From an uncultured bacterium (GTDB lineage: Bacteria > CAYUVA01): a DNA stretch of 64,000 nucleotides. Positions 1 through 64,000 of the stretch are shown here, piece by piece. The translations under genes were made by a program, and so were the position numbers. Within the stretch, counting starts at the first letter, position 1, and every line of letters starts with the position of its first letter. Where the stretch lies: positions 7,769 through 71,768 of the forward strand of contig CAYUVA010000012.1 of assembly GCA_964448115.1 (NCBI GenBank). The letters run 5' to 3'. The notes under the pieces were generated by a model. The model was not told the origin of the DNA, ran no database searches, and saw nothing but the letters and a program-made list of their open reading frames with translations.

Positions 1-227
1 GGCAGCAACCTTGCTATTGATTAGCTCTTTGCCATATCCAAAAGCGCAAAGGAGCGTAAATAAATTCTCCTTATCATCAAAGAAGTAGAGGCGAGCTTTC
101 AGGCTAGGGACATTGGCAGCGAGGCATTCGAGGATAAGAAGCGTAATTTCCTTGATTTCCTTTACCGCATAGCGGTTTATCCCCTTGAGAAGCTCGATGA
201 ACCGTTCAGGTGATGTTGCCTTGTCTG
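1..227 (-). CDS. Hypothetical protein, N-terminal part only; the gene runs past the window start
   Basis: Minus-strand ATG (reverse complement of CAT at 225-227) opens a frame with no stop before the window edge (MTDKATSPERFIELLKGINRYAVKEIKEITLLILECLAAN...). It lies 34 nt downstream of, and on the same strand as, the HD-GYP gene. It is absent from the ORF track because it has no stop inside the window. Confidence 0.4.
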
Positions 228-261
228 TCATGGCATTAAACCTATTCCTCCAAGAGCGATA

Positions 262-1269
262 TTATACCTTAATTACCTTTTTTCGCACCAGTTCGAGAAA
301 TAGCTCAACAAGTGTAGGATCTAATTGGGTCCCCTTAACTCCCGACATTATCATAATGGCTTCCTGGTGATCGAATCCCTTGCGATAGGCTCGGTCGCTG
401 GTCAATGCATCATAGGTATCAGCAACAGCAATTATCCTCCCGCCGAGTGGAATATCTCCCCCGGAGAGCTTCATCGGGTACCCCTTGCCATCATATCGCT
501 CATGATGCGAAAGAATGGACTGCAGGATCTCCTTTTGGTTGATTATCGGCTTAAGGATGGTAACTGCTCTCTGTGGGTGCTGCTTCATGGCTTCGAATTC
601 CTCCTCGCTCAGGCGACCGTTTTTATTCAATATCGACTCGCTTACGCCGAATTTACCGATATCATGCAAAAATCCAGCGATCCTAAGATTTTCTAGCTTT
701 TTATTCTCGAATCCGAGCGCCTTTCCCATTGCCTCTGCAATGCCGGCGACCCGTTCGCTGTGTCCTCTAAGGTATGGATCGCGCGCCTCGATTATGTTTG
801 CATAGCTCAAGATAGAGCCGAGGAACATCTCTCGTATCTGCTGAGTCTTTTCCAATACCTTAAGTTCGAGATTCTCTCTGTATTCACGCAGCTCGATCTG
901 CAAGCTGCGTTTTTCAAGCACCCTTTTTACGGTTGTGGAAAGCTCGGTGAGGTTCAAAGGCTTGATCAGGTAATGCTCCGCGCCTCCCACAAGGCACTCG
1001 ATGGCTGTTTTTGTGTCAGACAAAGAGGTGATCATCACCACCGCCAGCTCCTCGTACTTTGGTTTTACCCTTTTGAGCAGCCATTTCCCATCATAATTGG
1101 GCATACGAATATCGAGCAGGACAAGTGCGACCGGCTCTTGCTCGATGATCTCCAAGCCTTCTTTGCCGTTGGAGGCTTGCAGCGTGGAGTATCCCTCGTC
1201 TTCGAGGAATTCGGCGATCGATTCCCTATAATCGATATCGTCCTCAACAAGTAATATGTATTCATCCAT
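262..1269 (-). CDS. Response regulator with N-terminal receiver domain and C-terminal HD-GYP domain (putative c-di-GMP phosphodiesterase, RpfG-like)
   Basis: Receiver motifs LLVEDD ... LVLLDIRMP ... YLIKP. HD-GYP motifs FLHDIGK and HHERYDGKGYP. AAGGAG RBS about 9 nt upstream of the ATG at 1269. Confidence 0.9.
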   Translation of the reverse strand: MDEYILLVEDDIDYRESIAEFLEDEGYSTLQASNGKEGLEIIEQEPVALVLLDIRMPNYDGKWLLKRVKPKYEELAVVMITSLSDTKTAIECLVGGAEHYLIKPLNLTELSTTVKRVLEKRSLQIELREYRENLELKVLEKTQQIREMFLGSILSYANIIEARDPYLRGHSERVAGIAEAMGKALGFENKKLENLRIAGFLHDIGKFGVSESILNKNGRLSEEEFEAMKQHPQRAVTILKPIINQKEILQSILSHHERYDGKGYPMKLSGGDIPLGGRIIAVADTYDALTSDRAYRKGFDHQEAIMIMSGVKGTQLDPTLVELFLELVRKKVIKV

Positions 1270-1377
1270 TATGCTCAGGCTCCTTGTTTTTAAGGATAAT
1301 CGGTCGAGTCAGGGGTGGATGTTAAGGGGCAAAGCCTACACTCACAACCAGCAGTGTACTAAACTCTCCATGTTTCC

Positions 1378-1407
1378 TTGACAATGCCATGGCTTATAGC
1401 CTATATA
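1378..1407 (+). promoter_or_regulatory. Candidate sigma-70 promoter for the downstream + strand signalling operon
   Basis: TTGACA (1378-1383), 18-nt spacer, TATATA (1402-1407), in the 227-bp divergent intergenic region upstream of the ORF starting at 1497. Confidence 0.3.
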
Positions 1408-1496
1408 TTATTGTAATAAAAAAATTTATCAAAGGGCTTATAACAAGGCAATCGCAACTAAATGCTTCTTGCTTAACTTAAAAAAGGAGGCAGCTT

Positions 1497-1793
1497 ATGA
1501 ATCAACACCAGAGGGCTATTATCCAGCAGCAGATGGATATCTTAAAAAAAAATATCCGAGGGGATGCAACCAGATATACCCTGCACGAATTCAAGAAGAA
1601 CCTGGTTCAATGGAAACAAACAACGCTAGATTGCCTGGAGGAAGCCTTCAAGGATGACAAGCAAGTCATCCACCAGTTTAACAAGCATTGGGAGAACATT
1701 GAGAGGATCAACTGGGATTCAGCACATAAGAACGAGATCCTGAAAAGTGTGATCTATAGAATGCATGAGTTTTTGACACAGCTAATTAGATAA
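1497..1793 (+). CDS. Small helical protein of 98 aa, first gene of the signalling operon; possibly a hemerythrin-like (HHE) domain
   Basis: Strong RBS AAGGAGG 6 nt upstream of the ATG. Several spaced His/Glu pairs (LHEF, HQFNKHWENIE, AHKNE, MHEF) resemble HHE cation-binding motifs. No other recognisable domain. Confidence 0.55.
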   Translation: MNQHQRAIIQQQMDILKKNIRGDATRYTLHEFKKNLVQWKQTTLDCLEEAFKDDKQVIHQFNKHWENIERINWDSAHKNEILKSVIYRMHEFLTQLIR

Positions 1794-1812
1794 GATCGGG
1801 CAGGTGAATTAC

Positions 1813-2973
1813 ATGTCTGAGGTTAGGAAAGCTCGTATCCTGATCGTTGATGATGATCATCATGTGCGAGAGATGCTTGAGGAGTTCTTTATCCTGGAGG
1901 GATTCGAGGTAGATACGGCGGTAGATGGCGAGGATGGCTATCAAAGGGCGACCGAGAAGGATTACGACCTGGTGATCTCAGACATCAAGATGCCGCGCAT
2001 GGATGGCATCAAGCTGCTGGAGAAGCTGAAAAGCTATGATGAAGAGCTGATCGTCATCCTGCTCACCGCTTACGCCGAGATGGACTCGGCTATCCAGGCT
2101 ATCAGGCTTGGCGCCAATGACTTCATCTTAAAGCCAATCGTCAGCTTCGATGCGCTATTGATCAGCATCGATAGGCTGCTGGAGAATAAAAGACTGAGAC
2201 AGGAAAATATCAGGCTGCTGGAGGATCTGAAGATAAAAAACGAGAAGTTACAAAAACAGTATCAAGAGCTTGAGCGCCTCCAGGAGCTGAAAAGAGACCT
2301 TACCGATATGATAGTCCACGATCTGAAAAGCCCCCTGGCAGCCCTGGTGGCGAGTATAGAGATGGACTTGAGAAACCTGGCTAAGGGGAAGCTGGATCGT
2401 TTGCCTGATCGCATGAAGAAGGAGCTGGAGATCTGCCGCAGCATGACCGACCAGATAACAAACCTTCTCGATATCGACAAGATGGAGGAAGGTAAGCTAA
2501 CCCCTAAGCTAGAAGACCATGATCTGATCGATATCATCCAGGAGAAGATCGACCTTCATAAAAATCAGGCACAGTCGCATGGGCTATATCTTAAGATGGA
2601 GGCGAGTTACGATTCTGTAAAGCTGCCGGTAGATAGATCGCTTATCGCCAGGGTGGTAGATAACCTGGTATTCAACGCCTTGAAACATACCACTAGCGGG
2701 GGAGTTACCGTAAAATTGAGCAGCGATAATGATAAAGTTAAAGTCAGCGTCATCGACACTGGTCCGGGAATAGAGAAGGAGCTTCACGAGCTTATCTTCC
2801 AAAAGTATGTTCAGGGTGAGAAAAGAGATGCGATCATGTCCCACAATACCGGGCTTGGATTGACCTTCTGCAAGATGGCAATAGAGGCACACGGCGGCAA
2901 GATCTGGGTGGAGAGTGAACTCGGCAAGGGAAGCAGCTTCATCTTTACTCTGCCGACAAAATCTGAAAATTAA
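1813..2973 (+). CDS. Hybrid histidine kinase with receiver domain first (REC-HisKA-HATPase_c)
   Basis: REC: ILIVDDDHHVREM ... LVISDIKMPRMDG ... FILKP. H-box: IVHDLKSPLAAL. ATPase G-boxes: GLGLTFCKMAIEAHGGKIWVESELGKGSSF. ATG at 1813 has AGGTGA 5 nt upstream. The ORF track starts at a GTG at 1804, which is an alternative. Confidence 0.9.
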   Translation: MSEVRKARILIVDDDHHVREMLEEFFILEGFEVDTAVDGEDGYQRATEKDYDLVISDIKMPRMDGIKLLEKLKSYDEELIVILLTAYAEMDSAIQAIRLGANDFILKPIVSFDALLISIDRLLENKRLRQENIRLLEDLKIKNEKLQKQYQELERLQELKRDLTDMIVHDLKSPLAALVASIEMDLRNLAKGKLDRLPDRMKKELEICRSMTDQITNLLDIDKMEEGKLTPKLEDHDLIDIIQEKIDLHKNQAQSHGLYLKMEASYDSVKLPVDRSLIARVVDNLVFNALKHTTSGGVTVKLSSDNDKVKVSVIDTGPGIEKELHELIFQKYVQGEKRDAIMSHNTGLGLTFCKMAIEAHGGKIWVESELGKGSSFIFTLPTKSEN

Positions 2974-2982
2974 TACAACTCG

Positions 2983-4158
2983 ATGACTGGAAACACCGAA
3001 CTAAATAAGCAAATTAAGGATAAGCGTACAGCTCAGCCCAAGTTACTCATCGTCGATGATAACCGCAGTTTCCTGGAGACCTGCGTGGAATTCTTCAGCG
3101 AGGAGGGTTTTACGGTAGATCAGGCGGCAAGCGGTAATGAAGCACTTAGCTTGCTCGCTGAGAGCAATTATGATGTGATCCTTTCCGATATCGCCATGCC
3201 GGGACTTAGCGGTATCGATCTTTTAGAGCATATAAGAAATCGGGGCATAGATACCCCCGTTATCCTGGTAACCGCTTATGGCTCCCTGGATACAGCAGTT
3301 AAGGCACTTAAACAAGGGGTATTCGACTTTATCCTCAAACCGGTCAACATGGAAGACCTGCTTATGCGGGTACAAAAGAGCCTGGAGTTCTCTTATCTTA
3401 TGCAAGAGAAGTTCGAGCTTTACGAGCAACTGCGCGAAAAGGAGAAGCAGGAACGAGCCAAGGATGAGTTCATATCCATAATCTCCCATGAGCTGAAGAC
3501 GCCGGTTACGATAATTCGTAACTATATAGAGGTTATCGAGGCGTTGCTTCAAAACGATAAGGATGATGAGAAGATCAAAATATTGAGTATAATCAAAGAT
3601 CAACTGGAGAGGCTTCGTCGTGATATTCACAACCTGCTCTTCTTTTCACAGGTCAGTTCCAGCGAGTATGAACCAGCGGTCAGCGAGGTCGAGCTATCCA
3701 AGCTGGTCGGCTCAGTGGTCGAAAACTACCGCAACCTGGCAAATGAAAAAAAACTACTATTAGCTGTTGAGATCGCTGAAGGGATATGGATGAAAGGGGA
3801 TGGACGGCTGCTGGAGATGATGATCTCCAACCTGGTAGATAATGCGATAAAATTCAGCCATGAGGGTACGATTCAAGTATCGCTAACCAGGCTGGGTGAT
3901 TCCATCAGGTTGATCGTCTCCGACCAGGGCATCGGCATCCCCTCCGAGTCGATCAGCAAGATCTTCGATCGCTTCAGCCAGCTCGATTCTCACATGACGC
4001 GAAGGCACACTGGGGCAGGGCTGGGGCTGGCAATAGTCAAAAACGCGGTGAACACACATAGGGGGAAGATAAAAGTGGATAGTAAGCCCGGCAAGGGAAC
4101 CACCTTTACGGTTACCCTACCTGTAGATAGGAGTAAGATAAATGGAATCAAAAGATAA
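2983..4158 (+). CDS. Hybrid histidine kinase with receiver domain first (REC-HisKA-HATPase_c), paralogue of the upstream gene
   Basis: REC: LLIVDDNRSF ... VILSDIAMPGLSG ... FILKP. H-box: ISHELKTPVTII. G-boxes: GAGLGLAIVKNAVNTHRGKIKVDSKPGKGTTF. Confidence 0.9.
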   Translation: MTGNTELNKQIKDKRTAQPKLLIVDDNRSFLETCVEFFSEEGFTVDQAASGNEALSLLAESNYDVILSDIAMPGLSGIDLLEHIRNRGIDTPVILVTAYGSLDTAVKALKQGVFDFILKPVNMEDLLMRVQKSLEFSYLMQEKFELYEQLREKEKQERAKDEFISIISHELKTPVTIIRNYIEVIEALLQNDKDDEKIKILSIIKDQLERLRRDIHNLLFFSQVSSSEYEPAVSEVELSKLVGSVVENYRNLANEKKLLLAVEIAEGIWMKGDGRLLEMMISNLVDNAIKFSHEGTIQVSLTRLGDSIRLIVSDQGIGIPSESISKIFDRFSQLDSHMTRRHTGAGLGLAIVKNAVNTHRGKIKVDSKPGKGTTFTVTLPVDRSKINGIKR

Positions 4159-4519
4159 ACGACAGATACTGATCCTGGATGATGAGTATCATCTGGCGCA
4201 ATCCACTGCCATAGTACTCAAGATGAAGGGATATAAGTGCGATATAGCCCTGGATGTAGATGAGGGTCTTGAGTTGATAAAGTCCAAGGAATACCAGCTT
4301 ATCCTGCTCGATATAATGCTGCCCGGTAAGGATGGCTGGCGCTTCCTGGAGCAGCTACGCAAGGATAATAAGAACAAGCATATAGCGGTGATCGCATTTA
4401 CGGCTAAGGAATATCTGAACATCGAGAAGCTGGTGAAAGAGAAGGGCTTGCAAGGTTTCTTGGCAAAGCCCTTTGAGCCGTCCGAACTTCTAGCTATCAT
4501 TCGCAAGGTATTAAAGTAG
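4142..4519 (+). CDS. Single-domain CheY-like response regulator receiver
   Basis: ILILDDEY ... LILLDIMLPGKDG ... FLAKPF. Overlaps the previous gene by 17 nt. GGAG RBS upstream. Confidence 0.9.
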   Translation: MESKDKRQILILDDEYHLAQSTAIVLKMKGYKCDIALDVDEGLELIKSKEYQLILLDIMLPGKDGWRFLEQLRKDNKNKHIAVIAFTAKEYLNIEKLVKEKGLQGFLAKPFEPSELLAIIRKVLK

Positions 4520-4534
4520 TGGAGTTTTTGAACC

Positions 4535-5560
4535 ATGAGCGATCAAAAGAGCATAAGCGACAGGATACTTGAAGTCTGCCAGATTCCATTGCTGGTGGTA
4601 GATGCTGACTGCAAGATGGTTTATCTGAATCCGGCTATGGATCAACTGGTCTCTCAGTGCGGGTTTGAGGATGACCTCGATGGCTTTATAGAGCGCATGA
4701 AAAAGCAGTTATCGATCTATATCAACGGTATTCTCGATGGACTCTTTGCGAAGTATAATAATAAGATCGACCTGTGTGATAGAGAACTCTTCGTGTCCCT
4801 TTTTTGCTTGGATGAGGATAAAAAGCAGGTTTTGCTCCAGGTAGAAGATCGAACAGGGATCAAGCAACAGGAGCGCTTTCGTTTCACCCAGATAGCTGAG
4901 CTGGTTCATAGACTTCGCTCGCCGCTGACCGCCATAAATATATCGATGAATATGCTCCAGGAGAGCAGGGGGGATCTATCCGAGGATGAGCAGAATACGC
5001 TAATAAGAAACGCCAGACAAGAAACCAAGCGTTTCATCGTACTATTGAACAACCTGCGAGATCTTTTATTGATCGAATCCGGAATCATGTCCAGCCAGAT
5101 AAATCTCGACGAATGCAATCTTAGGGATATCATCGACGATGCAATAGGAAGCCTGGAGGCTATAATAAAAGAAAAAGGTATCGAGCTATCCTACTCGCCG
5201 GAGCTTTTCGATCACCTGGTGATCACCGATCGCATGAGGCTCACCCAGGTGGTGGCTAACATACTCTCCAATGCGATGCAATTCTCGCCGAGAGGCTCTA
5301 CCGTGGGCATAAGCTGCTATGATGAGGAGGATCACCTGCGCATTACCGTCTCCGATCGCGGGATCGGCATCCCACAAAAGGAGCTAGCCTTCATATTCGA
5401 CAAGTTCTACCGGGGCAGTTCACCCGAGGTGCGCATGGTGCCTGGGGACGGCATCGGACTATATATCAGCAAACATCTGCTTCAGATATTAGGCGGGGAG
5501 ATAGAGGTGCTCTCTACATGGGGCAAGGGCACCCAGGTAGAGATTAAACTCTGGACATAA
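4535..5560 (+). CDS. Sensor histidine kinase (N-terminal PAS-like region, HisKA, HATPase_c), cytoplasmic
   Basis: H-box: LVHRLRSPLTAINISMNML. N/G-boxes: ILSNAMQFSP ... GDGIGLYISKHLLQILGGEIEVLSTWGKGTQV. No predicted TM segment. Confidence 0.88.
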   Translation: MSDQKSISDRILEVCQIPLLVVDADCKMVYLNPAMDQLVSQCGFEDDLDGFIERMKKQLSIYINGILDGLFAKYNNKIDLCDRELFVSLFCLDEDKKQVLLQVEDRTGIKQQERFRFTQIAELVHRLRSPLTAINISMNMLQESRGDLSEDEQNTLIRNARQETKRFIVLLNNLRDLLLIESGIMSSQINLDECNLRDIIDDAIGSLEAIIKEKGIELSYSPELFDHLVITDRMRLTQVVANILSNAMQFSPRGSTVGISCYDEEDHLRITVSDRGIGIPQKELAFIFDKFYRGSSPEVRMVPGDGIGLYISKHLLQILGGEIEVLSTWGKGTQVEIKLWT

Positions 5561-5573
5561 GAAGCATACCATT

Positions 5574-6965
5574 ATGAGTTTCAATATACTTATAGTTGAG
5601 CCAAAGACCAAGCACCGCGATTTACTACGCAATATGCTATTGCAATGGGGATATATGGTAAAGACGGCAAGCTCAGCCGAGGAGGCATTGGAGGAGATTC
5701 GCAGACAACAATTCTCCTTGGTTTTGGTAGATTATGATCAGCCCCAGGAGCGAGCCGCCATCACAAGTTCGCTGGACAAAAACCTTGCCGATTACTCGCT
5801 TTTTTATATTTCCGAGAAGGCAAAAGCCCCTGACATTGTGGATGGGTTAAAAAGCGGTGCGGATAACTTCTTCGTTCTCCCCCTGGACATAGACTCCTTT
5901 AAAAAGGCAGTCAGCGATATTTACCACAAACATAAAAAGAGCAAACATAGGAAACTGACCAAGCAGCGTCAACGGGAGGCTTATTCCATAGATAGCCTGA
6001 TCGGCTCCAGTAAGCCGATGATGGAGCTAAAAACTAAGCTGCGCAGGATATGCCAAAGCAAGGCTTCAACCGTCCTTATCACCGGCGATAGCGGGGTTGG
6101 CAAGGGGCTGGTCGCTCGCATCATCCACTACAACAGCGACCGAGCTGATCAACCATTCGTGGAGCTTAACTGCAGCGCTATACCCGAATCTTTGCTGGAG
6201 ATGGAACTATTCGGCTATGTGGAGGGCGCATTTACCGACGCGAAGAAGGACAAGAAGGGGCTTTTGGAGATCGCGGATCAAGGGAGTTTGTTCCTTGATG
6301 AGATCAGCGATATGCCGATGCTTCTCCAGGTCAAGCTGCTCAAAGCGATCGAGGAAAAGACCTTCCGTAAGCTCGGAGCCACCTCTGATGAGCTTGTTGA
6401 TGTGCGCATTATAACCGCAACCAATCGAGATCTAGGTGAACAGATCCGGTTGGGGAACTTTCGAGAGGATCTTTTCTATCGATTGAATGTTATTGGGCTT
6501 CACATTCCGCCCTTGAGGGAACGCCCCGAGGATATCGAGGAGTTGAGCTATCATTTTATTGAGAAATTCAATACGGAGTTTGGCCGCAATGTCAGTAGCC
6601 TTCATCCTCAAACGCTCAAGATCTTCAAAGAATATCACTGGAACGGTAATGTACGAGAGCTTTCCAACCTTATAGAAAGGATCATGCTACTGGAGGAGAT
6701 AGAGACTATAACCCCGGATGTACTTCCCAAGGAGATGCTAAAGGCAACAGGATACACCGCATCAGCTTTTGATAGCGGCAAAAAGCACTTTTTCGAGCTG
6801 CCCAAGGATGGAATTTCGCTTGAGGAGGTGGAGAAAGATCTAATTGCACAGGCGGTAAAGCGTGCCGGTGGCAATATCGCCGAGGCATGCCGGCTGCTAG
6901 GGCTTAGTCGTGAGACTTTGCGCTATCGGATAAAAAAATACAACATTGAGGTGCAGCGCAGGTAG
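5574..6965 (+). CDS. Sigma-54-dependent transcriptional activator (NtrC-family enhancer-binding protein) with an atypical N-terminal receiver
   Basis: AAA+ sigma-54 interaction domain: Walker A TGDSGVGKG, GAFTDA (GAFTGA variant), LFLDEISDM, FREDLFYRLNV. C-terminal Fis-type HTH: AGGNIAEACRLLGLSRETLRYRIKKY. The receiver keeps the LVLVD Asp but lacks the acidic DD pair and the KP motif. Confidence 0.92.
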   Translation: MSFNILIVEPKTKHRDLLRNMLLQWGYMVKTASSAEEALEEIRRQQFSLVLVDYDQPQERAAITSSLDKNLADYSLFYISEKAKAPDIVDGLKSGADNFFVLPLDIDSFKKAVSDIYHKHKKSKHRKLTKQRQREAYSIDSLIGSSKPMMELKTKLRRICQSKASTVLITGDSGVGKGLVARIIHYNSDRADQPFVELNCSAIPESLLEMELFGYVEGAFTDAKKDKKGLLEIADQGSLFLDEISDMPMLLQVKLLKAIEEKTFRKLGATSDELVDVRIITATNRDLGEQIRLGNFREDLFYRLNVIGLHIPPLRERPEDIEELSYHFIEKFNTEFGRNVSSLHPQTLKIFKEYHWNGNVRELSNLIERIMLLEEIETITPDVLPKEMLKATGYTASAFDSGKKHFFELPKDGISLEEVEKDLIAQAVKRAGGNIAEACRLLGLSRETLRYRIKKYNIEVQRR

Positions 6966-6970
6966 GTTAC

Positions 6971-9900
6971 TTGCTCAATAACCGACCTGGCTTGCACTTA
7001 TTCTATTATAGCTTGACCGAGAAGCAAAAAAAATCCGAATCCCTCCAGGAGTTGGTCAGCTCATTCGTGCCCGAGCACATATTACCCTACCTATCTGAGC
7101 AGAGGCTGCTCACCTTCAAGGGTGAACGAAGGCGGCTTAGCATCCTTTTCGCTGATATCAGCGGTTTCACCAGCCTCTCCGAGCAGCTTGATCCTGAACA
7201 GGTCATCGGCCTGGTCAACCAATTCTTCCTGCGGGTAATCGAGATCTCACGAAGCAAGCTCGGTGTGGTCGATAAATTCTTAGGCGATGCTGCCCTTATA
7301 ATTTTTGGCGCCAGTAGATATACCGGATTAGAGTCGGTACTGGCAATCAAGACCGCATTGGAGCTTGTAAGGATGGTGGAAAGCGAAAAATTCACCATCT
7401 TGAACAGCTCTGAACCGATAAAAATCGGAATCAAGGTAGGAATTAACACCGGCAGAGTAGTTGCCGGTATCGTGGGAGGTAAACACAAGCGGGAATATAC
7501 AGTCATCGGAGACGAGGTAAACCTGGCTTCTCGCATAGAAGATCTGGCTCAAACCGGTGAGATACTTGTAAGCCACCAGACCATGCTGGAAGCAAAAGAT
7601 CACTTCGAGTTCGAGGACCTGGGGTACAAAAAGCTCAAGGGTAAATCAGAGCCTTTGCGCATATACAAGGTGCTTGGCAGCAAGAAAATAGGGAAAGTCA
7701 TCGAAAAAAAGCGCCAGCTTTTCAGGTTCGTGGATAGAGAGAAGGAGATCGCTTCCTTCGAGGAACTTCTAAGATCCGATAATAAAAGCATCCGATCGGT
7801 TGCGGTAACCGGCGATACCGGCATCGGTAAGACCGAATTGATCGGCAAGCTGAGAGACAAGTTGCAACAGGTCAACTACCAGATATTTGAGGCTGGTGGA
7901 CAAGGCTGGTGGGGGGAGACTGTGCTTGCGCCTGTAAGGGCTGTCTTCAGGCAACTATTGAAGACGCAAGAGGTGCCCCTGGATAGGCTCAAGGAATACC
8001 TGGATGAAGCATTAGCTGCCATAGCGGATAAAACATGGCATAAGCAGGCAGACCGCGAGGTATCAAAGGAGTTAATAAATGATCCCAACATCGAGGATCT
8101 ATTATTCTTCTTGTGCAGCCATACCGATAACTATTCGCTGATCGAGCACCTGGGTTCTAGCCGACTGAGGGAGAATATACTCGCTTTATTATCTCTTGTC
8201 GCAAGCGCTAAAAGCCATGAAGCTCCTATATCATTTATATTCGATGATCTGGAGGGTTACGATTCATTGAGTGTGGAGGTTATATCCGATCTTGTGGCAA
8301 GTCGGGCAATTGAAGGCGCCATCATTATACTCGGCTATGAGAGATCATATTTCAAGGCTGATTTGCTGAATAATAGATGCGACCTGGTGCTGGTGCTAAA
8401 GCCTTTGGAGCCGGGGATGCTTCGCGCCGCTGCCTCGATGTTTGTCAAAAAGCATCCCCAAGTAAGCCCGATCATGAACAGGATCATCCAGGCATCTGGT
8501 GGCATACCCCTGGTATTCAAGGAGATGCTCAATGCGCTAGCGCAACAGCCCGCTGAATCACTGGAAAAGGCATCAACCTCGCTACTGGGAGATCTGCAAG
8601 GCTCCCAGGCGCTGGAACAGGTAGCGCTGAGCCGTTTCGATGCCCTATCGGTTCTACAAAAAGACATCATCCGCTTTGCCTCTATCTTGGATGCTCCCTT
8701 CTCGATAGATCTAATTGCACGATTTTTCCCGTTCGACAAGGAGCTTGTGCATGATGAGATCAAACTGCTTGCCGATCGAGGTTTCTTTACAACAAGTCAA
8801 AGTCCAAGCGGGCAGGTTGTGTATAAACTTGCTCGACCATTCTTCGCTGATGCGATCTATCAAACCATCCTAAAGGATCAGAGAAGGGAAATGCATCAAA
8901 AGATAGCCGATACCCTTGAATCGTTGAGCTACCATGATCCTAATCGAAGCAATAGAAGCCTGGCTCTACATTTTCACCATGCAGGCATCGACCACAAGGC
9001 ATATTACTATCTGCTGGATCTGGCAGAGTCCTTAAGCAGCGTCGATGCACACCGAGAAGCTATCGAATACCTCGAATTGGCTGGCATGCACCTTCCAGGT
9101 TCACCATCAGATAAGGCTAATGAACGGGCGCGCTTGAACCTGAAGCTGGGGAGTTCTTACGAGGCTTTGGGAATGTGGGACAAGGCACAAAATATATACC
9201 TGGAGACGGTAGCGATATTCCGAGATGCCAAAGACATAAACGAGATAACCGCCAAGGCTTACGCCAGCCTGGGGAGCATCCTGATAAACAAGGGCGAATG
9301 GAAGGCTGCCCAAAGTTACCTGGATAAGGCAAATTCATATTATATCGAAAAGGAAGACCTGGAGGGCATGTTCAATACCTACAACCAAAGGGGTATCCTA
9401 GAGATACAACAGGGGAATCTGGAGGCGGGATTCGGCTTCTTCAACAAAGCGCTTGAATGCGGCCAAAGACTGAAGGATCCCCGGCTACAGTCATCAGCCT
9501 TGGTCAATCTCGGCATAGCCTATAATATTTCCGGCAAGCGCAAGGATGCGATTGCTGCATATCTGAAGTCGCTGCCGCTGTTCGAGTTTATGGGCGATTT
9601 CAATGCCATAGCCCGCACCTACCATAATCTTGGCATGACCTACCGGGACCTGAAAAGATTCAAAGATGCAGAGAACTATTACAGAAAGGCTCTGGAGATC
9701 CTGCGCCGTTGTATGGATTATCATCTGTCAGGAATGACCTACATGAACCTCTCTGATGCATTAGGCGAGCAGGGAGACACTCGTGCTGCACTAAGCTTCA
9801 ATGAGCGCGCCGAGCAATTTCTTATGCGCGTCGGCGATGAGCTTGCCCTGGCGGACTGTAGGAGGATAAAGGGCAAGATACTCCACAAGGCAGGAAAGAA

Positions 9901-10126
9901 TAGTTTAAGCCTCCAGGCATACCAGGAGGCAGCCGAAATGGCTCAAAAAGGGGGAGCCTCATTGACCCTGGCAGAGGTGTATTTTGAGATGGGTCAGGTG
10001 TTCCTAATGGAAAAAAGGCGAGATAAGGCGATTGGGCACTTGAATAAAGCCAGGGAGATCTTCCTTCAACTAGGGAATTCAGAGATGGTGGCTGCAATCG
10101 ATAAGCTCTTAAAGCCACGAGAATGA
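6971..10126 (+). CDS. Class III nucleotidyl cyclase - STAND/AAA NTPase - TPR multidomain signalling protein
   Basis: Cyclase domain: LSILFADISGFTSL ... DKFLGDAA ... TVIGDEVNLASRIE (metal Asp, transition-state Asn and Arg present). P-loop: VAVTGDTGIGKTEL. TPR-like repeats fill the C-terminal third or so. TTG at 6971 is the first start-type codon in frame after the stop at 6949 and sits 5 nt after the upstream stop. There is no in-frame ATG before the cyclase domain. Confidence 0.88.
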   Translation: MLNNRPGLHLFYYSLTEKQKKSESLQELVSSFVPEHILPYLSEQRLLTFKGERRRLSILFADISGFTSLSEQLDPEQVIGLVNQFFLRVIEISRSKLGVVDKFLGDAALIIFGASRYTGLESVLAIKTALELVRMVESEKFTILNSSEPIKIGIKVGINTGRVVAGIVGGKHKREYTVIGDEVNLASRIEDLAQTGEILVSHQTMLEAKDHFEFEDLGYKKLKGKSEPLRIYKVLGSKKIGKVIEKKRQLFRFVDREKEIASFEELLRSDNKSIRSVAVTGDTGIGKTELIGKLRDKLQQVNYQIFEAGGQGWWGETVLAPVRAVFRQLLKTQEVPLDRLKEYLDEALAAIADKTWHKQADREVSKELINDPNIEDLLFFLCSHTDNYSLIEHLGSSRLRENILALLSLVASAKSHEAPISFIFDDLEGYDSLSVEVISDLVASRAIEGAIIILGYERSYFKADLLNNRCDLVLVLKPLEPGMLRAAASMFVKKHPQVSPIMNRIIQASGGIPLVFKEMLNALAQQPAESLEKASTSLLGDLQGSQALEQVALSRFDALSVLQKDIIRFASILDAPFSIDLIARFFPFDKELVHDEIKLLADRGFFTTSQSPSGQVVYKLARPFFADAIYQTILKDQRREMHQKIADTLESLSYHDPNRSNRSLALHFHHAGIDHKAYYYLLDLAESLSSVDAHREAIEYLELAGMHLPGSPSDKANERARLNLKLGSSYEALGMWDKAQNIYLETVAIFRDAKDINEITAKAYASLGSILINKGEWKAAQSYLDKANSYYIEKEDLEGMFNTYNQRGILEIQQGNLEAGFGFFNKALECGQRLKDPRLQSSALVNLGIAYNISGKRKDAIAAYLKSLPLFEFMGDFNAIARTYHNLGMTYRDLKRFKDAENYYRKALEILRRCMDYHLSGMTYMNLSDALGEQGDTRAALSFNERAEQFLMRVGDELALADCRRIKGKILHKAGKNSLSLQAYQEAAEMAQKGGASLTLAEVYFEMGQVFLMEKRRDKAIGHLNKAREIFLQLGNSEMVAAIDKLLKPRE

Positions 10127-10136
10127 ACCCGCTGGA

Positions 10137-10841
10137 TTATTCCTCCTTCAGGTGTTTTTTTATGATCCCCAGAAATTGTTGATTATCCTTTAGCTTCTCG
10201 AAGTCTATGTCATCCCAGGCATACTGCGCCATCCGTTCATCCTTGCAAACTGCCTTCTGAACCCTAGAGATAGCATCCTCCAGCCTGTTGTAACGAGCAT
10301 GGATGGAGGCGATATAGTAGTGAGCCTCTGCCTCGTTCTCACGGTTGGCAATAGCCTTCTCGAATGCCTGTAAAGCCTCATCGAAATTGTTGGAGGCGTA
10401 GTAATAAACCGCACTGCTAAAGTCGCTCATATCGGCATCGACAATATTTCCCTTAATATTCTTCTTGTTATCGAAGTATCTTTTCAGATAGTTGGAGGCT
10501 ACGTGTCGTAGTGAGATATCTGCTGATTCCTGACCAAGGATGGTGTTAAGCAACCTCTCAGCCTCTTTCTTCTTCCTATTCTGCAACGATATTAGTGCCT
10601 TATCCAATAATTTTTCAAGATCTACCGATGTTGGTACAGATTGTGCTTTAGGTTTCGGCTTAGGGGGTGCTTTTTTTCTTTTAACTTGACTGGTAGTTGC
10701 CTTTTGTTTTTTTACCTTTGAGCGCTTATTTCTTACCGCCGATTTTGTTACGCCATATCTTTCAGCAAGCTGTGTATCGGTCAATCCATCGGGGTTATAT
10801 ACGATGTCATAGACCTCATCATCATTCCATTTTTTAGGCAT
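10137..10841 (-). CDS. Hypothetical protein with N-terminal HTH-like region, Lys-rich linker and C-terminal TPR-like repeats
   Basis: QLAERYGVTKSAVRNKR (HTH-like), then KRKKAPPKPKPKAQ, then TPR-like YYYASNNFDEALQAFEKAI. GGGAGGAG RBS upstream of the ATG at 10841. Confidence 0.7.
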   Translation of the reverse strand: MPKKWNDDEVYDIVYNPDGLTDTQLAERYGVTKSAVRNKRSKVKKQKATTSQVKRKKAPPKPKPKAQSVPTSVDLEKLLDKALISLQNRKKKEAERLLNTILGQESADISLRHVASNYLKRYFDNKKNIKGNIVDADMSDFSSAVYYYASNNFDEALQAFEKAIANRENEAEAHYYIASIHARYNRLEDAISRVQKAVCKDERMAQYAWDDIDFEKLKDNQQFLGIIKKHLKEE

Positions 10842-11091
10842 GAATGGCTTCTCCTCCCTACATTGAAGGTTTAAGAAAACGGTTTTTAGTGATAAAGTAC
10901 CTCATAAAAATAGACCAGGGCGGGCAATCCGCCAAAACATTGACCATGTAATCAAGTCAATTGATAGCAGACATTTTCATCCAAGTCAAGTAAGCTGATT
11001 TCTCACCCACAAACTATGCATAATGATTAACCATATTCTTTCAAAATCCTCGCAATGATAATCGATGTAAACAGCGCTGAGGAATTGATTT

Positions 11092-11285
11092 TTTACAATT
11101 GTGTCGATAGGAGTTGATATACTTTCACCCTCAACAGAGGGCTTCAGCCCTCTGCTTCTATCAGCGGACTAAAGCCACGCTGTTGATGGGGCTTAATCAC
11201 TGGATACCCCCTTCGTGGGGACAGGCTTTTAGAGGAGATATTCCTACTAACTAAAGTCCCCTCTATCAAGAGGGGATTTAGGGGT
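11092..11285 (+). ncRNA. Candidate structured small RNA (promoter-like element, nested hairpins, terminator-like hairpin); strand and identity uncertain
   Basis: TTTACA (11092-11097), 20-nt spacer, TATACT (11118-11123). Hairpins: 11135-11154 (8-bp stem), 11162-11182 (5-bp stem), 11207-11220, and a strong 8-bp stem at 11257-11276 followed by TTTAGGGGTGTGTCTTTCTT. Alternative long-range pairing of 11128-11137 with 11180-11191. No ORF of 60 aa or more. Confidence 0.3.
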
Positions 11286-11366
11286 GTGTCTTTCTTCCCT
11301 TAATACCTCTTTTGAGGTCTTACTTAGACTTTAAGGGCATTTGTTCGCTCTATGGGCTGAGCTAGT

Positions 11367-12599
11367 TTATATGTTCTTGAGGTCGCGGCTACTTATGGAG
11401 AACGAGAACATAAGCTCCTCATCGAAGTTGGTGGCAAGCGCGAAGCTCATGGTTCCAGCACTGAATCCCATGGTGATATAAGAAGGCGTATCGCTTGTGG
11501 CTAGGTTTGCCAGGTACCCGCAGCGGAGGGCATAGAATCCCTCGGAGAAGGTCTTCTGCGCGCCTAAGCCAAAGAAGTGATAGCGCTGGTAGGTGTTTAT
11601 GGTCTTTTCCTTGGTGATATCGTAATCTAATGCTATGGTCCATGTCTTTGCAGGCATAACAGCAGCCCCAATCCTCGCTTGTGGTTTCAGCTCGGTTTTC
11701 TTGGTTATGAATGTCCCTTCATCGACCTTGATCTTGTATTTGAACTCAGGTCCATTGATGTTACGAGCCACGATTCCGACCGATAGCAGCTCCCGATACT
11801 CGTAATAGCATCCGAGATCAAGGGCATAACTACTTGTGGTAAGGCTTTCGCCCCTGGTTACGCTATCTTCCTCCACTTCGCTATCCTGCTCGGCGTTGTC
11901 CTGGATATTGTAGGTATAATGCGTCATTGAGCCGGTGATAAAGCGCAGCGTTCCCCCGAACTTGATATCGCCCTCGATGTAATCCCTCATCTCTTTTGTC
12001 AGAATGGATCTCCCATAAGAGACTCCCAGGTCTAAGCCGGCTCGCACTGCCAGGAACATCTTGCTTTGGTTGTAGTAAATCGAGTTGGGATCTACCAGGT
12101 AGTCAGAGGGATTGATGCGCTCCATATCGATTATGAAGTAATCATCCAGCACGGCGCCAAGCCCGATACTTAAAGCAAAGTTATTATATGAGACGGCGAG
12201 ATTCTTTCGGTACTTTACACTCAGATTAGTTCCCCGCTCGTTTATCTTTTGTAGTTTCCTGAGCAAGTTCGCATAATCATCGAGCGTTGGGTCATAGTAC
12301 TGTTCATCGTAAAGATTGGTATCGGAGAAGACATCCATTATATCATCGAACTTACCTAGAAAATCGTTGCCGTTGACCAGCTTGAAGATGGTCGGTGTAT
12401 AGGTAATCGCATTGCCAGACGGGATCAGCGCTGGATTGAAGTGTGCTGATGCAGCATCCAGCTTGATGCAGGCGAATGTACCCCCCATCCCCAGAGAGCG
12501 TGCATCGAACAGATCCGGCTCCAAAGCCATGGATTGGACTGAGAAAATACAAAGAAATAGGGGTATCGCAATTATCATCAAGCAACGAGCCGCTGCCAT
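11367..12599 (-). CDS. Putative outer-membrane beta-barrel protein with N-terminal signal peptide
   Basis: Signal peptide MAAARCLMIIAIPLFLCIFSVQSMA. Mature protein has alternating amphipathic Gly/aromatic-rich segments and is rich in Tyr, Gly and Asn. AAAGGAGG RBS upstream. Family assignment not possible by eye. Confidence 0.7.
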   Translation of the reverse strand: MAAARCLMIIAIPLFLCIFSVQSMALEPDLFDARSLGMGGTFACIKLDAASAHFNPALIPSGNAITYTPTIFKLVNGNDFLGKFDDIMDVFSDTNLYDEQYYDPTLDDYANLLRKLQKINERGTNLSVKYRKNLAVSYNNFALSIGLGAVLDDYFIIDMERINPSDYLVDPNSIYYNQSKMFLAVRAGLDLGVSYGRSILTKEMRDYIEGDIKFGGTLRFITGSMTHYTYNIQDNAEQDSEVEEDSVTRGESLTTSSYALDLGCYYEYRELLSVGIVARNINGPEFKYKIKVDEGTFITKKTELKPQARIGAAVMPAKTWTIALDYDITKEKTINTYQRYHFFGLGAQKTFSEGFYALRCGYLANLATSDTPSYITMGFSAGTMSFALATNFDEELMFSFSISSRDLKNI

Positions 12600-12745
12600 G
12601 TTAGCGACCTCCTTTTATGATTGAGTCTTCATCAGCGATCATACGCCATCTCGAAATTTAAAGCTATCATAATAAAGTCCTTGTTTCGGGATTAAAAGAT
12701 GCCTTGCATTGCATGCGGTTTTCTGCTTAATAATTAAGCTGCATT

Positions 12746-13930
12746 ATGACTGCGAGGGATGCAAACATAAATAAATACCTTTTAGCCATACACCTTGCCG
12801 ATGGTGTAGGCTCCGTTTTGTCTGATCGTCTGCTTACCGAGTTTCCTGATCCCAAGGAGATCTTCGATGCACCGATAAAAAGGCTGACCGCGATCAAAGG
12901 GATGAGCGAACGCATAGCCAGGAATATCAAAAATACCCTTGATTCGGAAAGGCTGAAGCAGGAATTGAAGTCTATTTCGGAGCATAAAGTTACCTTGATA
13001 ACCAGGCTCGATCCCGCTTATCCTGCAAACTTGAATAAAATAAAGGATCCACCGCTGGTATTGTATGTTCAAGGCAGATTAGCACCTGAAGATATTAACT
13101 CGGTTGCCATAGTCGGCACCAGAGAATGCAGTTACTACGGGATGAAGATGGCAGATTACTTTGCCAGGGAATTGGCAGCCAGGGGTATAACCGTGATCAG
13201 TGGCTTGGCGCGTGGAATCGACTCTTATGCCCACGCCGGTGCATTGAAGGAAGCCAAGGGAAGGACCATAGCTGTAGTCGCATCCGGTCTCGATATCGTT
13301 TATCCATCAGAGAACTACCAGCTAAAGAATATGATCGTAAACAAGGGAGCTGTGATCTCCGAGCTGCCTATGGGGACAAGACCGGATCGATCCAATTTTC
13401 CATCAAGAAATCGCCTGATCAGTGGTCTATCGCTCGGCGTTCTGATAGTGGAAGCGCCTGCGAAAAGCGGAGCACTGATCACCGCTGACATAGCCTTTGT
13501 TCAAGGGCGACTGGTCTTTGCGGTACCGGGCAGGGCAGACGATCAAGGAACAAAGGGCAATCTCAGGATACTCAAGAATGGTGCAAAGGTGGTCGCTGAT
13601 GTGAAGGATATCATAGACGAACTCGAATCGCTGCTCACCTTTCGACCAAAGAAGGACATTACACCTCAAAACGCAGTCATAGAAGGAGATTCGGCTGATC
13701 GGGTCAATAACGAGCTAGAAAAATCTACACCTAAAGGAACGCCACAGGGTCTATCTTCCGAAGAGGTAGCCGTATTCAACCTGCTGAGCGACTCACCGAG
13801 ATATATAGATGATCTGGCAAGCGAACTCGGCAAGCCGGTACACATTATCGGCTCCGTACTGCTTAAATTGGAGATCCTCGGATTAGCCATGCAATTGCCC
13901 GGCGGAATGTTCAAAAGAGCGGAAGAATAA
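12746..13930 (+). CDS. dprA: DNA processing protein A (DprA/Smf)
   Basis: Rossmann-like DprA core: VAIVGTRECSYYGMKMADYFARELAARGITVISGLARGIDSYAHAGAL ... SGALITADIAFVQGRLVFAVPG. The gene is adjacent to topA. Confidence 0.92.
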   Translation: MTARDANINKYLLAIHLADGVGSVLSDRLLTEFPDPKEIFDAPIKRLTAIKGMSERIARNIKNTLDSERLKQELKSISEHKVTLITRLDPAYPANLNKIKDPPLVLYVQGRLAPEDINSVAIVGTRECSYYGMKMADYFARELAARGITVISGLARGIDSYAHAGALKEAKGRTIAVVASGLDIVYPSENYQLKNMIVNKGAVISELPMGTRPDRSNFPSRNRLISGLSLGVLIVEAPAKSGALITADIAFVQGRLVFAVPGRADDQGTKGNLRILKNGAKVVADVKDIIDELESLLTFRPKKDITPQNAVIEGDSADRVNNELEKSTPKGTPQGLSSEEVAVFNLLSDSPRYIDDLASELGKPVHIIGSVLLKLEILGLAMQLPGGMFKRAEE

Positions 13931-13932
13931 AA

Positions 13933-16104
13933 ATGGCGCAAAAATCATTGATAATAGTGGAATCGCCGGCAAAGGCTAAGACCATAAACAAGATCCTCGG
14001 TTCCGGGTTCTTTGTCAAATCATCGGTTGGACATATAAAAGATCTGCCCCAGAAGAGGTTAGGGATCGATATCGATCATGATTTCAGACCCGAATTCGTG
14101 GTAATGCCCGGCAAATTGAAGGTCCTAATGGAGCTTAAGAAGGCTGCCCAGAACGCGGATCAGATACTGCTGGCAGCGGATCCGGATCGCGAGGGCGAGG
14201 CTATATGCTGGCATCTTTACGAGGAGCTTCGAAAGGAGAATCAACGGATACATCGCGTGTTGTTCACCGAGATCACTCCCAATGTAGTCAAACAGGCGAT
14301 CAAGTCGCCAATAGGCATCGATTCTAATAAGATCGAGGCTCAGTTGGCTCGTCGCATCTTGGATAGGCTGGTCGGCTATCAGATCAGCCCCCTGCTTTGG
14401 CGTAAGGTATCCAAGGGCTTGAGCGCCGGCAGAGTACAATCGGTGGCGGTGAGGCTGATCTGCGAGCGCGAGCGGGAGATACTCGCCTTTGTGCCCGAAG
14501 AATACTGGTCGATCAATGCCCTGCTTCAGGGAAGCAAACCGGGTAGATTCGAGGCTGGATTGAAGAAGATAGATGGCAAGAACTTCAAGCTCTCCAATCA
14601 AGACGAGGCAAAGGCTGTAGTTGACGAAGCCAGTAAACAGGAGTTCATACTCGATAACATCAACAAAAAGACCAAAAGGCGCAATCCTTACCCACCTTAT
14701 ATTACCAGTACCCTTACCCAGGATGCCTCGATTCGATTAAGGTTCAGCCCCAAGAAGACAATGCGCTTGGCTCAGGATCTATACGAGGGAATAGAGATCG
14801 GGAACAAGGGTCCAGTGGGTCTTATTACCTACATGAGAACCGACTCGGTGCGCATATCAAAGGATTTCGTGCAAGAAGCTAGGCAGTTCATCGCTGATAA
14901 CTTCTCATCCAAGCACATTCCTTCAAAGCCGAATATTTATAAAAGCTCCAAGTCCGCTCAGGAGGCACATGAGGCGATAAGACCCACATCGATGGCTAAT
15001 ACCCCAGAATCATTGAAGAATTATCTGAGAAGGGATCAATATTTAGTTTACAAGCTGATCTGGGATAGATTCGTAGCCTCGCAGATGTCGCCGGCTCAGT
15101 TCTTTGTTACCACCTTCACAATCAAGGCAGGCAGGTTCACTTTCCAAGCTAGCGGACAACAGATGATCTTTGATGGATTCCTGGCTGTCTATCAGGATCA
15201 TAAACCAGAGAAAAATGGCGATGATAATAATGAGAAAGAACCTGCTGCAGTGCTGCCCGAACTTAAAAAAGGAGAGAAACTCAGTCTGATCGAACTCAAC
15301 AAGAAACAGCACTTTACAACACCACCCCCTAGATACAGCGAGGCTTCGCTGATAAAAGAGCTGGAGCAAAACGGGGTAGGAAGACCGAGCACTTATGCAG
15401 CCATAATAAGTACCATCCTGGATCGCAACTATGTGGAACTGAACAAACGCAAGTTCCAGCCGACAGAGCTGGGCTTCCTAGTAAACGACCTGCTAGTGGA
15501 GAACTTCCCTCGCATACTGGATGTCAAGTTCACTGCCCAGATGGAGGAAAGCCTCGATAAAATAGAGCTTGGCAAGCTGGATCGCCTTAAGCTGCTTGAT
15601 TCTTTTTACCGGGATTTTCATGCCGCACTTAAGGAGGCAGAAAAGAAGATGCGGGAGGTGAAGAAGGAGATCACCGAGACCGACGAGAAGTGCGAGCTTT
15701 GCGGAAGCAAAATGATCATACGAATGGGCAAAAACGGCAGATTCCTCGGATGTTCAGCATTCCCCAAATGCAAGTTCACCAAGCCGCTGAATGATCAAGA
15801 TAACGCAATTGATAAGCAGGCTGAATCAATAAGTGATCTCGGCAATTGCCCGCAGTGCGGATCTCCTTTGGCACTCAAAAGGGGTAAGTACGGACCCTTT
15901 ATCGCCTGTACTGGTTACCCCAAGTGTAGATATACTAAACCTTTCGTGCTCGATATCCCATGCCCTAAAGATGGCTGCGACGGTAAGATAGTGCCTAAGC
16001 GCTCAAAGAAGGGCAAGACATTCTATGTATGCTCCAATAGTCCCAAATGCGACTTCATCGCCTTTAAGCGACCACAAGCAAAGGGAAAAACGAAAAAATC
16101 TTAA
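13933..16104 (+). CDS. topA: DNA topoisomerase I
   Basis: TOPRIM: LIIVESPAKAKTINKILG ... SVGHIKDLP. Catalytic region: LITYMRTDS. Three C-terminal Cys4 zinc ribbons (CELCGSKM...CSAFPKC; CPQCGSP...CTGYPKC; CPKDGCDGK...CSNSPKC). Confidence 0.95.
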   Translation: MAQKSLIIVESPAKAKTINKILGSGFFVKSSVGHIKDLPQKRLGIDIDHDFRPEFVVMPGKLKVLMELKKAAQNADQILLAADPDREGEAICWHLYEELRKENQRIHRVLFTEITPNVVKQAIKSPIGIDSNKIEAQLARRILDRLVGYQISPLLWRKVSKGLSAGRVQSVAVRLICEREREILAFVPEEYWSINALLQGSKPGRFEAGLKKIDGKNFKLSNQDEAKAVVDEASKQEFILDNINKKTKRRNPYPPYITSTLTQDASIRLRFSPKKTMRLAQDLYEGIEIGNKGPVGLITYMRTDSVRISKDFVQEARQFIADNFSSKHIPSKPNIYKSSKSAQEAHEAIRPTSMANTPESLKNYLRRDQYLVYKLIWDRFVASQMSPAQFFVTTFTIKAGRFTFQASGQQMIFDGFLAVYQDHKPEKNGDDNNEKEPAAVLPELKKGEKLSLIELNKKQHFTTPPPRYSEASLIKELEQNGVGRPSTYAAIISTILDRNYVELNKRKFQPTELGFLVNDLLVENFPRILDVKFTAQMEESLDKIELGKLDRLKLLDSFYRDFHAALKEAEKKMREVKKEITETDEKCELCGSKMIIRMGKNGRFLGCSAFPKCKFTKPLNDQDNAIDKQAESISDLGNCPQCGSPLALKRGKYGPFIACTGYPKCRYTKPFVLDIPCPKDGCDGKIVPKRSKKGKTFYVCSNSPKCDFIAFKRPQAKGKTKKS

Positions 16105-16282
16105 GAGATCTCCTCAAGATATATAAGGTTGTGTCCCACCGCCGGGGCAAGGACTGGATGTCCGTTCGCCCGTGTATGTATAAGACAAGCTAATAATATT
16201 CGTGAAAGTGGCTCTAAAGAACCTTTTTTGCATTTTGTTGGCGAAAATATTAAAAAAACGCCAATGAAAAAGGAAAAAGCTA

Positions 16283-16702
16283 ATGCAGACTAATGATTTC
16301 AGCTTTAATGATGAGCAGAACTTCTCCGAGATAAATGTCGTGCCGCTGGTAGATATAATACTGGTCTTGTTGATAATCTTCATGATAGCAGCTCCCATGA
16401 TGAAGGCGGGCATCGAGGTCGATCTCCCCGAGGCATCACCGAGACAGTTCAATGTCGATATCGAGGAGCGATATGTCATAAGCATCAGCGCCCAGGGCGA
16501 TGTTTATCTTAATCAATCGAAGATACCAATCGATGAGCTAGAGCAGAAGATAAGGCAATTATACCATAATAAGCCCGATAAGGGAGTTTTCTTGCAGGCA
16601 GATAAGCGCGTGCCCTATGGCATAGTCGTAAAGGTTATGGATCATCTAAAGCGCGCTGGTATCGAGAATCTAGGGGTGATAACCGAATCGCCAGAGAGAT
16701 AG
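16283..16702 (+). CDS. exbD: ExbD/TolR-family biopolymer transport protein
   Basis: INVVPLVDIILVLLIIFMIAAPMM, a single TM helix, then a periplasmic domain. 139 aa. Confidence 0.85.
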   Translation: MQTNDFSFNDEQNFSEINVVPLVDIILVLLIIFMIAAPMMKAGIEVDLPEASPRQFNVDIEERYVISISAQGDVYLNQSKIPIDELEQKIRQLYHNKPDKGVFLQADKRVPYGIVVKVMDHLKRAGIENLGVITESPER

Positions 16703-16741
16703 TTTTCTCGGACCCTTCACCATCATATAATAAAGGGATGT

Positions 16742-18787
16742 ATGTCATTAATCGTTCTAAAGGATATCAATAAAAGCTATCCCACCAAGGATCTATTCCA
16801 AGGCTTGAACCTTACGGTGAATGATGGGATGAAGATAGGCTTGCTGGGGCAGAATGGCATCGGTAAGACGACCCTGCTTAACATGATCGCTGGCTTGGAG
16901 GAGCCTGATAGCGGAGATGTCTTCATTAAAAAAGGCTTGCGTATCGGCTACATGGAGCAGGAAGAGAAAATGGATCCCTCAAACACGGTATTCGAGGAGA
17001 CCTTGAGGGTATTTTCTGAAATTCTTGATATGGAGCGCTCGATGCGCAGCATTGAAAAACAGATGTCGAATATTAGATACGCAAACGACCACGAATACAA
17101 GAGTAAGCTCGATGAACAATACGATAAACTAACCCAGTTGTACATCAATAAAGGTGGATACGAGATTCATAACCGGGTGGAGGCGGTGCTATTTGGGCTG
17201 GCATTCAGCAAGGCGACAATAAATTCACCCATATCAGAGCTATCTGGCGGTCAAATTCGCAAGATCGCGCTCGCCAAGCTTCTTCTACTTGAGCCAGATG
17301 TAATGCTGCTCGATGAGCCGACAAATCATCTGGACCTGGCATCGATCCTCTGGTTCGAGGAGTTCCTCAAGCAATATCCCAAGACCTTCATGCTGGTCAG
17401 CCATGATCGCTGGCTGCTCGCCGAGACGGTGAATCACTGCATCGAGATCGAGGATAAAAAGGCGGTCGTGTATGCGGGAGGCTTCGACTTTTACCTGGAC
17501 GAGAAACAAAGGCGCGCACAGCGGCTTGAACACCAATACGAGCTGCAAAGAAAGGAAATACGCAGGCAAGAGGAGTTCATCCGAAGAAATATAGCTGCCC
17601 AGAAGTCCAAGCAAGCCAAATCGCGAAGAAAGATGCTGCAAAAAATGGACAAGATAGACCTGCCGAGCAGAGAGAAAAAGCTCAGACACATCGATATAGT
17701 CAAATCGAGCAGAGGCGGTGCTTACACGGTTCGCATGGAAAATGTATCCTTCGGCTATGATAGGATGGCTCAACTCTTCACCGAGCTTAGCCTGGAGATC
17801 TACCGCGGGGAAAGCGTTGCACTTTTAGGAGCCAACGGCAGTGGCAAGACCACCCTTTTACGACTGATAATGGGTGAGTTAAAGCCGGATCTTGGCACCA
17901 TCAAGCTGGGACACGATATCAATATCGGCTACTTCGATCAGAGGTTGGCGATCATCAATCCCCAAAAGACCGTGCTTGAGGATGTTTGGGACGATTTTTC
18001 CCATCTCTCTTACATCGAGATGCGCGGCGAGCTAGGGCGTTTTCTTTTCGGTGATGACAAGGTAAACCGACCGGTTCATACCCTAAGCGGTGGAGAAAAA
18101 AGTCGATTATGCCTGCTGAAACTGATCCTGCGCAATCCTAATTTTCTTATCCTGGACGAGCCGACCAATCATCTTGATGTAAACTCCATAGAGGTCATCG
18201 AGGAGGCACTGCTTAGATATGATGGTACCGTACTTGTAGTCTCACACGACCGCAGCTTCCTGGACAACATAGTTGAGAGAATCCTTTATCTTAAGGACGG
18301 AAAAATCGAGGAATTCCTGGGCAGCTACGCGGAGATAAAAGGCAACATAGAGGCTATGCTTGCCGCAGATAACAAGCAAGGCGATTTTATAGAAACTGAA
18401 AAGGAAAAAGCCGATCTGGCTGCAAAAGAGAAAAAACAAGAAATAAAAAACATTCAATCACTAGAAAAAAGCGATCTTGCAAAAACGAAAAAGAAACGGA
18501 AAAAGAGAAAACCACCAACAACAGGTACTCCAAAAACCCTCAATAAAAACCCGGCTAGAGATAAAAATAAAAAGAATCAACGACTTGTCGAGCTTAAGCT
18601 AGAGCTACTCGAAAAGAAGATTTATGAAAAGGAGGAAAAACTCGCCCAGATCGCAAATAAACTCCAGGATGATGATACATACATCAATGGTGAACTCGTC
18701 CGCTCGTTAAACGATGAATACAAGCAGTTAAAAAAAGAGCTGGATGACCTATACTGGGAATGGAATGACATGACCAGGAATCTTTAA
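16742..18787 (+). CDS. ABC-F family ATPase (two ABC ATPase domains, no TM domain; Uup/EttA-like) with a Lys-rich coiled-coil C-terminus
   Basis: Walker A motifs LLGQNGIGKTTL and LLGANGSGKTTL. Signature motifs LSGGQIRKIALAKLL and LSGGEKSRLCLLKLI. Walker B motifs LLDEPTNHLD (twice). Inter-domain linker and a C-terminal KKRKKRK plus coiled coil. Confidence 0.92.
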   Translation: MSLIVLKDINKSYPTKDLFQGLNLTVNDGMKIGLLGQNGIGKTTLLNMIAGLEEPDSGDVFIKKGLRIGYMEQEEKMDPSNTVFEETLRVFSEILDMERSMRSIEKQMSNIRYANDHEYKSKLDEQYDKLTQLYINKGGYEIHNRVEAVLFGLAFSKATINSPISELSGGQIRKIALAKLLLLEPDVMLLDEPTNHLDLASILWFEEFLKQYPKTFMLVSHDRWLLAETVNHCIEIEDKKAVVYAGGFDFYLDEKQRRAQRLEHQYELQRKEIRRQEEFIRRNIAAQKSKQAKSRRKMLQKMDKIDLPSREKKLRHIDIVKSSRGGAYTVRMENVSFGYDRMAQLFTELSLEIYRGESVALLGANGSGKTTLLRLIMGELKPDLGTIKLGHDINIGYFDQRLAIINPQKTVLEDVWDDFSHLSYIEMRGELGRFLFGDDKVNRPVHTLSGGEKSRLCLLKLILRNPNFLILDEPTNHLDVNSIEVIEEALLRYDGTVLVVSHDRSFLDNIVERILYLKDGKIEEFLGSYAEIKGNIEAMLAADNKQGDFIETEKEKADLAAKEKKQEIKNIQSLEKSDLAKTKKKRKKRKPPTTGTPKTLNKNPARDKNKKNQRLVELKLELLEKKIYEKEEKLAQIANKLQDDDTYINGELVRSLNDEYKQLKKELDDLYWEWNDMTRNL

Positions 18788-18799
18788 TAATGCATAAGC

Positions 18800-20773
18800 A
18801 TGTTGATTCGTTTACATAGGGACAAGCTGAGCGGAAAGCTGGAGATAGCCTTAACTGGCATAATGATCCTTTATATCCTGGTCATGGTTCAAGCCAAGCT
18901 GAACTGTTTCGATCTCTTTTTACACCTGGCAACCGGCAGGTATATCATTGAAAATTCGAGCATCCCTAGGCAGGATGTCTTCTCGTTCACCAATCTGGGT
19001 CGCCCCTGGACATGCCACGAGTGGGGATTCGGGGTGTTTATCTACTTACTCTACAAGGCAATCGGCTTGGAGTTGCTGAGCCTGCTAAAGCCGATCCTCA
19101 TCGGGCTAACATTCTATCTATGTATCAGGATCACCAGGTTGAAGGGCGCCCAGGCTTGGGCTTTATTCATCCCCATATTCCTCTCGCTGAAGCCGGTACA
19201 CTTCAACATGTTGCTTCGCCCACAATTGTTGACCTTCATGTTCTTAGTGCTAGTGCAATATCTACTGGAGCGAAACCGCTACTCAGGGGAAAAAAGGTTG
19301 CTATACCTGCTTCCACCGATATTCTTGATCTGGGCTAATGTGCATGGGGCGGTTATTATCGGCATGGGTTATTATCTGCTTTATTTGGTCGCCTGCTTCA
19401 TGGACTTGAAGCTTAACCTCCCAATAGGCACGAGTATCGATAAAGAAAGGATGCTGAAGGCATTTTGCCACGCATTATTGATGCTACCAGTTTCATGGTT
19501 GGTTAGCCTGCTGAATCCCAGCAATATCGGTATTTATACCTACTATTTCAAGGTAAGGGGTCTTACAAAGGATATCTTCATCCTCGAATGGCAACCACCC
19601 ACCTTAAGTGGTCATAGCTGGTTCTTCGTATATTTTGCTTTCGCTGTCATCATGTTTCTCCTATGCTGGCGAAGGTTCGGTGCTGTTGAGCTATTTACCC
19701 TTATCGCCTTTGGTTACCTGGGATTATCCGCGCGCAGAAACATGGCAATATTTGTATTTATGAGCCTTCCCATTGTCGCCCTGGCTATAACAACTGCTGG
19801 AAAATGGATATATAAAAAGCTGGGGAATAAACCCCTTCGCCGATGCTTGCAGGTCGTCTATGCGGCTGTAATACTTGGCTTGGGATCATTCATGGCAATC
19901 AGTGTGATAAACGATTGGCGCCTGAAGTACGGGATTGGAGTCGAAGAGAAACAATATCCCCAAAGGGCAGCGGACTTCATCGAACAGAATCAGCTTGTCG
20001 GACAGATGTTCAATTCATACCAGATCGGGGGCTACCTTATCTGGAGATTCTATGGCCAAAGACAGGTGTTCTACGATGGCAGAACCGTTCTGCACAGCTC
20101 ACTTCTGACCAAGCTAACCCGGCAGACCTGGGAGAGGATCTTTGAGGATCTGGAGATAAACTTTTGCATAATCAGCAGCCCCTGGAAGCACGCGGTGGTG
20201 GAGAACCTGGTCATACAAGACTTAGAAGCCTGGCGCCTGGTTTACTGGGATGCCGAGTACCTTGTCTATCTCAAGGATGATGTCATAAATCAACCGGTCA
20301 TAGAGCAACACGGATACCAGTACGCCAATCCATCGATTCTGGTCAGCTCGCTGCCGATAAGTGAATACCCGATACTCATCGAGGAGCTTGAGCGAAATCT
20401 GGCTCTTGCGCCCGACAATCCGATGGCATTGACCATGCTGGCAACGGTTTATGCCATACAAGGTGGTGCTGCAAATAAAGCCGAGGCGATGAGACTGCTC
20501 AGGGAGGCAATAGAGCTGGATCCTCGCTTCGCAAAGGCTTATGCCAGGCTCTCTTACCTTTACTACCAGATTGGGAAATATTCCGATTCGGTTGACTTTG
20601 GATTAAAAGCCATGCAGCTCGGCGTTCAGACCGATGAATTATGGTTTCTGGTCGGCAAGGCTTATGTGAAACTGGGTGATAAAAAAAAGGCAGCCTCGAT
20701 CTTTCGCAACTTAAACCAAAAGGGCTTCATCGATGATGAGCTACTTTATTACCTGAAGCTGGCAGAGGGATGA
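18800..20773 (+). CDS. Polytopic membrane protein with C-terminal TPR repeats (architecture of GT-C fold TPR glycosyltransferases such as TMTC/PMT)
   Basis: About 10 hydrophobic helices in the first 370 aa or so. C-terminal TPR-like repeats (LALAPDNPMALTMLATVYAIQGG ... AIELDPRFAKAYARLSYLYYQIGKY). Function is inferred from architecture only. Confidence 0.75.
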   Translation: MLIRLHRDKLSGKLEIALTGIMILYILVMVQAKLNCFDLFLHLATGRYIIENSSIPRQDVFSFTNLGRPWTCHEWGFGVFIYLLYKAIGLELLSLLKPILIGLTFYLCIRITRLKGAQAWALFIPIFLSLKPVHFNMLLRPQLLTFMFLVLVQYLLERNRYSGEKRLLYLLPPIFLIWANVHGAVIIGMGYYLLYLVACFMDLKLNLPIGTSIDKERMLKAFCHALLMLPVSWLVSLLNPSNIGIYTYYFKVRGLTKDIFILEWQPPTLSGHSWFFVYFAFAVIMFLLCWRRFGAVELFTLIAFGYLGLSARRNMAIFVFMSLPIVALAITTAGKWIYKKLGNKPLRRCLQVVYAAVILGLGSFMAISVINDWRLKYGIGVEEKQYPQRAADFIEQNQLVGQMFNSYQIGGYLIWRFYGQRQVFYDGRTVLHSSLLTKLTRQTWERIFEDLEINFCIISSPWKHAVVENLVIQDLEAWRLVYWDAEYLVYLKDDVINQPVIEQHGYQYANPSILVSSLPISEYPILIEELERNLALAPDNPMALTMLATVYAIQGGAANKAEAMRLLREAIELDPRFAKAYARLSYLYYQIGKYSDSVDFGLKAMQLGVQTDELWFLVGKAYVKLGDKKKAASIFRNLNQKGFIDDELLYYLKLAEG

Positions 20774-20799
20774 AAATTTCACTATACATAGGTGCATAA

Positions 20800-21813
20800 A
20801 TGGATAAGAGCTTGTTTAACCTCAAGCTGCGCTACCACCTTGGGCACATAGCCCAACATGTAAACATGCGCCTGCCCAAGAAACAACGATATCCCAAGGC
20901 TGTGTTGCTTGAGGTTACCGATGCCTGCAACCTGTCCTGCTCGATGTGCCCGGTAAACAATCCAGAGGCGGTGCGAAGAAAGAAAAGAAGCTTCATGGAA
21001 TTCGAGCTTTTCAGGCAGGCGGTAGATGAAATAGCCACCTTTGCTCCCTGTCATCTCCAGCCCCAGGGCGGCGGAGAGCCACTACTACATCCACAATTCG
21101 AGCAGATGCTAAGATATGCAAGGAAAAAGCCTGCAATTACCATTGGATTCAACACCAATGCAATGGCTCTTGATGAACATTGGGCGAGACTCTTGGTAGA
21201 ATTAAAGATAGATGAGATCGGCATCAGCCTCGATGCTCACGATGCACAAAGCTTCAAGGAGATAACAGGAAAGGACGGCTTTGAGAAGGTGAACGAAAAT
21301 ATCCATAGGTTGATCGAGGTCAAGCAAGAAACAGGTTCCACAAAGCCGATGATAAAGCTCCTGCTGGTCATCATGGATGAGAACAATGAGTATGTTAGCG
21401 ATTACATAAACAAATGGATACAGCTAGCCGACCAGGTATGCATCCAGGCAAAACGGGATATGACCGGCAGAAAAGTGCCCCAACCATTGATTCCCCCTCG
21501 CCGTCCTCACCCTTGCACAAGGCTGTTTACCACCGCGGTAGTCAACGCCAAGGGAGAGCTTGTATTGTGTTGCGAGGACTGGGACTCGCAGGTAACCTTC
21601 GGATGCATTAAAGATAAAAGCATCCTTGAACTATGGAATTCCCCCAAGTACGAAGCGTTTCGCAAAAGACACCTATCCGGGAATGTAAAGGGACTGACCT
21701 TGTGCCAGGATTGCTATGTCTTATGCAATGATCACATAGAGTTCGAGCGACGCCAGGGACTTGTCATACAAAGATCCCTCGCCGTGGAGACCTACACGAG
21801 AGCAAGGCAATGA
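20800..21813 (+). CDS. Radical SAM protein with C-terminal SPASM/twitch-like Cys-rich domain
   Basis: CxxxCxxC: EVTDACNLSCSMCP. C-terminal Cys cluster: CTRLF...LCCEDWDS...FGC...LCQDCYVLC. Stop overlaps the next gene's ATG (ATGA). Confidence 0.85.
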   Translation: MDKSLFNLKLRYHLGHIAQHVNMRLPKKQRYPKAVLLEVTDACNLSCSMCPVNNPEAVRRKKRSFMEFELFRQAVDEIATFAPCHLQPQGGGEPLLHPQFEQMLRYARKKPAITIGFNTNAMALDEHWARLLVELKIDEIGISLDAHDAQSFKEITGKDGFEKVNENIHRLIEVKQETGSTKPMIKLLLVIMDENNEYVSDYINKWIQLADQVCIQAKRDMTGRKVPQPLIPPRRPHPCTRLFTTAVVNAKGELVLCCEDWDSQVTFGCIKDKSILELWNSPKYEAFRKRHLSGNVKGLTLCQDCYVLCNDHIEFERRQGLVIQRSLAVETYTRARQ

Positions 21814-23333
21814 CAGCCAGCAACCAGCCCAAAGTATTGCTCATCTTCCCTCCAACCCATTATCGGAATCATACCCCGCCTTTAAACCTCGCTTACTTAT
21901 GTGCTTGCCTGAGGAGGGCGGGTTGCTCGGTCAAGGTGATCGACGCGGCTGCGGTCAAGGTCGATCTAAGCATCGATGAGATAACCTGTCTGGCTAGGGA
22001 TTATCAGCCGGATCTCATCGGTATCACCATGAATGCCCTGTTCATTCTCCCTGCCTACGATCTTGCCCGCCGGTTGCGAGCTATCGGCGTTCCAATAATC
22101 GCTGGCGGTCCCCATCCAAGCATTTTGCCTGATGAAGCGCTTGAAAATGGCAGCCATATCGTGGTCAGAAACGAGGGTGAGTTGACCGTAATGGAGCTTA
22201 TCGAGTGGCTGCGGGGGAATAGAAGGCTGGAGGAGATCGCCGGCATCAGCTTTATGAAAGACGGCGTGGCGAAACATAATCCACCTCGAGCCCTTATCGA
22301 TGATCTCGATTCGCTGCCATTTCCGGATAAGGATATCTTTGAGCGCGCCGATTATATAGAAGACTCCGAGCTTTACCAGTGCTATGGAACTATCTTCTCC
22401 AGCCGCGGCTGCCCGCATAATTGCACATATTGCAATAAGAGCGTCTTCGGTAGGGTAGTGCGCGCTCGCAGCCCGGAAAATGTCCTTGAGGAGATGCTTT
22501 ATCTAAGGCGAAATTATGATGTAACCGCCTTCGAGTTCCTCGATGACACCTTCTCGCTTCGCTTAGATAGGGTCGATAAGATCTGCGATATGATCCTCGC
22601 TGAACCGGAGCTGAAGGGGATCTGCTGGCAGTGCACCACTCGCATGGATCTCACCTCGGACGAGCTGCTTCAAAAGATGCGCCAGGCAGGGTGTTTCAGG
22701 CTATTTTACGGCATGGAAAGCGGAGACCAGGAGACGCTCAAGAGAGTAAATAAGCGCTTGAACATCGAAAAGGCGGTGCAGGTGCTGAAGTGGACACATG
22801 ATCTGAAGATGCGTTCCATCGTTGCTTTTATGTTCGGCTTCCCATGGGAGACAACCAAACATGTCTCCAATACCTACTCCCTGCTCCGGCGCATAAGTCC
22901 TTATGTCGATGAGTACAACCCATTGGGGATGTTAGTTCCGGTGCCGGGCACGCCGATGTATGAGCAGTATCACCGGGAATATGGCTTCACTGACTGGTGG
23001 CTTATGCCGAGCTTCGGCATCAGGTATCGCTCAAACCAGTACTTCCCTTATTTTCGGCGCCGATTCTTCAATGACTTCGCTTTGCTGGAGGATGGCTTTT
23101 TCAGTTACCCGCCGGCGGTTAAAAGAGAGATAAAAAGATGCCTTCGCTTCATCGGCAAGCACAACATCTATAAAAACAATCCGCGCATCAAGGCTCATAC
23201 CATTTATTGCTTCGTCCTTATATCAAAGGTTCTGTATAGGGTGCATCCCAAGCTGGAGCAGCTCGTATTCTTCATACTAGGCAGGATAAAAAAGATCATT
23301 TTTAATTATTCGTTCAGAATAACAAGGAACTAG
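21810..23333 (+). CDS. B12-binding (class B) radical SAM protein
   Basis: N-terminal B12-binding-like region (VLLIFPPTHY ... LNLAYLCACLRRAGCSVKVIDAA). Radical SAM motif SSRGCPHNCTYCNK. 507 aa. Confidence 0.9.
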   Translation: MTASNQPKVLLIFPPTHYRNHTPPLNLAYLCACLRRAGCSVKVIDAAAVKVDLSIDEITCLARDYQPDLIGITMNALFILPAYDLARRLRAIGVPIIAGGPHPSILPDEALENGSHIVVRNEGELTVMELIEWLRGNRRLEEIAGISFMKDGVAKHNPPRALIDDLDSLPFPDKDIFERADYIEDSELYQCYGTIFSSRGCPHNCTYCNKSVFGRVVRARSPENVLEEMLYLRRNYDVTAFEFLDDTFSLRLDRVDKICDMILAEPELKGICWQCTTRMDLTSDELLQKMRQAGCFRLFYGMESGDQETLKRVNKRLNIEKAVQVLKWTHDLKMRSIVAFMFGFPWETTKHVSNTYSLLRRISPYVDEYNPLGMLVPVPGTPMYEQYHREYGFTDWWLMPSFGIRYRSNQYFPYFRRRFFNDFALLEDGFFSYPPAVKREIKRCLRFIGKHNIYKNNPRIKAHTIYCFVLISKVLYRVHPKLEQLVFFILGRIKKIIFNYSFRITRN

Positions 23334-23377
23334 AAAACTGTATTTAGATAACTAGGAACTAATAAACAAGAAACTAA

Positions 23378-25150
23378 TTATCGAGATAAAGAATACATAA
23401 TATCTTCCAGGCGACCATCCTTAAACATCAGCACCACATTATCGTATTTTAGGCGTTCAATGGTCTCAAGGTTATCATCGGGAAGTGAAATATTAAGGAA
23501 GGCAGCCGTCTCTTCTATGCCCATGCCAGGCTCCAGGAAATCTGTGATCCCATCGCAGGTGAAATCGATGAATCGGTCATCACAATAGCATCTGTCCTCA
23601 TAGCTTCGGAAAACTCCGCTCATGTAACCATTCTCGAACAGGTAGGAGGCATAGCCCCTGGGGGTGCTATAGATGGCGATAAAAGGAGCCTCCTGGTTAT
23701 CGACCTCTACGAATCCCCTTGAGTAAGATCGATTTATCTTTACAATAAAATCAGGCTTGCCAGCGAGGCTCGTGAAGTAATCCACTGGTGAAAGATTCAA
23801 CGCCATAAGAAACTTATGCTCCTTAGCCATCTGCTGATCGACCTCTAGCGGTTTCAATCCTGTGGATAATAGTCTTATCTTGTCGGTAAGGATCTGTCGG
23901 AAGCTGAGTTCTCCAACGGTTGGAATATAGCCGCTTGCGAATTGGTGCAAAAACAAGGCATTGTAGGCAACAAGAACCAGGTACAAAGCAACCGTCGGTA
24001 TGGACAGTCTTCTTCCACTGACTTGCTGGAGTAACTCGGCAGCGCCAAAGGCGATTATGGCCGTAACGCAGGCGAACTGCCTTAAGCCATAATGCATCCC
24101 GATGCCATAAAACTTGACACAACTGTTTATGTAGGCTTGCATGAAAAAGGCTATCAGCAGCGAGATCAGAAGTAACCTTCTTCTTGCGCCGATTATCAAT
24201 CCGATCAAGCCGATACCTAAAAAAGGTGTCCAGACCAATAAACCGTGGTTGGTGGAGAAGAACATGGACAACAGCTTGGGATGCTGCGGACGCAGAAACG
24301 AGCTGCCTGCATAATAATATACGAAAAGTTTCTCGTGGATATACTGCCAGTAGATGATCTGCGGAGAGAATCCGATCAGCGCTGATGGGATGATCAAAGC
24401 GTTGATGCCGATTATACGGGGGATTATGATGAAGTTTCTCGATCTCATCGCCTGGTATAGCCTCCAGATCATATCAAGCAGCGGCAGGATCAGAAAAAGT
24501 CCATTCTGCCAGCGCACCAGGATCATCATCCCCCCTGCCAGCCCGAGTATAATCATGCTCCTTGCCGTGGGATCATTCCTCTGCTGATGCCAATAGTAGA
24601 TAAAAAGGGTAACCGCAAAGAATGAAGGGGCGTGGTTCATCGTGGTCTGCCATATTGTGGTGTTCAGGGTCGCTGTTCCCGCGACCGCAGCTAATGAGCA
24701 TAACCCGCTTATCCATATCGGGTAGTGGCTCCTCAGCAGCCGAAAGGTCAGCGCAATGCCAATGAAGCTGTATAATAGGTTGGCAAAGTAGGCTGAAAAT
24801 CGGTGGAATAGCGACATTGGGTCCGTGGATACCGCAAATCCAAGCTTGGATAGGATGATGCTAAGAAGATGAAAGAGCGAAAAAAATGGCGCCCAGAGAA
24901 GAGCCGTGCCAACTGGAACCGAGTGATAATGACCTCGCTGTGGATTAAGCAGAACCTGCCTCTCCATCCACCAGAAGCTACGGTCGAATATAAAGCTGAC
25001 CACCTGGCTATAGTATCCGTTGGCATCCCCCTCAAGAATCGGCTTGATATCGAGACGCACCTGTATCACGAAGAAAAGGGCTAGAATAAACAAAGCAGCC
25101 AATACCCAAAAAAATGGAAGCTCACCTGAAATCTTATCTTTGAGGCTCAT
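23378..25150 (-). CDS. Polytopic membrane protein, putative GT-C fold glycosyltransferase (ArnT/PMT-like topology)
   Basis: 590 aa with 12 or more hydrophobic segments. Acidic loop motif EGDANGYY after TM1 resembles the first-loop DE motif of GT-C families. No soluble catalytic domain recognisable. Confidence 0.65.
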   Translation of the reverse strand: MSLKDKISGELPFFWVLAALFILALFFVIQVRLDIKPILEGDANGYYSQVVSFIFDRSFWWMERQVLLNPQRGHYHSVPVGTALLWAPFFSLFHLLSIILSKLGFAVSTDPMSLFHRFSAYFANLLYSFIGIALTFRLLRSHYPIWISGLCSLAAVAGTATLNTTIWQTTMNHAPSFFAVTLFIYYWHQQRNDPTARSMIILGLAGGMMILVRWQNGLFLILPLLDMIWRLYQAMRSRNFIIIPRIIGINALIIPSALIGFSPQIIYWQYIHEKLFVYYYAGSSFLRPQHPKLLSMFFSTNHGLLVWTPFLGIGLIGLIIGARRRLLLISLLIAFFMQAYINSCVKFYGIGMHYGLRQFACVTAIIAFGAAELLQQVSGRRLSIPTVALYLVLVAYNALFLHQFASGYIPTVGELSFRQILTDKIRLLSTGLKPLEVDQQMAKEHKFLMALNLSPVDYFTSLAGKPDFIVKINRSYSRGFVEVDNQEAPFIAIYSTPRGYASYLFENGYMSGVFRSYEDRCYCDDRFIDFTCDGITDFLEPGMGIEETAAFLNISLPDDNLETIERLKYDNVVLMFKDGRLEDIMYSLSR

Positions 25151-25346
25151 GAGGATAGCCTTTATACTAAACTCTCCTCTCGGTTTCGTTTACAGGCGCA
25201 ACTTGGACTATCTCTTGATTTAATCTACCATATCTCTCATGTGAAGAGGTAATTTTTTTCGGTCAAGTCTGTTTTTTCCTGTAAAATCTGACATGGCTTA
25301 AACTACCACCGGAGCGAATCCGAGGATCAGGATTATTCAGTCTATT

Positions 25347-26153
25347 TTAGCTGCGCTCGAAGCGATCTGAATTCTGGAATTCCTTGAGCTGCTCAATAGT
25401 CTCTAACCCTAGCTCCTCGGCAATCTGTAGTAGCCTTATGAAGACCTGCGCGCAAGCCCTAGCGTCCCCAAGCGCCCTATGCCGGCCGCTAATATTTATA
25501 TTCAACGCATGGCAAAGGTCATCCAGATTCCTCCTCTTCTGCCCTCGCATCAATCTTCGCGCCAGCTTGACTGTGCAGAAACGTTCATTAGTAATTACCT
25601 GACCCGAATAGCGACGAATCTCCTCTTTGATAAATCCGAAGTCGAAATGTACATTATGCGCAACCATAGCCCTATCTCCCATGAAGTCTATAAATCGAGG
25701 CATTACCTCCTCGGCTCTGGGCGCCTTTTGTACCATTAGCTGGGTTATGCCGGTCAATCGCTCGATAAAGGATGGTATCTCACAGCAGGGATTGACCAGA
25801 GATACGAATTGATCCACCACCTTGCCTTGGCTTATGATCACACCAGCTATTTCAGTTATTCGCGAGTTCCTCGGCGAGATGCCGGTAGTCTCCACATCCA
25901 CGGCTATATATTCGAGGTCGGTCAGGAACTTGCGCTCAAGGATATCCTGCCTTTTGCACCAGTAGCCGTTTTGATCCTTGATGAAGCGATGATCTCGATG
26001 AAACAAGGCATCGACTATCTTCTCCGCCATTTGGTCGTTGCCACCCTCCAGAAGCAGATAATCCGAGTAGATCTCTGTATAGTGAAGCGACTCTTTATCA
26101 TTCAACACCTGATCAATGCGGTTGATGATCTCGTTGTCATCGATAAGTTTCAT
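25347..26153 (-). CDS. DnaQ-like (DEDDh) 3'-5' exonuclease with an N-terminal extension of about 85 aa
   Basis: Exo I: IAVDVETTGISPRNSRITEIAGV. Exo III with His: MVAHNVHFDFGFI. Lies 4 nt downstream of the membrane spermidine-synthase-like gene on the same strand. Confidence 0.85.
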   Translation of the reverse strand: MKLIDDNEIINRIDQVLNDKESLHYTEIYSDYLLLEGGNDQMAEKIVDALFHRDHRFIKDQNGYWCKRQDILERKFLTDLEYIAVDVETTGISPRNSRITEIAGVIISQGKVVDQFVSLVNPCCEIPSFIERLTGITQLMVQKAPRAEEVMPRFIDFMGDRAMVAHNVHFDFGFIKEEIRRYSGQVITNERFCTVKLARRLMRGQKRRNLDDLCHALNINISGRHRALGDARACAQVFIRLLQIAEELGLETIEQLKEFQNSDRFERS

Positions 26154-26157
26154 CTTT

Positions 26158-28587
26158 TCAAGCCTTCAGCATACAGATAGCAGCTATGATATAAATAGCA
26201 CCTGAGAGCATAAAAAGAAAGGTGAATCCGATGGTCATGGCTATAAACATGGCTGCAATGGAGCCGATGACCGATGCGCAGCCATTTATACCCCAGCACC
26301 AAGGAGTAAACTTGGTTTTCCTTTGTGATACCATAAGCAAGCCTGATGGAAAGGGCATGCCTAGCAATAATCCTATCGGTGCAGTGATGACAAGCGCGAT
26401 AGCTACTCTGATAAAAAATGGGATGCCCAGTAGGCTATCGAGCAGTGGGAAAACCAGAGATACATATAATGTGATCAAGCAAACCAGCGCTATTACGACC
26501 AGGGTAACATTTCTTTTGGCTTTATCCTGCAATCTCGAGGCTAGCAGGCTGCCGACCCCGGTAAAGACCAATATCGAAAGCAGCACAACGGTTATCGAGT
26601 AGATCGGATGCCCCAAGAACAGGTTCAGCTTCTGGATCAAAGAGATCTCCATGAACATGAAGCCGACGCCCAGGCAAGTGAAATAAACCAGAAAAAATCC
26701 AGAGCCAGGCATCCGAATCCCGTCTTTGTTGTTCTTGTAAAGTGGATAAAGGATAAAAAGCACCGAGAGGAAGATCGCCTGGATGAATAAGACGATAAGA
26801 ATTATCTCTCCGATGGGGAAACTAGCGCCATCCTGACCGCCTACACCACTGGGAGAGAGTCTGAAGTCATGCCACTTGTAGTACTTGAAGAAAAACGGCG
26901 CATCATCATATACCGGCACGATGTTATATCGGTACATTTCATAGAAAGCTTGCGGATCATCGCTGTTAAGCAAGCCATAAAAAGCGTTGTTCCCCACCCG
27001 TCCAGGCAGGTAGAGTTTCTCAAAGCCATTTTTATCGGCAAAACTACGCAATGTATCTATCTCTCGTCTGGTCAGGGGAGTTTTCTTGAGGATAAAGCTG
27101 GCGTAAGTCCCCTCGCCGATGACCGCAATATTATCCCTTGGATGTCCCATATCGGCACACTCGAAGGCTACTATGGCGAGTGAACATAGCCTGAGCACCT
27201 CCCGTGGAGGACGAAACATGTAGCGGATATAGCATATAGTGCCGTCATCCTTGAGATGAGCCAGCATATCGAGGATGGCTTCTACTGTATAGAGGTAATT
27301 CTCGCTGAGCGTATATGCTCCCGATGCCAGCCCTGACCAGGTGTCCACGCCAGATAACTGGATATGGTCATACTGCTGCTTGCTTCTCCTGATGAAGCTC
27401 CTTCCCTCGCAATAGTGGATATCTACCAGCTTGTGTTGATAAAGATTTCCCGTGAAGTCAGCGAAATACCTGCCGGGTATATCGACCATGACCCGGTTCA
27501 GCTCAGCGCCATCTACCCTTGAGGCTCCGTTTTTCAGCGCGGTGAGGATGTCTATACCCCCGCCTAATCCGATTGCAAGCACCTTCGGTGCATCGTGCAA
27601 TTGGTATGCTACTGAATAAAGTGCATGATCCAGCGCTTCCAACTTGCTAAAGTCCCCATCGAAGGCGGTAAGCATGGTGCCAGCGTCTCCATCTATCGAG
27701 ATCCCGTACTGCGGGGGGATGTAGCCCTTATAGCGGTCGCTTAAACCGACTATATGCATCGGCGCCGGATGCTCGCTGATAGAGGTTACATCCAGGCGGG
27801 ATATCAGGCTCCACTTGGAGAAGACGATGCGAGGGGCGTAGCCCTGCTTGGATAGCGCAAGCATCTCCGCCAGTCCCTTGCTCGGACAAGGAGGGACGCG
27901 CAGGGCGGTAGGAGATATGACAAACAGGAAGACAAAGATAAAAACTGATCCACCGACCTTTAGATAATCCCAACACTTTAAGGATCCAAGAGAAAATAAA
28001 ATAAAGGCTGCTAATGGTAATGTCGCACAGATTATTAAAACACGCGGCGCACCTAGAGGTGATATCAAGCCAGCCACCAGCAGGCATCCTACCCCGGCGC
28101 CGAGTAGATCCCAGAAATAGATGCGACTTATTCTCGCTGGATACATGGTAAAAGAGGCGCCAATAATCACCCCGGCAAAGAAAAATGGCACAAACAACAA
28201 TAGGTAATATAAGAACAGGTAGATCAACTGTATTGGCTCAGACCAAACCTTGAACGGATCCAGCGGTATCTCTCTAAGTAGAATATAGGCTACAATAGTG
28301 CTTATCGAGAAAAATAGCGAATTATCGGACAGCATCCTCTTATGCGCATCGTCTCTGGCAAGGCTGCTGCTTACCGACAGATAAGCCCCGGATGCGCCGA
28401 AGCCCAACAGCACGATACTTATAACCATGAAGGCGAAGTGGTACCATATCGTTATACTGCATATCCGAGTTAGCAGGATCTCCAGTGAAAGCACCGAACA
28501 GGAGACCAGGAAGATCCCGGCATAGACGCTGCTGGAGAATCGATTCGAGGTGTTATAATTCATTTCTATCCTTGAGCTATTATTCAA
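26158..28587 (-). CDS. Membrane-embedded spermidine synthase-like (aminopropyltransferase-fold) protein
   Basis: 809 aa with many TM helices at both ends. Central Rossmann region VLAIGLGGGIDILTALKNGASRVDGAELNRVMVDI ... KLVDIHYCEGRSF ... YDHIQLSGVD matches the spermidine/spermine synthase SAM/dcSAM-binding fold. Confidence 0.8.
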   Translation of the reverse strand: MNNSSRIEMNYNTSNRFSSSVYAGIFLVSCSVLSLEILLTRICSITIWYHFAFMVISIVLLGFGASGAYLSVSSSLARDDAHKRMLSDNSLFFSISTIVAYILLREIPLDPFKVWSEPIQLIYLFLYYLLLFVPFFFAGVIIGASFTMYPARISRIYFWDLLGAGVGCLLVAGLISPLGAPRVLIICATLPLAAFILFSLGSLKCWDYLKVGGSVFIFVFLFVISPTALRVPPCPSKGLAEMLALSKQGYAPRIVFSKWSLISRLDVTSISEHPAPMHIVGLSDRYKGYIPPQYGISIDGDAGTMLTAFDGDFSKLEALDHALYSVAYQLHDAPKVLAIGLGGGIDILTALKNGASRVDGAELNRVMVDIPGRYFADFTGNLYQHKLVDIHYCEGRSFIRRSKQQYDHIQLSGVDTWSGLASGAYTLSENYLYTVEAILDMLAHLKDDGTICYIRYMFRPPREVLRLCSLAIVAFECADMGHPRDNIAVIGEGTYASFILKKTPLTRREIDTLRSFADKNGFEKLYLPGRVGNNAFYGLLNSDDPQAFYEMYRYNIVPVYDDAPFFFKYYKWHDFRLSPSGVGGQDGASFPIGEIILIVLFIQAIFLSVLFILYPLYKNNKDGIRMPGSGFFLVYFTCLGVGFMFMEISLIQKLNLFLGHPIYSITVVLLSILVFTGVGSLLASRLQDKAKRNVTLVVIALVCLITLYVSLVFPLLDSLLGIPFFIRVAIALVITAPIGLLLGMPFPSGLLMVSQRKTKFTPWCWGINGCASVIGSIAAMFIAMTIGFTFLFMLSGAIYIIAAICMLKA

Positions 28588-28769
28588 GCTTAAAAAAATC
28601 GAAGGATAATGTATATCAATTCATGCTGGATCTTCAAATTTGGCGACTATTAATTCTGCATTATTTTGGCTTTTTTGCATGGAAATATTCCCTCTCCCAG
28701 TGGAGTCTGTCTCAACTTGGTTTTATTAGTTAGCTTTGCTAGCATTAGTAGTTGTTTGTGGCATAATAA

Positions 28770-29624
28770 ATGCATCAAGAGAACCCAATGAACATTGCAG
28801 CAGATCATATCGAGTTTCGCCGTTTCATACTTCAGTGCGAGCGCATCATCGCCCAGATCGATGACTATGCTGATCGCCTGGAAGCGCTGGTTGAGCCATT
28901 CAACAGACTTCTATTGGAGCGTCGCCTGGTCGAGGATGCTGTTATGCGCCTTTTCAAGGATGAGGATTATCTAAGAAGCCAGTCGAGTTGTCTGCATAAG
29001 AATGAGCTTAAGTTATATCGCGATCCACACGATGAGTTCTCGGTTCGACTATTTCTATGGCAGGCTGGAGTGATGTCCGAGATACATGATCACGGCAGTT
29101 GGGGGCTGGTCGGATGCGCTCTAAATCAACTCAAGATTCTTCATTATCGAAGGCTCGATGATGGTTCTAAACCTGGTTTCGCCGAGTTGGAACCGAGCAA
29201 ACAAGTTTTTCTGGAGCCTGGACAGTGCGAGAAGGTGTTTCCCTTCAACCATGGCATCCACCAGGTCGGAGCTGATGTGATCAAGCCGGCTATATCGATC
29301 AGCCTTTATCTCAAGCCACTGCGTAAGGGATATATCTACGCTTTTAACCGGTTGCTCAACAAGTGTTGGAAGGAGTATCCGACTATTGTTGAAAAAAAGT
29401 ACCTCGCAACCTTGCTTTTCGAGCACTTCGAGAGCAGCAGCAGGTATAATGCGCTGTGGGCAGCGAGCGATGATAGAACACCACTGGTGAGACTGGAGGC
29501 GATGAAATTACTTTTAAAAGTCGCGCCGGAGAGGAGGCAGGATATCATCGAGAAAGGTTTGCACGATCCTGCACAGGAGGTTCGTAAGGGGCTAAAGGAA
29601 TATCTGGAGGGGATAGGCGACTAG
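28770..29624 (+). CDS. Hypothetical protein with cupin-like (cysteine-dioxygenase-type) N-terminal half and HEAT-like repeats at the C-terminus
   Basis: IHDHGSWGLVGC ... HGIHQVGAD are candidate metal-binding His motifs. C-terminal ALWAASDDRTPLVRLEAMKLLLKVAPERRQDIIEKGLHDPAQEVRK is HEAT/PBS-lyase-like. First gene of an eight-gene + strand operon. Confidence 0.6.
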   Translation: MHQENPMNIAADHIEFRRFILQCERIIAQIDDYADRLEALVEPFNRLLLERRLVEDAVMRLFKDEDYLRSQSSCLHKNELKLYRDPHDEFSVRLFLWQAGVMSEIHDHGSWGLVGCALNQLKILHYRRLDDGSKPGFAELEPSKQVFLEPGQCEKVFPFNHGIHQVGADVIKPAISISLYLKPLRKGYIYAFNRLLNKCWKEYPTIVEKKYLATLLFEHFESSSRYNALWAASDDRTPLVRLEAMKLLLKVAPERRQDIIEKGLHDPAQEVRKGLKEYLEGIGD

Positions 29625-31024
29625 TGGTACCTGCACAGAAACCGAATATCGCAGTATTTACGCCGCTTAATCCGATCAAAAGCGGCATCTCGGATTATAA
29701 CCATGAGCTTCTCCCCGCACTTGCCAAGCATTATTATATCGATGTCTTTGTGGATGATAGCCCCTGGGATTTCCCTGTATCCACTGATAAATACCGGGTT
29801 TTTCATCATCTTAACTTTGCAAGGCTGTACAATGAAAAACGCTACCAGGCGGTTATTTATCATCTGGGGAATAACCTTTTCTCTAACTACATGTATTCCT
29901 ACCTCGCCAATTATCCAGGAGTAGTCGTACTGCATGACACAGTGCTGCACGGGCTTCGAGCCATGCACTATCTGGGTCGTAACCAGCGCGAGCACTACGA
30001 GGCGGAGATTATGTTTTCCCATGGTGAAGGAGCGCTATCGGTGGCTAATCTTGTTGCCTCTGGGATGGTCAGTCCCTTGCTATTGCGCATATTCCCCATG
30101 CTTCGTATCCCCGTGGAATCGGCTAAGATCGTCCTGGTGCACTCCAGGGCGGCAATGGAACAGGTCGTTTTCAGCTTCCCAGGTGCAAAGGTACAGACAG
30201 TGCCCATGGCGTTTAGGGATCCGTATCCACACCTGCAAAAGGAAACACAAGAAGGGCATCGTGATTCCCTGAACATCGATGTCGATGCCTATCCAGTGTT
30301 AGGTAGCTTCGGATTCGTTACCCAGCACAAGCGACTATCGATCATCCTGCCCATATTCAAGGATCTTTTGCGTAAGTATCCCCGCGCCAAGTACTATATT
30401 GTCGGCAAAGTACTTCCCGAGTACGAAAATGAGCTTGCCGAGCTTATCCAAGGGAGCGATCTTTCCCAGAGCGTTATCCCTACCGGCTATGTGGATATGG
30501 AGACCTACTACCGCTACATGCGGGCTGTGGATATTGCAATAAACCTGAGGTACCCCACCTACGGCGAAACCTCTGCATCGCTCATTCGCCTTCTCGGTTG
30601 CGGGGTGCCTACCATTGTGAGCAATCTTCACCAGTTCGCACAGATCCCTGACTCGGCGGTCGCCAAGGTCGATATATATCCGAATGAAGTTGATCAGCTC
30701 AGGCAGATGCTTGAGCTACTAATCGAGGATAAAAAGGTGCGAGATACGCTCGCTGCAAATGCTGCGGCTTATATCTCAAAGAACAACTCACTTACTGACA
30801 CTATCTCAGCATACAAACAGGCTATCGATTTTGCTATGCAGCAGCCGTTCAAACCGTCTTTATTATTACTTCACAAGGAGTTGAGCCACCTAACCTTTAA
30901 GAGCCATATACTTACTGGGATGGGCAAGGGCATCTTAGGTGATATAACGAAGCGATACCCTGAGGATGTGAGCTTTATGGTGTCGAAGCTATTGCTTCGC
31001 GCCTGGAATAAGGTGGTTCGGTAG
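29624..31024 (+). CDS. Glycosyltransferase family 1 (GT4-type, GT-B fold)
   Basis: C-terminal GT-B donor-binding region: PTYGETSASLIRLLGCGVPTIVSN ... (E-X7-E-like). GTG start overlaps the upstream TAG (ctaGTGg). Confidence 0.85.
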   Translation: MVPAQKPNIAVFTPLNPIKSGISDYNHELLPALAKHYYIDVFVDDSPWDFPVSTDKYRVFHHLNFARLYNEKRYQAVIYHLGNNLFSNYMYSYLANYPGVVVLHDTVLHGLRAMHYLGRNQREHYEAEIMFSHGEGALSVANLVASGMVSPLLLRIFPMLRIPVESAKIVLVHSRAAMEQVVFSFPGAKVQTVPMAFRDPYPHLQKETQEGHRDSLNIDVDAYPVLGSFGFVTQHKRLSIILPIFKDLLRKYPRAKYYIVGKVLPEYENELAELIQGSDLSQSVIPTGYVDMETYYRYMRAVDIAINLRYPTYGETSASLIRLLGCGVPTIVSNLHQFAQIPDSAVAKVDIYPNEVDQLRQMLELLIEDKKVRDTLAANAAAYISKNNSLTDTISAYKQAIDFAMQQPFKPSLLLLHKELSHLTFKSHILTGMGKGILGDITKRYPEDVSFMVSKLLLRAWNKVVR

Positions 31025-31068
31025 TACAAACCGATGTAACAAAGGCAAACTGCCTATAAACAGTCCAG

Positions 31069-31968
31069 ATGAGGCGATACATGGAGAATTTAGTTGCCAC
31101 CGCTGATGGCGTAAAGCTTTTCTATCGTGATTACGGGGAGGGCTTGCCACTGGTGCTCTGCAATGGCTTTGCCTGCAACGATTATGCCTGGAAATACATG
31201 GTTCGACACTTCCAGGACAAGATGAGGGTGATACTTTGGGATTATCGTGGACATGGTCGCTCCAGCCTCCCTGCCAGGGTTGAACCGTTTGAATTCAGCC
31301 TTTTCATCGATGATCTTTTCACGGTACTGGATAATGCTGGAGTAGAAAAAGGCGTTTTTGCCGGGCATAGCATGGGAGTACAGACTATCCTGGAGGCTTA
31401 CCGTCGGGATGCAAAGCGAGTTGCTGGGCTTATACCGATCTGCGGCAGTTTCAAGAACCCTGTGGAGACCTTTCAGGGCTTGCGTATCTTCCATTATCTT
31501 ATGCCTTATCTCTTCGTTGGGATGCGCCATTTACCGCAGATGCTCAGCTTCTCATCTAAGCACATCTTCAACGGCGAGCTTGGATGGCTGGTTGCTATTA
31601 CAATCGGCATCAACGGGTATTTGATCAACAAGGAGGACTTCATGCCCTACCTGGATCACCTGGCGACCAGGGACTGGTGTTTCATGGGCGAGCTGGCAAG
31701 GGCGATGAGGGAGCAGTCCGCTGATGACTTGCTTGAACGGGTAAAGGTTCCCACTTTGGTGGTCGCCGGTGATGAGGATAAGTTTACCCCCCTTGAGCTA
31801 TCCCTTGAGATGGCAAACAGGATTCCCAATGCCGAGCTGCTCGTGGTCAAGCACGGGATGCATACGACTACACTTGAGCAACCGGAGCTGGTGAACCTCA
31901 GGATAGAGAAATGGCTTTGCAAGCATGGTTTCTTGATAAAAAAACAAGAAGGTAAGGTGCAGCGATGA
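31069..31968 (+). CDS. Alpha/beta-fold hydrolase
   Basis: Nucleophile elbow FAGHSMGV (GxSxG). LVLCNGFA ... C-terminal region with Asp/His. Alternative ATG at 31081 has better RBS spacing. Confidence 0.88.
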   Translation: MRRYMENLVATADGVKLFYRDYGEGLPLVLCNGFACNDYAWKYMVRHFQDKMRVILWDYRGHGRSSLPARVEPFEFSLFIDDLFTVLDNAGVEKGVFAGHSMGVQTILEAYRRDAKRVAGLIPICGSFKNPVETFQGLRIFHYLMPYLFVGMRHLPQMLSFSSKHIFNGELGWLVAITIGINGYLINKEDFMPYLDHLATRDWCFMGELARAMREQSADDLLERVKVPTLVVAGDEDKFTPLELSLEMANRIPNAELLVVKHGMHTTTLEQPELVNLRIEKWLCKHGFLIKKQEGKVQR

Positions 31969-33500
31969 GTCCTGAAAATACTAGACTCTCGTCGGGTACG
32001 ATAAGGAAGCTGAAACAAATATTTGGGAAAGAGAATGTCTCCACCGACGAGACCGACAAGATAAGCTACTCCAAGGATATGTTGCCAGCGGGATTGCTGG
32101 CGATAAGGCGATTGGAGCCACCGCCTCCGCCTGATGTAATCGTCTGGGCACATAAAACCGAGCAAATATGCGAGCTGCTTCAGTTGGCGAACAGCCAGGG
32201 CTTCCCGGTCATACCTTATGGTGCAGGATCCGGCGTCTGCGGAGGTACATTTCCGCTTAGCGGGGGCGTCATATTGGATATGAAGCGGATGGATAAAATT
32301 ATCGAGCTTGATGACAATTCCCTTACCGCGAAGATCCAGGCTGGCATCGTGGGGCAGATTCTGGAGATGGAGCTGAACCGAAGGGGCTATACCCTGGGGC
32401 ATTTCCCATCCTCCATCTATTGCTCGACCCTGGGCGGGTGGCTAGTTACACGCAGCGCAGGACAGCTCTCCACCAAGTATGGCAAGATCGAGGATATGGT
32501 CATGGGCTTGCAGGTGGTGCTCCCTAGCGGACAGGTGATCGCCACCAAGGCTGTGCCCCGCAGCGCTACCGGACCCAACTTGACCCAGTTGTTTGTCGGC
32601 TCCGAGGGATTGCTCGGTGTGGTTACAGAAGCGATCATGCGCATCTGTCCCTACCCCCAGGCTATTCGCTATTGTGCATACCTCTTTCCCGATGTACCCA
32701 GCGGATGCGAGGCTATTCGCCTAATACTGAGAAGCGGCGCCAAGCCTGCTGTGGTCAGGCTCTACGATGAGCTGGATACCATGCTGGTCGGCTCCGGCAA
32801 GGCTGATGATGAGGGCGATTCGCTGATCAAGCGCCTTATTGGCTCTTACATCAAGGAGAATGTGCCCGCTGGAGTTCTCAAGGCAGTGGTCAATCACTTC
32901 ACGGTGGTGGAGAAGCTCTCCAAGGCGCTCAAGGCGCAGTGCCTCCTCATTCTCGGAATGGAGGGAAGCGAGGAGCTGGTCGAGGCGGAGAGTAGCATTG
33001 TTCAAAGGGTGTGCAAAGAGGCTGGCGGTAAAGACCTGGGAGAAAAGCCGGGATTGAACTGGGAGAAGTCTAGGTATAATGTCTCTTATCGCATGTCCAC
33101 CGTGTTCGACTCTGGGGCTTTTGTCGATACCATCGAGGTTGCCATCACCTGGGATCGCCTGACCGAGCTTTACTTTGCGGTTAGAGAGGCACTAGTGCCG
33201 CACTGCTTCATCATGGCGCACTTCTCACATGCATACCCAGAGGGTTGCTCCATATACTTCACCTTTGTTGGCGCAGCAGATGACGATAAACAAAGTGAAA
33301 AGAAATACTTCGAGATATGGGACAAAGCGCTCAATGCAGTTCTATCTGTAGGGGGCACAATCAGCCACCATCACGGCATCGGCTGGCTGAAGGGCAAGTA
33401 CATGCCCGCAGAGCACGGGGATGCCTTTGAGGTGCTGCGCGCCATAAAAAGCACATTGGATCCAAACAATATACTCAATCCAGGAAAACTGGGATTATAA
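31965..33500 (+). CDS. FAD-linked oxidase (PCMH-type FAD-binding; GlcD / D-lactate dehydrogenase / alkyl-DHAP synthase family)
   Basis: FAD-binding: PVIPYGAGSGVCGG ... GGVILDMKRMDKI. C-terminal HHHGIGWLKGKYM ... LDPNNILNPGKL. ATGA overlap with the upstream hydrolase gene. Confidence 0.92.
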   Translation: MSPENTRLSSGTIRKLKQIFGKENVSTDETDKISYSKDMLPAGLLAIRRLEPPPPPDVIVWAHKTEQICELLQLANSQGFPVIPYGAGSGVCGGTFPLSGGVILDMKRMDKIIELDDNSLTAKIQAGIVGQILEMELNRRGYTLGHFPSSIYCSTLGGWLVTRSAGQLSTKYGKIEDMVMGLQVVLPSGQVIATKAVPRSATGPNLTQLFVGSEGLLGVVTEAIMRICPYPQAIRYCAYLFPDVPSGCEAIRLILRSGAKPAVVRLYDELDTMLVGSGKADDEGDSLIKRLIGSYIKENVPAGVLKAVVNHFTVVEKLSKALKAQCLLILGMEGSEELVEAESSIVQRVCKEAGGKDLGEKPGLNWEKSRYNVSYRMSTVFDSGAFVDTIEVAITWDRLTELYFAVREALVPHCFIMAHFSHAYPEGCSIYFTFVGAADDDKQSEKKYFEIWDKALNAVLSVGGTISHHHGIGWLKGKYMPAEHGDAFEVLRAIKSTLDPNNILNPGKLGL

Positions 33501-34624
33501 TGCTCAACAAGTACCTTAAGGAACACGCAAAGACGATAAGCTACTGCACCTATTGCCCCAAGATGTGTCGTTTTGCGTGCCCGGTCGGGGTCGCTGATGC
33601 CTCTGAGACCTCCATTGTCCAGGGACGGATGACCTTGCTTCACCTGGCGCTGGGAGGGGCTATCGACTTTGATGAACAGGTAGCCTCTATGGCATATAAA
33701 TGCTGCACCTGCCTGCACTGCAATACCTACTGCCGTCATGACTTCAACATACCGGATGTCATGTACGATGCCAGGCGAGCAGCCTATGAACTCGGAGTGG
33801 AACCGAAGATAATAACCGAGCGGATGCTCAACTTTGAGCACTTCAACAATCCATATCCCTTGGATCTGAGGGACGAGCTGGAGGGTCTGGTCGAGGAGCG
33901 CTTCTTCGCAAAGGGCGCCTCCGCGGTCTATTTCCCTGGCTGCAATACTATCTTGAGGCAGCAAAAGAACCTGTTGAATACCCTCGAGATATTCGATGAG
34001 CTAGGTATTGATTTTGTCTCGGTTTGGCAGGATAAGCAGCAGTGTTGCCTGGCACCGATGATTACCGCGGGGAGAACATCTGAGTTCATCGCCCTGGCAA
34101 GGGGGATCGCCAGCGCGATGAGGGACTACAGGCTGATCATCTTTGCTTGTCCGCTTTGTTATTATGCCTTCAGGGTGCTCTATCCTCGGTATGGCTTCAA
34201 TATAGGCAGAAAGATGCTGCACATCAGCGAGTTTTTGCTCGACAGATTGAAGGGCAGTAAAAGGAAACTGAAGCCAGGAGATTATGGTAAGATCGCCTAT
34301 CATGATCCCTGCTACCTGGGGCGCTACATGGGGATATATGATGCACCCCGCGAGCTGCTCGTGCTGTGCGTTGGTGATGCTTTCAGCGAGCTTTACCGCG
34401 TTCGCCAGGATTCGATTTGCTGTGGAGCTAACGGGTGGCTGCCTGCTGTCTATCCTCAGACCTCGCGGCGCATCCTAGACTTGAAGCTCGCCGAGTATCG
34501 TGAGATGGAATATGATGCCTTAGTTACCGCCTGCCCTACATGCGAGACCCACTTCAACAAGCGAGCGAAGGATATCGAGGTGCTAGATCTGGTAAACATA
34601 CTTCGCAATACGCTATATCGATAA
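33500..34624 (+). CDS. Fe-S oxidoreductase with two CCG domains (GlcF / HdrD-like)
   Basis: Two ferredoxin-like Cys clusters (CTYCPKMCRFACPV; CCTCLHCNTYC) and two CCG motifs (CCLAPMITAG; CCGANGW). Start overlaps the upstream stop (TAATG). Confidence 0.9.
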   Translation: MLNKYLKEHAKTISYCTYCPKMCRFACPVGVADASETSIVQGRMTLLHLALGGAIDFDEQVASMAYKCCTCLHCNTYCRHDFNIPDVMYDARRAAYELGVEPKIITERMLNFEHFNNPYPLDLRDELEGLVEERFFAKGASAVYFPGCNTILRQQKNLLNTLEIFDELGIDFVSVWQDKQQCCLAPMITAGRTSEFIALARGIASAMRDYRLIIFACPLCYYAFRVLYPRYGFNIGRKMLHISEFLLDRLKGSKRKLKPGDYGKIAYHDPCYLGRYMGIYDAPRELLVLCVGDAFSELYRVRQDSICCGANGWLPAVYPQTSRRILDLKLAEYREMEYDALVTACPTCETHFNKRAKDIEVLDLVNILRNTLYR

Positions 34625-34636
34625 CAAGGTTGGCTC

Positions 34637-35560
34637 ATGCAAGCCCGACATAGCACCATTTGGACCATCCTGTTGGTCGGCATCGCTGCCTTGGCTTTAG
34701 CCGGGGCAGATCATAATCAGTCCCTGGCATCCCTTATGTCCGATCCCAAGGAGAAGCCCTTTATCAAGCAAGGATGGTTTTATGATCTGAACCTGGCGCT
34801 TCAGGCTGCCAAGACGAGCCGAAAGCCAATCCTGATCCAGTTCTACACCACCTGGTGCGGGTGGTGCAAGAAGCTGGAGAATACTACTTTCTCTGATGGC
34901 AATGTAACCGTGTATCTCAAAGAAAACTTCATAACAGTCAAGCTGAACGCCGAGAAGGTCGATCGGATCGCTAAATCATACCAGGTGCGCTCCTTTCCCA
35001 GCTTCGTGCTTCTCGATGCCAAAGGTGAGGAGATAGACCGCTTCAACGGATATAGAGATGGTAGAAAATTTAAGGCACTGCTCGAAGCCTTGCTTTTCAG
35101 CCCGCACACTTTCGGCGCTCTGCGGTCAAGGATGAGAGACGGAACCGCCAATGATGAGGATCTGCTCAACCTTGCCAGGGGATATGCAGCCAGGAACATG
35201 CTCCTTAAGGCAGGCGAGGCATACCAGTTAATAATCGACCGCGACTTCTACAGTAAGGGACACTTCACTGATCGAGCGCTATATGAGCTTGGCATACTGA
35301 TGATGAAGCAAAGGAAATACCCGGATGCCCTAGATTTGTTCAAGCGAGTGTACGAGAAATTCGCTAATAGCGACCTGCAAGGGCGATCTATGCTCATGAT
35401 TGGACAGGTCTATGAGCTTTCCGAAAAACCATCCATTGCCATGGGCTGGTACAAGCGATTCATCGACCATTATCCCAATGCGAAGGAGGTTGGCTGGGCG
35501 CAGAAAAAGTTAGAAAAGCTAAGAAAGGAAATCGCAGTAAAAGAAAACGATCAGCCATGA
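34637..35560 (+). CDS. Secreted thioredoxin-fold protein with C-terminal TPR-like region
   Basis: Signal peptide MQARHSTIWTILLVGIAALALAG. Thioredoxin active site ILIQFYTTWCGWCKKLE (CxxC as WCGWC). C-terminal TPR-like helices (ALYELGILMMKQRKYPDALDLFKRV ...). Confidence 0.8.
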   Translation: MQARHSTIWTILLVGIAALALAGADHNQSLASLMSDPKEKPFIKQGWFYDLNLALQAAKTSRKPILIQFYTTWCGWCKKLENTTFSDGNVTVYLKENFITVKLNAEKVDRIAKSYQVRSFPSFVLLDAKGEEIDRFNGYRDGRKFKALLEALLFSPHTFGALRSRMRDGTANDEDLLNLARGYAARNMLLKAGEAYQLIIDRDFYSKGHFTDRALYELGILMMKQRKYPDALDLFKRVYEKFANSDLQGRSMLMIGQVYELSEKPSIAMGWYKRFIDHYPNAKEVGWAQKKLEKLRKEIAVKENDQP

Positions 35561-36579
35561 ACAGATATATCATCTACCCGGCATTCATCCCCCATCTCGG
35601 CTGCCCCTTTGAGTGTGTTTACTGCAATCAGCGGCTGGTCAGCGGACAGGTAAACCTTAAGCCACCGCAAATAAGGCAGGGGCTGAACGAATGGCTAGTA
35701 TCAATCAAGAGAAAACCGAGCGCTGATGGGATGACAAGGGTGGTCGCATTCTACGGGGGAAGCTTCACCGGCTTGAGCCTTGAAGAACAGCAGTATTTTC
35801 TTACGCCAGCTACCGAAGCTAAGCGACGAGGCGATATCGATTCCATCAGGCTCTCTACCCGTCCCGACTTGATCGATGCCGAAAAGCTGGCTTTCTTAAA
35901 AAAGATGCTGGTTGATACTGTGGAGCTTGGCGCTCAATCTATGGATGATGATGTACTCAAGCAAAGCAAGCGGGGACACAGGGCAATAGATGTCAAACAA
36001 GCGGTGGATGCATTGCGTGCACATAATCTCAAGGTTGGCTTGCAGATAATGCCTGGGCTCCCCGGCCATACAGACCGGAGCATCGACTTTACCATCAGCG
36101 AGAGCATCGCGCTCAAGCCCGATATGGTGCGCATCTATCCAACCGTAGTGCTCAAGGGGACAGCATTGGAGGCGATGTTTCGCAAGGGAGCATACAAGCC
36201 GCTTGCGATCGATGATGTCGTTTCAATGGGAGTAGGGTGGCTTAAACGCTTTACTGATGCTGGTATTCCAGTCATTCGACTCGGATTGCATCCCGATCCA
36301 TACCTGGTTAGCTCGAATGCGGTTGTGGCTGGTCCCTTTCATCCCGCGCTTCACTACCTGATAAGGTGTCGCATGGCAAGAGAAAAGCTTGCTTCCCTAT
36401 TGCGTAATTCGCAGCCGTCCAGGAATGCAGTGGTGGTTATCAAGGTTCCAGCAGCCAGGCTGAGCGAGTATCTGGGCAATAGACGGGAGAATATACAATT
36501 TCTTGCAGAGATGTTTGATATCGGAGAGCTTGAGATAATACCTGATGCAACGATTAGCGTGCCGGTGATCGCTAATTAA
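35557..36579 (+). CDS. Radical SAM protein (ELP3-like / TIGR01212-like core)
   Basis: IPHLGCPFECVYCNQ cysteine motif near the N-terminus. GG glycine-rich SAM motif VAFYGGSFTG. ATGA overlap with the upstream gene. Confidence 0.85.
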   Translation: MNRYIIYPAFIPHLGCPFECVYCNQRLVSGQVNLKPPQIRQGLNEWLVSIKRKPSADGMTRVVAFYGGSFTGLSLEEQQYFLTPATEAKRRGDIDSIRLSTRPDLIDAEKLAFLKKMLVDTVELGAQSMDDDVLKQSKRGHRAIDVKQAVDALRAHNLKVGLQIMPGLPGHTDRSIDFTISESIALKPDMVRIYPTVVLKGTALEAMFRKGAYKPLAIDDVVSMGVGWLKRFTDAGIPVIRLGLHPDPYLVSSNAVVAGPFHPALHYLIRCRMAREKLASLLRNSQPSRNAVVVIKVPAARLSEYLGNRRENIQFLAEMFDIGELEIIPDATISVPVIAN

Positions 36580-36595
36580 TTGATATCTCACGCAA

Positions 36596-36708
36596 AGACA
36601 CAAAGAACTCAAGGAGGATAGAAAAACGAGGTACAAGGAACAAGAAACCAAGTGCGAAGAAAGGAATCCCACGCAAAGACGCAAAGAGGAAAAGGACGCA
36701 AAGAGGAT
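36596..36708 (+). repeat. Purine-rich 5' leader with repeated CGCAAAGA(C/G) units and many GGA motifs
   Basis: cacgcaaagaca (36589-36600), cacgcaaagacgcaaagagga (36670-36690), gacgcaaagagga (36695-36707). Seven or more GGA trinucleotides in about 120 nt immediately upstream of the GT4 ATG at 36709. Confidence 0.45.
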
Positions 36709-37893
36709 ATGAAAAAGAGGATCCTGATCATTAGCTCCACGGCGCCCTATCCGCTGGACAACGGCGGAGCACAGAGGCTTTATCACATACCTCGCCTGCT
36801 GTCCGATGACTACGAATTCCACCTGATAACCTTCAGCAAGCAGGGAGTGGAAGCCTCTATGATCGCCGATGCTGCGCCATTCTATGCAAGCGTTAAAACT
36901 GTACCTCTCGGCAGGTATCCCGCTCGCTTGAATGCAGTGCGCATTACACCACGAATGGTGCTGCACCACAAGAGCAGCGAGATGGGGCAGGTGATATCAT
37001 CCGCCATCGACCAATATAGTTTCGACCTGGTGCAGATCGACTACACGCAGATGGGGCAGTATGCCAGGCTGCTACCCAATTCGCTCCCTCGTGTCCTGGT
37101 CGTGCATGACATCGCCCACATAGTCTATAAACAATTATTTTTAATAAAGCCGATTTCATTAAATAAGCTGGTTTCATTGAGCGAGTATGCAAAGATACTA
37201 TTCTACGAGAGGCGAGTTTTCCATAATTTCAGGCAACTGGTCGCCCTGAGCGATCCTGATGGCAAATACCTGCACAAGATTTGCTCTAATAAGCAATCCA
37301 TATCAGTGATCCCACAAGGCTTCGATGAGCACCAGCTCAAGGGAATAATCGGCGAACATAGCGACAAGCCGCAGCTTCTCATAGTCGCCAACCTGGGCAC
37401 GCAGCCGAACATCATCGCAATCAACGATTATCTTAAATATATCCATCCCCGCCTAAAAAAGCGCTTTCCTGGGCTGACTATATGGATTGTTGGCTCTGAT
37501 CCCCACAATCTCTTTAATGGTAAGCGTATCAAGGGAGTAGAATTCACCGGCTATGATGATGATCTAAGTAAATTCTATGCCCGCAAGCCGATCTGCATAC
37601 TGCCTTACCGCATCGGCTCTGGAATGCGAACAAAGGTGCTGGAGGCAATGGCTGCCGGGTTGCCCATAATAGCGACTCCACTGGCTGTATCCGGGATACC
37701 GCTGCTAGATGGCGAATCAGCGCTGATTGAATCATCCATTCCTCGCTTTGTCGATCGTTTAGGGCAGCTAATACCGGATGCTCAAGCCAGGTTGCGCCTG
37801 GGCGAATCAGCTAGGGAGCTTGCATTCAAGCATTTTACTTGGGGCAACGCTGCTCAACTGGTCGATTGTCTTTTTCAAAGTATCCTTGGCTAG
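36709..37893 (+). CDS. Glycosyltransferase family 1 (GT4-type)
   Basis: MKKRILIISSTAPYPLDNGG ... ILPYRIGSGMRTKVLEAMAAGLPIIATPLAVSGIPLLDGESALI. The ORF track's GTG at 36652 would add a basic RRKESHAKTQRGKGRKED extension, so I prefer the ATG at 36709. Confidence 0.88.
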   Translation: MKKRILIISSTAPYPLDNGGAQRLYHIPRLLSDDYEFHLITFSKQGVEASMIADAAPFYASVKTVPLGRYPARLNAVRITPRMVLHHKSSEMGQVISSAIDQYSFDLVQIDYTQMGQYARLLPNSLPRVLVVHDIAHIVYKQLFLIKPISLNKLVSLSEYAKILFYERRVFHNFRQLVALSDPDGKYLHKICSNKQSISVIPQGFDEHQLKGIIGEHSDKPQLLIVANLGTQPNIIAINDYLKYIHPRLKKRFPGLTIWIVGSDPHNLFNGKRIKGVEFTGYDDDLSKFYARKPICILPYRIGSGMRTKVLEAMAAGLPIIATPLAVSGIPLLDGESALIESSIPRFVDRLGQLIPDAQARLRLGESARELAFKHFTWGNAAQLVDCLFQSILG

Positions 37894-39373
37894 CAATTGA
37901 AGCTGCTTGCGGTTTGTTGCCGTTGCCTGAAAAGATGCTCTCCCAGGTGCTTCTCAAGGCATTACCAATCAGTATAATCCCACCGAGCACCATGTTTCGC
38001 GGGGTTATTGTTCCTTGTCTTATGTGTCTTAGTATCATGCCCGGCCGTAGGTAATATGAGTTCATTGCCTTGCGTTGCAGTAGCGCCAGTTCGTGGTGCG
38101 ACATTCCCTCTGGGGCATAAGCCAGCTCTCCGCCGAATGCGGACCAGTCCGTCCAACTGGTAAACTTTTCCGGCTCTAAGGTGGCGATCCGTCCCCGCTC
38201 CTGCTCGTAGAAACGCGAACCAGGCAAGGGCACAGCAACATTGAACTTGACGATGTCGCAGTCAAGCTCCTTGGCAAAGCGGATGGTATCCATACAGGTC
38301 TCGGTTGTCTCTCCAGGCAAGCCAAGCATCCATAGACCTAAAGTCAGTATCCCCGCCTTCTTGATGTATCCCATAATTCGTCTTGCTTGAGCCAGGGTAG
38401 TTTTCTTGTTAATCGAATCTAGGATATGTTGATTGCCGACCTCGAAGCCGATCATGATCAGATGGCACCCGGAGCGCTTCATTGCCATTACCAGCTCCTC
38501 GTTGAGCAGATCGACCCTGGTCTCGGTTACCCAGCGGATCTTTTTATGCAGCCCTCTTTTTACAAGCTCCTCACAGAATTTTAAGCCGTGCCGTATGCTG
38601 AACGGGAAGTTGGCGTCGTTGAAGCCGACGTAAGGCGCTTGGTAGCGCTCATGCATGTACTCGATTTCATCAACTATGGCGGCTATGCTCCTGAAGCGAG
38701 GCTTTTCATAGACCTGATCCTGCGAGCAGAAGGTGCACTTCCAGGGGCAGCCCCGCGAGCCGACAATGGGGATGATAAGGTCTCTCACCGACAGGAGGGG
38801 AATCCCCTGGCTATAATACTCGAAATCGAGCAGATCCCACGACGGATATGGCAAGGAGTCGAGGTCGATAATCGGCTGTCGAGGTTTAGTGAATTTCACC
38901 TCGCCATCCCGTTTGAAGGCTATGCCATCGACCTTTGAGAGATCCCCATCCTCTGCCAGGCAATGTATAAGCTGCAAGCTGGTCATCTCCCCCTCGCCGA
39001 ACACGATCACATCTGCCAGATCCTCACGCAGAATTGTATCTGGAAAAACATTGGCATGGATATTACCCCAGAAGACGAGCGTATCTGGACAAGTGCGCCT
39101 GATGCCAGAAACGATCTTGGAGACCATGGGGACGACCGGCGTAAGCACCGAAAAGCCTACCGCATCCGGTTTTTCCTTGCTAATGCGATCAACGATGCGC
39201 TGTACCGATTCCTTAGTGGCATGCTGGTCGATTATCGATACTTCAATGCCATCGTTTCTCAGCACCGAAGCTATATAAGCCAGCCCTGATGGCAGGATAG
39301 GCAGAACGAAGCTGCGGATGCGATAGCTAGCCTGGATTAGCTCCGAGGCGGGATTTATGAGCAACACCTTCAT
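37835..39373 (-). CDS. B12-binding (class B) radical SAM protein
   Basis: MKVLLINPASE ... B12-binding-like region (LPSGLAYIASVLRNDGIEVSIIDQH). Radical SAM motif VGSRGCPWKCTFCSQ. The ORF track starts at a TTG at 39400; the ATG at 39373 gives the typical N-terminus. Its 3' end overlaps the convergent GT4 gene by 59 nt. Confidence 0.88.
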   Translation of the reverse strand: MKVLLINPASELIQASYRIRSFVLPILPSGLAYIASVLRNDGIEVSIIDQHATKESVQRIVDRISKEKPDAVGFSVLTPVVPMVSKIVSGIRRTCPDTLVFWGNIHANVFPDTILREDLADVIVFGEGEMTSLQLIHCLAEDGDLSKVDGIAFKRDGEVKFTKPRQPIIDLDSLPYPSWDLLDFEYYSQGIPLLSVRDLIIPIVGSRGCPWKCTFCSQDQVYEKPRFRSIAAIVDEIEYMHERYQAPYVGFNDANFPFSIRHGLKFCEELVKRGLHKKIRWVTETRVDLLNEELVMAMKRSGCHLIMIGFEVGNQHILDSINKKTTLAQARRIMGYIKKAGILTLGLWMLGLPGETTETCMDTIRFAKELDCDIVKFNVAVPLPGSRFYEQERGRIATLEPEKFTSWTDWSAFGGELAYAPEGMSHHELALLQRKAMNSYYLRPGMILRHIRQGTITPRNMVLGGIILIGNALRSTWESIFSGNGNKPQAASIASQGYFEKDNRPVEQRCPK

Positions 39374-39438
39374 TCTATTAGTATCTAGTATATCTAACAA
39401 TGAGTTGTCAATCTAGGGGAGGCTTCCATAGAATTCAC

Positions 39439-41121
39439 CTACCCAAGATATCCTAAGTCCTTTAGCTTGCGTTTCATCTCCTCGACCTCATCCGAGGAGA
39501 TTGCTGGTTGGCTGTCCGAGCCTTGCTCCTCCTCGATGTACTCGGCTGGCTTGGCTTTGATCCGCTCTTTATCGATCAGCTTTTTAAGCAGCCTGCCATC
39601 CATGTATGATGGAATCGGCTCATCGAGCAGGTACAGGACAGTAGGAGCTATATCTATTATGCCCGCGCCCTCTATTGTATCCTGTTTGCTCAAACTAGGA
39701 CCCGCTGCGATCAGTACGCCGTCCATGGTATGGTTGCCATACATGCCTTGAATGGGGATAAAGACTCGGTTGGAGGTGAAGCCGGTCAGGTTGGCTGCGA
39801 AATAGCCATCCTTCTGGGAGAGGAAAGTAATATCAGGGCAGTTTGCCTGGTGCGCTCCGCTATATATCTCACTCGTGTAAATGTCGGCCTCTATCCTTTT
39901 GCCAGTCGCCGGGTCGGTGAGCGAGCGTAGCTTTCCTATTATCTCATCGCGCAGGCTGATATATTCCGATTGCTCCACGCAGCCGGACGGCTCCCGCCCC
40001 TTGAGGTTGATGATCAATTGCCCCATGCCGGTCTTGGCATAAGCCAAAGTGCGCGTGAAATCGACATCAGCCATGGTCAGAAGGAAGCTCTTTTTTCCCA
40101 TGCGGAAGGTGGTAAGCTCATCATAAGGCGCTTGAGCTTTGAGCTTTACTCCCAGGCGCTTTAACAGCCTTAGCGCTCCGTAAAATAGCCTTTCCCAGGT
40201 TATACCCCGATTCCACAGCGCCACCTTGAGCAAAGTACGAAGATCCCTCTTGAAATGAAGATACCCCTGCTGGTAGAGCCAGTAGTTCAGGTCTATAAGG
40301 TGGTGTATGCCTCCAAAGCCATGATCCGAGATGACCAGGTAATCAACATCACTGCCGGCAAGTTGCATCAGTTCCCCTAGTCGCTCATCGAGGAGCGAAT
40401 AGTAATCCTCAATGGCGCTTACATGACGGGCAGCAAGGTCTGGATCGTGCGCGGGATGCGAGGTATCGATCAGTTGCCACAGCTCGTGCTGGATGCGATC
40501 CGTTCCCCAGACATGAAGAACGGTCAAATGGGGATCGAGCTTCTCGTACAGGTACTTTGCCACTGCGACCTTGTATTCCAGCATGTCCCTGCAATCACGG
40601 ATCAGCGCGGCAATATCATCGTCAGATAGGCTAGTCCCGGTTATGCGAGTTTTCATGTATAGATAATAGGGTCCGAATCGCTGCTCTATCTCAAGCCTCA
40701 CTTTCGGTGGATATATAAAATCTTGCGCCTTGTTTGGGGTGAGGAAGCCAGCGACCAGTACGCCGTTGACCGGCTCCGGCGGATAGGTGGTAGGGACATT
40801 GAGTATAAGCACCCGCTTTCCGGCATCGCTCAGCCTGCGCCACAGGGTTTTGCAGCCTAAGTATGTGCGGTTGATGGGGGTTTCCTCATAGGTGCCGGGC
40901 ACCTTTACCAGGAACTCGTAGATGCCGTGCTTGCCAGGATTGCAACCAGTGGCAAAGGTTGACCAGGCAGGAACGGTTATCGGCGGCACAGTGGAGCGAA
41001 GGATACCCCGTGTGCCTTGCTGCATCATGCGCATCAAATTCGGCAATAAGCCCTTGTCCATCATCGGCTTCAGCACCTTGAATGTAGCACCATCGAGGCA
41101 ATAGATGAATACCTTACCCAT
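39439..41121 (-). CDS. Alkaline-phosphatase-superfamily enzyme (type I phosphodiesterase / nucleotide pyrophosphatase family)
   Basis: VFIYCLDGATFKVL ... TVPPITVPAWSTFATGCNPGKHGI ... HVWGTDRIQHE ... ISDHGFG. ATG at 41121 (GGAG RBS) overlaps the upstream stop by 8 nt (ATGGGTAA). The ORF track's earlier ATG at 41166 is less likely. Confidence 0.85.
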   Translation of the reverse strand: MGKVFIYCLDGATFKVLKPMMDKGLLPNLMRMMQQGTRGILRSTVPPITVPAWSTFATGCNPGKHGIYEFLVKVPGTYEETPINRTYLGCKTLWRRLSDAGKRVLILNVPTTYPPEPVNGVLVAGFLTPNKAQDFIYPPKVRLEIEQRFGPYYLYMKTRITGTSLSDDDIAALIRDCRDMLEYKVAVAKYLYEKLDPHLTVLHVWGTDRIQHELWQLIDTSHPAHDPDLAARHVSAIEDYYSLLDERLGELMQLAGSDVDYLVISDHGFGGIHHLIDLNYWLYQQGYLHFKRDLRTLLKVALWNRGITWERLFYGALRLLKRLGVKLKAQAPYDELTTFRMGKKSFLLTMADVDFTRTLAYAKTGMGQLIINLKGREPSGCVEQSEYISLRDEIIGKLRSLTDPATGKRIEADIYTSEIYSGAHQANCPDITFLSQKDGYFAANLTGFTSNRVFIPIQGMYGNHTMDGVLIAAGPSLSKQDTIEGAGIIDIAPTVLYLLDEPIPSYMDGRLLKKLIDKERIKAKPAEYIEEEQGSDSQPAISSDEVEEMKRKLKDLGYLG

Positions 41122-43555
41122 CGGACTTGCTCCCCGTAACCTGCTCGATTGAGACCAGCTCGCCATCCTTGACTATGTAGATTCCCTTTTTCAGCTTGGT
41201 TTTTTTCTGTCGAGTCAACACCTCGCCTGGCTCTTTAACGATGGTTACACCATTGGGTACTACCACTCCAGGATTGATGAAGACCCCGCCGCCGACGGTA
41301 GCACCATGCCCCAAGCAGGGTCCTAAAAACATGCGCCCGCTATCGATCACCCGGTCCTTGTGCATCACTTTTATCGTTTTTTGGAGCTTGCGATCCAGCA
41401 GCATATCAAACAGGATAGCCTGCGAGGTCTGCACCGCACCTTTACCGATAAGAGCACATTGGAATCCTGGGCTTGATACCAGACTGGAGGGATAAAGCAC
41501 GCTGAAGTTTACCTTGGTGTGAAAGGCGACCACGCAATTATCGCCAATGACCGAGAAGCTGACATCACAGTTGCTATCGATCTTGACATTGTCGCCGATA
41601 AAGCTCCCCCTGATAACCGAGTGCGCACCAATCTCGACATTATCTCCTAAAACACAAGCCTCTACCGATGCAGTAGGATGAATACGACATCCCCTTCCTC
41701 GATAATTATAGCGACCCATGACGCGCCAGGGATTGAAGCTAAACCCTCTGAACACTGCCAACAGCCCCTTTATTACTGTACGAGGTGTGATTCGCCAGTG
41801 GAAGCCCTGCATTGCAAGGTGATTGGCATCAGTTATATGCATCCAGTGCTCTATATGCAGTATCCCCTCTGGGGTTATGGGAATGGAGAAATCAGCATCC
41901 GGGGCGAGCAGCTTAAGGTTCGGTGGGGTAAATACCTTCTCTTGGAGCTTGATAATAAGCGGCTTTATTGCAGACTCGCAGTCTGGCACTATATAGAAAA
42001 CATCGTACAAGTAAGCCCCATTTCCATCGGCATCCTCGATATATTCGAGATCCTGCAAGGCTGTATAGTGCTCGGTGAATGCGCTTGGTCTCACTCCAAG
42101 GCGCAGGCTTTCTGAGCTGCCGTAGGTGTCGCGTAAAAAAAGGCGCAGCAACTGCTCGGTTATGAATACATGGTCATAGATAAGTATGTATGGCTCATCG
42201 CCTCGGATATGCCCAACCGAGCTTGCAACATAAGATTTGATGCCCAGCCTGGAGAGCGTTTCCCGCTGGTAGTCAATAAGCTCCCTGTTTAGCACGCGGC
42301 ACCTGGAGACCTCGTCTCCAAGAGGCTCGATGATTTTGTCAGACTTAAGAATATATGCCTTGAGCATCCTGGTTGCAGCCTTGTAGGATAAACCCTTCCA
42401 GTTTACCTTTCCTTTCATGATGAATCGTAAGGCGGTCTCCATCTCCATCAGGCAGACCATTATCCCGCCCAGAAAGCCGAGCAATGTCCAGAACCTTAGC
42501 CTGATCCCAAGCAATAGATGCGGAAAATATAGATTCAATGCTTGGATGAAATATGCTGCGCCAGCCATAAACAGCACTGGAGGGCTGCATGAATCGTGTA
42601 TCCCGGTTACCTCAGCCATGATCACCGCAGCCGGCAAGGCGGTCAGAATGAGCAAGATAAACGAACCGATAAGCATCCCCACCGGCTTGGTTCGTCCCAG
42701 TTCCATCTTTCGGTATTCTATCTTCTGCCACCCTCGCCAGAGATCCCTGATGTTTGTATATAGCTTCAATCCCATGAGGCTTGGTGCGAACAGGTAGGCA
42801 AATCGATAGCCACTTGCCTTTATCTTCTCGGCGAGGATAGTATCCTCCCAGAACTCCCCGCGGATGCGCTTATGCCCGCCGATTGCCTGGTAGGCACTGC
42901 GCCGAAACAGCATGAAGGGTCCGTTTGCCATTGCCTTGCGCGAATGGGGATCATTGAGCTGCTTGGGCGGAACCAGTACCCCTAAAGAAACGATGTATGC
43001 GTTCATCAGCCGGTCCCAGAAGCTGCGATAGATCGGCTGCGGCACGATGGTGAGCATATCGACTTGATTTGCTACCATGTAATTGACCGCTGAATCGAGC
43101 AGCCCCGCTTTGGGCATTGTATCAGCATCGAGAAACAGGATATATTCCCCGCTGGAAGCCTCAAATCCTTTGTTTAGTGCATAATTTTTCCCAGCCCAGC
43201 CATGCGGCGTCTCTGTATTGGTAATAATCTTTATTTCATAACCGGTTGGACAACTATTGGCAAATTCAGAAGCGATCTGCGGGGTTTTATCAGTCGAGCG
43301 GTCATCCACAACAATAACCTGCAGGTTCGGATAATTATTAGCAACAACTCCGAGCAGGCACTTGCCAAGATCCTTCTCTTCATTATGGGCAGGGATGATA
43401 ACCGATAGACCTGGTAAGGATCGTTTGGCTTCATCTGTCAGTGCTTCCTTATCGAGAAATATAATATGCCTTTTTTTATATACCCAGGCGATGAAGATGC
43501 TTGCCTGGATCAGCAGGCATGTAAGAATAAGTATTGTAAGGATCGCCTCCCCCAA
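41114..43555 (-). CDS. Fusion protein: membrane-anchored GT2 glycosyltransferase, multi-TM segment, and C-terminal left-handed beta-helix (hexapeptide-repeat acyl/nucleotidyl-transferase-like) domain
   Basis: GT2: LSVIIPAHNEEKDLGKCL ... VIVVDDRSTDKT ... ILFLDADTMP. Several TM helices follow the GT domain. C-terminal hexapeptide repeats VLGDNVEIGAHSVIRGSFIGDNVKIDSNCDVSFSVIGDNCVV ... GHGATVGGGVFINPGVVVPNGVTIV. TTG start sits 3 nt after the upstream stop. Confidence 0.85.
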   Translation of the reverse strand: MGEAILTILILTCLLIQASIFIAWVYKKRHIIFLDKEALTDEAKRSLPGLSVIIPAHNEEKDLGKCLLGVVANNYPNLQVIVVDDRSTDKTPQIASEFANSCPTGYEIKIITNTETPHGWAGKNYALNKGFEASSGEYILFLDADTMPKAGLLDSAVNYMVANQVDMLTIVPQPIYRSFWDRLMNAYIVSLGVLVPPKQLNDPHSRKAMANGPFMLFRRSAYQAIGGHKRIRGEFWEDTILAEKIKASGYRFAYLFAPSLMGLKLYTNIRDLWRGWQKIEYRKMELGRTKPVGMLIGSFILLILTALPAAVIMAEVTGIHDSCSPPVLFMAGAAYFIQALNLYFPHLLLGIRLRFWTLLGFLGGIMVCLMEMETALRFIMKGKVNWKGLSYKAATRMLKAYILKSDKIIEPLGDEVSRCRVLNRELIDYQRETLSRLGIKSYVASSVGHIRGDEPYILIYDHVFITEQLLRLFLRDTYGSSESLRLGVRPSAFTEHYTALQDLEYIEDADGNGAYLYDVFYIVPDCESAIKPLIIKLQEKVFTPPNLKLLAPDADFSIPITPEGILHIEHWMHITDANHLAMQGFHWRITPRTVIKGLLAVFRGFSFNPWRVMGRYNYRGRGCRIHPTASVEACVLGDNVEIGAHSVIRGSFIGDNVKIDSNCDVSFSVIGDNCVVAFHTKVNFSVLYPSSLVSSPGFQCALIGKGAVQTSQAILFDMLLDRKLQKTIKVMHKDRVIDSGRMFLGPCLGHGATVGGGVFINPGVVVPNGVTIVKEPGEVLTRQKKTKLKKGIYIVKDGELVSIEQVTGSKSDG

Positions 43556-43558
43556 GGC

Positions 43559-45052
43559 TCAATCCCCAAGGGTAAAGAAGAATGTGCTGCCTGAACCCGG
43601 CTTGGACTCTACCCAGATATCTCCGTTATGCATCTGGATGATCCTTTTGACGATCGCTAAGCCGATGCCAGAGCCTTCGGAATCGGGATCTAGCTTCTTG
43701 AAAACCTTGAAGATCTCCTTTTGGGCTTCTCTGGTGATTCCGACCCCATTATCGCTTATGAAGAAACAGTTTCTCCCTTTATGTTTCCGATGTCCAATGC
43801 ATATTTCAAGTCTTCTATCAGGTGCGCGGTATTTTACTGCATTCTCGATTAGATTTACCAGAACCTCGACCATCCTGCCCCTATCAGCATTTATGGCCGG
43901 CATATTGCTCTGAATGCTCAGCTTAGCTTCAATGCTATTGGTTATCCCCTCAGTATGCCAGGCAGCCTCTCTGGCTAGCTCGGTCATCGAGACTGTGGTC
44001 ATTCGTATCGGCATTCTGCCCAGCTTTGCAAGCTCGGATATGTCGGTGATCAGCCGGTTGATGTGCTCAGCAGCCATACTGACACGCTCCAGATAACCGA
44101 GAGCTTCCTCTTTTGCCCCTTTTTCTACGGATCCAGCGAGAAGATCGAGAAATCCTTTTATGGTAATCACCGGGCTGCGCAGGTCATGGGAGACCGTGTA
44201 GCTGAATTCCTCAAGCTCCTTGTTTTTTCGCTCCAGCTCGGTTACCACCCGAAGCAGCTCCTCACGGTCCTTCTTCTGCTGGGTTATGTCGATATCTACC
44301 CCGCGATAGCCCTCAAACTCACCCTTTTGATTGATGATCGGCACTCCACTGGTCGATAGCCAGACCACCTTGCCGTCCTTATGCAGGTTTGCATTGATGA
44401 AGTGCTTGAAAGAGAGGCGCCTTTCAAATGTTTCAAAGGCAGTTTCCTTGAGCTGTTTTTGCTTTTCTGGCACAAATAGATCGTAAAAATGCTTCTTGTT
44501 TATAAGCTCCTCTGGCTTATAGCCCAATAATCTCTCAACCACGGGGCTACTATAGATATATAACCCTTCAGTATTGACCTCCCAGACCCATTCCTCGGCG
44601 TTGTCAACCACCTGCTGGAAGCGTTCCTCTGAGCGACGAAGCGCTTCCTCTATGCGTTTTCTATCGGTTATATCGACAATTACGCCCTCGATAAAACCCT
44701 GCTCTTTATACAACTTGGAGGAGATCAAAATATCACGCTCGCTTCCATCCAGCCTTTTCAGGTGTATCTCGAATTCCTTGATCTCACCATGTTTATTGAG
44801 CAGTTCGAGAAGCTGCGCCCTGCGCTCGACTGGGTATAGCTCTGCAGCCTTGACCTTATTTATCAACTCGTCAGCCGACTTGAAGCCGAGTATCTCAGCA
44901 GCGGTCTGATTAGCTCGCAGAAAGGTTCCATCCTCGGCACAGGTTCTATAAAGTCCCACTAGCACAGTCTCGTAGATGTGCTTGTAATGATCCTCTTGGG
45001 ATCCCTTATCAAAGTTTTTCGTTTCCACTGCAATTGGAGATCTATAAATCAT
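43559..45052 (-). CDS. Cytoplasmic sensor histidine kinase with two PAS domains (PAS-PAS-HisKA-HATPase_c)
   Basis: H-box VSHDLRSPVITIKGFLDLL. N/G-boxes LVNLIENAVKY ... GSGIGLAIVKRIIQMHNGDIWVESKPGSGSTFFF. No TM segments. Confidence 0.92.
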   Translation of the reverse strand: MIYRSPIAVETKNFDKGSQEDHYKHIYETVLVGLYRTCAEDGTFLRANQTAAEILGFKSADELINKVKAAELYPVERRAQLLELLNKHGEIKEFEIHLKRLDGSERDILISSKLYKEQGFIEGVIVDITDRKRIEEALRRSEERFQQVVDNAEEWVWEVNTEGLYIYSSPVVERLLGYKPEELINKKHFYDLFVPEKQKQLKETAFETFERRLSFKHFINANLHKDGKVVWLSTSGVPIINQKGEFEGYRGVDIDITQQKKDREELLRVVTELERKNKELEEFSYTVSHDLRSPVITIKGFLDLLAGSVEKGAKEEALGYLERVSMAAEHINRLITDISELAKLGRMPIRMTTVSMTELAREAAWHTEGITNSIEAKLSIQSNMPAINADRGRMVEVLVNLIENAVKYRAPDRRLEICIGHRKHKGRNCFFISDNGVGITREAQKEIFKVFKKLDPDSEGSGIGLAIVKRIIQMHNGDIWVESKPGSGSTFFFTLGD

Positions 45053-45082
45053 TGCCTAAAAAGTCAAATTACACTGAATCGA

Positions 45083-47440
45083 TTAAGATATCCTGAGTCG
45101 ATGGAAGCAATAAATCATGGTTAGACTGGTCATCATGGCAAACAGATATACCCCTAGGCGAAATGAGAATGGTTGGAAGCAAAGGATGACCTCATGGCTA
45201 CCTGCCTCAAGCTCGACAGACATGAAGTACTTATGCCGGGTTATCTGATTTTCAACGCCATCGATAAATGCCCGCCAGCCAGGATAAAAGGTGCTTCGAT
45301 AAAATAATGTGCCTGCAACCGGTGTTCTCACCATGGCATGAAGGCTGTTCATGCCCTCGTTGAAACGCACAGATGTAGCATTATTCACCGAGTGATTGTA
45401 GTCTTGGCGGGGAATAAACTCCACCATAGGGGTGAGTTGCTCAAGTTTGTCGATTCTACATCCATCGATTGCAAGCTCCCCTTTCCCAGGCGAGTCTTTG
45501 TCAAAACTTGCTTCCTCCCTGCCCTGGAATGACGATGCGAGGGGTATGGTGTCAGGATAAACAATCATGGCGGTGCTTGTCTGCATTAAAAGGCTTTTAG
45601 GTGTTTTATCCAACAAACGAGCCCATGAGCTGAGTTGTCCAGTGGCTTCCTCCCAGAAACGGCTATAGATAGCCGGGTATAGCGACTCCCAGCCGCGAAT
45701 GTCTCTCAAGCCATAGGCGATACATGTGTTGGGTGGGAGGATTTCGCCCTTACCAAAATGGTTGAACTCGCTCTCCAGGGCTGCGAAACGGCTGTTGCCA
45801 ATCTCTTCCCCGAGCTTGTCTGTAAGGCTGGTGGTGGGGAAAATGACCTTTTTGTCAACAAACGGATTGTATCCGATATGCAGAAACAGAAGCTCCAGTA
45901 TTATTGCAGTTGCAATCATCGTTGTTGCCAATGAACCACTCAGCAATCGCCGGGAATAAAGCAAAAGAATGATTATTCCCCACAAAGCCAGTAACAACTG
46001 CGGATAAACCCTGATCGATAAAATCAGCGAACCCAGGGAATTGGATAAGGTCGCCAGATACATCGAAAGCGAGTTCGGCTGCGAGTTATCAAGATAGTTG
46101 CGCTCGTTGACTTTGACCACCATAGCCAACGAAACCAGGCTGAGAACAAAGACAATCGATATTATTACAGTCAAGCCGGCCTTCCTTTTTCCCATTAGCC
46201 TGACATGAAGCCAATCAATAGCCAATCCGCTGCATAGCGCGAAACATAAGGCGGAGATCGCCTTGAGTCGGCTCAGGTCCATGAATGAAATGAGCACTAA
46301 TAGGGGTGTTAGTATCTTTTGAATTTGATTTGCAGATACAACCACGGCGACAATCATCGGAATTATACCCAGGATAAGAAAAGCAATCAGCCTTCTTGGG
46401 CGATCACTGCTAAGCACAGCGCTTATGATCAGAATCATCGATAGGATGCCAACATAAGCATTATAAAGATTAAAGTAGCTGAGCTTGAATAAAAAAATGC
46501 CGAAATAGGTGTTCTTGTGCGGGAACCCATAAAATTGTGGCAGCAGATTAACTATAAGTGATGACAAGGGCACTGATTCCTCGCCAAAGTATCTCGGCAC
46601 CCCATAGCGCTGGCTATTGATGAAAAGCTCCATGCTAGGCAGGAGTTGGGGCAAGCCGATTATTATGCCTAGTAATGCTATGCAAAAGCCAGAAGCTATT
46701 GCCCTGAAGGCAGAGACCTCGTGGATAAACAACCCGCTGATGAACATCCAGGCTATTATGAACATAAGCAGATATATTATGTATTGCAAATGCCCCCCCA
46801 GGTTGATTATGCCCATGATGCAAGCTGCGGCAAGCAGGTTCAGAAAATTACCCTTAGATAAAAACCGTTCACCAAATAGCATTGCCAGTGGAAATAAAGC
46901 CATTGCAAAGATGATATAGGGATACTCCATGCGACAATAGAAGAATGGATTGAGCACATATATGGCACCTCCAGTCATGGCTGGAATCAAGCCGATCCCC
47001 CAGGAGCGAAGCAATAAAAAGGCGAACCAACCGCCTAAAAAGAAGGGGGCTAGTGCCGATAAAGTCCAAAGATGCTCAAAATCGAGGACAGGGCAAAACA
47101 AATTGAATGGATTCAAAGGATTGCTGATACCGTTGGCGAGAAGTGGAGCGCCACAGAGAATATAAGGATTCCACAGCGGTATCTTGCCTGCCCGGAGCAT
47201 CTTTGAGCAAAGCATACGCATCGGGTAGTATTGAAGGATTGGATCATCTATATCCGGATTCTGCGCCTTGATACCTTCAAGCCCCGCGATCGCTTTCCAG
47301 GGGAGAAAATTCTGAACCAACCAATCAGCATTAACCGGGATGCATCCGCTCAGAAAGTAAGGATACCCGATTATCAATGTCAAGATCGCAAAAAATGCCA
47401 GTGGAATTAATTGCTCGGTTCGACATCGTTGCTTGATCAT
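45083..47440 (-). CDS. Large polytopic membrane protein with C-terminal soluble domain (YfhO-like / GT-C-like architecture)
   Basis: 785 aa. About 14 or more TM helices in the first 520 aa or so, then a hydrophilic domain of about 260 aa. 4-nt overlap with the upstream epimerase gene. Confidence 0.7.
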   Translation of the reverse strand: MIKQRCRTEQLIPLAFFAILTLIIGYPYFLSGCIPVNADWLVQNFLPWKAIAGLEGIKAQNPDIDDPILQYYPMRMLCSKMLRAGKIPLWNPYILCGAPLLANGISNPLNPFNLFCPVLDFEHLWTLSALAPFFLGGWFAFLLLRSWGIGLIPAMTGGAIYVLNPFFYCRMEYPYIIFAMALFPLAMLFGERFLSKGNFLNLLAAACIMGIINLGGHLQYIIYLLMFIIAWMFISGLFIHEVSAFRAIASGFCIALLGIIIGLPQLLPSMELFINSQRYGVPRYFGEESVPLSSLIVNLLPQFYGFPHKNTYFGIFLFKLSYFNLYNAYVGILSMILIISAVLSSDRPRRLIAFLILGIIPMIVAVVVSANQIQKILTPLLVLISFMDLSRLKAISALCFALCSGLAIDWLHVRLMGKRKAGLTVIISIVFVLSLVSLAMVVKVNERNYLDNSQPNSLSMYLATLSNSLGSLILSIRVYPQLLLALWGIIILLLYSRRLLSGSLATTMIATAIILELLFLHIGYNPFVDKKVIFPTTSLTDKLGEEIGNSRFAALESEFNHFGKGEILPPNTCIAYGLRDIRGWESLYPAIYSRFWEEATGQLSSWARLLDKTPKSLLMQTSTAMIVYPDTIPLASSFQGREEASFDKDSPGKGELAIDGCRIDKLEQLTPMVEFIPRQDYNHSVNNATSVRFNEGMNSLHAMVRTPVAGTLFYRSTFYPGWRAFIDGVENQITRHKYFMSVELEAGSHEVILCFQPFSFRLGVYLFAMMTSLTMIYCFHRLRIS

Positions 47441-48537
47441 GAGAGGGCTTTTCGGATTATATCGAGCATCTTGCCGGCAGCATCGCCGTTTCCGAAGATC
47501 GTATCATCAGCCTGCCTTGGAGCCGGCTTGCTCGTAATCATGTAATCAACCGCCTCGATTATCCCCTTGGCTTCCCTGCCAGCCAATACGCCACAGCCGA
47601 GATCGAATATCTCGTCATACTCGGTGGTCTCATCGATCACCACGCAGGGCACCCGGGCGTAGAAAGCCTCCTTGAGCACACCTGACGAGTCGGTCATCAC
47701 CAGTTGCGCATTCAATACAAGCCCTAGGAAGTCTCGGTATCCAATCGGTTCAAGCAACCTTATTTGATGAGCTGCCTCTAGCTTGCTCCATAGAGCGAAT
47801 TCTTTTAGGCGCTTTTCAGTGCGCGGGTGCACAGGAAAGATCATAGGCATCTCCAAAGAGGTGAGTGCCATTACTATTTCGGCGAGTATTTGTGTATCAT
47901 CGACCGTCTCAGCCCGATGCATGGTAAGCAGGGCATACTGACCAGATTTCAAGTCATATTTCTTCGGCACATCAGCATTATAAAAGCCTTGTGTAACCGC
48001 TATCTTGAATGTATCGTATGTGATGTCGCCGGTAAGGAATATGCGATTATCGGGAATGTTTTCCCTCCTCAGGTTCTCGACTGCCCTTGGTATTGGGCAG
48101 AAACAGAAGTCCGCGCAATGGTCGGCCACCAGCTTGTTCATCTCCTCTGGACGCCATGTATATTCCCGCATCCCAGCCTCGATATGACCATTGGGCATGT
48201 GTAACTTGTAGGCAGCCAGTGCGCCAGCCAAAGCTGAGTTGGTATCCCCGGGCACCAGCACCAGATCTGGCTTCTCAGCCAATAGTACGCTATCCAATTC
48301 CTGCAGCATCCTTCCGGTCTGCACGCCATGTGTGCCACTACCAACCTTGAGATCATAATCGATGGGGGGAAACTGGAAATCATCAAAAAACGCATCCCTC
48401 ATGCTGAAGTCATAGTGCTGCCCGGTGTGGACGGTAACCAACTCGAAGTCATCAGGGTAATCGTTTAGCCTCCAGAAGAGCGGCGCGCACTTGACGAAGT
48501 TCGGTCTTGTACCCATGATCACCATCAGCTTTATCAT
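47437..48537 (-). CDS. wecB: UDP-N-acetylglucosamine 2-epimerase (non-hydrolysing)
   Basis: MIKLMVIMGTRPNFVKCAPLF ... VHTGQHYDFSM ... the conserved two-Rossmann layout of the WecB/MnaA family. Confidence 0.88.
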   Translation of the reverse strand: MIKLMVIMGTRPNFVKCAPLFWRLNDYPDDFELVTVHTGQHYDFSMRDAFFDDFQFPPIDYDLKVGSGTHGVQTGRMLQELDSVLLAEKPDLVLVPGDTNSALAGALAAYKLHMPNGHIEAGMREYTWRPEEMNKLVADHCADFCFCPIPRAVENLRRENIPDNRIFLTGDITYDTFKIAVTQGFYNADVPKKYDLKSGQYALLTMHRAETVDDTQILAEIVMALTSLEMPMIFPVHPRTEKRLKEFALWSKLEAAHQIRLLEPIGYRDFLGLVLNAQLVMTDSSGVLKEAFYARVPCVVIDETTEYDEIFDLGCGVLAGREAKGIIEAVDYMITSKPAPRQADDTIFGNGDAAGKMLDIIRKALS

Positions 48538-48568
48538 GCCATTAGGATAGCATATTCGCTTAGGCTAA

Positions 48569-50680
<2,112 letters not shown>

Positions 50681-50741
50681 TATAATTTGTTGGCATACAA
50701 GCAAGTGTATCTATTTAGTTCGAGTTAATTGCCCTTAAGTA

Positions 50742-50852
50742 GGTAGAAGCCCTCTACCAAAGGAGTTTGTCTTATACCCCCAGATATTTACCCGATATGT
50801 CATTCCGACCGAGCTTGTTCCGAAAAAACCAGCACAAGCTTGGTCGGAATGA
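50742..50852. repeat. Hairpin followed by a 19-bp inverted repeat between convergent genes (terminator, protein-binding site or small RNA)
   Basis: Hairpin 50742-50758 (6-bp stem, 5-nt loop). IR arms 50800-50818 and 50834-50852 (19 nt each, one C/T difference that becomes a G-U pair in RNA on one strand, 15-nt loop). Confidence 0.5.
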
Positions 50853-50955
50853 TATATTGGAGGGCTTTTTGGACATTTTGAGACGGACTCCAGGGGGAGA
50901 GGAGGCGGGGAGAACAATCTATTGCCTATGTAAATATCCACACCCTCAAGCCTTA

Positions 50956-52110
50956 CTAAAGCCTGAAGCTGCTGCTGGCTAGCGGAGCATGACTCCAATC
51001 TTCTCGCGATAGATCATAGACTCGCCAGAAATAGGCTCCTTTAGCGAAGCGTTGCAGCACCTGTGGTTTTATGGCAAAAAGGGCTTCGCTTGGAAAGGAA
51101 GCGAACTTGTCGATGAAGTTGACCGAGTTCGAGATCTCCAACAGGTAGCGATGTTTGTGCTCCGTCTGGCAACTACCTTCCCACCTGAGGGTTATTCCAT
51201 CTTCAGGCTTTACCGTTTCACTAGCTTCCTCGATGACTCTTTTAAGTCCTTTCAAGTGTGCGCTTCCGAGCCTTACCAGGTTGGAGGCGAACATGCATGA
51301 CTTGAACAGGGCGATGGTTGACCGCTTATAACGCTTGCTTAAGAAACAAAGCAATCCCTTGTCCCAAGCAACGAGGTCTCTAATCTTCTCGGCATGGCGC
51401 AGCTTGCTTTGTCCGAAGTAGTGAATGATCCTGGCTTTAGGTTCAACAGCTATCTTATAGCCTGATCTGCGAATACGATAGCTCCAATCGGTATCCTCGT
51501 ATCCCAAGAAATAATGTTCATCCATATAATCGAGCTTCCTAGCCAGTTCAGCGCTGAGCATGAAATACGCCCCTCCGATGCCAGGCACCTCGCAGAGCTG
51601 ATCATCTTTGAGCCAGTATTGCCAATCGACCTCCCAAAGTTGCCTTATCTTGGAGGCATTAGGGAATATCCTGGATGCAATCGTTTGCTCAAGGATGGCA
51701 TGGAGGAGATCCGGTGGCTTGTTGGTGCTTATCTGGAGGGTCATATCATCATCGATAAAGGCTCTCGGACCCACCGCTCCTATCTGCGAATTACTCTCCA
51801 AACACTGCACCATATTCTCCAGGGCACCTGGCAGCACAATGGTATCCGGGTTGAGCAGGATAATATAGTTCCCCCCGGCTATCCTCATGCCCTGGTTATT
51901 AGCCCTGGCAAAGCCGAGATTTTCCTGGTTTACTACCAGCTTGGTGCTGGGAAAATCCGCTGCCAGCATCTCTGCCACACCATCGGTGGAGCTGTTATCA
52001 ACAACGATGACCTCGTAATCAAGATTGCAGCCGCTTTCAATGGAGAATAGACAGTTCTTCAGATAATCGGTTGTGTTATAGTTGACAATGATTATAGACA
52101 GGTCTTTCAC
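50956..52110 (-). CDS. Glycosyltransferase family 2
   Basis: LSIIIVNYNTTDYLKNCL ... YEVIVVDNSSTDG ... DTIV (DxD-like) ... soluble, 384 aa. Confidence 0.9.
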   Translation of the reverse strand: MKDLSIIIVNYNTTDYLKNCLFSIESGCNLDYEVIVVDNSSTDGVAEMLAADFPSTKLVVNQENLGFARANNQGMRIAGGNYIILLNPDTIVLPGALENMVQCLESNSQIGAVGPRAFIDDDMTLQISTNKPPDLLHAILEQTIASRIFPNASKIRQLWEVDWQYWLKDDQLCEVPGIGGAYFMLSAELARKLDYMDEHYFLGYEDTDWSYRIRRSGYKIAVEPKARIIHYFGQSKLRHAEKIRDLVAWDKGLLCFLSKRYKRSTIALFKSCMFASNLVRLGSAHLKGLKRVIEEASETVKPEDGITLRWEGSCQTEHKHRYLLEISNSVNFIDKFASFPSEALFAIKPQVLQRFAKGAYFWRVYDLSREDWSHAPLASSSFRL

Positions 52111-52115
52111 TGGGA

Positions 52116-52646
52116 TCAGACGATCTCGAAACGCTGTGAGTGAGGATTTATCAACAATCCGTTGTCTATATCCCTGGTGATTGCTATCCTCTCGACCAGC
52201 TCCCTGGCTCTGGTCATATCATCGATTGAAAGATGGAAGCTCCATAAGGTACGGTATCGGATGCGCTGCACCACCTCGAAGCCTTTGTATAGCTTACGCA
52301 GGGAGGCTAGGGCTATGTCGCCGCGGGTATCTGCCAAGTACTCACTTATTCCAAGTATTACCGTGTCTTCTGCATGGCGCGCTCTCGATTTGCCGAAGTA
52401 CTGCTCGGTGTGGATGCTGAAGGTGTTCTTGTTGGGGTTGACGAATAGCTTGGTCTGTGTAGCCAATTTATGCAGTATCCTCTCCGCCTCATTTTTATCC
52501 TTGCAGTCAAGCTCGATCTCCCAAAGATCATCCCGCTTGAGGTTCATAAGCTCACCGGAATATCCCATATCATCCACCAGTGTTGCCAGGGTGGTATTAG
52601 CCACCAGGTCCTGGGTTATAAGATGTACGATAAGGAATGCCTTCAT
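52116..52646 (-). CDS. purS: Tandem-duplicated PurS (FGAM synthase PurS subunit, two PurS domains fused)
   Basis: 176 aa, about twice the length of a PurS domain. Both halves carry the PurS pattern (LANTTLATLVDDMGY...LWEIELDC...FVNPNKNTF; second half LADTRGDIALASLRKLYKG...LWSFHLS...LINPHSQRFEI). Directly downstream of purQ with a 4-nt overlap. Confidence 0.7.
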   Translation of the reverse strand: MKAFLIVHLITQDLVANTTLATLVDDMGYSGELMNLKRDDLWEIELDCKDKNEAERILHKLATQTKLFVNPNKNTFSIHTEQYFGKSRARHAEDTVILGISEYLADTRGDIALASLRKLYKGFEVVQRIRYRTLWSFHLSIDDMTRARELVERIAITRDIDNGLLINPHSQRFEIV

Positions 52647-53497
52647 TGTTTACCCTTCAGATTTATGTATTTTAGCATACTAGCGAATATCTTCCGCCCC
52701 GGTCCCGCCCCAAGCAGCGACTCGCTATCCCCGATCGCCCTGTATTTTCTCTGGGCGTACTGGCTTACAATGCTATCTGGCAACTGGTATAGCCAACTGG
52801 CGCGCTCCGGATGGGGCATCAGGGCGAGGACATTGCCGGCTCGATTGATTATGCCGGCTGCATTGGCAAAAGAGCCATTGGGATTTATCGGGAAGTCAGC
52901 ATAAACCGTGCCCACGCTGTCGCAGTACTGAAACAATACCTGTCGGTTTTTCATTATGGCGTGCCTTACCTCATCATCCGTGGTGGTGAAGTTCCCCTCC
53001 CCGTGTGCAACCGGTATCGGTATGATCTCGTTATCATCGAATGCTAGATCAAAGGCGGTCGGTTCGGGAGGCTTGTTTACTTTTACAAACACCCACTCGC
53101 AGTAGAAGCCGCTCCTACCTGGGGTTACATTACGAGATAAAGCCATCTGGACCATAGGTTTTTCATCTATGCCGGGCACCAATCCAGCTTCGACCAATAC
53201 CTGGGCGCCATTGCAGATGCCCAAGATTGGCTTGCCTTTCATGGCTTGTCGTATGAGTGTACGAACAATATCTTTCTTGGCAGCGATGGCTCCTGCCCGC
53301 ACTCGATCCTGGTATGAGAAACCGCCTGGTATTATATAACCATCGAACTCGGTCAACAGGTCTGGATCTCGGTTCCAGCGGAAGATCTCGGCATCCATGC
53401 CGGCAGCCCGTACCGCCCGTGCGGTCTCATACTCGCAGTTACTTCCCGGATATTGGATTACTGCTATGCGCGGTATTGTCGGCTCATCTTTTTGCAT
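52643..53497 (-). CDS. purQ: Phosphoribosylformylglycinamidine synthase glutaminase subunit PurQ
   Basis: Class I glutamine amidotransferase: RIAVIQYPGSNCEYETARA ... GGFSYQD ... GICNGAQVL ... HPE. Confidence 0.92.
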   Translation of the reverse strand: MQKDEPTIPRIAVIQYPGSNCEYETARAVRAAGMDAEIFRWNRDPDLLTEFDGYIIPGGFSYQDRVRAGAIAAKKDIVRTLIRQAMKGKPILGICNGAQVLVEAGLVPGIDEKPMVQMALSRNVTPGRSGFYCEWVFVKVNKPPEPTAFDLAFDDNEIIPIPVAHGEGNFTTTDDEVRHAIMKNRQVLFQYCDSVGTVYADFPINPNGSFANAAGIINRAGNVLALMPHPERASWLYQLPDSIVSQYAQRKYRAIGDSESLLGAGPGRKIFASMLKYINLKGKQ

Positions 53498-53499
53498 AC

Positions 53500-55881
53500 T
53501 TACCTCATCGCCTTTTCCAAGCCAGAAGTCCAGGGCATTATAAGCTGCCTTATCTCTAGGTCTATAAGCGCCTTATCCCGCTCAAGTATTGTAAATCTTT
53601 GCTCCGGGCGCGTCTCGCCTATATAGCGATAATAAATGCCATAGTTGAGCAAGATGCGGTTGCATATCTCGTAGTTCTCCGGCGGTATCTCCAGGACAAA
53701 TCCACCGCTCTCGGAGAAAAGCAGCTTATCTGCGCGCAGGTGGGAGCCTAAACGGCTAAGATCCACACTTATGCCAACAGATCCATTGGCCCTGGCTCCC
53801 ATACACATCTCTGCCAGGCAGACAGCAAGCCCCCCATCAGAGATATCATGGCAGGCGCGAGCCAAAGACTGGTCGATTATATCGATGACCGCATGTATCA
53901 TCCGGGTAGCCTCCTCGAAATCGAAACGGGGCACATTAGCGCCCAATGAATCGAGATGGCTGCGATAGAAGGCTGAACCACCGCACTCATCTCTCCTGGC
54001 GCCAATGAGCAATAGTAGGTCGTTAGACGCCTTGAGCTGCATGGTGATCGCTTTGCTGAAGTCATCGAGCAGCCCCACGGCACATATTATTGGAGAGGGA
54101 TCTATCCCAACTCCGCTAGCGGATCTATTGTACAGGCTCACATTCCCACTCACTATCGGGCAAGGTTGACCTGGATAATCCTTTAGCCTGATGCCCTTTG
54201 CTGCCTCAGCGACCCCCCTTATCCCTTCCTCGAACTGCCAATAGCTGACCGGGTGCGTTGGATTGCCGAAGTTAAGGCAGTCGGTCAACCCGATCGGCTT
54301 GGCACCGACCGCTGCCACATTGCGCATCGCCTCGAAGACCGCATTTGCGCCTCCCCAGTAGGGATCGATCCGTCCATAGAACGGATTATTATCCGTGGCG
54401 ATTGCGATCCCGCATCTGCCACCATATTCAAGCAAGGGGGCAATGACGCCAGCATCGGCTTCACCGCTCCTTATTACGGCATTGCCCTGCACCTCTGTGT
54501 CGTAGTAATTGTAAATGTAAGCCTTGCAGGCTATCTCGGGCATCTCCAGGATGCGTAAAAGAACGCTCCCCAGGTCTTCGGGCATAGGGAATACCGGCTC
54601 ATTTAGCTTTATCTGTGGCTTTTCTCTTGGGTGATCCTCGCTAATGGCGCCGACCAGCTTGCAAACCGGCACAGCTACTACCGGCTCACCATCATGCAAC
54701 AATATGTAGTCAGGCTCATCGATGACCTCTCCGATGATCCTGGCGCAGGCGCCCTGCGATATCTTAGGCAGTTCCCAGTCATGGTTATAGATATGCAAAA
54801 CTTGCTTGGAGAATTCCCTGGGCACCATGAGCAGGTATCTTTCCTGGGTCTCTGCGCAGGCGATGACCTCAGGGGGCAGGTTTTCAATAGCAACATGCAC
54901 CCTGTCGAGGTAGATGCGTACTCCCAGATTGCCAGCGGCAGCCATCTCACTGGAAGCGCAGGCAAGCCCGGCGCCACCCAGGTCCTTGAAGCCGACCGCA
55001 TATCCAAGTTCCTTAGCCTTATCAAGCACTGCCCGGTTAGCCTTTCTCATGGCAAGGACATTCTTCAGGAAGGGATCATGAACCTGCACCGCTCCCTGTT
55101 TCTCTATATCCTTATCGGTATCCATATCCTCCGAGGCAAAGGCAGCTCCGCCGAATCCGCTTGCATCGGTAGGTTTCCCGACCAGAATGACATCATAAGG
55201 CATATCGGCAGCGGCAGGCGGCGCCTTGCTATGGATGATATCATCGTAGGCGACCCTGCCGATGGCGACTACATTGACCAGGCAGTTGTCATCGAAGCTC
55301 TCGTTGAAGTAAACATCTCCACCGAGATTGGGGACGCCGAGTGCATTGCCGTATTCCATAATCCCCTCGACTACACCGCCGGCGATCCACTTGGTGCGAG
55401 CGCTATGTTTTCCCTTGGGATCGCCAAATCGCAGGGGATCGAGTACACCGATAACATCAGCGCCCATGCAGTCAACATCACGAACGATGCCGCCGATGCC
55501 GGTTGCAGCCCCTTCAACTGGGAGCACCTGTGAGGGATGGTTATGGCTCTCATGCCCGATGACAAGGCACCATTTTACACCATTGATCTCCTCTATGAAG
55601 AGGATGCCGGCATCCTCCTGCGGACCCTGTGCAACTGTTGGACCATCGGTATGGAAGTACTTCTTCAGGAATGCCCGGCTGCTCTTGTACGAGCAGTGCT
55701 CGCTCCACTCGCCGTTGAATATGTAAAGCTCGACCAGTGATGGATTTCTGCCTAGCAGGTCCTTTATCTTGAGCACCTCTTGTGCGCTGAGCACCAGATC
55801 ACGTGCCTTGAGGTACTCGGCAAGCTCGTCCTTGCTCTTGAAGTCCTCCAGCTTGAGGACATTTCGTAGATCTTCAGCCAT
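53500..55881 (-). CDS. purL: Phosphoribosylformylglycinamidine synthase subunit PurL (small form)
   Basis: SEHCSYKSS ... GHESHNHPSQVLPVEGAATGIGGIVRDV ... duplicated AIR-synthase-like domains. 793 aa. Confidence 0.95.
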   Translation of the reverse strand: MAEDLRNVLKLEDFKSKDELAEYLKARDLVLSAQEVLKIKDLLGRNPSLVELYIFNGEWSEHCSYKSSRAFLKKYFHTDGPTVAQGPQEDAGILFIEEINGVKWCLVIGHESHNHPSQVLPVEGAATGIGGIVRDVDCMGADVIGVLDPLRFGDPKGKHSARTKWIAGGVVEGIMEYGNALGVPNLGGDVYFNESFDDNCLVNVVAIGRVAYDDIIHSKAPPAAADMPYDVILVGKPTDASGFGGAAFASEDMDTDKDIEKQGAVQVHDPFLKNVLAMRKANRAVLDKAKELGYAVGFKDLGGAGLACASSEMAAAGNLGVRIYLDRVHVAIENLPPEVIACAETQERYLLMVPREFSKQVLHIYNHDWELPKISQGACARIIGEVIDEPDYILLHDGEPVVAVPVCKLVGAISEDHPREKPQIKLNEPVFPMPEDLGSVLLRILEMPEIACKAYIYNYYDTEVQGNAVIRSGEADAGVIAPLLEYGGRCGIAIATDNNPFYGRIDPYWGGANAVFEAMRNVAAVGAKPIGLTDCLNFGNPTHPVSYWQFEEGIRGVAEAAKGIRLKDYPGQPCPIVSGNVSLYNRSASGVGIDPSPIICAVGLLDDFSKAITMQLKASNDLLLLIGARRDECGGSAFYRSHLDSLGANVPRFDFEEATRMIHAVIDIIDQSLARACHDISDGGLAVCLAEMCMGARANGSVGISVDLSRLGSHLRADKLLFSESGGFVLEIPPENYEICNRILLNYGIYYRYIGETRPEQRFTILERDKALIDLEIRQLIMPWTSGLEKAMR

Positions 55882-55973
55882 CGAAATCCTTTGATATCGT
55901 AATTAAGTTGTGCAGTAAACTAGGACAAGGTATATGGAAAGTCAAGAGAATCAAAAATCCACACGGTGCTACC

Positions 55974-56106
55974 CTATCACTTTATCACTCTATCACTTAT
56001 CAATTCTTTCCATGTGATTTCTGTGTCTTGGTTGTAATGTTCTTTTTTCCTACCTCACGCCTTCCCTCCTTTATCACTCTATCAATCTACCACTCTATCA
56101 CTTTTC
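55974..56106. repeat. Two clusters of CTATCA(C) direct repeats in the divergent purL / MFS promoter region
   Basis: Cluster A 55974-56003 (ctatcactttatcactctatcacttatcaa). Cluster B 56070-56106. Exact 15-mer TTTATCACTCTATCA at 55981-55995 and again at 56070-56084. Confidence 0.5.
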
Positions 56107-56402
56107 AAGAACTTTTTAGTCCCTTGTTTTTCTGCTATTGTTTTTAGTAGGGCGAAGCCAGCATTGTTTGTGATATTTTTATCTCTGGTTTGGAGTTTGA
56201 ATTTTGCATTGAAATTTTTTATCATCAGCACATCTCGTGGGTATTTATTTTGACACCTTGATTATATCAAGCAATCCAAGAACCTGCGAGGTTTTCTTGC
56301 ATCATAAATCCGATCAAACCGAAGATTTGGGGTTCCCACAAAGGAGTGCATATTTGTACGCTCAGGCTGCAATGGATATAGTAAGAACTTGTTGTTATCG
56401 AT

Positions 56403-57635
56403 ATGTCGCTTAATACACGAAAAAACGACCTTCTGATATCTCTTAAGGGACAAGGCTTGACTCGAAGGGTGCTTGCGATCTCCATGGTGCGCCTAAGCGA
56501 TGCGCTGAGCAATAGCCTGCTGATGATCGTGATACCACTGATCATTCATGATCTCCATGCAGAGGGATTCAAGGAGCTTCCACGAGAGACATTGGTCGGC
56601 ATCGCCATAGCTGTTTATGGCTTTACAATGGCTCTAGGACAGCGCCCCATGGCTAATCTAACCGACCGTATCGGTCGCCGCAAGCCGTTTATCTTGGCTG
56701 GTTTGCTAGCATTGGCTCTAATTACCTTCTCTTACGGCATGGTCGAGTCCTACCCTCAATTAATAATGCTGCGCTTCCTCCACGGCATGGCAGCAGCCAC
56801 CATCATACCGGCATCCCTGGGGTTGCTGGTAAAATTCAGCTCTCAGCAGAGCAGAGGCGGCTCCATGGGATTTTATACGACCTTTAGAGGATTGGGATTT
56901 TTTCTTGGTCCTATCCTTAGCGGTTATATAACCGTGACTTATGGCAGGAGTTGGGTATTTGCTACCGGTGCATTCTTTGTTGTCCTCGGCTTTTTGTTCA
57001 TGCTAACCGTGGGGGAGGGATCCCGCCGCACATCTGCTCAAGCTGATGAGGAATCGATGCCGGGAAATGAGATGGCTGCTTTGGCGACAAGCCACATGAT
57101 CCTCGCCGTGGTCAGTTTCGCATGGGGATTTGGCATGACCATGATGACCACCCTGGAGAATGAGTTCAATGAGCGGCTTGGTCAGGATGCCTTTCACTTT
57201 GGTATCGCCTTCTCTGCCATGGTTCTGGTGCGCCTATTCTTGCAGTTTCCCTTTGGCAGGTTAAGTGATCGGATTGGCAGGAAGAGGGTTATCATGTTGG
57301 GGCTTTGCCTGATGGCGCCAGCTACAATACTACTTGGCTATGCTCCTAGTACTGAATGGCTGATCTTCTTTCGTGCCTTGCAGGGTATCGGTTCGGCTGC
57401 ATTAGCATCGCCGCTTTTCGCATTAGCAGCCGATCTATCCCAGGCAGGCAAGGAAGCCCAGCAGGTGAGTTTGATCGCAACCGGCTTCGGATTGGGGCTT
57501 GCTAGCGGTCCCTTGGTTACAGGATTCCTGGCTGGTTACGTATCCTTCTACTGTCCCTTTTATGTCGCAGCAGCCATGACCCTTCTAGGCGCTCTGTTTG
57601 TATGGTTAATAGTTCCGGGAACTAGTGCTAGGTAG
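56403..57635 (+). CDS. MFS transporter
   Basis: 12-TM pattern. MFS signature between TM2 and TM3: LTDRIGRRKPFILAGL, and its repeat LSDRIGRKRVIMLGL in the second half. Confidence 0.9.
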   Translation: MSLNTRKNDLLISLKGQGLTRRVLAISMVRLSDALSNSLLMIVIPLIIHDLHAEGFKELPRETLVGIAIAVYGFTMALGQRPMANLTDRIGRRKPFILAGLLALALITFSYGMVESYPQLIMLRFLHGMAAATIIPASLGLLVKFSSQQSRGGSMGFYTTFRGLGFFLGPILSGYITVTYGRSWVFATGAFFVVLGFLFMLTVGEGSRRTSAQADEESMPGNEMAALATSHMILAVVSFAWGFGMTMMTTLENEFNERLGQDAFHFGIAFSAMVLVRLFLQFPFGRLSDRIGRKRVIMLGLCLMAPATILLGYAPSTEWLIFFRALQGIGSAALASPLFALAADLSQAGKEAQQVSLIATGFGLGLASGPLVTGFLAGYVSFYCPFYVAAAMTLLGALFVWLIVPGTSAR

Positions 57636-57696
57636 CAGATGCTACCAATATAGTTAAAGATAATGTATCCTTCTGGGTAAAAGGGAGGGACGAAGT

Positions 57697-58776
57697 ATGT
57701 CAAAGGTTCTGGTTACCGGTGCCTGCGGTTTTCTCGGCACCCATCTGGTTGAGGAATTTATTGCTGCTGGATACGATCTCAAAGCCACTGACCTGCCAGA
57801 TATGGATTCAGACTTCGTTACCGGGCTGGGAGCTGAATTTATACCATCTGATGTAACCGACATCGACTCGCTGCGCAAGGTAGTAAAGGGCTGCGATATC
57901 GTAGTACACAATGCTGGCATCTTCGATTTCAGCGCGTCGAGGGAGCTTCTTTTCGATGTCAATTGCGGTGGGGTTCATAACATGGCAAAAGCTTCCTTGG
58001 AGGCTGGCTTAAAGCGCTTCATAATAATAAGCTCGGTAGCGGTCTATGGCTCCCCTGCCTACATCCCCATCGATGAAGAGCATCCTAAAGCGCCCTCTAA
58101 CAACTACGGTCTATCCAAGTATGCCGGGGAGTTGGCTGCATTCAAGTACTACCACGAGAACGGTCTGCCGGTTACATCCTTGCGCCCCACACTCATTTAT
58201 GGTCCCCGCAGCACTTATGGTCATGCCTGTTTCCTCGCTTTGGCTCAACTGGTAAAATGGAGGCTCAAGCGGTTACCACTTTTGGGCATCAAGGGAGGCT
58301 TTTACGCTCATGCAGTTCATGCAGAGGATGTGGCACGGGCTGCGGTGTTGGTTGCACAAAATGATCGCGCCATCGGGGGCGCCTACAACCTGGTCGATGA
58401 TACTCCTTTGACAGTCGAGCAGTATCTCCAATCCTTGATTGAGCCATTCGGATTAAGTCCCCTATTCAAATTCCCAATTTTCAAACCAATCTGGCGCGGT
58501 TGCGCAGCCATGTTGGTCAAACATTCAAGGTGGGCGATCAATCTACTAAATAGGCGATTGCAACACCTTTTTGACAGAATGTGCCAGCAGTTTGAGCTTC
58601 GTACTCCCTTAAGACCGCGCCTGGACATCGAGTACATCGATTATTCACGCCAGGACATGATCTTCTCCAACCAGAGACTGAAAAAACTTGGCTTCAAGTT
58701 CAACTATCCCGACTTCAGGACTGGTATAGCTGAGACGGTGCAATGGTATAAGGACAATGGGTGGTTGGTCAGATAA
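57697..58776 (+). CDS. NAD-dependent epimerase/dehydratase (extended SDR)
   Basis: VLVTGACGFLGTHLV (GxxGxxG). Catalytic YGLSKYAGE (YxxxK). 359 aa. Confidence 0.92.
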   Translation: MSKVLVTGACGFLGTHLVEEFIAAGYDLKATDLPDMDSDFVTGLGAEFIPSDVTDIDSLRKVVKGCDIVVHNAGIFDFSASRELLFDVNCGGVHNMAKASLEAGLKRFIIISSVAVYGSPAYIPIDEEHPKAPSNNYGLSKYAGELAAFKYYHENGLPVTSLRPTLIYGPRSTYGHACFLALAQLVKWRLKRLPLLGIKGGFYAHAVHAEDVARAAVLVAQNDRAIGGAYNLVDDTPLTVEQYLQSLIEPFGLSPLFKFPIFKPIWRGCAAMLVKHSRWAINLLNRRLQHLFDRMCQQFELRTPLRPRLDIEYIDYSRQDMIFSNQRLKKLGFKFNYPDFRTGIAETVQWYKDNGWLVR

Positions 58777-58848
58777 TATCCTCCACAATCTAATAAAGGT
58801 GAGCACATTATATTCCTTAAGACTGGGATAGGTTCACGCAAAGAGGGG

Positions 58849-59106
58849 TTGACTTATCAATATTCGAGTAATATGAAGGGATTCGTACTAGTCGAACCGA
58901 TATGGGAACAAAACAGACCAGTTCTTTGTTTATCAATAATTGGCAGAAACCTTGGCATTATGGACGAGGAGAATTCAGAAAAGATGATGAAAAAAAATCA
59001 GCAGGGAACCGATGATTTCGGATGGCGCTTCCATCTGGGTCCGCTGGCTATCTCAGCAGTTATCACGCTGCTTTTCTATATCTTCGTGCTGATATTCTTC
59101 AAATGA
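58849..59106 (+). CDS. Possible small membrane protein (single C-terminal TM helix)
   Basis: Open frame ending in LGPLAISAVITLLFYIFVLIFFK. An internal ATG (MDEENSEK...) gives a 48-aa alternative. No RBS support. Confidence 0.3.
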   Translation: MTYQYSSNMKGFVLVEPIWEQNRPVLCLSIIGRNLGIMDEENSEKMMKKNQQGTDDFGWRFHLGPLAISAVITLLFYIFVLIFFK

Positions 59107-59148
59107 TGTCTATGCTGCTCATTTTGCTAGAAAAGGAGGTCTAAAATC

Positions 59149-59460
59149 ATGCCGATATACGAATACAAGTGCGATTCCTGCGGTAGAATCTTCGAGGTAT
59201 TGCAGGGCTTCGGTGAAGCACCGGTAAAGACCTGTAAGTTCTGCGGTAAAAAGGTACATAAAATCATATCTCCAGCAGGCTTTATTCTCAAAGGTCCCGG
59301 CTTTTATGTGAACGATTACCCCTCCAAGGACAGAGAAAAAGCGCTGCGCAGCGAAAATAATAATTCAGGGCATACATCAAGATCCAAGACCAGTTCCTCA
59401 TCAGATACTAAGCAAACAAAGGAAAAAGAGAAATCGAAGGACACCACCTCGGCGGCATAA
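59149..59460 (+). CDS. FmdB-family zinc-ribbon protein with Ser/Lys-rich tail
   Basis: MPIYEYKCDSCGRIFEVLQ ... CKFCG (CxxC...CxxC). Strong RBS AAAGGAGG 7 nt upstream. Confidence 0.8.
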   Translation: MPIYEYKCDSCGRIFEVLQGFGEAPVKTCKFCGKKVHKIISPAGFILKGPGFYVNDYPSKDREKALRSENNNSGHTSRSKTSSSSDTKQTKEKEKSKDTTSAA

Positions 59461-59489
59461 GCAAAGCGTGAAATAAAGTCCGTATCGGG

Positions 59490-60842
59490 TTACATGCCCT
59501 GGATATAGCCGAGACTCTTAAGCAGCTCCAATCGTTCAGCATCCTGTGGCGAGCGCTTAGGCTTAAAAGATGCGCTTTCATTCAGATCGACCTGGTAGCT
59601 ATCGATAAAATCTAGCTTTTGTGTGGTTAGGAAATCCTTGGTAAAAAGCTCGCCCAGTACTTTACCGTCCATATCCCTTGCCACTGGCAATCCAAAGTAA
59701 TATAAAAGGGTCGGTGTAATATCCAGCACTGATGCTCGTTTAATCCTGGTTCCCTTTCTAATTCCCTTGCCGAAGGCGATGATGACTCCATTGATGCTGT
59801 GCCAGCCGTAAATACCCCTTCTTATTATATCATCGCCCACCTGGATCGGCTCGGTTGGATCGTAATCCCTGAAACCATGGTCTGAAACCACCATTAAAAG
59901 CGTATCATCATCCACCAGTTTCATGAGTTCACCAAGATAGCGATCCAGCACCCTGTAGTAATTCAATATCACCTTGCCAGCGAATAGCTTGTATTTCTCT
60001 TCCATTGATGTTGGATTAAGCTTACCTTTATTCATCTGTCTATATCGACGATAGTCCTTCCAGTACCAATGAGAGAGCATATCGGCTCCCTCGTAATAGA
60101 CTGCCAGGAACCTCGGATGCTTGTTTTCCCACAAGTACTTGCCTATTTTATGATAACTAAGGTCCTTGAAATACATGGTGAATGAGCCGGTCTGAGTCAG
60201 GATGTTATCCTTGAGGAGCAACTCCATCTCCTTTTCACCGCGTTTGGTATGCATCAAAGGAAGTATCTCCTCGAAGAAACCTGGCGGATAAACCGAGGAA
60301 GCATAAGTATTGTTGGCATCTATGGCGAAAACCGGCCAGCCGGATCCCTCATCCTTCTGGCGCAACGGATAGGTAACATCGGAGCAGATATACCCTCTTA
60401 TCTCTTCTGGCGGATAGGTAACCCAGAAGCCGACAATACCTGGGATCATATTATGCTCGCTGAGCAGGTTCCAGATCGCCTTGGTTCTTCTCATGTTGGA
60501 CGACACCGGCGCCAGATCTCCCTTTTCAGTCTGCACCGTGAAACTCCTGATGCCGTGAACTTGAGGGCTATAGCCGGTCATTATGCTGGTCCATATCGCC
60601 GGCGAAAACATCGGCTCGATGCTTGTAAGAACGCCACTGGAGCCTTGGGTTATCATTCGTTCGAAGTTGGGAAGCTCGCCAGCATCGCGAAGCTGATCGA
60701 TTATCTCCCAATCAATACCGTCGAAACCTAGTAGTATTGCCTTTCTTTCAGCTCCCGAATTCCTCTTATGACAAGCTAAGCCACCCTGAAGCAAGAGCAT
60801 GCAGATAAGCAAAGCTGCTATCTTTGTATATACACATCTCAT
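59490..60842 (-). CDS. Lipoprotein of the alkaline-phosphatase superfamily (type I phosphodiesterase / nucleotide pyrophosphatase family), paralogue of the gene at 39439-41121
   Basis: Lipobox LLQGGLAC. ILLGFDGIDWEII ... SIEPMFSPAIWTSIMTGYSPQVHGI ... VVSDHGF. Confidence 0.85.
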   Translation of the reverse strand: MRCVYTKIAALLICMLLLQGGLACHKRNSGAERKAILLGFDGIDWEIIDQLRDAGELPNFERMITQGSSGVLTSIEPMFSPAIWTSIMTGYSPQVHGIRSFTVQTEKGDLAPVSSNMRRTKAIWNLLSEHNMIPGIVGFWVTYPPEEIRGYICSDVTYPLRQKDEGSGWPVFAIDANNTYASSVYPPGFFEEILPLMHTKRGEKEMELLLKDNILTQTGSFTMYFKDLSYHKIGKYLWENKHPRFLAVYYEGADMLSHWYWKDYRRYRQMNKGKLNPTSMEEKYKLFAGKVILNYYRVLDRYLGELMKLVDDDTLLMVVSDHGFRDYDPTEPIQVGDDIIRRGIYGWHSINGVIIAFGKGIRKGTRIKRASVLDITPTLLYYFGLPVARDMDGKVLGELFTKDFLTTQKLDFIDSYQVDLNESASFKPKRSPQDAERLELLKSLGYIQGM

Positions 60843-60930
60843 GCTAGAATGAACTTAAAGCGCATTATGCGATCTTAAGCAAGTCATAATTTTCATTGCA
60901 AATTTTCGCCTTGCCATTAAGATATCGAAT

Positions 60931-62232
60931 ATGAAAAGTGAGCTTTTAAGATCGCCTACCGATATTTTCATACGCTACCTGCCTATCCTGCATATCGCTG
61001 ATGCTATACGCCAGAAAGATGAGCAGCTTGAGATCCTCGATGTTGGAGGGGCTAATGGTATTGCTGCAGAATTGCTCGAAAAAGATAGTGTCATTATAGC
61101 AGACCTGGCTGCCTTCGAGCACGAAAACATGGTCATCGCCGATGCTGCCCGGCTACCATTCGTAGATGATACATTCGATATAGCCATCAGCATCGATACA
61201 CTTGAACACATACACCCAACATCACGCGAAAAGGTCATGGAAGAGGTGCTGCGGGTCTGCATACGGGGAGCTTTGCTGGTTTTTCCCTATAACCACACGC
61301 AGATAGTGAAAGCGGAGCGAAAAATTCTTGAATTCCAGGATCATCTGGGCATAGATGCTCGATTCCTTCATGAACATGAAGAGTATGGCTTGGTCAAGAT
61401 CAGTCAAGTGGAGGGATATCTAGCTCGAACAGGCTACGCCTATGAGCGTTTGCCGCTTAGCGCTTTGACCTTATGGTTACTAGAGCATGTTCTGGAGGGC
61501 TTTTTAGGGTATCTTCCAATGGGTGAAGAACTGCTTAATGCTGCCTATCAGCTTACCAACCGCTGCCTCATGGAGAGCTTGTCCATCGGGTTGCCCTATC
61601 GAATGGGGTATTTTATAGGAAAATCGATAAATCCAGGGCAGGTTATGCAACAGGTAACTCGTACAAAGAAAAAAAGGACTGTTCCTGCGCGGGAAATTAA
61701 CCAGTTTATCAAGGCGATAATAGGATCAAGGCAAGGCTATTCAGAGATGGTCGCCTACTGCGAGCAAGCCAAAGACGAGATTCGACAACAACATGAAGAA
61801 CTGGAAAAACATGCAAGCTACCAGAGGGAGCTTCTACAGGTAATTAGTGAGCTAAAACAAACCATTGAGCAGATGCGCCAGGAGTTCCAAGAGAAGAACG
61901 ACCATATAGATAGGCTGCAAACCTATATCAAGAAGCTGGAAGGTCAATATGCCCAGGCCATTATAAGCACAGAATCCCTGGTGGAGCAGATAAATCACCT
62001 CAAACACAAAATTAGGCAGCTCAATGAAGAAAGCCAACTGCGAAACGAGTACATTAGTAAATTGGAGGCTGAAGATAAGCAAAAAGGAGAATACATAGAA
62101 AAACAAGGTAGAGACTACCGAGACTTAGAAAGGCGATTTGCCGATCTCGAGGAGGAATTCAGGAACCTACAACAGAAATATGAATATATTACCAACCATA
62201 GGCTCTATAGGCTCATAGAAAGATTTATGTAA
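60931..62232 (+). CDS. Class I SAM-dependent methyltransferase with a C-terminal coiled coil of about 150 aa
   Basis: Motif I: ILDVGGANG. Methyltransf_11-like: AARLPFVDDTFDIAISIDTLEHI. Residues 280-433 or so are heptad-rich (EELEKHASYQRELLQVISELKQTIEQMRQEFQEKNDHIDRLQTYIKKLEGQ...). Confidence 0.85.
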   Translation: MKSELLRSPTDIFIRYLPILHIADAIRQKDEQLEILDVGGANGIAAELLEKDSVIIADLAAFEHENMVIADAARLPFVDDTFDIAISIDTLEHIHPTSREKVMEEVLRVCIRGALLVFPYNHTQIVKAERKILEFQDHLGIDARFLHEHEEYGLVKISQVEGYLARTGYAYERLPLSALTLWLLEHVLEGFLGYLPMGEELLNAAYQLTNRCLMESLSIGLPYRMGYFIGKSINPGQVMQQVTRTKKKRTVPAREINQFIKAIIGSRQGYSEMVAYCEQAKDEIRQQHEELEKHASYQRELLQVISELKQTIEQMRQEFQEKNDHIDRLQTYIKKLEGQYAQAIISTESLVEQINHLKHKIRQLNEESQLRNEYISKLEAEDKQKGEYIEKQGRDYRDLERRFADLEEEFRNLQQKYEYITNHRLYRLIERFM

Positions 62233-62360
62233 CAAGATAATGTTTTCCTTCATTTTTAGGGCTTGCATTCTGAGCAAAATACCCAGGGAGCCGTACCTGT
62301 AAATTTTACTTGCATGAATAATTTATTATGTTACTATTGTTATAGAGAAGGCAGGCAGAA

Positions 62361-63470
62361 ATGAAGGTTGCCATAGTACATGATTGGCTCACGGGTATGA
62401 GAGGTGGCGAGAGGGTGCTGGAGATTCTTTGTCAAATGTTCCCCGACGCGGAGATATATACCCTTTTTCACCACCAGGGGAGCGTTTCGCCGATAATCGA
62501 GAGACACCGCATTCACACCAGCTTCCTTCAGAAAGCGCCCCGCAGCTTGAACTATAGGTACATGCTGCCGCTATTTCCTTATGCGGTGGAGCAGTTCAAC
62601 CTAAAAGGATACGATTTGGTGATCAGCTCCTCGCACTGCGCAGCTATGGGCGCTATAACCGGCAGCTATTGCTGCCATATCTGCTACTCATTCACCCCTG
62701 CCAGGTACCTGTGGGAGATGCAGGATGAGTACTTCAATTCAAATGGCAAGAGGAGGATTACCAGGGCGATAATAGATTACCTCAGCAAGCACTTGCGCCA
62801 ATGGGAGGTATGCGCTAGCCATCGGGTCGATCTTTTTATCGCTATCTCGGAACATATCAAGCGACGGATAAACAAGTACTATCGCCGTGATGCTGTTGTC
62901 TTGCACCCACCGGTTAACCATGAGACATTCTACAACACCGGGGTAGCAAAAGAGGATTTTTACCTCATCGTGTCTGCTCCCGCTCCATATAAACGCCTTG
63001 ATTTAGCCATCGAGGCCTTCAATCGCCTAGGCGATCAGCTTGTGATTATCGGAGATGGTCCCCAGATGAAGAAGCTAAGGTCAGCCTCAAATGGCAATAT
63101 CAAGTTTTTAGGCTGGCAGCCGGATAGGGTACTGAACGATTACTATAATCGAGCTAGAGCCTTGATATTTCCAGGAATAGAGGATTACGGTTTAACGCCA
63201 CTGGAAGCGAACGCTGTTGGCACGCCGGTCATCGCCCTTGCAGCCGGTGGGGTCCTGGAGACGATCAAAGAAAACATAGGTGGAATCTTCTTCGATCATC
63301 AAGATGTCGATTCTCTATGTGAGGCTGTACAAAGATCAAAAAAGATCTCCCTTGATAGAGAGGCGATGATCGAACATACAAAAAGGTTCTCCATCCAATA
63401 CTTCATGGCAGAGTTTAAATCTCTCTTACAAAGGACGATAGCAAACTTTGGCAAAAAAGAGAAAACCTGA
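62361..63470 (+). CDS. Glycosyltransferase family 1 (GT4-type)
   Basis: KVAIVHDWLTGMRGGERVL N-terminal motif. Donor-binding FPGIEDYGLTPLEANAVGTPVIALAAGGVLETI. Confidence 0.9.
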   Translation: MKVAIVHDWLTGMRGGERVLEILCQMFPDAEIYTLFHHQGSVSPIIERHRIHTSFLQKAPRSLNYRYMLPLFPYAVEQFNLKGYDLVISSSHCAAMGAITGSYCCHICYSFTPARYLWEMQDEYFNSNGKRRITRAIIDYLSKHLRQWEVCASHRVDLFIAISEHIKRRINKYYRRDAVVLHPPVNHETFYNTGVAKEDFYLIVSAPAPYKRLDLAIEAFNRLGDQLVIIGDGPQMKKLRSASNGNIKFLGWQPDRVLNDYYNRARALIFPGIEDYGLTPLEANAVGTPVIALAAGGVLETIKENIGGIFFDHQDVDSLCEAVQRSKKISLDREAMIEHTKRFSIQYFMAEFKSLLQRTIANFGKKEKT

Positions 63471-63539
63471 TGAAAAATTTTGAAACATTTATTCAAGTGC
63501 TTTGTTTTAAGCCCTAGAGGAGGATAGCCGGTGGATAAA

Positions 63540-64000
63540 ATGCCCCCCAAGACAAGAGCTTTGGTAATAGATGATGAAAAACAGGCGCTTGATGAACTGA
63601 AGGTTCTGCTCACCTCCGAGGACTACCTTGTGGATATTGCCCAATCCCCGTTAAAAGGGCTGGAGATGTACAGGGACAGGTTTTATGACTTTGTACTATT
63701 GGATCTTCAGATGCAAGAGAAAAACGGATTGGAGGTTCTCGAAGAAATTAAACGCATGGATAGATATGCGGTTGTAGTTATTGTAACAACCTATGATAAG
63801 GCTGAACGGGCAGCGGAGACCATACGCAAGGGAGCCAGCGATTATGTAGTCAAACCACTACTACCATCTAAACTCCGCGAGGTGCTTGGTAGGCTATCCA
63901 ACGAGATCTCCATCCGGAGAGCCTACATGCAACAACTAGCCGAGATTTCAGCCAATCGCCTTGATAAGATCTATGCGAAAAGTAGCGTGATGCACCGCAT
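63540..64000 (+). CDS. Response regulator receiver, 5' part of a probable sigma-54-dependent activator; truncated by the window end
   Basis: RBS AGAGGAGGA 14 nt upstream. ALVIDDEKQAL ... FVLLDLQMQEKNG ... YVVKP receiver motifs. Open to the end of the window. Confidence 0.85.
   Translation, partial: MPPKTRALVIDDEKQALDELKVLLTSEDYLVDIAQSPLKGLEMYRDRFYDFVLLDLQMQEKNGLEVLEEIKRMDRYAVVVIVTTYDKAERAAETIRKGASDYVVKPLLPSKLREVLGRLSNEISIRRAYMQQLAEISANRLDKIYAKSSVMHR

Follow-up and report, generated by a model that had tools for sequence, protein, structure and literature searches.

Does the region between positions 18800 and 63470 of the window (the whole 64,000-nucleotide stretch of DNA analysed here) hold one large envelope glycoconjugate or lipid-modification island, as a first-pass annotation proposed from its gene density and tight operon structure? 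Gene identities were called for its 31 genes with Pfam and NCBIfam (Table 1), and the enrichment behind that proposal is genuine: the listed classes account for 15 of the region's 31 genes but for none of the 13 genes upstream of it (Fisher p = 0.0015), and seven glycosyltransferases (GTs) among 31 genes correspond to p ~2e-6 if the base rate is 2%, a figure assumed from general knowledge and not measured in this genome. The profiles confirmed all four radical SAM (rSAM) genes, all five GT-A/GT-B genes (three GT4, two GT2), two epimerase-type genes (WecB and a generic SDR), two phosphodiesterases, both PF01663, and the FAD/Fe-S/thioredoxin redox trio (31965-35560), while two of the three claimed GT-C-like membrane proteins were verified (18800-20773 and 45083-47440) and the third was not. 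This supports a region dominated by envelope glycosylation genes, possibly with lipid-related genes too; overall, the gene kinds are ordinary, with a few unusual members.

Table 1. Features in and next to the region, with strand and main profile evidence (x/y, bits/cut-off).
Feature	Position	Strand	Evidence
GT-C-fold membrane glycosyltransferase (aa 1-520) with C-terminal TPR domain (GT-C-TPR)	18800..20773	+	
Radical SAM/SPASM enzyme, uncharacterised subfamily	20800..21813	+	PF04055 72.7 bits, PF13186 50 bits
B12-binding radical SAM enzyme 1 (B12-rSAM-1)	21810..23333	+	PF02310, PF04055
590-aa polytopic membrane protein, ~10 TM, no family assigned	23378..25150	-	
DEDD/RNase T-type 3'-5' exonuclease, housekeeping	25347..26153	-	PF00929 130.6 bits
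809-aa membrane protein, central spermidine-synthase-like domain	26158..28587	-	PF01564 E 0.0016
284-aa protein without family match, then 466-aa GT4 glycosyltransferase (29624-31024)	28770..31024	+	
Alpha/beta-fold hydrolase	31069..31968	+	PF00561 72 bits
FAD-linked oxidase, alkyl-DHAP synthase (AGPS)-like clade	31965..33500	+	PF01565, PF02913
CCG-domain Fe-S protein (GlpC/GlcF/HdrB-like)	33500..34624	+	PF02754 86.6 bits
Exported thioredoxin (WCGWC) fused to TPR repeats	34637..35560	+	Thioredoxin and TPR Pfam matches
Radical SAM + Radical_SAM_C	35557..36579	+	PF04055 72 bits, PF16199 66 bits
GT4 glycosyltransferase	36652..37893	+	PF13692 68 bits; TIGR03087 140/317 bits
B12-binding radical SAM enzyme 2 (B12-rSAM-2)	37835..39400	-	PF02310, PF04055; BchE 225/481 bits
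Cytoplasmic PF01663 phosphodiesterase/AP-superfamily	39439..41166	-	PF01663 118.7 bits; no TM segment
813-aa fusion: TM helix, GT2, 3 TM helices, linker, left-handed beta-helix (hexapeptide) (GT2-LbH)	41114..43555	-	
PAS sensor histidine kinase, cytoplasmic, no TM	43559..45052	-	PAS, HisKA, HATPase_c
Divergent YfhO-family (GT-C-type) membrane glycosyltransferase	45083..47440	-	
Non-hydrolysing UDP-GlcNAc 2-epimerase WecB	47437..48537	-	TIGR00236 301.9 bits (cut-off 210); PF02350 302.7 bits
NAD-dependent DNA ligase LigA, housekeeping	48581..50680	+	Full LigA domain set
Soluble GT2 glycosyltransferase	50956..52110	-	PF00535 88.5 bits
purS-purQ-purL (FGAM synthase), housekeeping	52116..55881	-	
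MFS transporter, then SDR 'epimerase/dehydratase' (57697-58776)	56403..58776	+	
Exported PF01663 phosphodiesterase, probably lipoprotein	59490..60842	-	PF01663 97.4 bits; signal/lipobox-like N-terminus
Class I methyltransferase with coiled-coil tail, then GT4 (62361-63470)	60931..63470	+	
Response regulator, receiver domain; gene cut by window end	63540..64000	+	PF00072 83.2 bits

A single large island did not hold up. Gene orientation and gaps divide the region into at least nine transcription units, with the DEDD exonuclease, LigA and PurSQL inside it, and although the dense enrichment, the PAS kinase within a minus-strand run and the response regulator after the last GT4 gene would fit one co-regulated island with one product, an envelope glycoconjugate or a modified lipid, and these two regulators in control, we consider this improbable. 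The main genes and larger intergenic ORFs scanned contained no initiating phosphoglycosyltransferase, Wzx/GtrA flippase, Wzy polymerase or exporter, and individual genes have other neighbours elsewhere. Tight operon structure is seen inside sub-operons but fails as a region-wide mark, housekeeping genes being equally tight: gaps of 4-12 bp separate ABC-F, the DEDD exonuclease (4 bp downstream of 26158-28587) and PurS (with the soluble GT2 gene 5 bp downstream) from envelope genes, so that tight spacing is no proof of common function here.

Composition also argues against one island, as it is native: GC3 is 0.576 for 26 non-housekeeping genes vs. 0.573 for nine housekeeping genes (Mann-Whitney p = 1.0), and the codon usage of the two sets is indistinguishable. 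Neither tRNAs nor Rfam elements were found in the region, flanking repeats were sought without success, and the Pfam scans yielded no integrase or transposase. The GC and codon-usage comparison suggested in the first-pass annotation thus gave no indication of horizontal acquisition.

Gene neighbourhoods were compared with the only relative bearing a recognisable orthologue, a member of phylum CSSED10-310, and the two have just the GT2-LbH and phosphodiesterase pair in common, the phosphodiesterase being 62% identical to the gene after the GT2-LbH homologue on the CSSED10-310 contig. For homologues of the remaining genes examined, neighbourhoods differ elsewhere. This is close to the picture that the first-pass annotation had set against its own proposal (genes scattered in relatives, host-typical composition), on the basis of one 16.7-kb contig of one relative and distant homologues (21-55% identity), which makes for a weak test because so few relatives exist: a LigA-anchored genome scan gave nothing above 47% identity, and two metagenome scans returned no match.

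We therefore favour, with a probability of roughly 0.6, a native chromosomal neighbourhood of a rare uncultured lineage, in which several independent envelope operons lie between housekeeping genes and partly share predicted transcription units with them. The best supported linked units are (a) GT-C-TPR with the rSAM/SPASM enzyme and B12-rSAM-1, (b) WecB with the YfhO-like protein, (c) GT2-LbH with the adjacent phosphodiesterase, perhaps with B12-rSAM-2 added, and (d) the AGPS-like flavoprotein with the CCG Fe-S protein.

In unit (a), GT-C-TPR has a GT-C fold, with STT3, PglB, AglB and DPY19, all protein-glycosylating, as top structural matches, and belongs to a very large, separate family that has no Pfam model. 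Profile searches gave no sequence-level match to STT3, PglB, AglB or ArnT, from which it differs by its 9-13% identity, by its C-terminal TPR domain and by a soluble domain that it has in common with YfhO instead (hhalign 87%). The SPASM gene starts 26 bp downstream and is overlapped by 4 nt by B12-rSAM-1. All NCBIfam matches of the SPASM enzyme are far under cut-off, and its closest solved structures are BtrN, anSME, MoaA and DesII; the top NCBIfam matches of B12-rSAM-1 (ApyD 165/750, HpnJ 163/578, BchE 155/481 bits/cut-off) are likewise sub-threshold, and it is 29% identical to B12-rSAM-2.

The structural matches, the TPR domain as a typical protein-binding module, the RiPP enzyme ApyD as top match of B12-rSAM-1 and the frequent role of SPASM enzymes as peptide maturases could together be read as protein or peptide modification, with an OST-like GT-C-TPR glycosylating a substrate that the two rSAM enzymes would also modify in a RiPP-like manner. 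This is very unlikely: every rSAM score is far under its family cut-off, the operon's gaps (12, 26, -4 and 44 bp) leave no room for a precursor-peptide gene, and two sugar-acting enzymes, BtrN and DesII, are among the closest solved structures to the SPASM enzyme. Moreover, the conserved positions listed for the GT-C-TPR family lack the WWDYG-type (OST) motif, and the two homologue contexts examined contain no rSAM genes.

The minus-strand run 48537-37835 holds units (b) and (c). The WecB gene overlaps by 4 nt the YfhO-like gene, whose product has no direct Pfam match and is placed by PF09586 in 20/20 Pfam-annotated non-self matches (21-29% identity over long alignments) and by its topology of 12-14 TM segments followed by one more at the C-terminus; YfhO itself, a GT-C enzyme, takes its sugars from C55-P-sugar donors (PMC8035078). 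For GT2-LbH, the best NCBIfam scores are to HpnB (hopene-associated, 170/379) and CruG (carotenoid 2'-O-glycosyltransferase, 140/600 bits/cut-off). The fusion is rare: a search of 5.8e9 proteins yielded a single further homologue over the full length (47% identity). The phosphodiesterase downstream probably starts at M16. B12-rSAM-2 belongs to a conserved subfamily (homologues 48-55% identical), and among the six homologue loci examined, some again place a relative of it near UbiA, phosphodiesterase, GT2 or GT-C genes. It resembles one conserved member of the tandem B12-rSAM + UbiA arrays of Omnitrophota and other uncultured bacteria, some of which include phosphodiesterase, GT2 and GT-C genes, but the window departs from them in having a single copy rather than an array, with neither UbiA nor polyprenyl synthase nor a class I methyltransferase as its partner. 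This recurring company, the strong enrichment and the embedded regulators count against a view of separate operons.

The convergent plus-strand run 28770-37893 opens with the 284-aa gene, overlapping its GT4 neighbour by 1 nt, and a hydrolase with sub-threshold NCBIfam matches only. In unit (d), the best solved relative of the FAD protein is AGPS (2uuu, 2.4e-79, full length, then 4bby, 1e-56), with D-lactate/glycolate enzymes aligning to its N-terminal half only, and equivalents of AGPS R419, Y578 and HHH615-617 are kept. However, AGPS is non-redox overall, yet here the FAD gene is translationally coupled (1 nt overlap) to the CCG Fe-S gene, which suggests a dehydrogenase; the NCBIfam matches of the Fe-S protein (TfrB 111, LdhH 101, GlpC 73 bits) are all sub-threshold. 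In addition, closer full-length bacterial homologues (34-35% identity, 285-328 bits) lie among genes for xylulokinase, LacI and sugar ABC transporters, and since these sugar/polyol catabolic homologues also keep the R, Y and HHH residues, the AGPS-like signature is not diagnostic. The thioredoxin has an N-terminal hydrophobic segment and DsbD-C/YbgF-like NCBIfam matches, its WCGWC motif being seen in the sequence. The rSAM enzyme that follows resembles an ELP3 core without the acetyltransferase domain (ELP3 91.7/350, TIGR01212 76/180 bits/cut-off; partial PDB match to ELP3, 8e-20), and the last GT4 gene of the run converges with the minus-strand operon.

It is tempting to join these two convergent operons (28.8-48.5 kb) into a membrane-lipid pathway, in which the AGPS-like flavoprotein would supply an ether-linked glycerolipid precursor, rSAM and B12-rSAM enzymes would modify its alkyl chains, the HpnB/CruG-like GT2-LbH and the GT4 enzymes would attach a sugar head group and acylate it, and the phosphodiesterase would trim phosphate. 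Agps homologues serve as ether-lipid markers in MAGs (PMC11868695), lipid-modifying B12-rSAM enzymes are known (GrsA/B, HpnJ/P/R and the ladderane enzyme; PMC13459092), the GT2 domain can be aligned with HpnB and CruG from one end to the other and matches PF13506 (Glyco_transf_21), and B12-rSAM-2 relatives adjoin UbiA and polyprenyl synthase genes. Nonetheless, besides the ambiguous flavoprotein, the window lacks a DHAP acyltransferase, a fatty-acyl reductase, UbiA and a polyprenyl synthase, the FAD gene has neither acyl-DHAP nor fatty-alcohol genes nearby, and the solved relatives of the ELP3-like enzyme are tRNA-modification rather than known lipid enzymes, so this pathway seems doubtful, if somewhat less so than a single island. 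The hopanoid likenesses (GT2-LbH to HpnB, both B12-rSAMs to HpnJ, the SDR to HpnA, the SPASM enzyme to HpnH) all score well under curated NCBIfam cut-offs (for the SDR, HpnA 102/368 and LegB 110/475), the genes are spread over different operons, and the window has no squalene-hopene cyclase.

Within the favoured neighbourhood of independent operons, the envelope genes most likely follow a multi-component transmembrane glycosylation logic, whose substrates, direction of flow and links between units we infer. Cytoplasmic WecB and the SDR would make or modify sugar nucleotides, the membrane GT2 and soluble GT4 enzymes, acting at the inner face, would attach sugars to a lipid carrier or an acceptor lipid, and the STT3-like GT-C-TPR and YfhO-like proteins would draw on lipid-linked donors to glycosylate acceptors outside the membrane; GT-A partners are described for YfhO and other GT-C enzymes (PMC8035078). 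All four rSAM enzymes represent uncharacterised subfamilies, and the three in GT-C strand-runs would most plausibly tailor the sugar or lipid-linked intermediate by methylation or oxidation. The combination of B12 radical SAM and GT-C genes highlighted in the first-pass annotation persists at the sub-operon level (runs 18800-23333 and 48537-37835): each GT-C gene sits in one strand-run with a B12-rSAM gene, which hints at a genuine functional theme.

Among the closest known systems are those of the CsbB/GtcA/YfhO, GtrABC and ArnC/ArnT kind (PMC8035078), given a YfhO-family protein and a second GT-C near GT2 and WecB genes. Homologues of both GT-C proteins elsewhere sit among GT2, GT4, flippase, PMT_2, GT87 and TMEM260 genes, an ordinary setting for such genes. 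Unlike these systems, B12 radical SAM genes share the strand-runs here, the membrane GT2 is hexapeptide-fused and closer to HpnB/CruG than to CsbB/GtrB, and with no GtrA/Wzx flippase and no obvious polyprenyl-phosphate GT2 of CsbB/GtrB type in the window, the proposed pathway is incomplete within it.

As to the remaining membrane proteins, 23378..25150 is not established as GT-C-like: Pfam, NCBIfam and PDB gave no match, its AF2 single-sequence model was not usable (pLDDT 39), and neither the YfhO nor the GT-C-TPR alignment gave a positive hhalign result, while one homologue (26% identity, E 2e-7) adjoins a PMT_2 gene in a Deltaproteobacteria plasmid glycan cluster. The protein of 26158-28587 is not GT-C; its spermidine-synthase-like domain was matched by Pfam, by NCBIfam (polyamine aminopropyltransferase, 3e-6) and, weakly, by PDB spermidine synthases. 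The NCBIfam name of the exonuclease beside it is DEDD exonuclease/DnaQ-like.

Of the two regulators described as embedded, the PAS kinase is indeed so placed, and the gene at 63540-64000, annotated as a sigma-54 response regulator, shows its receiver domain only, with no sigma-54 domain within the window. A gene for a true sigma-54 activator is found outside the region, at 5574-6965.

The region between 18.8 and 63.5 kb is best read as a number of native units for envelope glycosylation, all of known kinds, that operate by a multi-component scheme, a reading to which we give a probability of about 60%; the idea of one novel island is not supported. Mechanical ORF calling combined with Pfam and NCBIfam scans yielded 31 main genes, and the gene counts of the first-pass annotation proved largely right: its four radical SAM genes (with SPASM, B12-binding (two genes) and Radical_SAM_C domains), five GT-A/GT-B glycosyltransferases (three GT4 and two GT2), two epimerase-type genes (WecB and an SDR "epimerase/dehydratase"), two phosphodiesterases (both PF01663), embedded PAS histidine kinase and FAD-oxidase/CCG Fe-S/thioredoxin-TPR redox set were all recovered (see table). 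WecB is the only inventoried gene above a curated NCBIfam equivalog cut-off. A sigma-54 response regulator had also been called at the window end, where the receiver domain was found and the sigma-54 nature is hidden by the window cut.

Coordinates of the genes, transcription-unit candidates and homologous contexts discussed in the text (window positions unless a contig is named)
Feature	Position	Remark
GT-C-TPR	18800-20773 (+)	TPR-tailed membrane protein
rSAM-SPASM	20800-21813	radical SAM + SPASM
B12-rSAM-1	21810-23333	radical SAM + B12-binding
B12-rSAM-2	37835-39400 (-)	radical SAM + B12-binding
Radical SAM	35557-36579	radical SAM + Radical_SAM_C
GT4	29624-31024; 36652-37893; 62361-63470	
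GT2-LbH	41114-43555 (-)	GT2 + left-handed beta-helix (hexapeptide) fusion
GT2-384	50956-52110 (-)	soluble GT2
WecB	47437-48537 (-)	301.9 vs. 210 bits (cut-off)
SDR "epimerase/dehydratase"	57697-58776	
PDE575	39439-41166 (-)	PF01663 phosphodiesterase
PDE450	59490-60842 (-)	PF01663 phosphodiesterase
PAS histidine kinase	43559-45052	
YfhO-like protein	45083-47440 (-)	
FAD-oxidase/CCG Fe-S/thioredoxin-TPR	31965-35560	redox set
Receiver domain	63540-64000	at window end
Unit		ABC-F / GT-C-TPR / rSAM-SPASM / B12-rSAM-1
Unit	23378-25150	590-aa membrane protein alone
Unit	26158-28587 (membrane protein)	SpeE-like membrane protein + DEDD exonuclease
Unit	28770-37893	plus-strand operon, eight genes
Unit	48537-37835	minus-strand run, six genes
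Unit		LigA
Unit		PurL-PurQ-PurS + GT2-384
Unit		MFS transporter + SDR, possibly + Zn-ribbon gene
Unit		PDE450
Unit		methyltransferase + GT4, possibly + response regulator
GT2-LbH homologue	L003 2050-4515	"candidate division CSSED10-310" MAG
B12-rSAM-2 homologue contexts	L001 510-12757; L007 1-15220; L008 7004-15330; L015 3424-10638; L020 1-6022; L021 1-1114 and 10001-13302	Omnitrophota and other uncultured bacteria
AGPS-like FAD oxidoreductases in sugar-gene contexts	L017 5950-7398; L018 6019-7479	alphaproteobacterial replicons

These genes had been taken together as a single island of tight operon structure, yet strand switches and gaps mark out nine units or more. Promoter and terminator scans stayed at chance level and were of no help in drawing operon borders. 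In three places a housekeeping gene lies only 4-12 bp from an envelope gene on the same strand (ABC-F/GT-C-TPR, 16742-18800; SpeE-like/exonuclease, 26153-26158; purS/GT2-384, 52110-52116), and tight spacing is therefore weak evidence for shared function in this genome. Judging from the same gaps, mixed-function operons seem common here. Composition, proposed as a check for horizontal acquisition, argues against it: the region is indistinguishable from housekeeping genes both in GC3 (0.576 for 26 non-housekeeping genes vs. 0.573 for nine housekeeping genes, Mann-Whitney p = 1.0) and in codon-usage distance (0.071 vs. 0.081, Mann-Whitney p = 0.34), within a flat GC profile (0.45-0.54). A tRNA insertion site was not found, Pfam scans returned no integrase or transposase and the Rfam search no element, and flanking direct repeats were at chance level, such that neither composition nor mobility marks set the region apart as an island. 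The single-island finding would carry little weight, since ordinary envelope operons native to the genome are what the evidence favors. Their genes are new representatives of familiar kinds, apart from three cases of modest interest: the GT-C-TPR family, which has no Pfam model, the very rare GT2-LbH and phosphodiesterase pair, and the B12-binding radical SAM genes that recurrently lie near GT-C, GT2, phosphodiesterase and UbiA genes.

Three GT-C-like membrane proteins had been claimed; we considered four large polytopic proteins as candidates, all without a GT-C match in Pfam at a threshold as loose as E<=5, and verified two. The membrane domain of GT-C-TPR (18800-20359) retrieved 20,042 clusters (at 50% identity) in an exhaustive search at E<=1e-3, and among 40 sampled family members none matches a membrane Pfam model, while a profile of 40 members recovered only TPR proteins from the PDB. 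The AlphaFold model built on the family alignment is confident (pLDDT 89.8, pTM 0.91), which makes the protein, by predicted fold, a TPR-tailed GT-C glycosyltransferase; its family invariant residues include D38, W75, R140, W178, E263 and R313. The predicted fold is common to the STT3/PglB/AglB oligosaccharyltransferases, but their WWDYG-type periplasmic motif is absent from the (nearly) invariant positions listed for the family, and the profile search found no homology at the sequence level. By fold, the TPR-tailed membrane proteins of this very large family, which spans more than 20,000 sequence clusters and is covered by no Pfam model, are shown to be GT-C glycosyltransferases. Of its homologue contexts, we examined two: one gene is solitary, the other stands amid GT2, TMEM260, GT87 and PMT_2 genes, and neither has radical SAM neighbors.

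The second verified protein has no Pfam match of its own at E<=5; however, all 20 of its non-self matches bearing a Pfam annotation carry PF09586, identity is 21-26% in the matches with long alignments (76-96% of the query), and its predicted topology is compatible with YfhO. By homology it is probably a divergent YfhO, predicted to be of GT-C type, and its gene overlaps that of WecB by 4 nt. YfhO is an established GT-C-type enzyme using C55-P-sugar donors (PMC8035078). The soluble domains of the GT-C-TPR and YfhO families are related (hhalign 87%). The 590-aa membrane protein at 23378-25150 is without assignment: its single-sequence AF2 model is unusable (pLDDT 39), and hhalign found no relationship to YfhO, GT-C-TPR or PMT_2 sequences, whether the protein was used by itself or together with its one homologue. 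That homologue is encoded in a glycan cluster on a Deltaproteobacteria plasmid and adjoins a PMT_2 gene, which we treat as a lead only. The SpeE-like protein was rejected as a GT-C enzyme on its spermidine-synthase-like domain. In this 809-aa protein, multi-helix membrane domains lie on both sides of that domain, and the DEDD exonuclease follows 4 bp on.

Compared with complete known systems, the region holds several elements of a polysaccharide, O-antigen or capsule cluster (five GT2/GT4 enzymes, WecB, SDR) and is without the parts for a complete glycan pathway. No initiating phosphoglycosyltransferase of the WbaP/WecA type was detected among the main genes (no PF02397 or PF00953 match), nor any flippase, polymerase or export component (Wzx/Wzy/Wzc/Wza or ABC exporter); the sole transporter belongs to the MFS class and is of generic type, the ABC protein is one of the soluble ABC-F factors, and the larger intergenic ORFs gave no matches. 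A hopanoid hpn cluster was rejected, since every score falls under its cut-off (HpnB 170/379, HpnJ 163-170/578, HpnA 102/368, HpnH 38/225 bits) and the window has no squalene-hopene cyclase. A defense system was likewise rejected, the only hint being a sub-threshold GT4-conflict match (22.8 bits). For multi-component transmembrane glycosylation (GT-A, flippase and GT-C), a GT-C component is recognized by fold in GT-C-TPR and by homology in the YfhO-like protein. As a candidate for the membrane-anchored GT2 partner that makes a polyprenyl-phosphate sugar (CsbB/GtrB/ArnC type), GT2-LbH has TM helices after its GT2 domain but resembles HpnB/CruG, and a kinase gene stands between it and the YfhO-like gene; the soluble GT2-384 scores just 22.8 bits against ArnC.

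Behind the multi-component scheme stand results on domain identities, a fold, gene geometry, composition and one conserved gene pair; what the enzymes act on, in which order, and whether the units are connected is inferred. WecB and the SDR would supply sugar nucleotides to GT2 and GT4 enzymes working at the inner membrane face, among them GT2-LbH, probably of lipid-acceptor type and perhaps able to acylate an amino sugar through its hexapeptide domain. Outside the membrane, lipid-linked donors would provide the sugars that the two GT-C enzymes transfer, and the radical SAM enzymes would tailor sugars or lipid-linked intermediates. The flippase and the CsbB/GtrB-type GT2 of such a scheme are missing from the window (no PF04138 or PF01943 match for GtrA/Wzx).

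Gene-neighborhood conservation across relatives, proposed as a further check of the single-island claim, is limited to one pair in the one relative available. Among 5.8 billion clustered proteins, the 813-aa GT2-LbH (TM-GT2-TM3-linker-hexapeptide) has a single full-length homologue (47% identity), from the rare phylum CSSED10-310 (PMC8248873), where a phosphodiesterase 62% identical to PDE575 follows in an overlapping gene. The linkage of this conserved overlapping pair looks real, and joins a GT2-hexapeptide fusion to a phosphodiesterase in two members of very rare lineages. Only this pair is kept in the one incomplete MAG available: the contig lacks the B12-rSAM, kinase, YfhO-like and WecB genes, and the hit lists of the B12-rSAM and YfhO-like proteins hold no CSSED10-310 orthologue. 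Upstream of the fusion gene, the same contig encodes a free-standing hexapeptide protein of 424 aa as well as a small methyltransferase. LigA, used as an unbiased synteny anchor in a scan of 185,579 species genomes, had its best matches in Nitrospiria and Ardenticatenia at 44-47% identity and none above 47%, so no close relative is available. Two metagenome scans, with the phosphodiesterase and with a two-sequence alignment thereof, gave no match; the host lineage is very sparsely sampled.

The B12-rSAM-2 subfamily is kept across phyla at 48-55% identity. Tandem B12-rSAM paralogues, in arrays of 3-10, adjoin the B12-rSAM-2 homologue in all six contexts examined, accompanied by UbiA prenyltransferase (4/6), class I methyltransferases (4/6), an rSAM-SPASM gene (3/6), paired SDRs (2/6), AP-superfamily phosphodiesterases or sulfatases (2/6), PMT_2 GT-C (1/6), and a GT2 adjoining a PF01663 phosphodiesterase (1/6, contig L015; 26-31% identity to PDE575). 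Polyprenyl synthase genes are sometimes present in arrays of this type. This recurrence at the family level suggests that B12-rSAM-2, the phosphodiesterase and GT2-LbH are functionally connected, and that the substrate is lipid-anchored. The UbiA, SDR and phosphatase genes of the arrays recall polyprenyl-phosphate sugar donor synthesis. The repeated proximity of B12-rSAM genes to GT-C, GT2, phosphodiesterase and UbiA genes thus offers a testable lead on the role of large B12-rSAM arrays. Three other linkages look real: that of the overlapping WecB and YfhO-like genes, that of the overlapping FAD and CCG genes, and that of the first unit, in which rSAM-SPASM, whose closest solved structures include the sugar-acting BtrN and DesII, starts 26 bp after GT-C-TPR and overlaps B12-rSAM-1 by 4 nt. 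No RiPP precursor-peptide gene was found within 18800-23333, where the gaps of 12, 26, -4 and 44 bp are too short for one beside these putative maturases.

It is tempting to go further and speculate that, here and in Omnitrophota-type arrays, radical SAM enzymes tailor lipid-linked sugars that GT-C enzymes deliver, though we consider this unlikely. The B12 and SPASM enzymes would carry out C-methylation, oxidation or ring contraction on sugars still anchored to polyprenyl phosphate or a lipid, the GT2-hexapeptide fusion and its phosphodiesterase would form a donor-building module, and the STT3-like GT-C-TPR family and divergent YfhO would deliver the unusual sugars to the envelope. If true, such tailoring would add a new biochemical layer to the known three-component glycosylation scheme and give the large B12-rSAM arrays a function.

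For the FAD protein (31965-33500, plus strand), ether-lipid synthesis as an alkyl-DHAP synthase (AGPS) is a rival rather than the main explanation. Its closest solved relative over the full length is indeed alkyl-DHAP synthase (2uuu, 2.4e-79; 4bby, 1e-56), whereas D-lactate and glycolate enzymes match only the N-terminal FAD half, and glycolate/D-lactate dehydrogenase was set aside as closest match on that ground. The catalytic Arg, Tyr and HHH loop described in the AGPS literature (R419, Y578 and HHH615-617 of the guinea-pig enzyme) have conserved counterparts in the alignment. However, higher-scoring full-length homologues come from Mesorhizobium, Roseibium and Cupriavidus replicons (34-35% identity, 285-328 bits), and those examined from Mesorhizobium and Roseibium adjoin xylulokinase, LacI and sugar ABC-transporter genes while keeping the same Arg, Tyr and (E/H)HH loop; these residues therefore cannot serve as a marker of ether-lipid synthesis, and the AGPS-like clade appears to include sugar or polyol catabolic enzymes. 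The window also holds no PF01553 acyltransferase and no FAR-type fatty-alcohol reductase as AGPS pathway context, and for the SDR starting at 57697 the top-scoring assignment is sugar epimerase/dehydratase. The coupled CCG Fe-S subunit (33500-34624, plus strand; 1-nt gene overlap), with best NCBIfam matches to TfrB, LdhH and GlpC-like models all below cut-off, argues for a true dehydrogenase, and because of this partner such a role stays a live rival. That Agps homologues occur widely in MAGs is already known (PMC11868695), and the AGPS-like result is a caution for surveys scoring ether-lipid potential from Agps homology alone.

Several other features of the window deserve mention. The PurS ORF (52116-52646) encodes 176 aa, about twice the usual PurS length, with a weak PF02700 match over residues 25-78 only, and may be a duplicated or extended PurS. 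In the 521-bp purL-MFS intergenic region, the 8-nt unit TATCACTY is repeated in tandem about four times in each of two clusters (55975-56002 and 56072-56102), which may be iterated binding sites of a regulator. Upstream of a GT4 gene, a class I methyltransferase (60931-62232) ends in a coiled-coil tail of about 170 residues with SMC/Rad50-like low-complexity matches. Finally, positions 262-10126 form a dense signaling block with an RR-HD protein, two hybrid REC-kinases, a single REC protein, a kinase and a sigma-54 activator, together with a 1051-aa adenylate-cyclase/AAA/TPR protein.

Follow-up and report, generated by a model that had tools for sequence, protein, structure and literature searches.

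Eight consecutive genes (g1–g8) on the + strand at positions 28770–37893 of the window, the 64-kb stretch of DNA analyzed here, combine glycosyltransferases with an unusual set of redox proteins, and they raise the question of whether the cluster constitutes one pathway for the tailoring of a glycolipid or glycan, as the earlier note had proposed, or a mosaic of modules. All eight ORFs were read from the sequence at their coordinates, and their packing was as previously described, with junctions of −4 to +56 nt plus one 129-nt spacer. Stop and start codons overlap at g1/g2 (TAGTG, 1 nt), g3/g4 (ATGA, 4 nt, where the g3 stop overlaps the g4 start), g4/g5 (TAATG, 1 nt), and g6/g7 (ATGA, 4 nt), which suggests coupled translation across module boundaries. 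The remaining gaps are 44 nt at g2/g3 (56 nt with the g3 start at 31081 in the public gene call), 12 nt at g5/g6, and 129 nt at g7/g8 with the g8 start ATG at 36709, which agrees with the recorded 394-aa product. These overlaps and short gaps uphold the operon-like arrangement claimed for g1–g8, which are probably co-transcribed as one operon; promoter-like and terminator-like matches inside the cluster occur at or below shuffle expectation. Close co-directional packing is the rule in the window, including among functionally unrelated genes, as seen at DprA/TopA (2 nt), ABCF/TPR (12 nt), TPR/rSAM (26 nt), rSAM/B12-rSAM (4-nt overlap), and PurS/PurQ/PurL (−4 and 2 nt), and the spacing of g1–g8 is therefore not distinctive. 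The spacer before g8 (36580–36708, + strand) is purine-rich and GGA-rich and contains an 18-nt direct repeat, CACGCAAAGACRCAAAGA, at 36589–36606 and 36670–36687 (two copies versus zero expected); its predicted fold is no better than those of shuffled sequences (z = −0.29), and it gave no Rfam match at E ≤ 1.

The domain assignments made earlier for g1–g8 were all confirmed by Pfam, PDB phmmer, AF2/Foldseek, and sequence inspection, and g4 (31965–33500), carrying FAD_binding_4 and FAD-oxidase_C domains, could be assigned further. Among solved structures, its top match is the alkyl-dihydroxyacetone-phosphate synthase (AGPS) of Dictyostelium (2uuu; E 2.4e-79, 270.6 bits, residues 13–509), followed by mammalian AGPS (196 bits), D-LDH (165), LctD (142), and glycolate oxidase (136). 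The "SHHHG", "SHaY", and "vRlYD" motifs of g4 align with AGPS, and R265, Y424, and H468–470, which we take to be the positions of the AGPS catalytic residues, do not vary in any of 26 homologues or of the 16 "A" paralogues checked. The closest relative of g4 is 54% identical, family members are named alkyldihydroxyacetonephosphate synthase by JGI, and the N-terminus is short, with roughly 90 N-terminal residues missing relative to Dictyostelium AGPS and about 200 relative to mammalian AGPS. The "FAD oxidase" of the earlier note, in the sense of a generic dehydrogenase, thus gives way to an FAD flavoprotein of the AGPS (alkyl-DHAP synthase) type, which forms the catalytic "A" subunit of a conserved module.

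The second subunit is encoded by g5 (33500–34624), an Fe-S protein with an N-terminal 2×[4Fe-4S]-type ferredoxin motif and two CCG domains of the GlpC/GlcF/HdrD type (Pfam CCG ×2, 1.3e-24; Fer4_8). The genomic context of g4 was surveyed in 80 loci carrying g4 homologues, of which 73 had enough sequence to score g5. In 61/73 informative loci, the g4 homologue is followed on the same strand by a g5 homologue; the two genes are directly adjacent in 18, as here, and 40 have a second FAD paralogue between them. The MAG labels of these loci cover Myxococcota/Deltaproteobacteria, Thermodesulfobacteriota, Planctomycetota, Chloroflexota, Nitrospirae, Wallbacteria, Cloacimonadota, and Bdellovibrionota. 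The recurrent partner is a second, degenerate GlcE-like flavoprotein, which is usually present, and the neighbours in the 80 loci include a DAGK_cat/YegS_C lipid kinase (32), a GlpA/GlpD-type G3P dehydrogenase (15), a GlpB-like protein (8), Lnt (7), and GAPDH (3), with GlpC also recurrent; the lipid kinase and GlpABC are absent here. Glycosyltransferases were never among the recurrent partners, and homologues of g1, g2, g3, g6, g7, and g8 were not detected in the 80 loci at E < 1e-3, apart from two weak partial matches (g3 in L076 and g7 in L019). In locus L019, an AGPS-CCG-DAGK module is co-directional with an rSAM-SPASM gene, B12-rSAMs, and a PMT_2 membrane glycosyltransferase, an arrangement which hints that an association of the module with glycan or lipid-tailoring genes could recur. 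Together, g4 and g5 are the conserved unit of the cluster, present here in a minimal two-gene form. In the literature searched, no activity is reported for any CCG-linked member of the AGPS subfamily.

To our knowledge, characterized AGPS catalyzes a redox-neutral reaction and does not need an Fe-S partner, and the presence of a CCG subunit therefore favours dehydrogenase chemistry over simple AGPS chemistry. It could be asked whether g4–g5 is an ordinary GlcD/GlcF-type 2-hydroxyacid (D-lactate/glycolate) or G3P dehydrogenase that delivers electrons to the quinone pool, a piece of central metabolism placed by chance among glycan genes. The top NCBIfam match of g4 is indeed GlcD (TIGR00387, 2.9e-65), g5 matches GlcF, GlpC, LdhH, and TfrB, the three-gene form found elsewhere resembles GlcDEF in its catalytic flavoprotein, degenerate flavoprotein, and CCG protein, and glycerol catabolism could account for the neighbouring GlpABC and GAPDH genes. 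However, the GlcD match of g4 reaches 220 bits against a curated cutoff of 568 and the GlcF match of g5 reaches 52 against 333, the TfrB, LdhH, and GlpC matches of g5 also falling below their cutoffs; g4 is nearer to AGPS than to any of the solved dehydrogenases and oxidases listed above; the AGPS-aligned His-His-His loop, Tyr, and Arg are invariant in its family; and the commonest extra neighbour is a lipid kinase and not a small-acid transporter or permease. The assignment of g4–g5 to ordinary dehydrogenases is therefore considered doubtful.

The remaining genes were examined for a comparable association. The 466-aa product of g2 (29624–31024, GTG start) is a GT4 glycosyltransferase of a polysaccharide-type subfamily (Pfam Glycos_transf_1, 1.7e-11), with 1185 representatives at E < 1e-30, many of which are tandem double-GT4 proteins of ~800 aa. 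In 80 loci of its relatives, the usual neighbours were other GT4s (38), Wzt with Wzt_C (17), a methyltransferase (12), and an ABC-2 permease, and g1, g3, g4, g5, and g6 were never present; the FAD/CCG pair (0/80 g2-type GT4 loci) is thus out of the ordinary beside such a GT4, in line with that part of the earlier statement that glycan loci rarely combine an FAD/Fe-S dehydrogenase pair with a periplasmic thioredoxin. The second GT4 glycosyltransferase, g8 (36709–37893, 394 aa; Pfam Glyco_trans_1_4, 1.2e-18), matches TIGR03087 (stp1) at 1e-40 with 140 bits against a cutoff of 317, and its 3′ end overlaps a convergent B12-rSAM ORF by 59 nt. An alpha/beta-fold hydrolase with a GHSMG nucleophile elbow is encoded by g3 (31069–31968, or 295 aa from 31081 in the public gene call; Pfam Abhydrolase_1, 7.5e-20), the top NCBIfam match of which is PcaD-like and far below cutoff. 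Around the cluster, ~18.8–48.5 kb of the window is rich in envelope-glycan and lipid-type genes, including GT4s, an HpnB/CruG-like GT2 fused to a hexapeptide acyltransferase, a UDP-GlcNAc 2-epimerase, several polytopic membrane proteins, and B12-radical SAMs.

In such surroundings, g2–g5, with or without g8, could make an ether-linked glycolipid or lipoglycan anchor, in which the AGPS-like/CCG pair would provide an alkyl-glycerol backbone, the hydrolase would add or remove an acyl group, the GT4s would add sugars, and g1, g6, and g7 would tailor or mature the product or the enzymes. The operon-like spacing with its stop/start overlaps, a weak NCBIfam match of g2 to monoglucosyl-diacylglycerol synthase (2.6e-6), the lipid-type GT2, B12-rSAMs, and polytopic membrane proteins nearby, and the co-directional arrangement in L019 are consistent with such a single pathway. 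On the other hand, none of the 80 g4 homologues adjoins a GT4 or a g3-like hydrolase, the g2 family is of the polysaccharide (Wzm/Wzt) type and not of the lipid-headgroup type, the g7 family occurs in housekeeping contexts, g6 is probably exported whereas g4, g5, and g7 are probably cytoplasmic (no predicted membrane or signal segments), and the specific family cutoffs are all missed. One pathway involving all these genes is thus unlikely.

The contexts of g1, g6, and g7 differ further. The product of g1 (28770–29624, or 278 aa from 28788 in the public gene call) combines a thiol-dioxygenase-type (CDO/3MDO) cupin with C-terminal HEAT-like helical repeats, and its homologue P0248 carries HEAT_2. 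It matches CDO/3-mercaptopropionate dioxygenase in a PDB phmmer search (E ~4e-8) with the three Fe-ligand His positions aligned, H100, H102, and H158 are invariant in alignment A2, and the best Foldseek matches of its AF2 model (pLDDT 92.9) are thiol dioxygenases (E ~3e-12); Pfam CDO_I scores only 13.6 bits, below cutoff. In the four contexts examined, a 275–315-aa Fer4 (ferredoxin-like) protein lies just upstream of the g1 relative in all four, and a GT4 never lies beside it. A thioredoxin fold (CGWC) and C-terminal TPR are found in g6 (34637–35560; Pfam Thioredoxin_2/Thioredoxin/Thioredoxin_7, TPR_12), which is probably exported, judging from an N-terminal hydrophobic segment (residues 5–23) followed by ALA-GA; no g6 homologue adjoins relatives of g4/g5, g1, g2, or g7. 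An ELP3/MnmL-related radical SAM protein without a GNAT domain is encoded by g7 (35557–36579; Pfam Radical_SAM and Radical_SAM_C; PDB ELP3, 8e-20, core only), with ~45% identical homologues labelled Oscillospiraceae, Nitrospinae, and Desulfobacteraceae. In one set of ~24 contigs, its relatives lie between rnc and smc, in the order plsX-type gene, rnc, g7-type rSAM, smc, ftsY-type gene, and two other contexts have a small second rSAM downstream, one of them with a TrxR-like gene upstream.

The thiol dioxygenase fold of g1 with its 3-His site also brings to mind the synthesis or recycling of a glycosylated low-molecular-weight thiol by g1, BshA/MshA-like g2 and g8, g5, and g6. Among solved structures, g2 and g8 come nearest to BshA (E 4.6e-4) and MshA (E 2.6e-6), and disulfide reduction is a general property of the CCG domains in HdrB and DsrK. 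These weak GT4 matches, however, mirror which GT4s have solved structures, the deacetylase (BshB/MshB) and cysteine ligase (BshC/MshC) are absent from the window, g1 relatives never adjoin GT4s, g5 relatives never adjoin thioredoxins, and g6 is probably exported, which makes a thiol pathway highly improbable. The comparisons gave no link of g6 or g1 to the glycosyltransferases or to the FAD/CCG pair.

The association of g4 with g5 is the only one in the cluster that recurs in other bacteria; the remaining six genes are not syntenic with this pair, and g1, g2, and g7 each belong to other conserved contexts elsewhere. The cluster is therefore best read, with a probability of roughly 55%, as a lineage-specific mosaic of modules and not as one conserved dedicated pathway, its core being a glycerol-phosphate or ether-lipid-type redox module (g4 + g5) amid envelope-glycan genes. 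The proposed tailoring pathway thus retains the operon-like arrangement and the envelope-glycan/lipid neighbourhood and loses synteny beyond g4–g5. At 90% identity, each of the proteins checked forms a singleton, and because the relatives are so distant, the loss of synteny does not prove that the genes are functionally unrelated here. In the mosaic, g4 may act on a DHAP- or glycerol-phosphate-derived lipid precursor and would most likely exchange an acyl for an alkyl group to form an ether bond, as AGPS does. The g5 protein could act as an electron relay for the g4 flavin, with the quinone pool or a thiol/disulfide carrier at the other end, and this transfer would connect the oxidation levels of G3P and DHAP in the substrate. 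The products of g2 and g8 would be polysaccharide-type GT4s of the surrounding envelope-glycan neighbourhood, and g3, a putative generic hydrolase or acyltransferase, may serve g4 since the two are translationally coupled. Passengers are the most likely role for g1, g6, and g7, which have other conserved contexts elsewhere or none found. Any link of the cluster to a glycolipid is hypothetical.

Among known systems, ABC-transporter polysaccharide loci (WbdA-type multi-GT4 mannosyltransferases, Wzm/Wzt, and a terminating methyltransferase) resemble the loci of g2 relatives in their tandem double-GT4 proteins, Wzt (Wzt_C), ABC-2 permease, GT4s, and methyltransferase, the presumed likeness to WbdA itself being one of architecture; in contrast, the g1–g8 cluster has no Wzm or Wzt in or beside it. 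GlcDEF glycolate oxidase and FAD/CCG-type D-lactate dehydrogenases share with g4–g5 the flavoprotein superfamily and the kind of CCG/ferredoxin subunit, and most related loci have the three-part layout. They differ in that the curated GlcD, GlcE, GlcF, and GlpC cutoffs are all widely missed, the active-site loop of g4 is AGPS-type (HHH), the module partners elsewhere are a lipid kinase and GlpABC and not glycolate/lactate utilization genes, and a GlcE-like subunit is missing from the window. Other bacterial ether-lipid routes in overlapping bacterial groups are the elbB-E cluster (ElbD) of myxobacteria and PlsA/PlsR-Ger of anaerobes (PMC13159169, PMC11868695); these would lead to the same end, ether-linked glycerolipids, through unrelated protein families, and Pfam domain scans found no ElbD- or PlsA/Ger-like proteins in the window. 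AGPS (EC 2.5.1.26) differs from g4 in the N-terminal region of the eukaryotic enzyme, which g4 lacks, and in the partners, since g4 is accompanied by a CCG Fe-S protein, which is joined in other loci by a GlcE-like paralogue, a lipid kinase, and GlpABC. The agps gene of Myxococcus xanthus shares an operon with a FAR-GNPAT fusion (PMC13012113), whereas the 64-kb window yielded neither a fatty-acyl reductase (FAR) nor a DHAP acyltransferase (GNPAT). Recent surveys use homologues of M. xanthus Agps (MXAN_1676) as markers for the capacity to make ether lipids (PMC11868695, PMC13159169, bioRxiv 10.64898/2026.06.23.733905). The sequence comparison of g4 covered the solved, eukaryotic AGPS enzymes (2uuu and 4bby); g4 has in common with AGPS the two-domain VAO/PCMH flavoprotein fold and the Arg, Tyr, and His-His-His positions, and AGPS is the most similar to g4 of all solved structures.

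The best-supported reading of the eight + strand ORFs at 28770–37893 (n = 8) is that of a probable mosaic operon: tight spacing in this compact genome joins modules of different evolutionary histories, and the eight-gene arrangement appears unique to this lineage. The genes encode, in order, a cupin-HEAT protein (g1), a GT4 glycosyltransferase (g2), an alpha/beta hydrolase (g3), an FAD flavoprotein (g4), a CCG Fe-S protein (g5), a thioredoxin-TPR protein (g6), a radical SAM protein (g7), and a second GT4 (g8). The account of eight packed genes in the earlier note proved accurate when the junctions were read from the sequence. The g1 and g2 genes overlap by 1 nt (TAGTG), with GGAGGGG approximately 12 nt 5′ of the g2 GTG start; g2 and g3 are separated by 44 nt, or by 56 nt when the 295-aa g3 product of the public contig gene call is used; g3/g4 and g6/g7 each overlap at ATGA and g4/g5 at TAATG; g5 and g6 lie 12 nt apart; and 129 nt separate g7 from g8, given the ATG at 36709 as the g8 start, which agrees with the recorded 394-aa product. 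The co-directionality and the short or overlapping junctions expected of a single-pathway operon are present in g1–g8. This packing is not exceptional, because plainly unrelated co-directional genes elsewhere in the window, DprA/TopA and PurS/Q/L, are packed equally tightly, as are the ABCF, TPR membrane protein, rSAM-SPASM, and B12-rSAM genes. Six promoter-like sites were found inside the cluster vs 11.5 expected from shuffles, and 11 terminator-like sites vs 9 expected. At 37835–37893, the 3′ end of g8 overlaps by 59 nt the 3′ end of a convergent B12-radical-SAM ORF, so that no intergenic space remains for a terminator if the ORF ends are called correctly. In the purine-rich and GGA-rich g7–g8 spacer (36580–36708), the 18-nt sequence CACGCAAAGACRCAAAGA is directly repeated (36589 and 36670); it is absent from the rest of the window, and 0 occurrences are expected by chance. 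The many GGA motifs of the spacer could be bound by a regulator, CsrA-like or other. A riboswitch or structured leader before g8 was rejected, as no Rfam match at E ≤ 1 was obtained and the folding energy was not above that of shuffles.

Chromosomal in character, with DprA, TopA, LigA, and PurSQL, the wider window has many envelope-type genes in its region of approximately 18.8–48.5 kb, so that the framing as a glycan locus is fair for the neighbourhood. This region includes a 657-aa TPR membrane protein (18800–20773, + strand) with 8 predicted TM segments and TPR repeats, an rSAM-SPASM/B12-rSAM pair (20800–23333), a 590-aa polytopic membrane protein (23378–25150, − strand) with 7 predicted TM segments and no Pfam match at E ≤ 1, an 809-aa polytopic membrane protein (26158–28587, − strand) in which two TM bundles flank a sub-threshold Spermine_synth match, a second B12-rSAM gene convergent with g8 (37835–39400), and a 785-aa polytopic protein (45083–47440, − strand) with 12 predicted TM segments and no Pfam match at E ≤ 1. 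An alkaline-phosphatase-family phosphodiesterase, a UDP-GlcNAc 2-epimerase, and an HpnB/CruG-like GT2 fused to a hexapeptide acyltransferase are also located there. The large polytopic proteins of 590, 809, and 657 aa may be GT-C-type or polymerase-type envelope enzymes, and the NCBIfam matches of the flanking B12-rSAMs to BchE, HpnJ, HpnR, and ladderane-type enzymes all fall below cutoff. A 24%-identical homologue of the 785-aa protein (439 aa aligned) lies convergent to, and right after, an AGPS-like (alkyl-DHAP synthase-like) gene in one metagenomic locus (L017:11545–13917). In a 90%-identity clustering of approximately 15 billion proteins, all window proteins checked are singletons, identities to relatives in the libraries searched do not exceed 54% (g4), 47% (g7), and 42% (g2), and a metagenome scan with g2 alone for closer relatives returned nothing; the source lineage is very poorly sampled. 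For these reasons, lack of synteny is weak evidence against shared function here. Horizontal transfer of g4–g5 was rejected, their GC and GC3 lying inside the range of the window, with PurL similar.

The domain calls of the earlier note were all confirmed by Pfam and NCBIfam, and for g1 by a match to solved structures and an AlphaFold model; among these proteins, g4 is a two-domain flavoprotein (FAD_binding_4, 6.8e-39; FAD-oxidase_C, 6.1e-43; Pfam) whose closest relative among all solved structures is AGPS. The match to Dictyostelium AGPS (2uuu) reaches 270.6 bits (E 2.4e-79) in one stretch covering residues 13–509, and that to mammalian AGPS (4bby) reaches 196 bits, vs 165 bits for D-lactate dehydrogenase, 142 bits for LctD, and 136 bits for glycolate oxidase. 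Alignments to the Dictyostelium and guinea-pig enzymes place the g4 motif SHHHGIG on AGPS SHHHGVG, FSHAY on ISHTY, and VVRLYD on MIRVYD. These SHHHG, SHAY, and VRLYD motifs correspond in AGPS to the catalytic His-His-His loop, a catalytic Tyr, and an Arg of the active site, reported for the human enzyme as H615–617, Y578, and R419 (Razeto 2007, Nenci 2012). The corresponding g4 residues R265, Y424, and H468–470 are fully conserved among 26 aligned family members and in 16 of the 16 first-position paralogues examined, and many members of the family are named alkyldihydroxyacetonephosphate synthase by JGI. The alignment of g4 (511 aa) begins at residue 95 of Dictyostelium AGPS and at residue ~205 of mammalian AGPS, so that the N-terminal domain of the eukaryotic enzyme is missing. 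Curated NCBIfam cutoffs were missed by g4 for GlcD (220.7 vs 567.9), and by g5 for GlcF (52 vs 333) and GlpC (73.4 vs 278). Neither a fatty-acyl reductase nor a DHAP acyltransferase was found among the scanned window ORFs of at least 150 aa, in which a secondary NAD_binding_4 match occurs only on a sugar-epimerase-type SDR.

The pairing of g4 with g5 recurs in other genomes. A scan of one genome per species yielded 80 loci with g4 relatives of 44–54% identity, the MAG labels of which include Myxococcota/Deltaproteobacteria, Thermodesulfobacteriota, Planctomycetota, Chloroflexota, Nitrospirae, Wallbacteria, Cloacimonadota, and Bdellovibrionota. Of the 73 loci with enough downstream sequence, 61 carry a g5 homologue downstream of the g4 relative on the same strand, directly adjacent as in the window in 18, at 0.8–1.6 kb in 40, and farther away in 3. 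In the loci examined, the 0.8–1.6 kb insert is a second FAD_binding_4/FAD-oxidase_C paralogue; such a paralogue follows the AGPS-like gene in most of the 80 loci, often with loss of the Arg, Tyr, and HHH positions, and its relation to the AGPS-like gene resembles that of GlcE to GlcD in GlcDEF. The two flavoproteins are fused in many Myxococcota-labelled MAGs (~880–950 aa), and the ~880-aa family members, considered as possible AGPS-CCG fusions, were found to consist of AGPS and the second FAD domain. Neighbours of the module include a DAGK_cat/YegS_C lipid kinase (32/80), a GlpA/GlpD-type G3P dehydrogenase (15/80), a GlpB-like protein (8/80), apolipoprotein N-acyltransferase (Lnt; 7/80), and GAPDH (3/80), and the order GlpA-GlpB-GlpC is often found directly upstream. 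The window contains none of the lipid kinase, GlpA, GlpB, and Lnt genes. Conversely, apart from two weak partial matches, relatives of g1, g2, g3, g6, g7, and g8 were absent from the 80 loci at E < 1e-3 with no coverage filter. One locus carries a single + strand run (L019:938–13957) of two B12-rSAM genes, an FGE-sulfatase-like gene, an ORF, an rSAM-SPASM gene, and a further B12-rSAM gene, followed by a PMT_2 membrane glycosyltransferase and then by AGPS-like, CCG, and DAG-kinase-like genes. This run echoes the rSAM-SPASM/B12-rSAM pair (20800–23333), the polytopic membrane proteins, and the second B12-rSAM (37835–39400) of the window, and two B12-rSAM genes also lie near the AGPS-like gene in another locus (L065). 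Radical SAM genes of these kinds probably occur widely in the MAGs of anaerobes, and these two loci are therefore a lead and not statistically meaningful.

The remaining genes have other contexts. No Pfam match at the default threshold was obtained for g1 (CDO_I, 13.6 vs a cutoff of 23), and g1 aligns with the solved thiol dioxygenases (CDO, 3-mercaptopropionate dioxygenase, and mercaptosuccinate dioxygenase) at E ~4e-8 with the three iron-binding His residues aligned. Its AlphaFold model (pLDDT 92.9) ranks thiol dioxygenases first in a structure search (E ~3e-12) and ends in five C-terminal helices (residues 203–275), at the place of which a 34%-identical homologue carries HEAT_2. The description as cupin-HEAT is hence correct, and with the cupin fold and 3-His iron site of a thiol dioxygenase (CDO/3MDO), g1 can be sharpened, on sequence and model, to a thiol-dioxygenase-type cupin; in the alignment to 6xb9, its second-sphere Ser-His-Tyr triad is incomplete, with Ser in place of His. 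The g1 family is rare (59 matches), and in 4/4 contexts (L088, L090, L092, and L094) a gene for a 275–315-aa Fer4_7/10/16 ferredoxin-like protein lies directly 5′ of the g1 relative on the same strand, a glycosyltransferase gene preceding it directly in none of these four. The g1-type cupin and the Fer4 gene apparently form a conserved two-gene unit; in the window, the Fer4 partner is missing upstream of g1. The g7 protein pairs a radical SAM core related to ELP3/MnmL with Radical_SAM_C and lacks a GNAT domain, and its scores lie below the cutoffs for ELP3 (TIGR01211, 91.7 vs 350) and MnmL(YtqA) (TIGR01212, 76 vs 180). This large family includes ~45%-identical members labelled Oscillospiraceae, Nitrospinae, and Desulfobacteraceae. 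Homologues of g7 in a well-sampled set of ~24 contigs (L082–L084) lie between rnc and smc, with topA, GIDA-family, and plsX-type genes in that order ahead of rnc and an ftsY-type gene after smc; this conserved housekeeping run suggests an RNA-related or cell-cycle-related role for the family. Two other contexts show a small second radical SAM gene downstream, one of them with a TrxR-like gene upstream. The GT4 subfamily of g2 is large (1185 representatives at E < 1e-30) and contains many tandem double-GT4 proteins, and its neighbours in 80 metagenomic loci include GT4s (38), Wzt with a Wzt_C domain (17), methyltransferases (12), and ABC-2 permeases, a layout shared with ABC-transporter-dependent polysaccharide synthesis; no relatives of g1, g3, g4, g5, or g6 occur in these loci. 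In one locus (L101:2486–6155), rSAM-SPASM and B12-rSAM genes resembling the window pair at 20800–23333 (28–30% identity) come after a g2-type GT4 gene and share its strand. The g6 protein has a hydrophobic segment at its N terminus, the thioredoxin motif CGWC, and TPR repeats. Assignment of g8 as a PEP-CTERM/XrtA-associated glycosyltransferase (stp1, TIGR03087) was rejected (140.2 vs a cutoff of 316.65); no exosortase was seen in the window, in which a weak PrsT-like TPR match is the only trace of such a system. A low-molecular-weight thiol pathway of the bacillithiol or mycothiol kind was also rejected, its GT4 matches being weak and the deacetylase and ligase missing.

The cluster had been read in the earlier note as one tailoring pathway for a modified glycolipid or glycan. 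That reading is supported in part: the operon-like layout and the glycan neighbourhood agree with it; against it, the gene order is kept in relatives for g4–g5 only, and g1, g2, and g7 have other contexts. In the mosaic reading, the conserved g4–g5 core is the minimal form of a widespread module with GlcDEF architecture and an AGPS-type catalytic subunit. The AGPS active site and the partners found elsewhere, a lipid kinase and the DHAP-producing G3P dehydrogenase, together suggest that the module works on a lipid precursor at the level of DHAP or glycerol phosphate, with ether-bond formation as the most likely reaction. Electrons would pass between the CCG subunit and the g4 flavin, in one direction or the other. 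The g3 hydrolase may supply or remove an acyl group, the evidence for this being its overlap with g4, and the two GT4s fit the surrounding glycan genes. The cupin, the thioredoxin, and the radical SAM protein (g1, g6, and g7) look like passengers, and no tie of the probably exported thioredoxin or the cupin to other genes of the cluster was found. Alternatively, the g4–g5 substrate could be a small 2-hydroxyacid or G3P. Returning to the ether-lipid reading, the characterised AGPS reaction is redox-neutral, and we know of no characterised AGPS with a CCG-type partner; coupling of the two would imply chemistry beyond that of the eukaryotic enzyme. The AGPS-type/CCG module is a concrete candidate for an uncharacterised bacterial ether-lipid or glycerol-phosphate redox enzyme. 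A bolder proposal, which as a whole we consider unlikely, is that of an uncharacterised redox-coupled ether-lipid synthase, widespread in uncultured and anaerobic bacteria and recruited in the present lineage and in L019. Such a synthase could convert glycerol-phosphate-level precursors to alkyl-glycerol phosphate without the FAR and GNPAT partners of eukaryotes and myxobacteria, and it may have been recruited in both places with B12/SPASM radical SAMs and glycosyltransferases for modified ether (glyco)lipids.

If true, this proposal would concern modified ether (glyco)lipids like those that serve as biomarkers in sediments. Branched tetraethers and alkyl-glycerol ether lipids from bacteria find wide use as environmental biomarkers, and their biosynthetic genes are only partly known (PMC13159169, PMC11868695); "agps homologues" are taken as markers of ether-lipid capacity in bacterial surveys (PMC11868695, PMC13159169, bioRxiv 10.64898/2026.06.23.733905). 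The JGI-annotated AGPS relatives of g4 form a distinct CCG-coupled module, often with a degenerate flavoprotein, a lipid kinase, and GlpABC, and give expression and lipidomics work a concrete target of two or three genes. Annotation of g1–g8 as a single glycan-tailoring pathway is unwarranted without transcript and mutant data. No description of the association of AGPS/CCG with GlcE-like, DAG-kinase, and GlpABC proteins was found in the searchable literature, and searches on the mycobacterial Rv2251/Rv2252/glpD1 neighbourhood likewise gave nothing relevant. The validated M. xanthus agps adjoins a FAR-GNPAT fusion (PMC13012113), whereas the window has neither FAR nor GNPAT. Like eukaryotic AGPS, g4 possesses the fold domains and the Arg, Tyr, and HHH positions; unlike it, g4 lacks the N-terminal region and has a CCG partner. 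The module is not unique to the window.

Follow-up and report, generated by a model that had tools for sequence, protein, structure and literature searches.

Proof that a coiled coil serves as a ruler for glycan chains comes, to our knowledge, from no more than a few enterobacterial O-antigen systems. In WbdD, a catalytic head sits on a coiled-coil ruler of ~200 Å that sets chain length (PMC5082667, PMC11231755), and a coiled coil is a hallmark of terminators in the ABC-transporter-dependent pathway (PMC11231755). WbdD(O9a), of E. coli O9a and K. pneumoniae O3, is a kinase-methyltransferase with a trimeric coiled coil (PDB 4ax8, 4azs and others). WbdD(O8), of E. coli O8 and K. pneumoniae O5, is a kinase-less methyl-capping terminator (WP_000535779.1; in E. 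coli IAI1, L093:33457-34734, minus strand), and its gene starts at the stop codon of a wzt that carries a CBM. K. pneumoniae O12 WbbB, whose cap is Kdo and not methyl, and O7 ORF6 join a capping domain, a coiled coil and GT modules in one protein; in ORF6 a cryptic kinase and a CBM lie in addition after the methyltransferase and ahead of the coiled coil (PMC11231755).

The stretch of DNA analysed here (the window, 64 kb) contains a gene whose product has a comparable layout. The initial annotation had called it a WbdD-like terminator that lacks the kinase domain and acts on a polymer built by the neighbouring glycosyltransferases. Both open reading frames on which that proposal was built, the methyltransferase-coiled-coil gene and the GT4 gene that follows it, are present on the plus strand at the coordinates claimed (Table 1).

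Table 1. Positions of the methyltransferase-coiled-coil gene, its parts and its neighbours in the window.
Feature	Position	Strand	Residues	Remarks
Methyltransferase-coiled-coil gene	60931..62232	+	433 aa	ORF; stop codon 62230-62232
Class I SAM-dependent methyltransferase domain	60931..61626	+	aa 1-232	
SAM-binding motif I, ILDVGGANG	61033..61059	+	aa 35-43	
Family-specific helical subdomain of the methyltransferase domain			~aa 120-230	
Lys/Arg-rich linker with short helices	61627..61728	+	aa 233-266	AlphaFold2, pLDDT 65-82
Continuous 120-residue heptad helix, putative ruler	61729..62088	+	aa 267-386	AlphaFold2, pLDDT mostly 85-96
Terminal helix	62116..62226	+	aa 396-432	AlphaFold2, pLDDT 45-62 (low confidence)
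C-terminal aromatic-basic element, TNHRLYRLIERFM	62191..62229	+	aa 421-433	13 aa
GT4 glycosyltransferase gene	62361..63470	+	369 aa	starts 128 nt past the methyltransferase stop
MFS transporter	56403-57635			Pfam
SDR epimerase	57697-58776			Pfam
Zinc-ribbon gene	59149-59460			between epimerase/MFS and the methyltransferase-GT4 pair
AlkP-family phosphodiesterase	59490-60842	-		divergent from, and directly upstream of, the methyltransferase gene

The head of the protein is a class I methyltransferase. It matches the Pfam models Methyltransf_11 (PF08241; 37.3 bits, cut-off 21.2) and Methyltransf_8 (32.1 bits, cut-off 27), and AlphaFold2 models aa 1-232 with pLDDT >90 over most residues. Within motif I, L36, V38, G39 and G40 are invariant among 74 family members and D37 is nearly so. 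All 15 residues that are invariant in the family alignment are present in the window protein (R15, L36, V38, G39, G40, D89, H93, R99, E105, R108, P119, E129, E148, W182 and R224), while the N-terminal LPFDQYQRY motif of the family is degenerate and reads SPTDIFIRY. The best PDB matches by sequence and structure include RebM (3bus), AtmM (6uv6) and LahSB (6uak), which share the Rossmann-like class I fold and the SAM motifs; these Methyltransf_11 small-molecule/sugar O-methyltransferases are, however, soluble enzymes with no coiled-coil tail and no link to Wzm/Wzt. Phosphoethanolamine and phospholipid methyltransferases are also among the structural neighbours of the head. An N-terminal methyltransferase with intact SAM motifs fits what is expected of the capping domain in terminators, and we regard capping as its putative activity.

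Beyond the linker, a single heptad register runs across aa 267-432. Hydrophobic residues fill 70% of the a/d positions in this region against 34% of positions overall, a value matched by 0/5000 shuffles, and within the continuous helix alone the a/d hydrophobic occupancy is 0.71 (0/5000 shuffles as high). The strongest Fourier period in the tail is 3.50 residues; it has no prolines, and E, K, R, D and Q make up 49% of its residues. AlphaFold2 places a low-confidence break at aa 387-395 between the two tail helices. From the heptad statistics together with the AlphaFold2 helices, we therefore conclude that the tail, of ~166 aa, is coiled-coil-like rather than disordered. The coiled-coil check proposed in the initial annotation thus came out in its favour, and its heptad-repeat tail was correctly recognised, with a length of ~166 aa in place of the ~150 claimed. 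Profile matches of the tail to SMC, Rad50, ATG16 and laminin were set aside as a matter of coiled-coil composition, with scores far under the cut-offs.

In this register Ile predominates at the a positions and Leu at the d positions, a core that is typical of simple parallel dimers (Harbury rules). This suggests that the window tail forms a dimer and not a trimer, which would set it apart from WbdD(O9a), as does the kinase domain of the latter. If straight, the continuous helix would measure ~18 nm (~180 Å), comparable to the ~200 Å ruler of WbdD (PMC5082667). The extended coiled coil that terminators require after the capping domain is present.

The tail ends in an aromatic-basic element that is a degenerate, shortened form of SWR[IL]TxPLR and matches the loose version of the pattern only, failing the strict one. 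The strict SWR motif occurs in 13/252 family tails, every time within the last 45 aa, and the loose motif is found in 33% of family C-termini vs 3% of other tail windows. WbdD(O8) carries NSRSWRITQPLRWL at aa 307-320, and its SWRITxPLR agrees with the strict family motif. There, ~105 more basic/hydrophobic residues follow the motif, whereas the window protein lacks any long amphipathic region and its C-terminus is the 13-aa element itself, the sole candidate here for the C-terminal part with which terminators associate with the membrane and recruit their polymerase.

WbdD(O8) thus shares with the window protein a class I methyltransferase, a coiled coil, an SWR-type element and similar size (425 aa vs 433 aa). 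This likeness is one of architecture and not of catalytic-domain homology. When the window protein is compared with the WbdD(O8) methyltransferase domain, BLASTP gives E=0.17 at best and hhalign a probability of 0.6%, while the best BLASTP match to WbdD(O8) overall, at E=0.064, falls in the coiled coil. WbdD(O9a) was not recovered with the window protein in PDB sequence or profile searches at E<=1, and homology of the catalytic domain to WbdD, whether of O9a or O8, was rejected after five independent sequence, profile and structure tests.

Neither Pfam nor NCBIfam holds a model specific to methyltransferase-coiled-coil proteins of this kind, yet a single-sequence search with the window protein returned at least 809 relatives at E<=1e-10 (cluster representatives, 50% identity), from Planctomycetota, Chloroflexota, Actinobacteria and other phyla. 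They share the signature LPFDQYQRY...LDVGG...DTLEH...HRYLxEHxxxGLP...FYN...YRH. Against the family profile the window protein scores 269 bits (E=1.2e-74), a value that is inflated because the profile alignment (A2) contained the window sequence; its best independent match is P0006 (E=1.6e-29, 33% identity). It shares no more than 37% identity with any relative and diverges further than any other family member seen. Heptad-like tails follow a head of ~240 aa in most of the top 150 representatives, and tail length ranges ~9-fold, from 101 to 876 aa, around a conserved head, as a spacer would be expected to behave. Some members (P0060, P0110, P0119, P0121 and P0138) are fusions in which the methyltransferase and 2-3 GT modules stand at opposite ends of the coiled coil. 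Their layout is that of WbbB and ORF6 (PMC11231755); the window protein, unlike these, is a stand-alone form.

The genomic context of the relatives ties the family to polysaccharide export. In 63 of 67 species-representative genome loci the order is wzm, wzt with the carbohydrate-binding module (CBM) Wzt_C, methyltransferase-coiled-coil gene, and the start of the family gene usually overlaps the wzt stop, the position that WbdD(O8) also has; wzt is nearby in 2 further loci. The 67 loci were found with a tighter, largely Planctomycetota-type alignment, and the 63/67 figure is therefore biased to Planctomycetota. Six informative metagenome contexts (L002-L005, L087 and L088) are independent of that alignment, with phyla given by some of the source names (Chloroflexota, Actinobacteria), and Wzt_C is present in 6/6, alongside GT2/GT4 genes; too little sequence surrounds P0009 for it to be included in this count. 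The closest relative of the window protein, P0006, has a Wzt_C fragment on one side and a GT2-GT4 fusion on the other. Orphan positions were seen in 2-4 of the 67 genomes, with L052 and L068 among housekeeping genes. Downstream of the family gene in Planctomycetota loci, no glycosyltransferases were recovered by phmmer from single GT queries, and a Pfam scan of the downstream ORFs found guanido-kinase genes. The association of homologues with glycan loci, on which the initial annotation had staked its proposal, is thus borne out.

The surroundings of the window gene are different. Its start does not overlap the stop of a wzt(CBM) gene, since its upstream neighbour is the divergent phosphodiesterase. 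The search for wzm/wzt or polymerising GT genes that the initial annotation had recommended came back empty within the window: neither the 61 kb before the gene nor the 1.8 kb after it encodes an ABC2_membrane or Wzt_C domain or a multi-module GT polymerase, and the adjacent GT4 is single-module. The partners of WbdD(O8) in its locus, wzm, wzt and a WbdA-like polymerase, are absent from the window. The sole ABC protein in the 64 kb (16742-18787) was considered as an exporter and rejected, as it is an ABC-F protein with two ABC_tran domains and ABC_tran_Xtn and no membrane domain; there is no exporter-type ABC gene. The kinase-less terminator of the initial annotation therefore holds for architecture and for the wzm/wzt loci of the family, but not for catalytic homology, nor for an exporter in the window.

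The GT4 assignment of the downstream gene is secure (Glycos_transf_1 83.5 bits, cut-off 26.4; Glyco_trans_1_4 74.4 bits; Glyco_transf_4 29.7 bits, cut-off 28.5). The encoded protein falls in a strongly conserved orthogroup, with ~50% identity to orthologues in many phyla, and resembles WbdC and WbdB at 25-29% identity in the C-terminal part only. The two orthologue loci sampled were of the GT4-GT4-Bac_transf and Wzx/Wzy_C types, and the orthogroup was not found in the Wzm/Wzt loci sampled; because of this, the claim that the methyltransferase terminates a polymer of the neighbouring glycosyltransferase is unsupported. The two genes lie on the same strand, and any co-transcription of them is putative. 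A terminator scan found none between them, and a consensus promoter scan found no plus-strand site in the gap, with promoter-like sites fewer than in shuffles; promoter-like hexamers can be picked out there by eye only. Four proteins of the window are singletons in their 90% identity clusters.

The epimerase and the MFS transporter named in the initial annotation are both real, but the zinc-ribbon and phosphodiesterase genes separate them from the methyltransferase-GT4 pair. Neither an MFS transporter nor an epimerase adjoins the family gene in the homologue loci examined, so there is no evidence that either belongs to the system, and we do not count them as parts of it.

The most likely explanation, on our analysis, is that the product of the window gene acts as a capping enzyme and ruler in the manner of WbdD(O8), with the gene for its exporter lying elsewhere. 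That its relatives are nearly always neighbours of a pump for sugar-polymer export suggests that they cap and measure chains; for this copy, with no pump gene within the 64-kb window, the capping role is putative. To the specific picture of a SAM-methyltransferase head on a parallel coiled-coil stalk with a docking element, working by the WbdD(O8)/O5-like cap-and-measure mechanism, we would give an even chance. In such a mechanism the C-terminal end would dock to the cytoplasmic membrane from inside the cell and/or to the glycosyltransferase machinery, and the stalk would keep the methyltransferase head ~18-23 nm off. A growing undecaprenyl-linked glycan, once long enough, would reach the head and be O-methylated at its non-reducing end. 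O-methylation would both halt elongation and make the tag that is read by the CBM of a Wzt-type ABC exporter. For the window copy, this Wzm/Wzt exporter and the polymerase would have to be encoded elsewhere in the genome.

The enzyme could instead be a decorating one, O-methylating internal or side-chain sugars of a glycan that the adjacent GT4 builds together with other GTs, with a coiled coil that oligomerises it or tethers it to a membrane-bound assembly complex and that is no ruler. We consider this unlikely. The adjacent GT4 does have its orthologues in Wzx/Wzy- or Bac_transf-type loci, and in Wzx/Wzy-type loci the usual regulators of chain length are Wzz-type proteins; the window also lacks an exporter with a cap-reading CBM, and an Ile/Leu core is what a simple parallel dimer would have. 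Yet the family is nearly always translationally coupled to a Wzt with a cap-reading CBM, and a 9-fold range of tail lengths behind a conserved head is hard to explain by mere oligomerisation. The fusions, moreover, put the methyltransferase opposite the GT modules on the coiled coil, as in proven terminators (PMC11231755).

It also seems rather improbable that the protein is a displaced paralogue that acts on another substrate (for instance a protein, or else a lipid or phospho-headgroup), localised by its coiled coil and next to the GT4 gene by coincidence. Its divergence, its degenerate N-terminal motif and its place outside any wzm/wzt locus would suit such a history, for which the orphans L052 and L068 offer parallels; the lipid-type enzymes among its structural neighbours, the divergent AlkP-family phosphodiesterase and the hexamers seen by eye in the gap (none on the plus strand by the consensus scan) point the same way. 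Retention of 15/15 invariant residues argues instead for an unchanged active site, and the closest relative, P0006, is found in a Wzt_C-GT context.

We think it quite doubtful that the window protein is a ruler and capping enzyme uncoupled from Wzm/Wzt and serving a GT4-based assembly line of the Wzx/Wzy or Bac_transf type; if this were true, ruler-type control of chain length would operate outside the ABC-transporter pathway. A related reading at the level of the family, likewise doubtful, is that the ruler and the SWR-type docking element form a portable cassette that became joined to unrelated catalytic heads, namely the WbdD methyltransferase, the methyltransferase family described here and GT N-termini such as that in L086. 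Finally, a decaying remnant of a wzm-wzt-terminator operon, its function lost, is highly improbable: the lost neighbours, high divergence and truncated C-terminal motif would fit, but the 433-codon ORF is intact, the same sequence occurs in an independent Logan assembly, on a 7-kb contig that stops within the GT4 gene, and the preservation of the invariant residues and of an uninterrupted 166-aa heptad register implies purifying selection.

Taken by itself, the window gene is a divergent, orphaned copy of a large uncurated family that combines WbdD-type architecture and a position after wzt with a different methyltransferase head. If the members of this family are terminators, the cap-and-measure strategy is widespread well beyond Proteobacteria, the conserved SWR-type end of the tail is a candidate docking site, and glycan chain length could be predicted from tail length in genome sequence.

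Both open reading frames that the initial annotation had described, a methyltransferase with a long heptad tail and a GT4 glycosyltransferase after it, were found where it had placed them (see the table), and the tail was borne out. In Pfam, the window protein scores 37.3 bits against Methyltransf_11, for which the cut-off is 21.2, and 32.1 bits against Methyltransf_8, for which it is 27; NCBIfam gave no family-level assignment for it or for the GT4. A single heptad register is kept across residues 267-432, with 70% hydrophobic residues at the a and d positions versus 34% overall, a level reached in 0 of 5000 shuffles; Ile occupies most a positions and Leu most d positions, and the strongest Fourier period of hydrophobicity in the tail is 3.50 residues. 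The tail has no prolines, 49% of it is charged residues or Gln, and its SMC and Rad50-type matches are all far below threshold, as is usual for long coiled coils. In an AlphaFold2 model from a 74-sequence alignment (mean pLDDT 86), the methyltransferase domain, which has SAM motifs, spans aa 1-232 and lies mostly above 90; the tail forms an unbroken helix from 267 to 386 and, beyond a low-confidence interruption (387-395), a final one from 396 to 432. The tail is therefore a real coiled-coil-type sequence; disorder, which had been named beforehand as evidence against the proposal, is not what the heptads and the model show. The 120-residue helix spans about 18 nm, and the ruler of WbdD, the E. 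coli O-antigen chain terminator, about 20 nm (PMC5082667).

A word-indexed search for relatives returned almost nothing. An exhaustive HMMER search with residues 1-255 as the query matched 2415 cluster representatives at E<=1e-3, 809 of them at the stricter E<=1e-10, and the closest reach only 33-37% identity. What they share is a distinctive head, some 240 aa long, whose signature is LPFDQYQRY...LDVGG...LPFxDxxFD...DTLEH...HRYLxEHxxxGLP...W...FYN...YRH, and nearly all carry heptad-rich tails of widely differing length (101-876 aa, median 306, in 71 complete genes); in some, a short coiled coil is followed by two or three fused GT2/GT4 modules. The window protein belongs to this family: the family profile, whose alignment itself contained the window protein, matches it at E=1.2e-74, and it retains all 15 residues invariant across 74 members, with a degenerate N-terminal motif. 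The family has no curated model in Pfam or NCBIfam, and its members carry generic names in public databases ("class I SAM-dependent methyltransferase"), with one JGI entry reading "O-antigen biosynthesis protein". Three members (P0016, P0046 and P0062) have an additional N-terminal Methyltransf_11 domain before the family methyltransferase and coiled coil, which could provide double methylation or action at a different position.

The association of homologues with glycan loci, on which the initial annotation's reading depended, is strong. All six informative metagenome contexts contain Wzt with the carbohydrate-binding module (CBM) Wzt_C, together with GT2 and/or GT4 genes, and the other exporter component, Wzm, was called in four. 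In five of the six, the wzt stop and the methyltransferase start overlap, as is directly visible in L002, L003, L004 and L088. Beside the closest relative, P0006 (locus L005), the upstream gene fragment is Wzt_C (E=3e-39) and the downstream gene a GT2-GT4 fusion; in L087 the methyltransferase-coiled-coil gene is followed by a GT2-GT4 fusion and then by wzt and wzm on the opposite strand. We also scanned species-representative genomes with a tighter sub-alignment, which yielded 284 relatives, the best 80 of them almost all from Planctomycetota. Upstream sequence of at least 2.5 kb was available for 67 loci; in 63 of these, the methyltransferase-coiled-coil gene lies on one strand in an unbroken run with wzm and wzt(CBM), and the estimated wzt-methyltransferase gap in these Planctomycetota-dominated loci clusters at -7 to -1 nt. 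In two further loci wzt lies either no more than 1.3 kb away or just downstream in convergent orientation, and two (L052 and L068) are true orphans, each flanked by genes for an arginase and a guanido kinase. Work from the Whitfield laboratory on terminators of ABC-transporter-dependent O-antigen assembly calls the coiled coil a "characteristic marker", with the terminating module at its far end and polymerase modules separate or fused (PMC11231755); the family pattern matches the terminators so described. Our literature search found no paper combining Wzt with Planctomycetes.

An ATP:guanido phosphotransferase gene (PF00217, arginine-kinase/McsB-like) directly follows the methyltransferase-coiled-coil gene in 14 of 52 loci (L006:10017-11114 and 13 other Planctomycetota loci among L006-L085; also L068:9658-10752), and still adjoins it in L068, which lacks wzm/wzt. 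Because the O9a form of WbdD uses a fused kinase to make a phospho-methyl cap, the PF00217 protein could, by analogy, supply the kinase as an unrelated partner encoded by its own gene.

The protein had also been called WbdD-like, which holds for its architecture and finds no support in sequence homology. WbdD(O9a) was not found by sequence or profile search of the PDB, even at E<=1, and is absent from the Foldseek top 50. The O8 cluster of E. coli IAI1 runs wzm, wzt, WbdD(O8), WbdA, WbdB, WbdC, and its WbdD(O8) (L093:33457-34734; 425 aa), annotated "class I SAM-dependent methyltransferase", starts at the wzt stop. It has no detectable homology to the window protein or the family profile (best BLASTP E=0.06, aligned within the coiled coil; hhalign probability 0.6%), and we rejected membership of the WbdD protein family on these searches. 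WbdD(O8) and the window protein's family have in common the stalk, a putative docking element and the position after wzt, whereas their methyltransferase heads differ. The likeness is architectural: a proposed WbdD(O8)-like way of working in a protein outside the WbdD family.

The element in question, NSRSWRITQPLRWL, lies at aa 307-320 of WbdD(O8), immediately after the coiled coil, and we found no description of it in the literature examined. The same element closes family tails, as NSKSWRITAPLRKI in P0091 and SFSWRITGPLRAV in P0154. Its strict form occurs in 13 of 252 family tails, always in the last 45 residues, versus 0.2% of shuffled tails, and looser aromatic-basic versions in 33% of C-termini versus 3% of other tail windows; the patterns were set post hoc and the figures are no more than indicative. 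The window protein ends in TNHRLYRLIERFM, which aligns with N-S-R-S-W-R-I-T... but stops early and does not fit the strict form. The WbdD(O8) sequence is nearly unchanged at the C-terminus of five unrelated methyltransferase-coiled-coil proteins (P0091, P0145, P0154, P0116 and P0073). In another locus, a GT2 gene (L086:1114-1620) overlapping the end of the family member P0009 opens with a short coiled coil and then NSKGYRTIRL, which resembles this element; because of that resemblance, the sequence suggests that terminator and glycosyltransferase might pair via matching coiled-coil and motif modules.

Features of the window
Feature	Coordinates	Strand	Remarks
GT4-like gene	29624
GT4-like gene	36652
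Second AlkP-family phosphodiesterase	39439-41166	-	PF01663
GT2-LbH (hexapeptide) fusion	41114-43555		813 aa
UDP-GlcNAc 2-epimerase	47437-48537
GT2	50956-52110
AlkP-family phosphodiesterase	59490-60842	-	PF01663; N-terminal hydrophobic signal-like segment
Methyltransferase-coiled-coil ORF	60931-62232	+	433 aa
GT4 glycosyltransferase	62361-63470	+	369 aa
Response regulator	from 63540, past window end		downstream of GT4

The window itself departs from the family pattern. Our annotation covered every ORF of at least 150 aa and gave no match to an ABC-2 permease, Wzt_C, Wzx or Wzy; the sole ABC protein (16742-18787) is of the ABC-F type, and phmmer queries with the Wzm and Wzt of homologue loci turned up nothing more. 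The wzm/wzt pair to be sought near the gene is thus not in these 64 kb, and the exporter would be encoded elsewhere in the genome. Divergently upstream, 88 nt away, lies a phosphodiesterase gene, followed by genes for a zinc-ribbon protein, an SDR epimerase and an MFS transporter, then purL, purQ and purS; other glycan-related genes are scattered. The 128-nt gap before the GT4 has no predicted terminator, and promoter-like hexamers are visible in it by eye. The GT4 (Glycos_transf_1, 83.5 bits; also Glyco_trans_1_4 and Glyco_transf_4) falls in a very large orthogroup of unusual conservation, in which identity stays near 50% across lineages that include WOR-3, Elusimicrobia, Ignavibacteriales, Zixibacteria and Deltaproteobacteria. 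The two contexts sampled both pair its orthologue with a second GT4: the pair in L089 adjoins a Bac_transf initiating enzyme, and the locus in L090-L092 also encodes a Wzx-type flippase and Wzy_C; the orthogroup was not found in the Wzm/Wzt loci examined, and similarity to WbdB and WbdC is generic to GT4. The GT4 is therefore not the expected polymerase partner, and the proposal that the methyltransferase terminates its polymer was not sustained.

Several other features deserve mention. The two PF01663 paralogues each adjoin glycosyltransferase genes. In a stretch covering 20800-23333, 29624-31024 and 35557-43555, many radical-SAM genes (B12-binding domains in two, SPASM in one, Radical_SAM_C in one) are interleaved with the two GT4-like genes, the GT2-LbH fusion and the second phosphodiesterase; together they may form an unusual glycan- or glycolipid-modification cluster. 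Proteins of 785, 590 and 809 aa (45083-47440, 23378-25150 and 26158-28587, all on the minus strand) have no Pfam match and about 12, 7 and 15 hydrophobic TM-like segments, respectively; the first adjoins the UDP-GlcNAc 2-epimerase and could be a glycan polymerase, ligase or transporter that has escaped recognition. Sigma-54 activators and hybrid two-component proteins are abundant (1804-6965). Each of four window proteins tested is alone in its 90% identity cluster, a search of 185,579 species-representative genomes did not return the locus, and the source organism appears poorly sampled.

The best-supported reading, to which we give an even chance, makes the window protein a methyltransferase that caps glycans in the manner of WbdD(O8) and is carried on a coiled-coil ruler. 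Its tail end would dock at the membrane or on a glycosyltransferase complex, the head would methylate the non-reducing end of a lipid-linked glycan when the chain reaches it, and the methyl cap would stop elongation and be read by a Wzt CBM. The same stalk could instead tether a decorating methyltransferase with no ruler role, which we consider unlikely; a displaced paralogue acting on a different substrate, to which the orphan setting is relevant, seems equally doubtful. That the gene is a decaying remnant is very improbable, as the ORF is intact, the invariant residues are kept and the heptads are uninterrupted.

Terminators that add a methyl cap, lack a kinase and carry a coiled-coil ruler are an established concept (WbdD O8/O5), and the window gene, divergent and orphaned, would be a new example of that kind. 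What outweighs the gene itself is found at the level of the family: its breadth, its 9-fold range of tail length, and the tail-end element that it shares with WbdD(O8).
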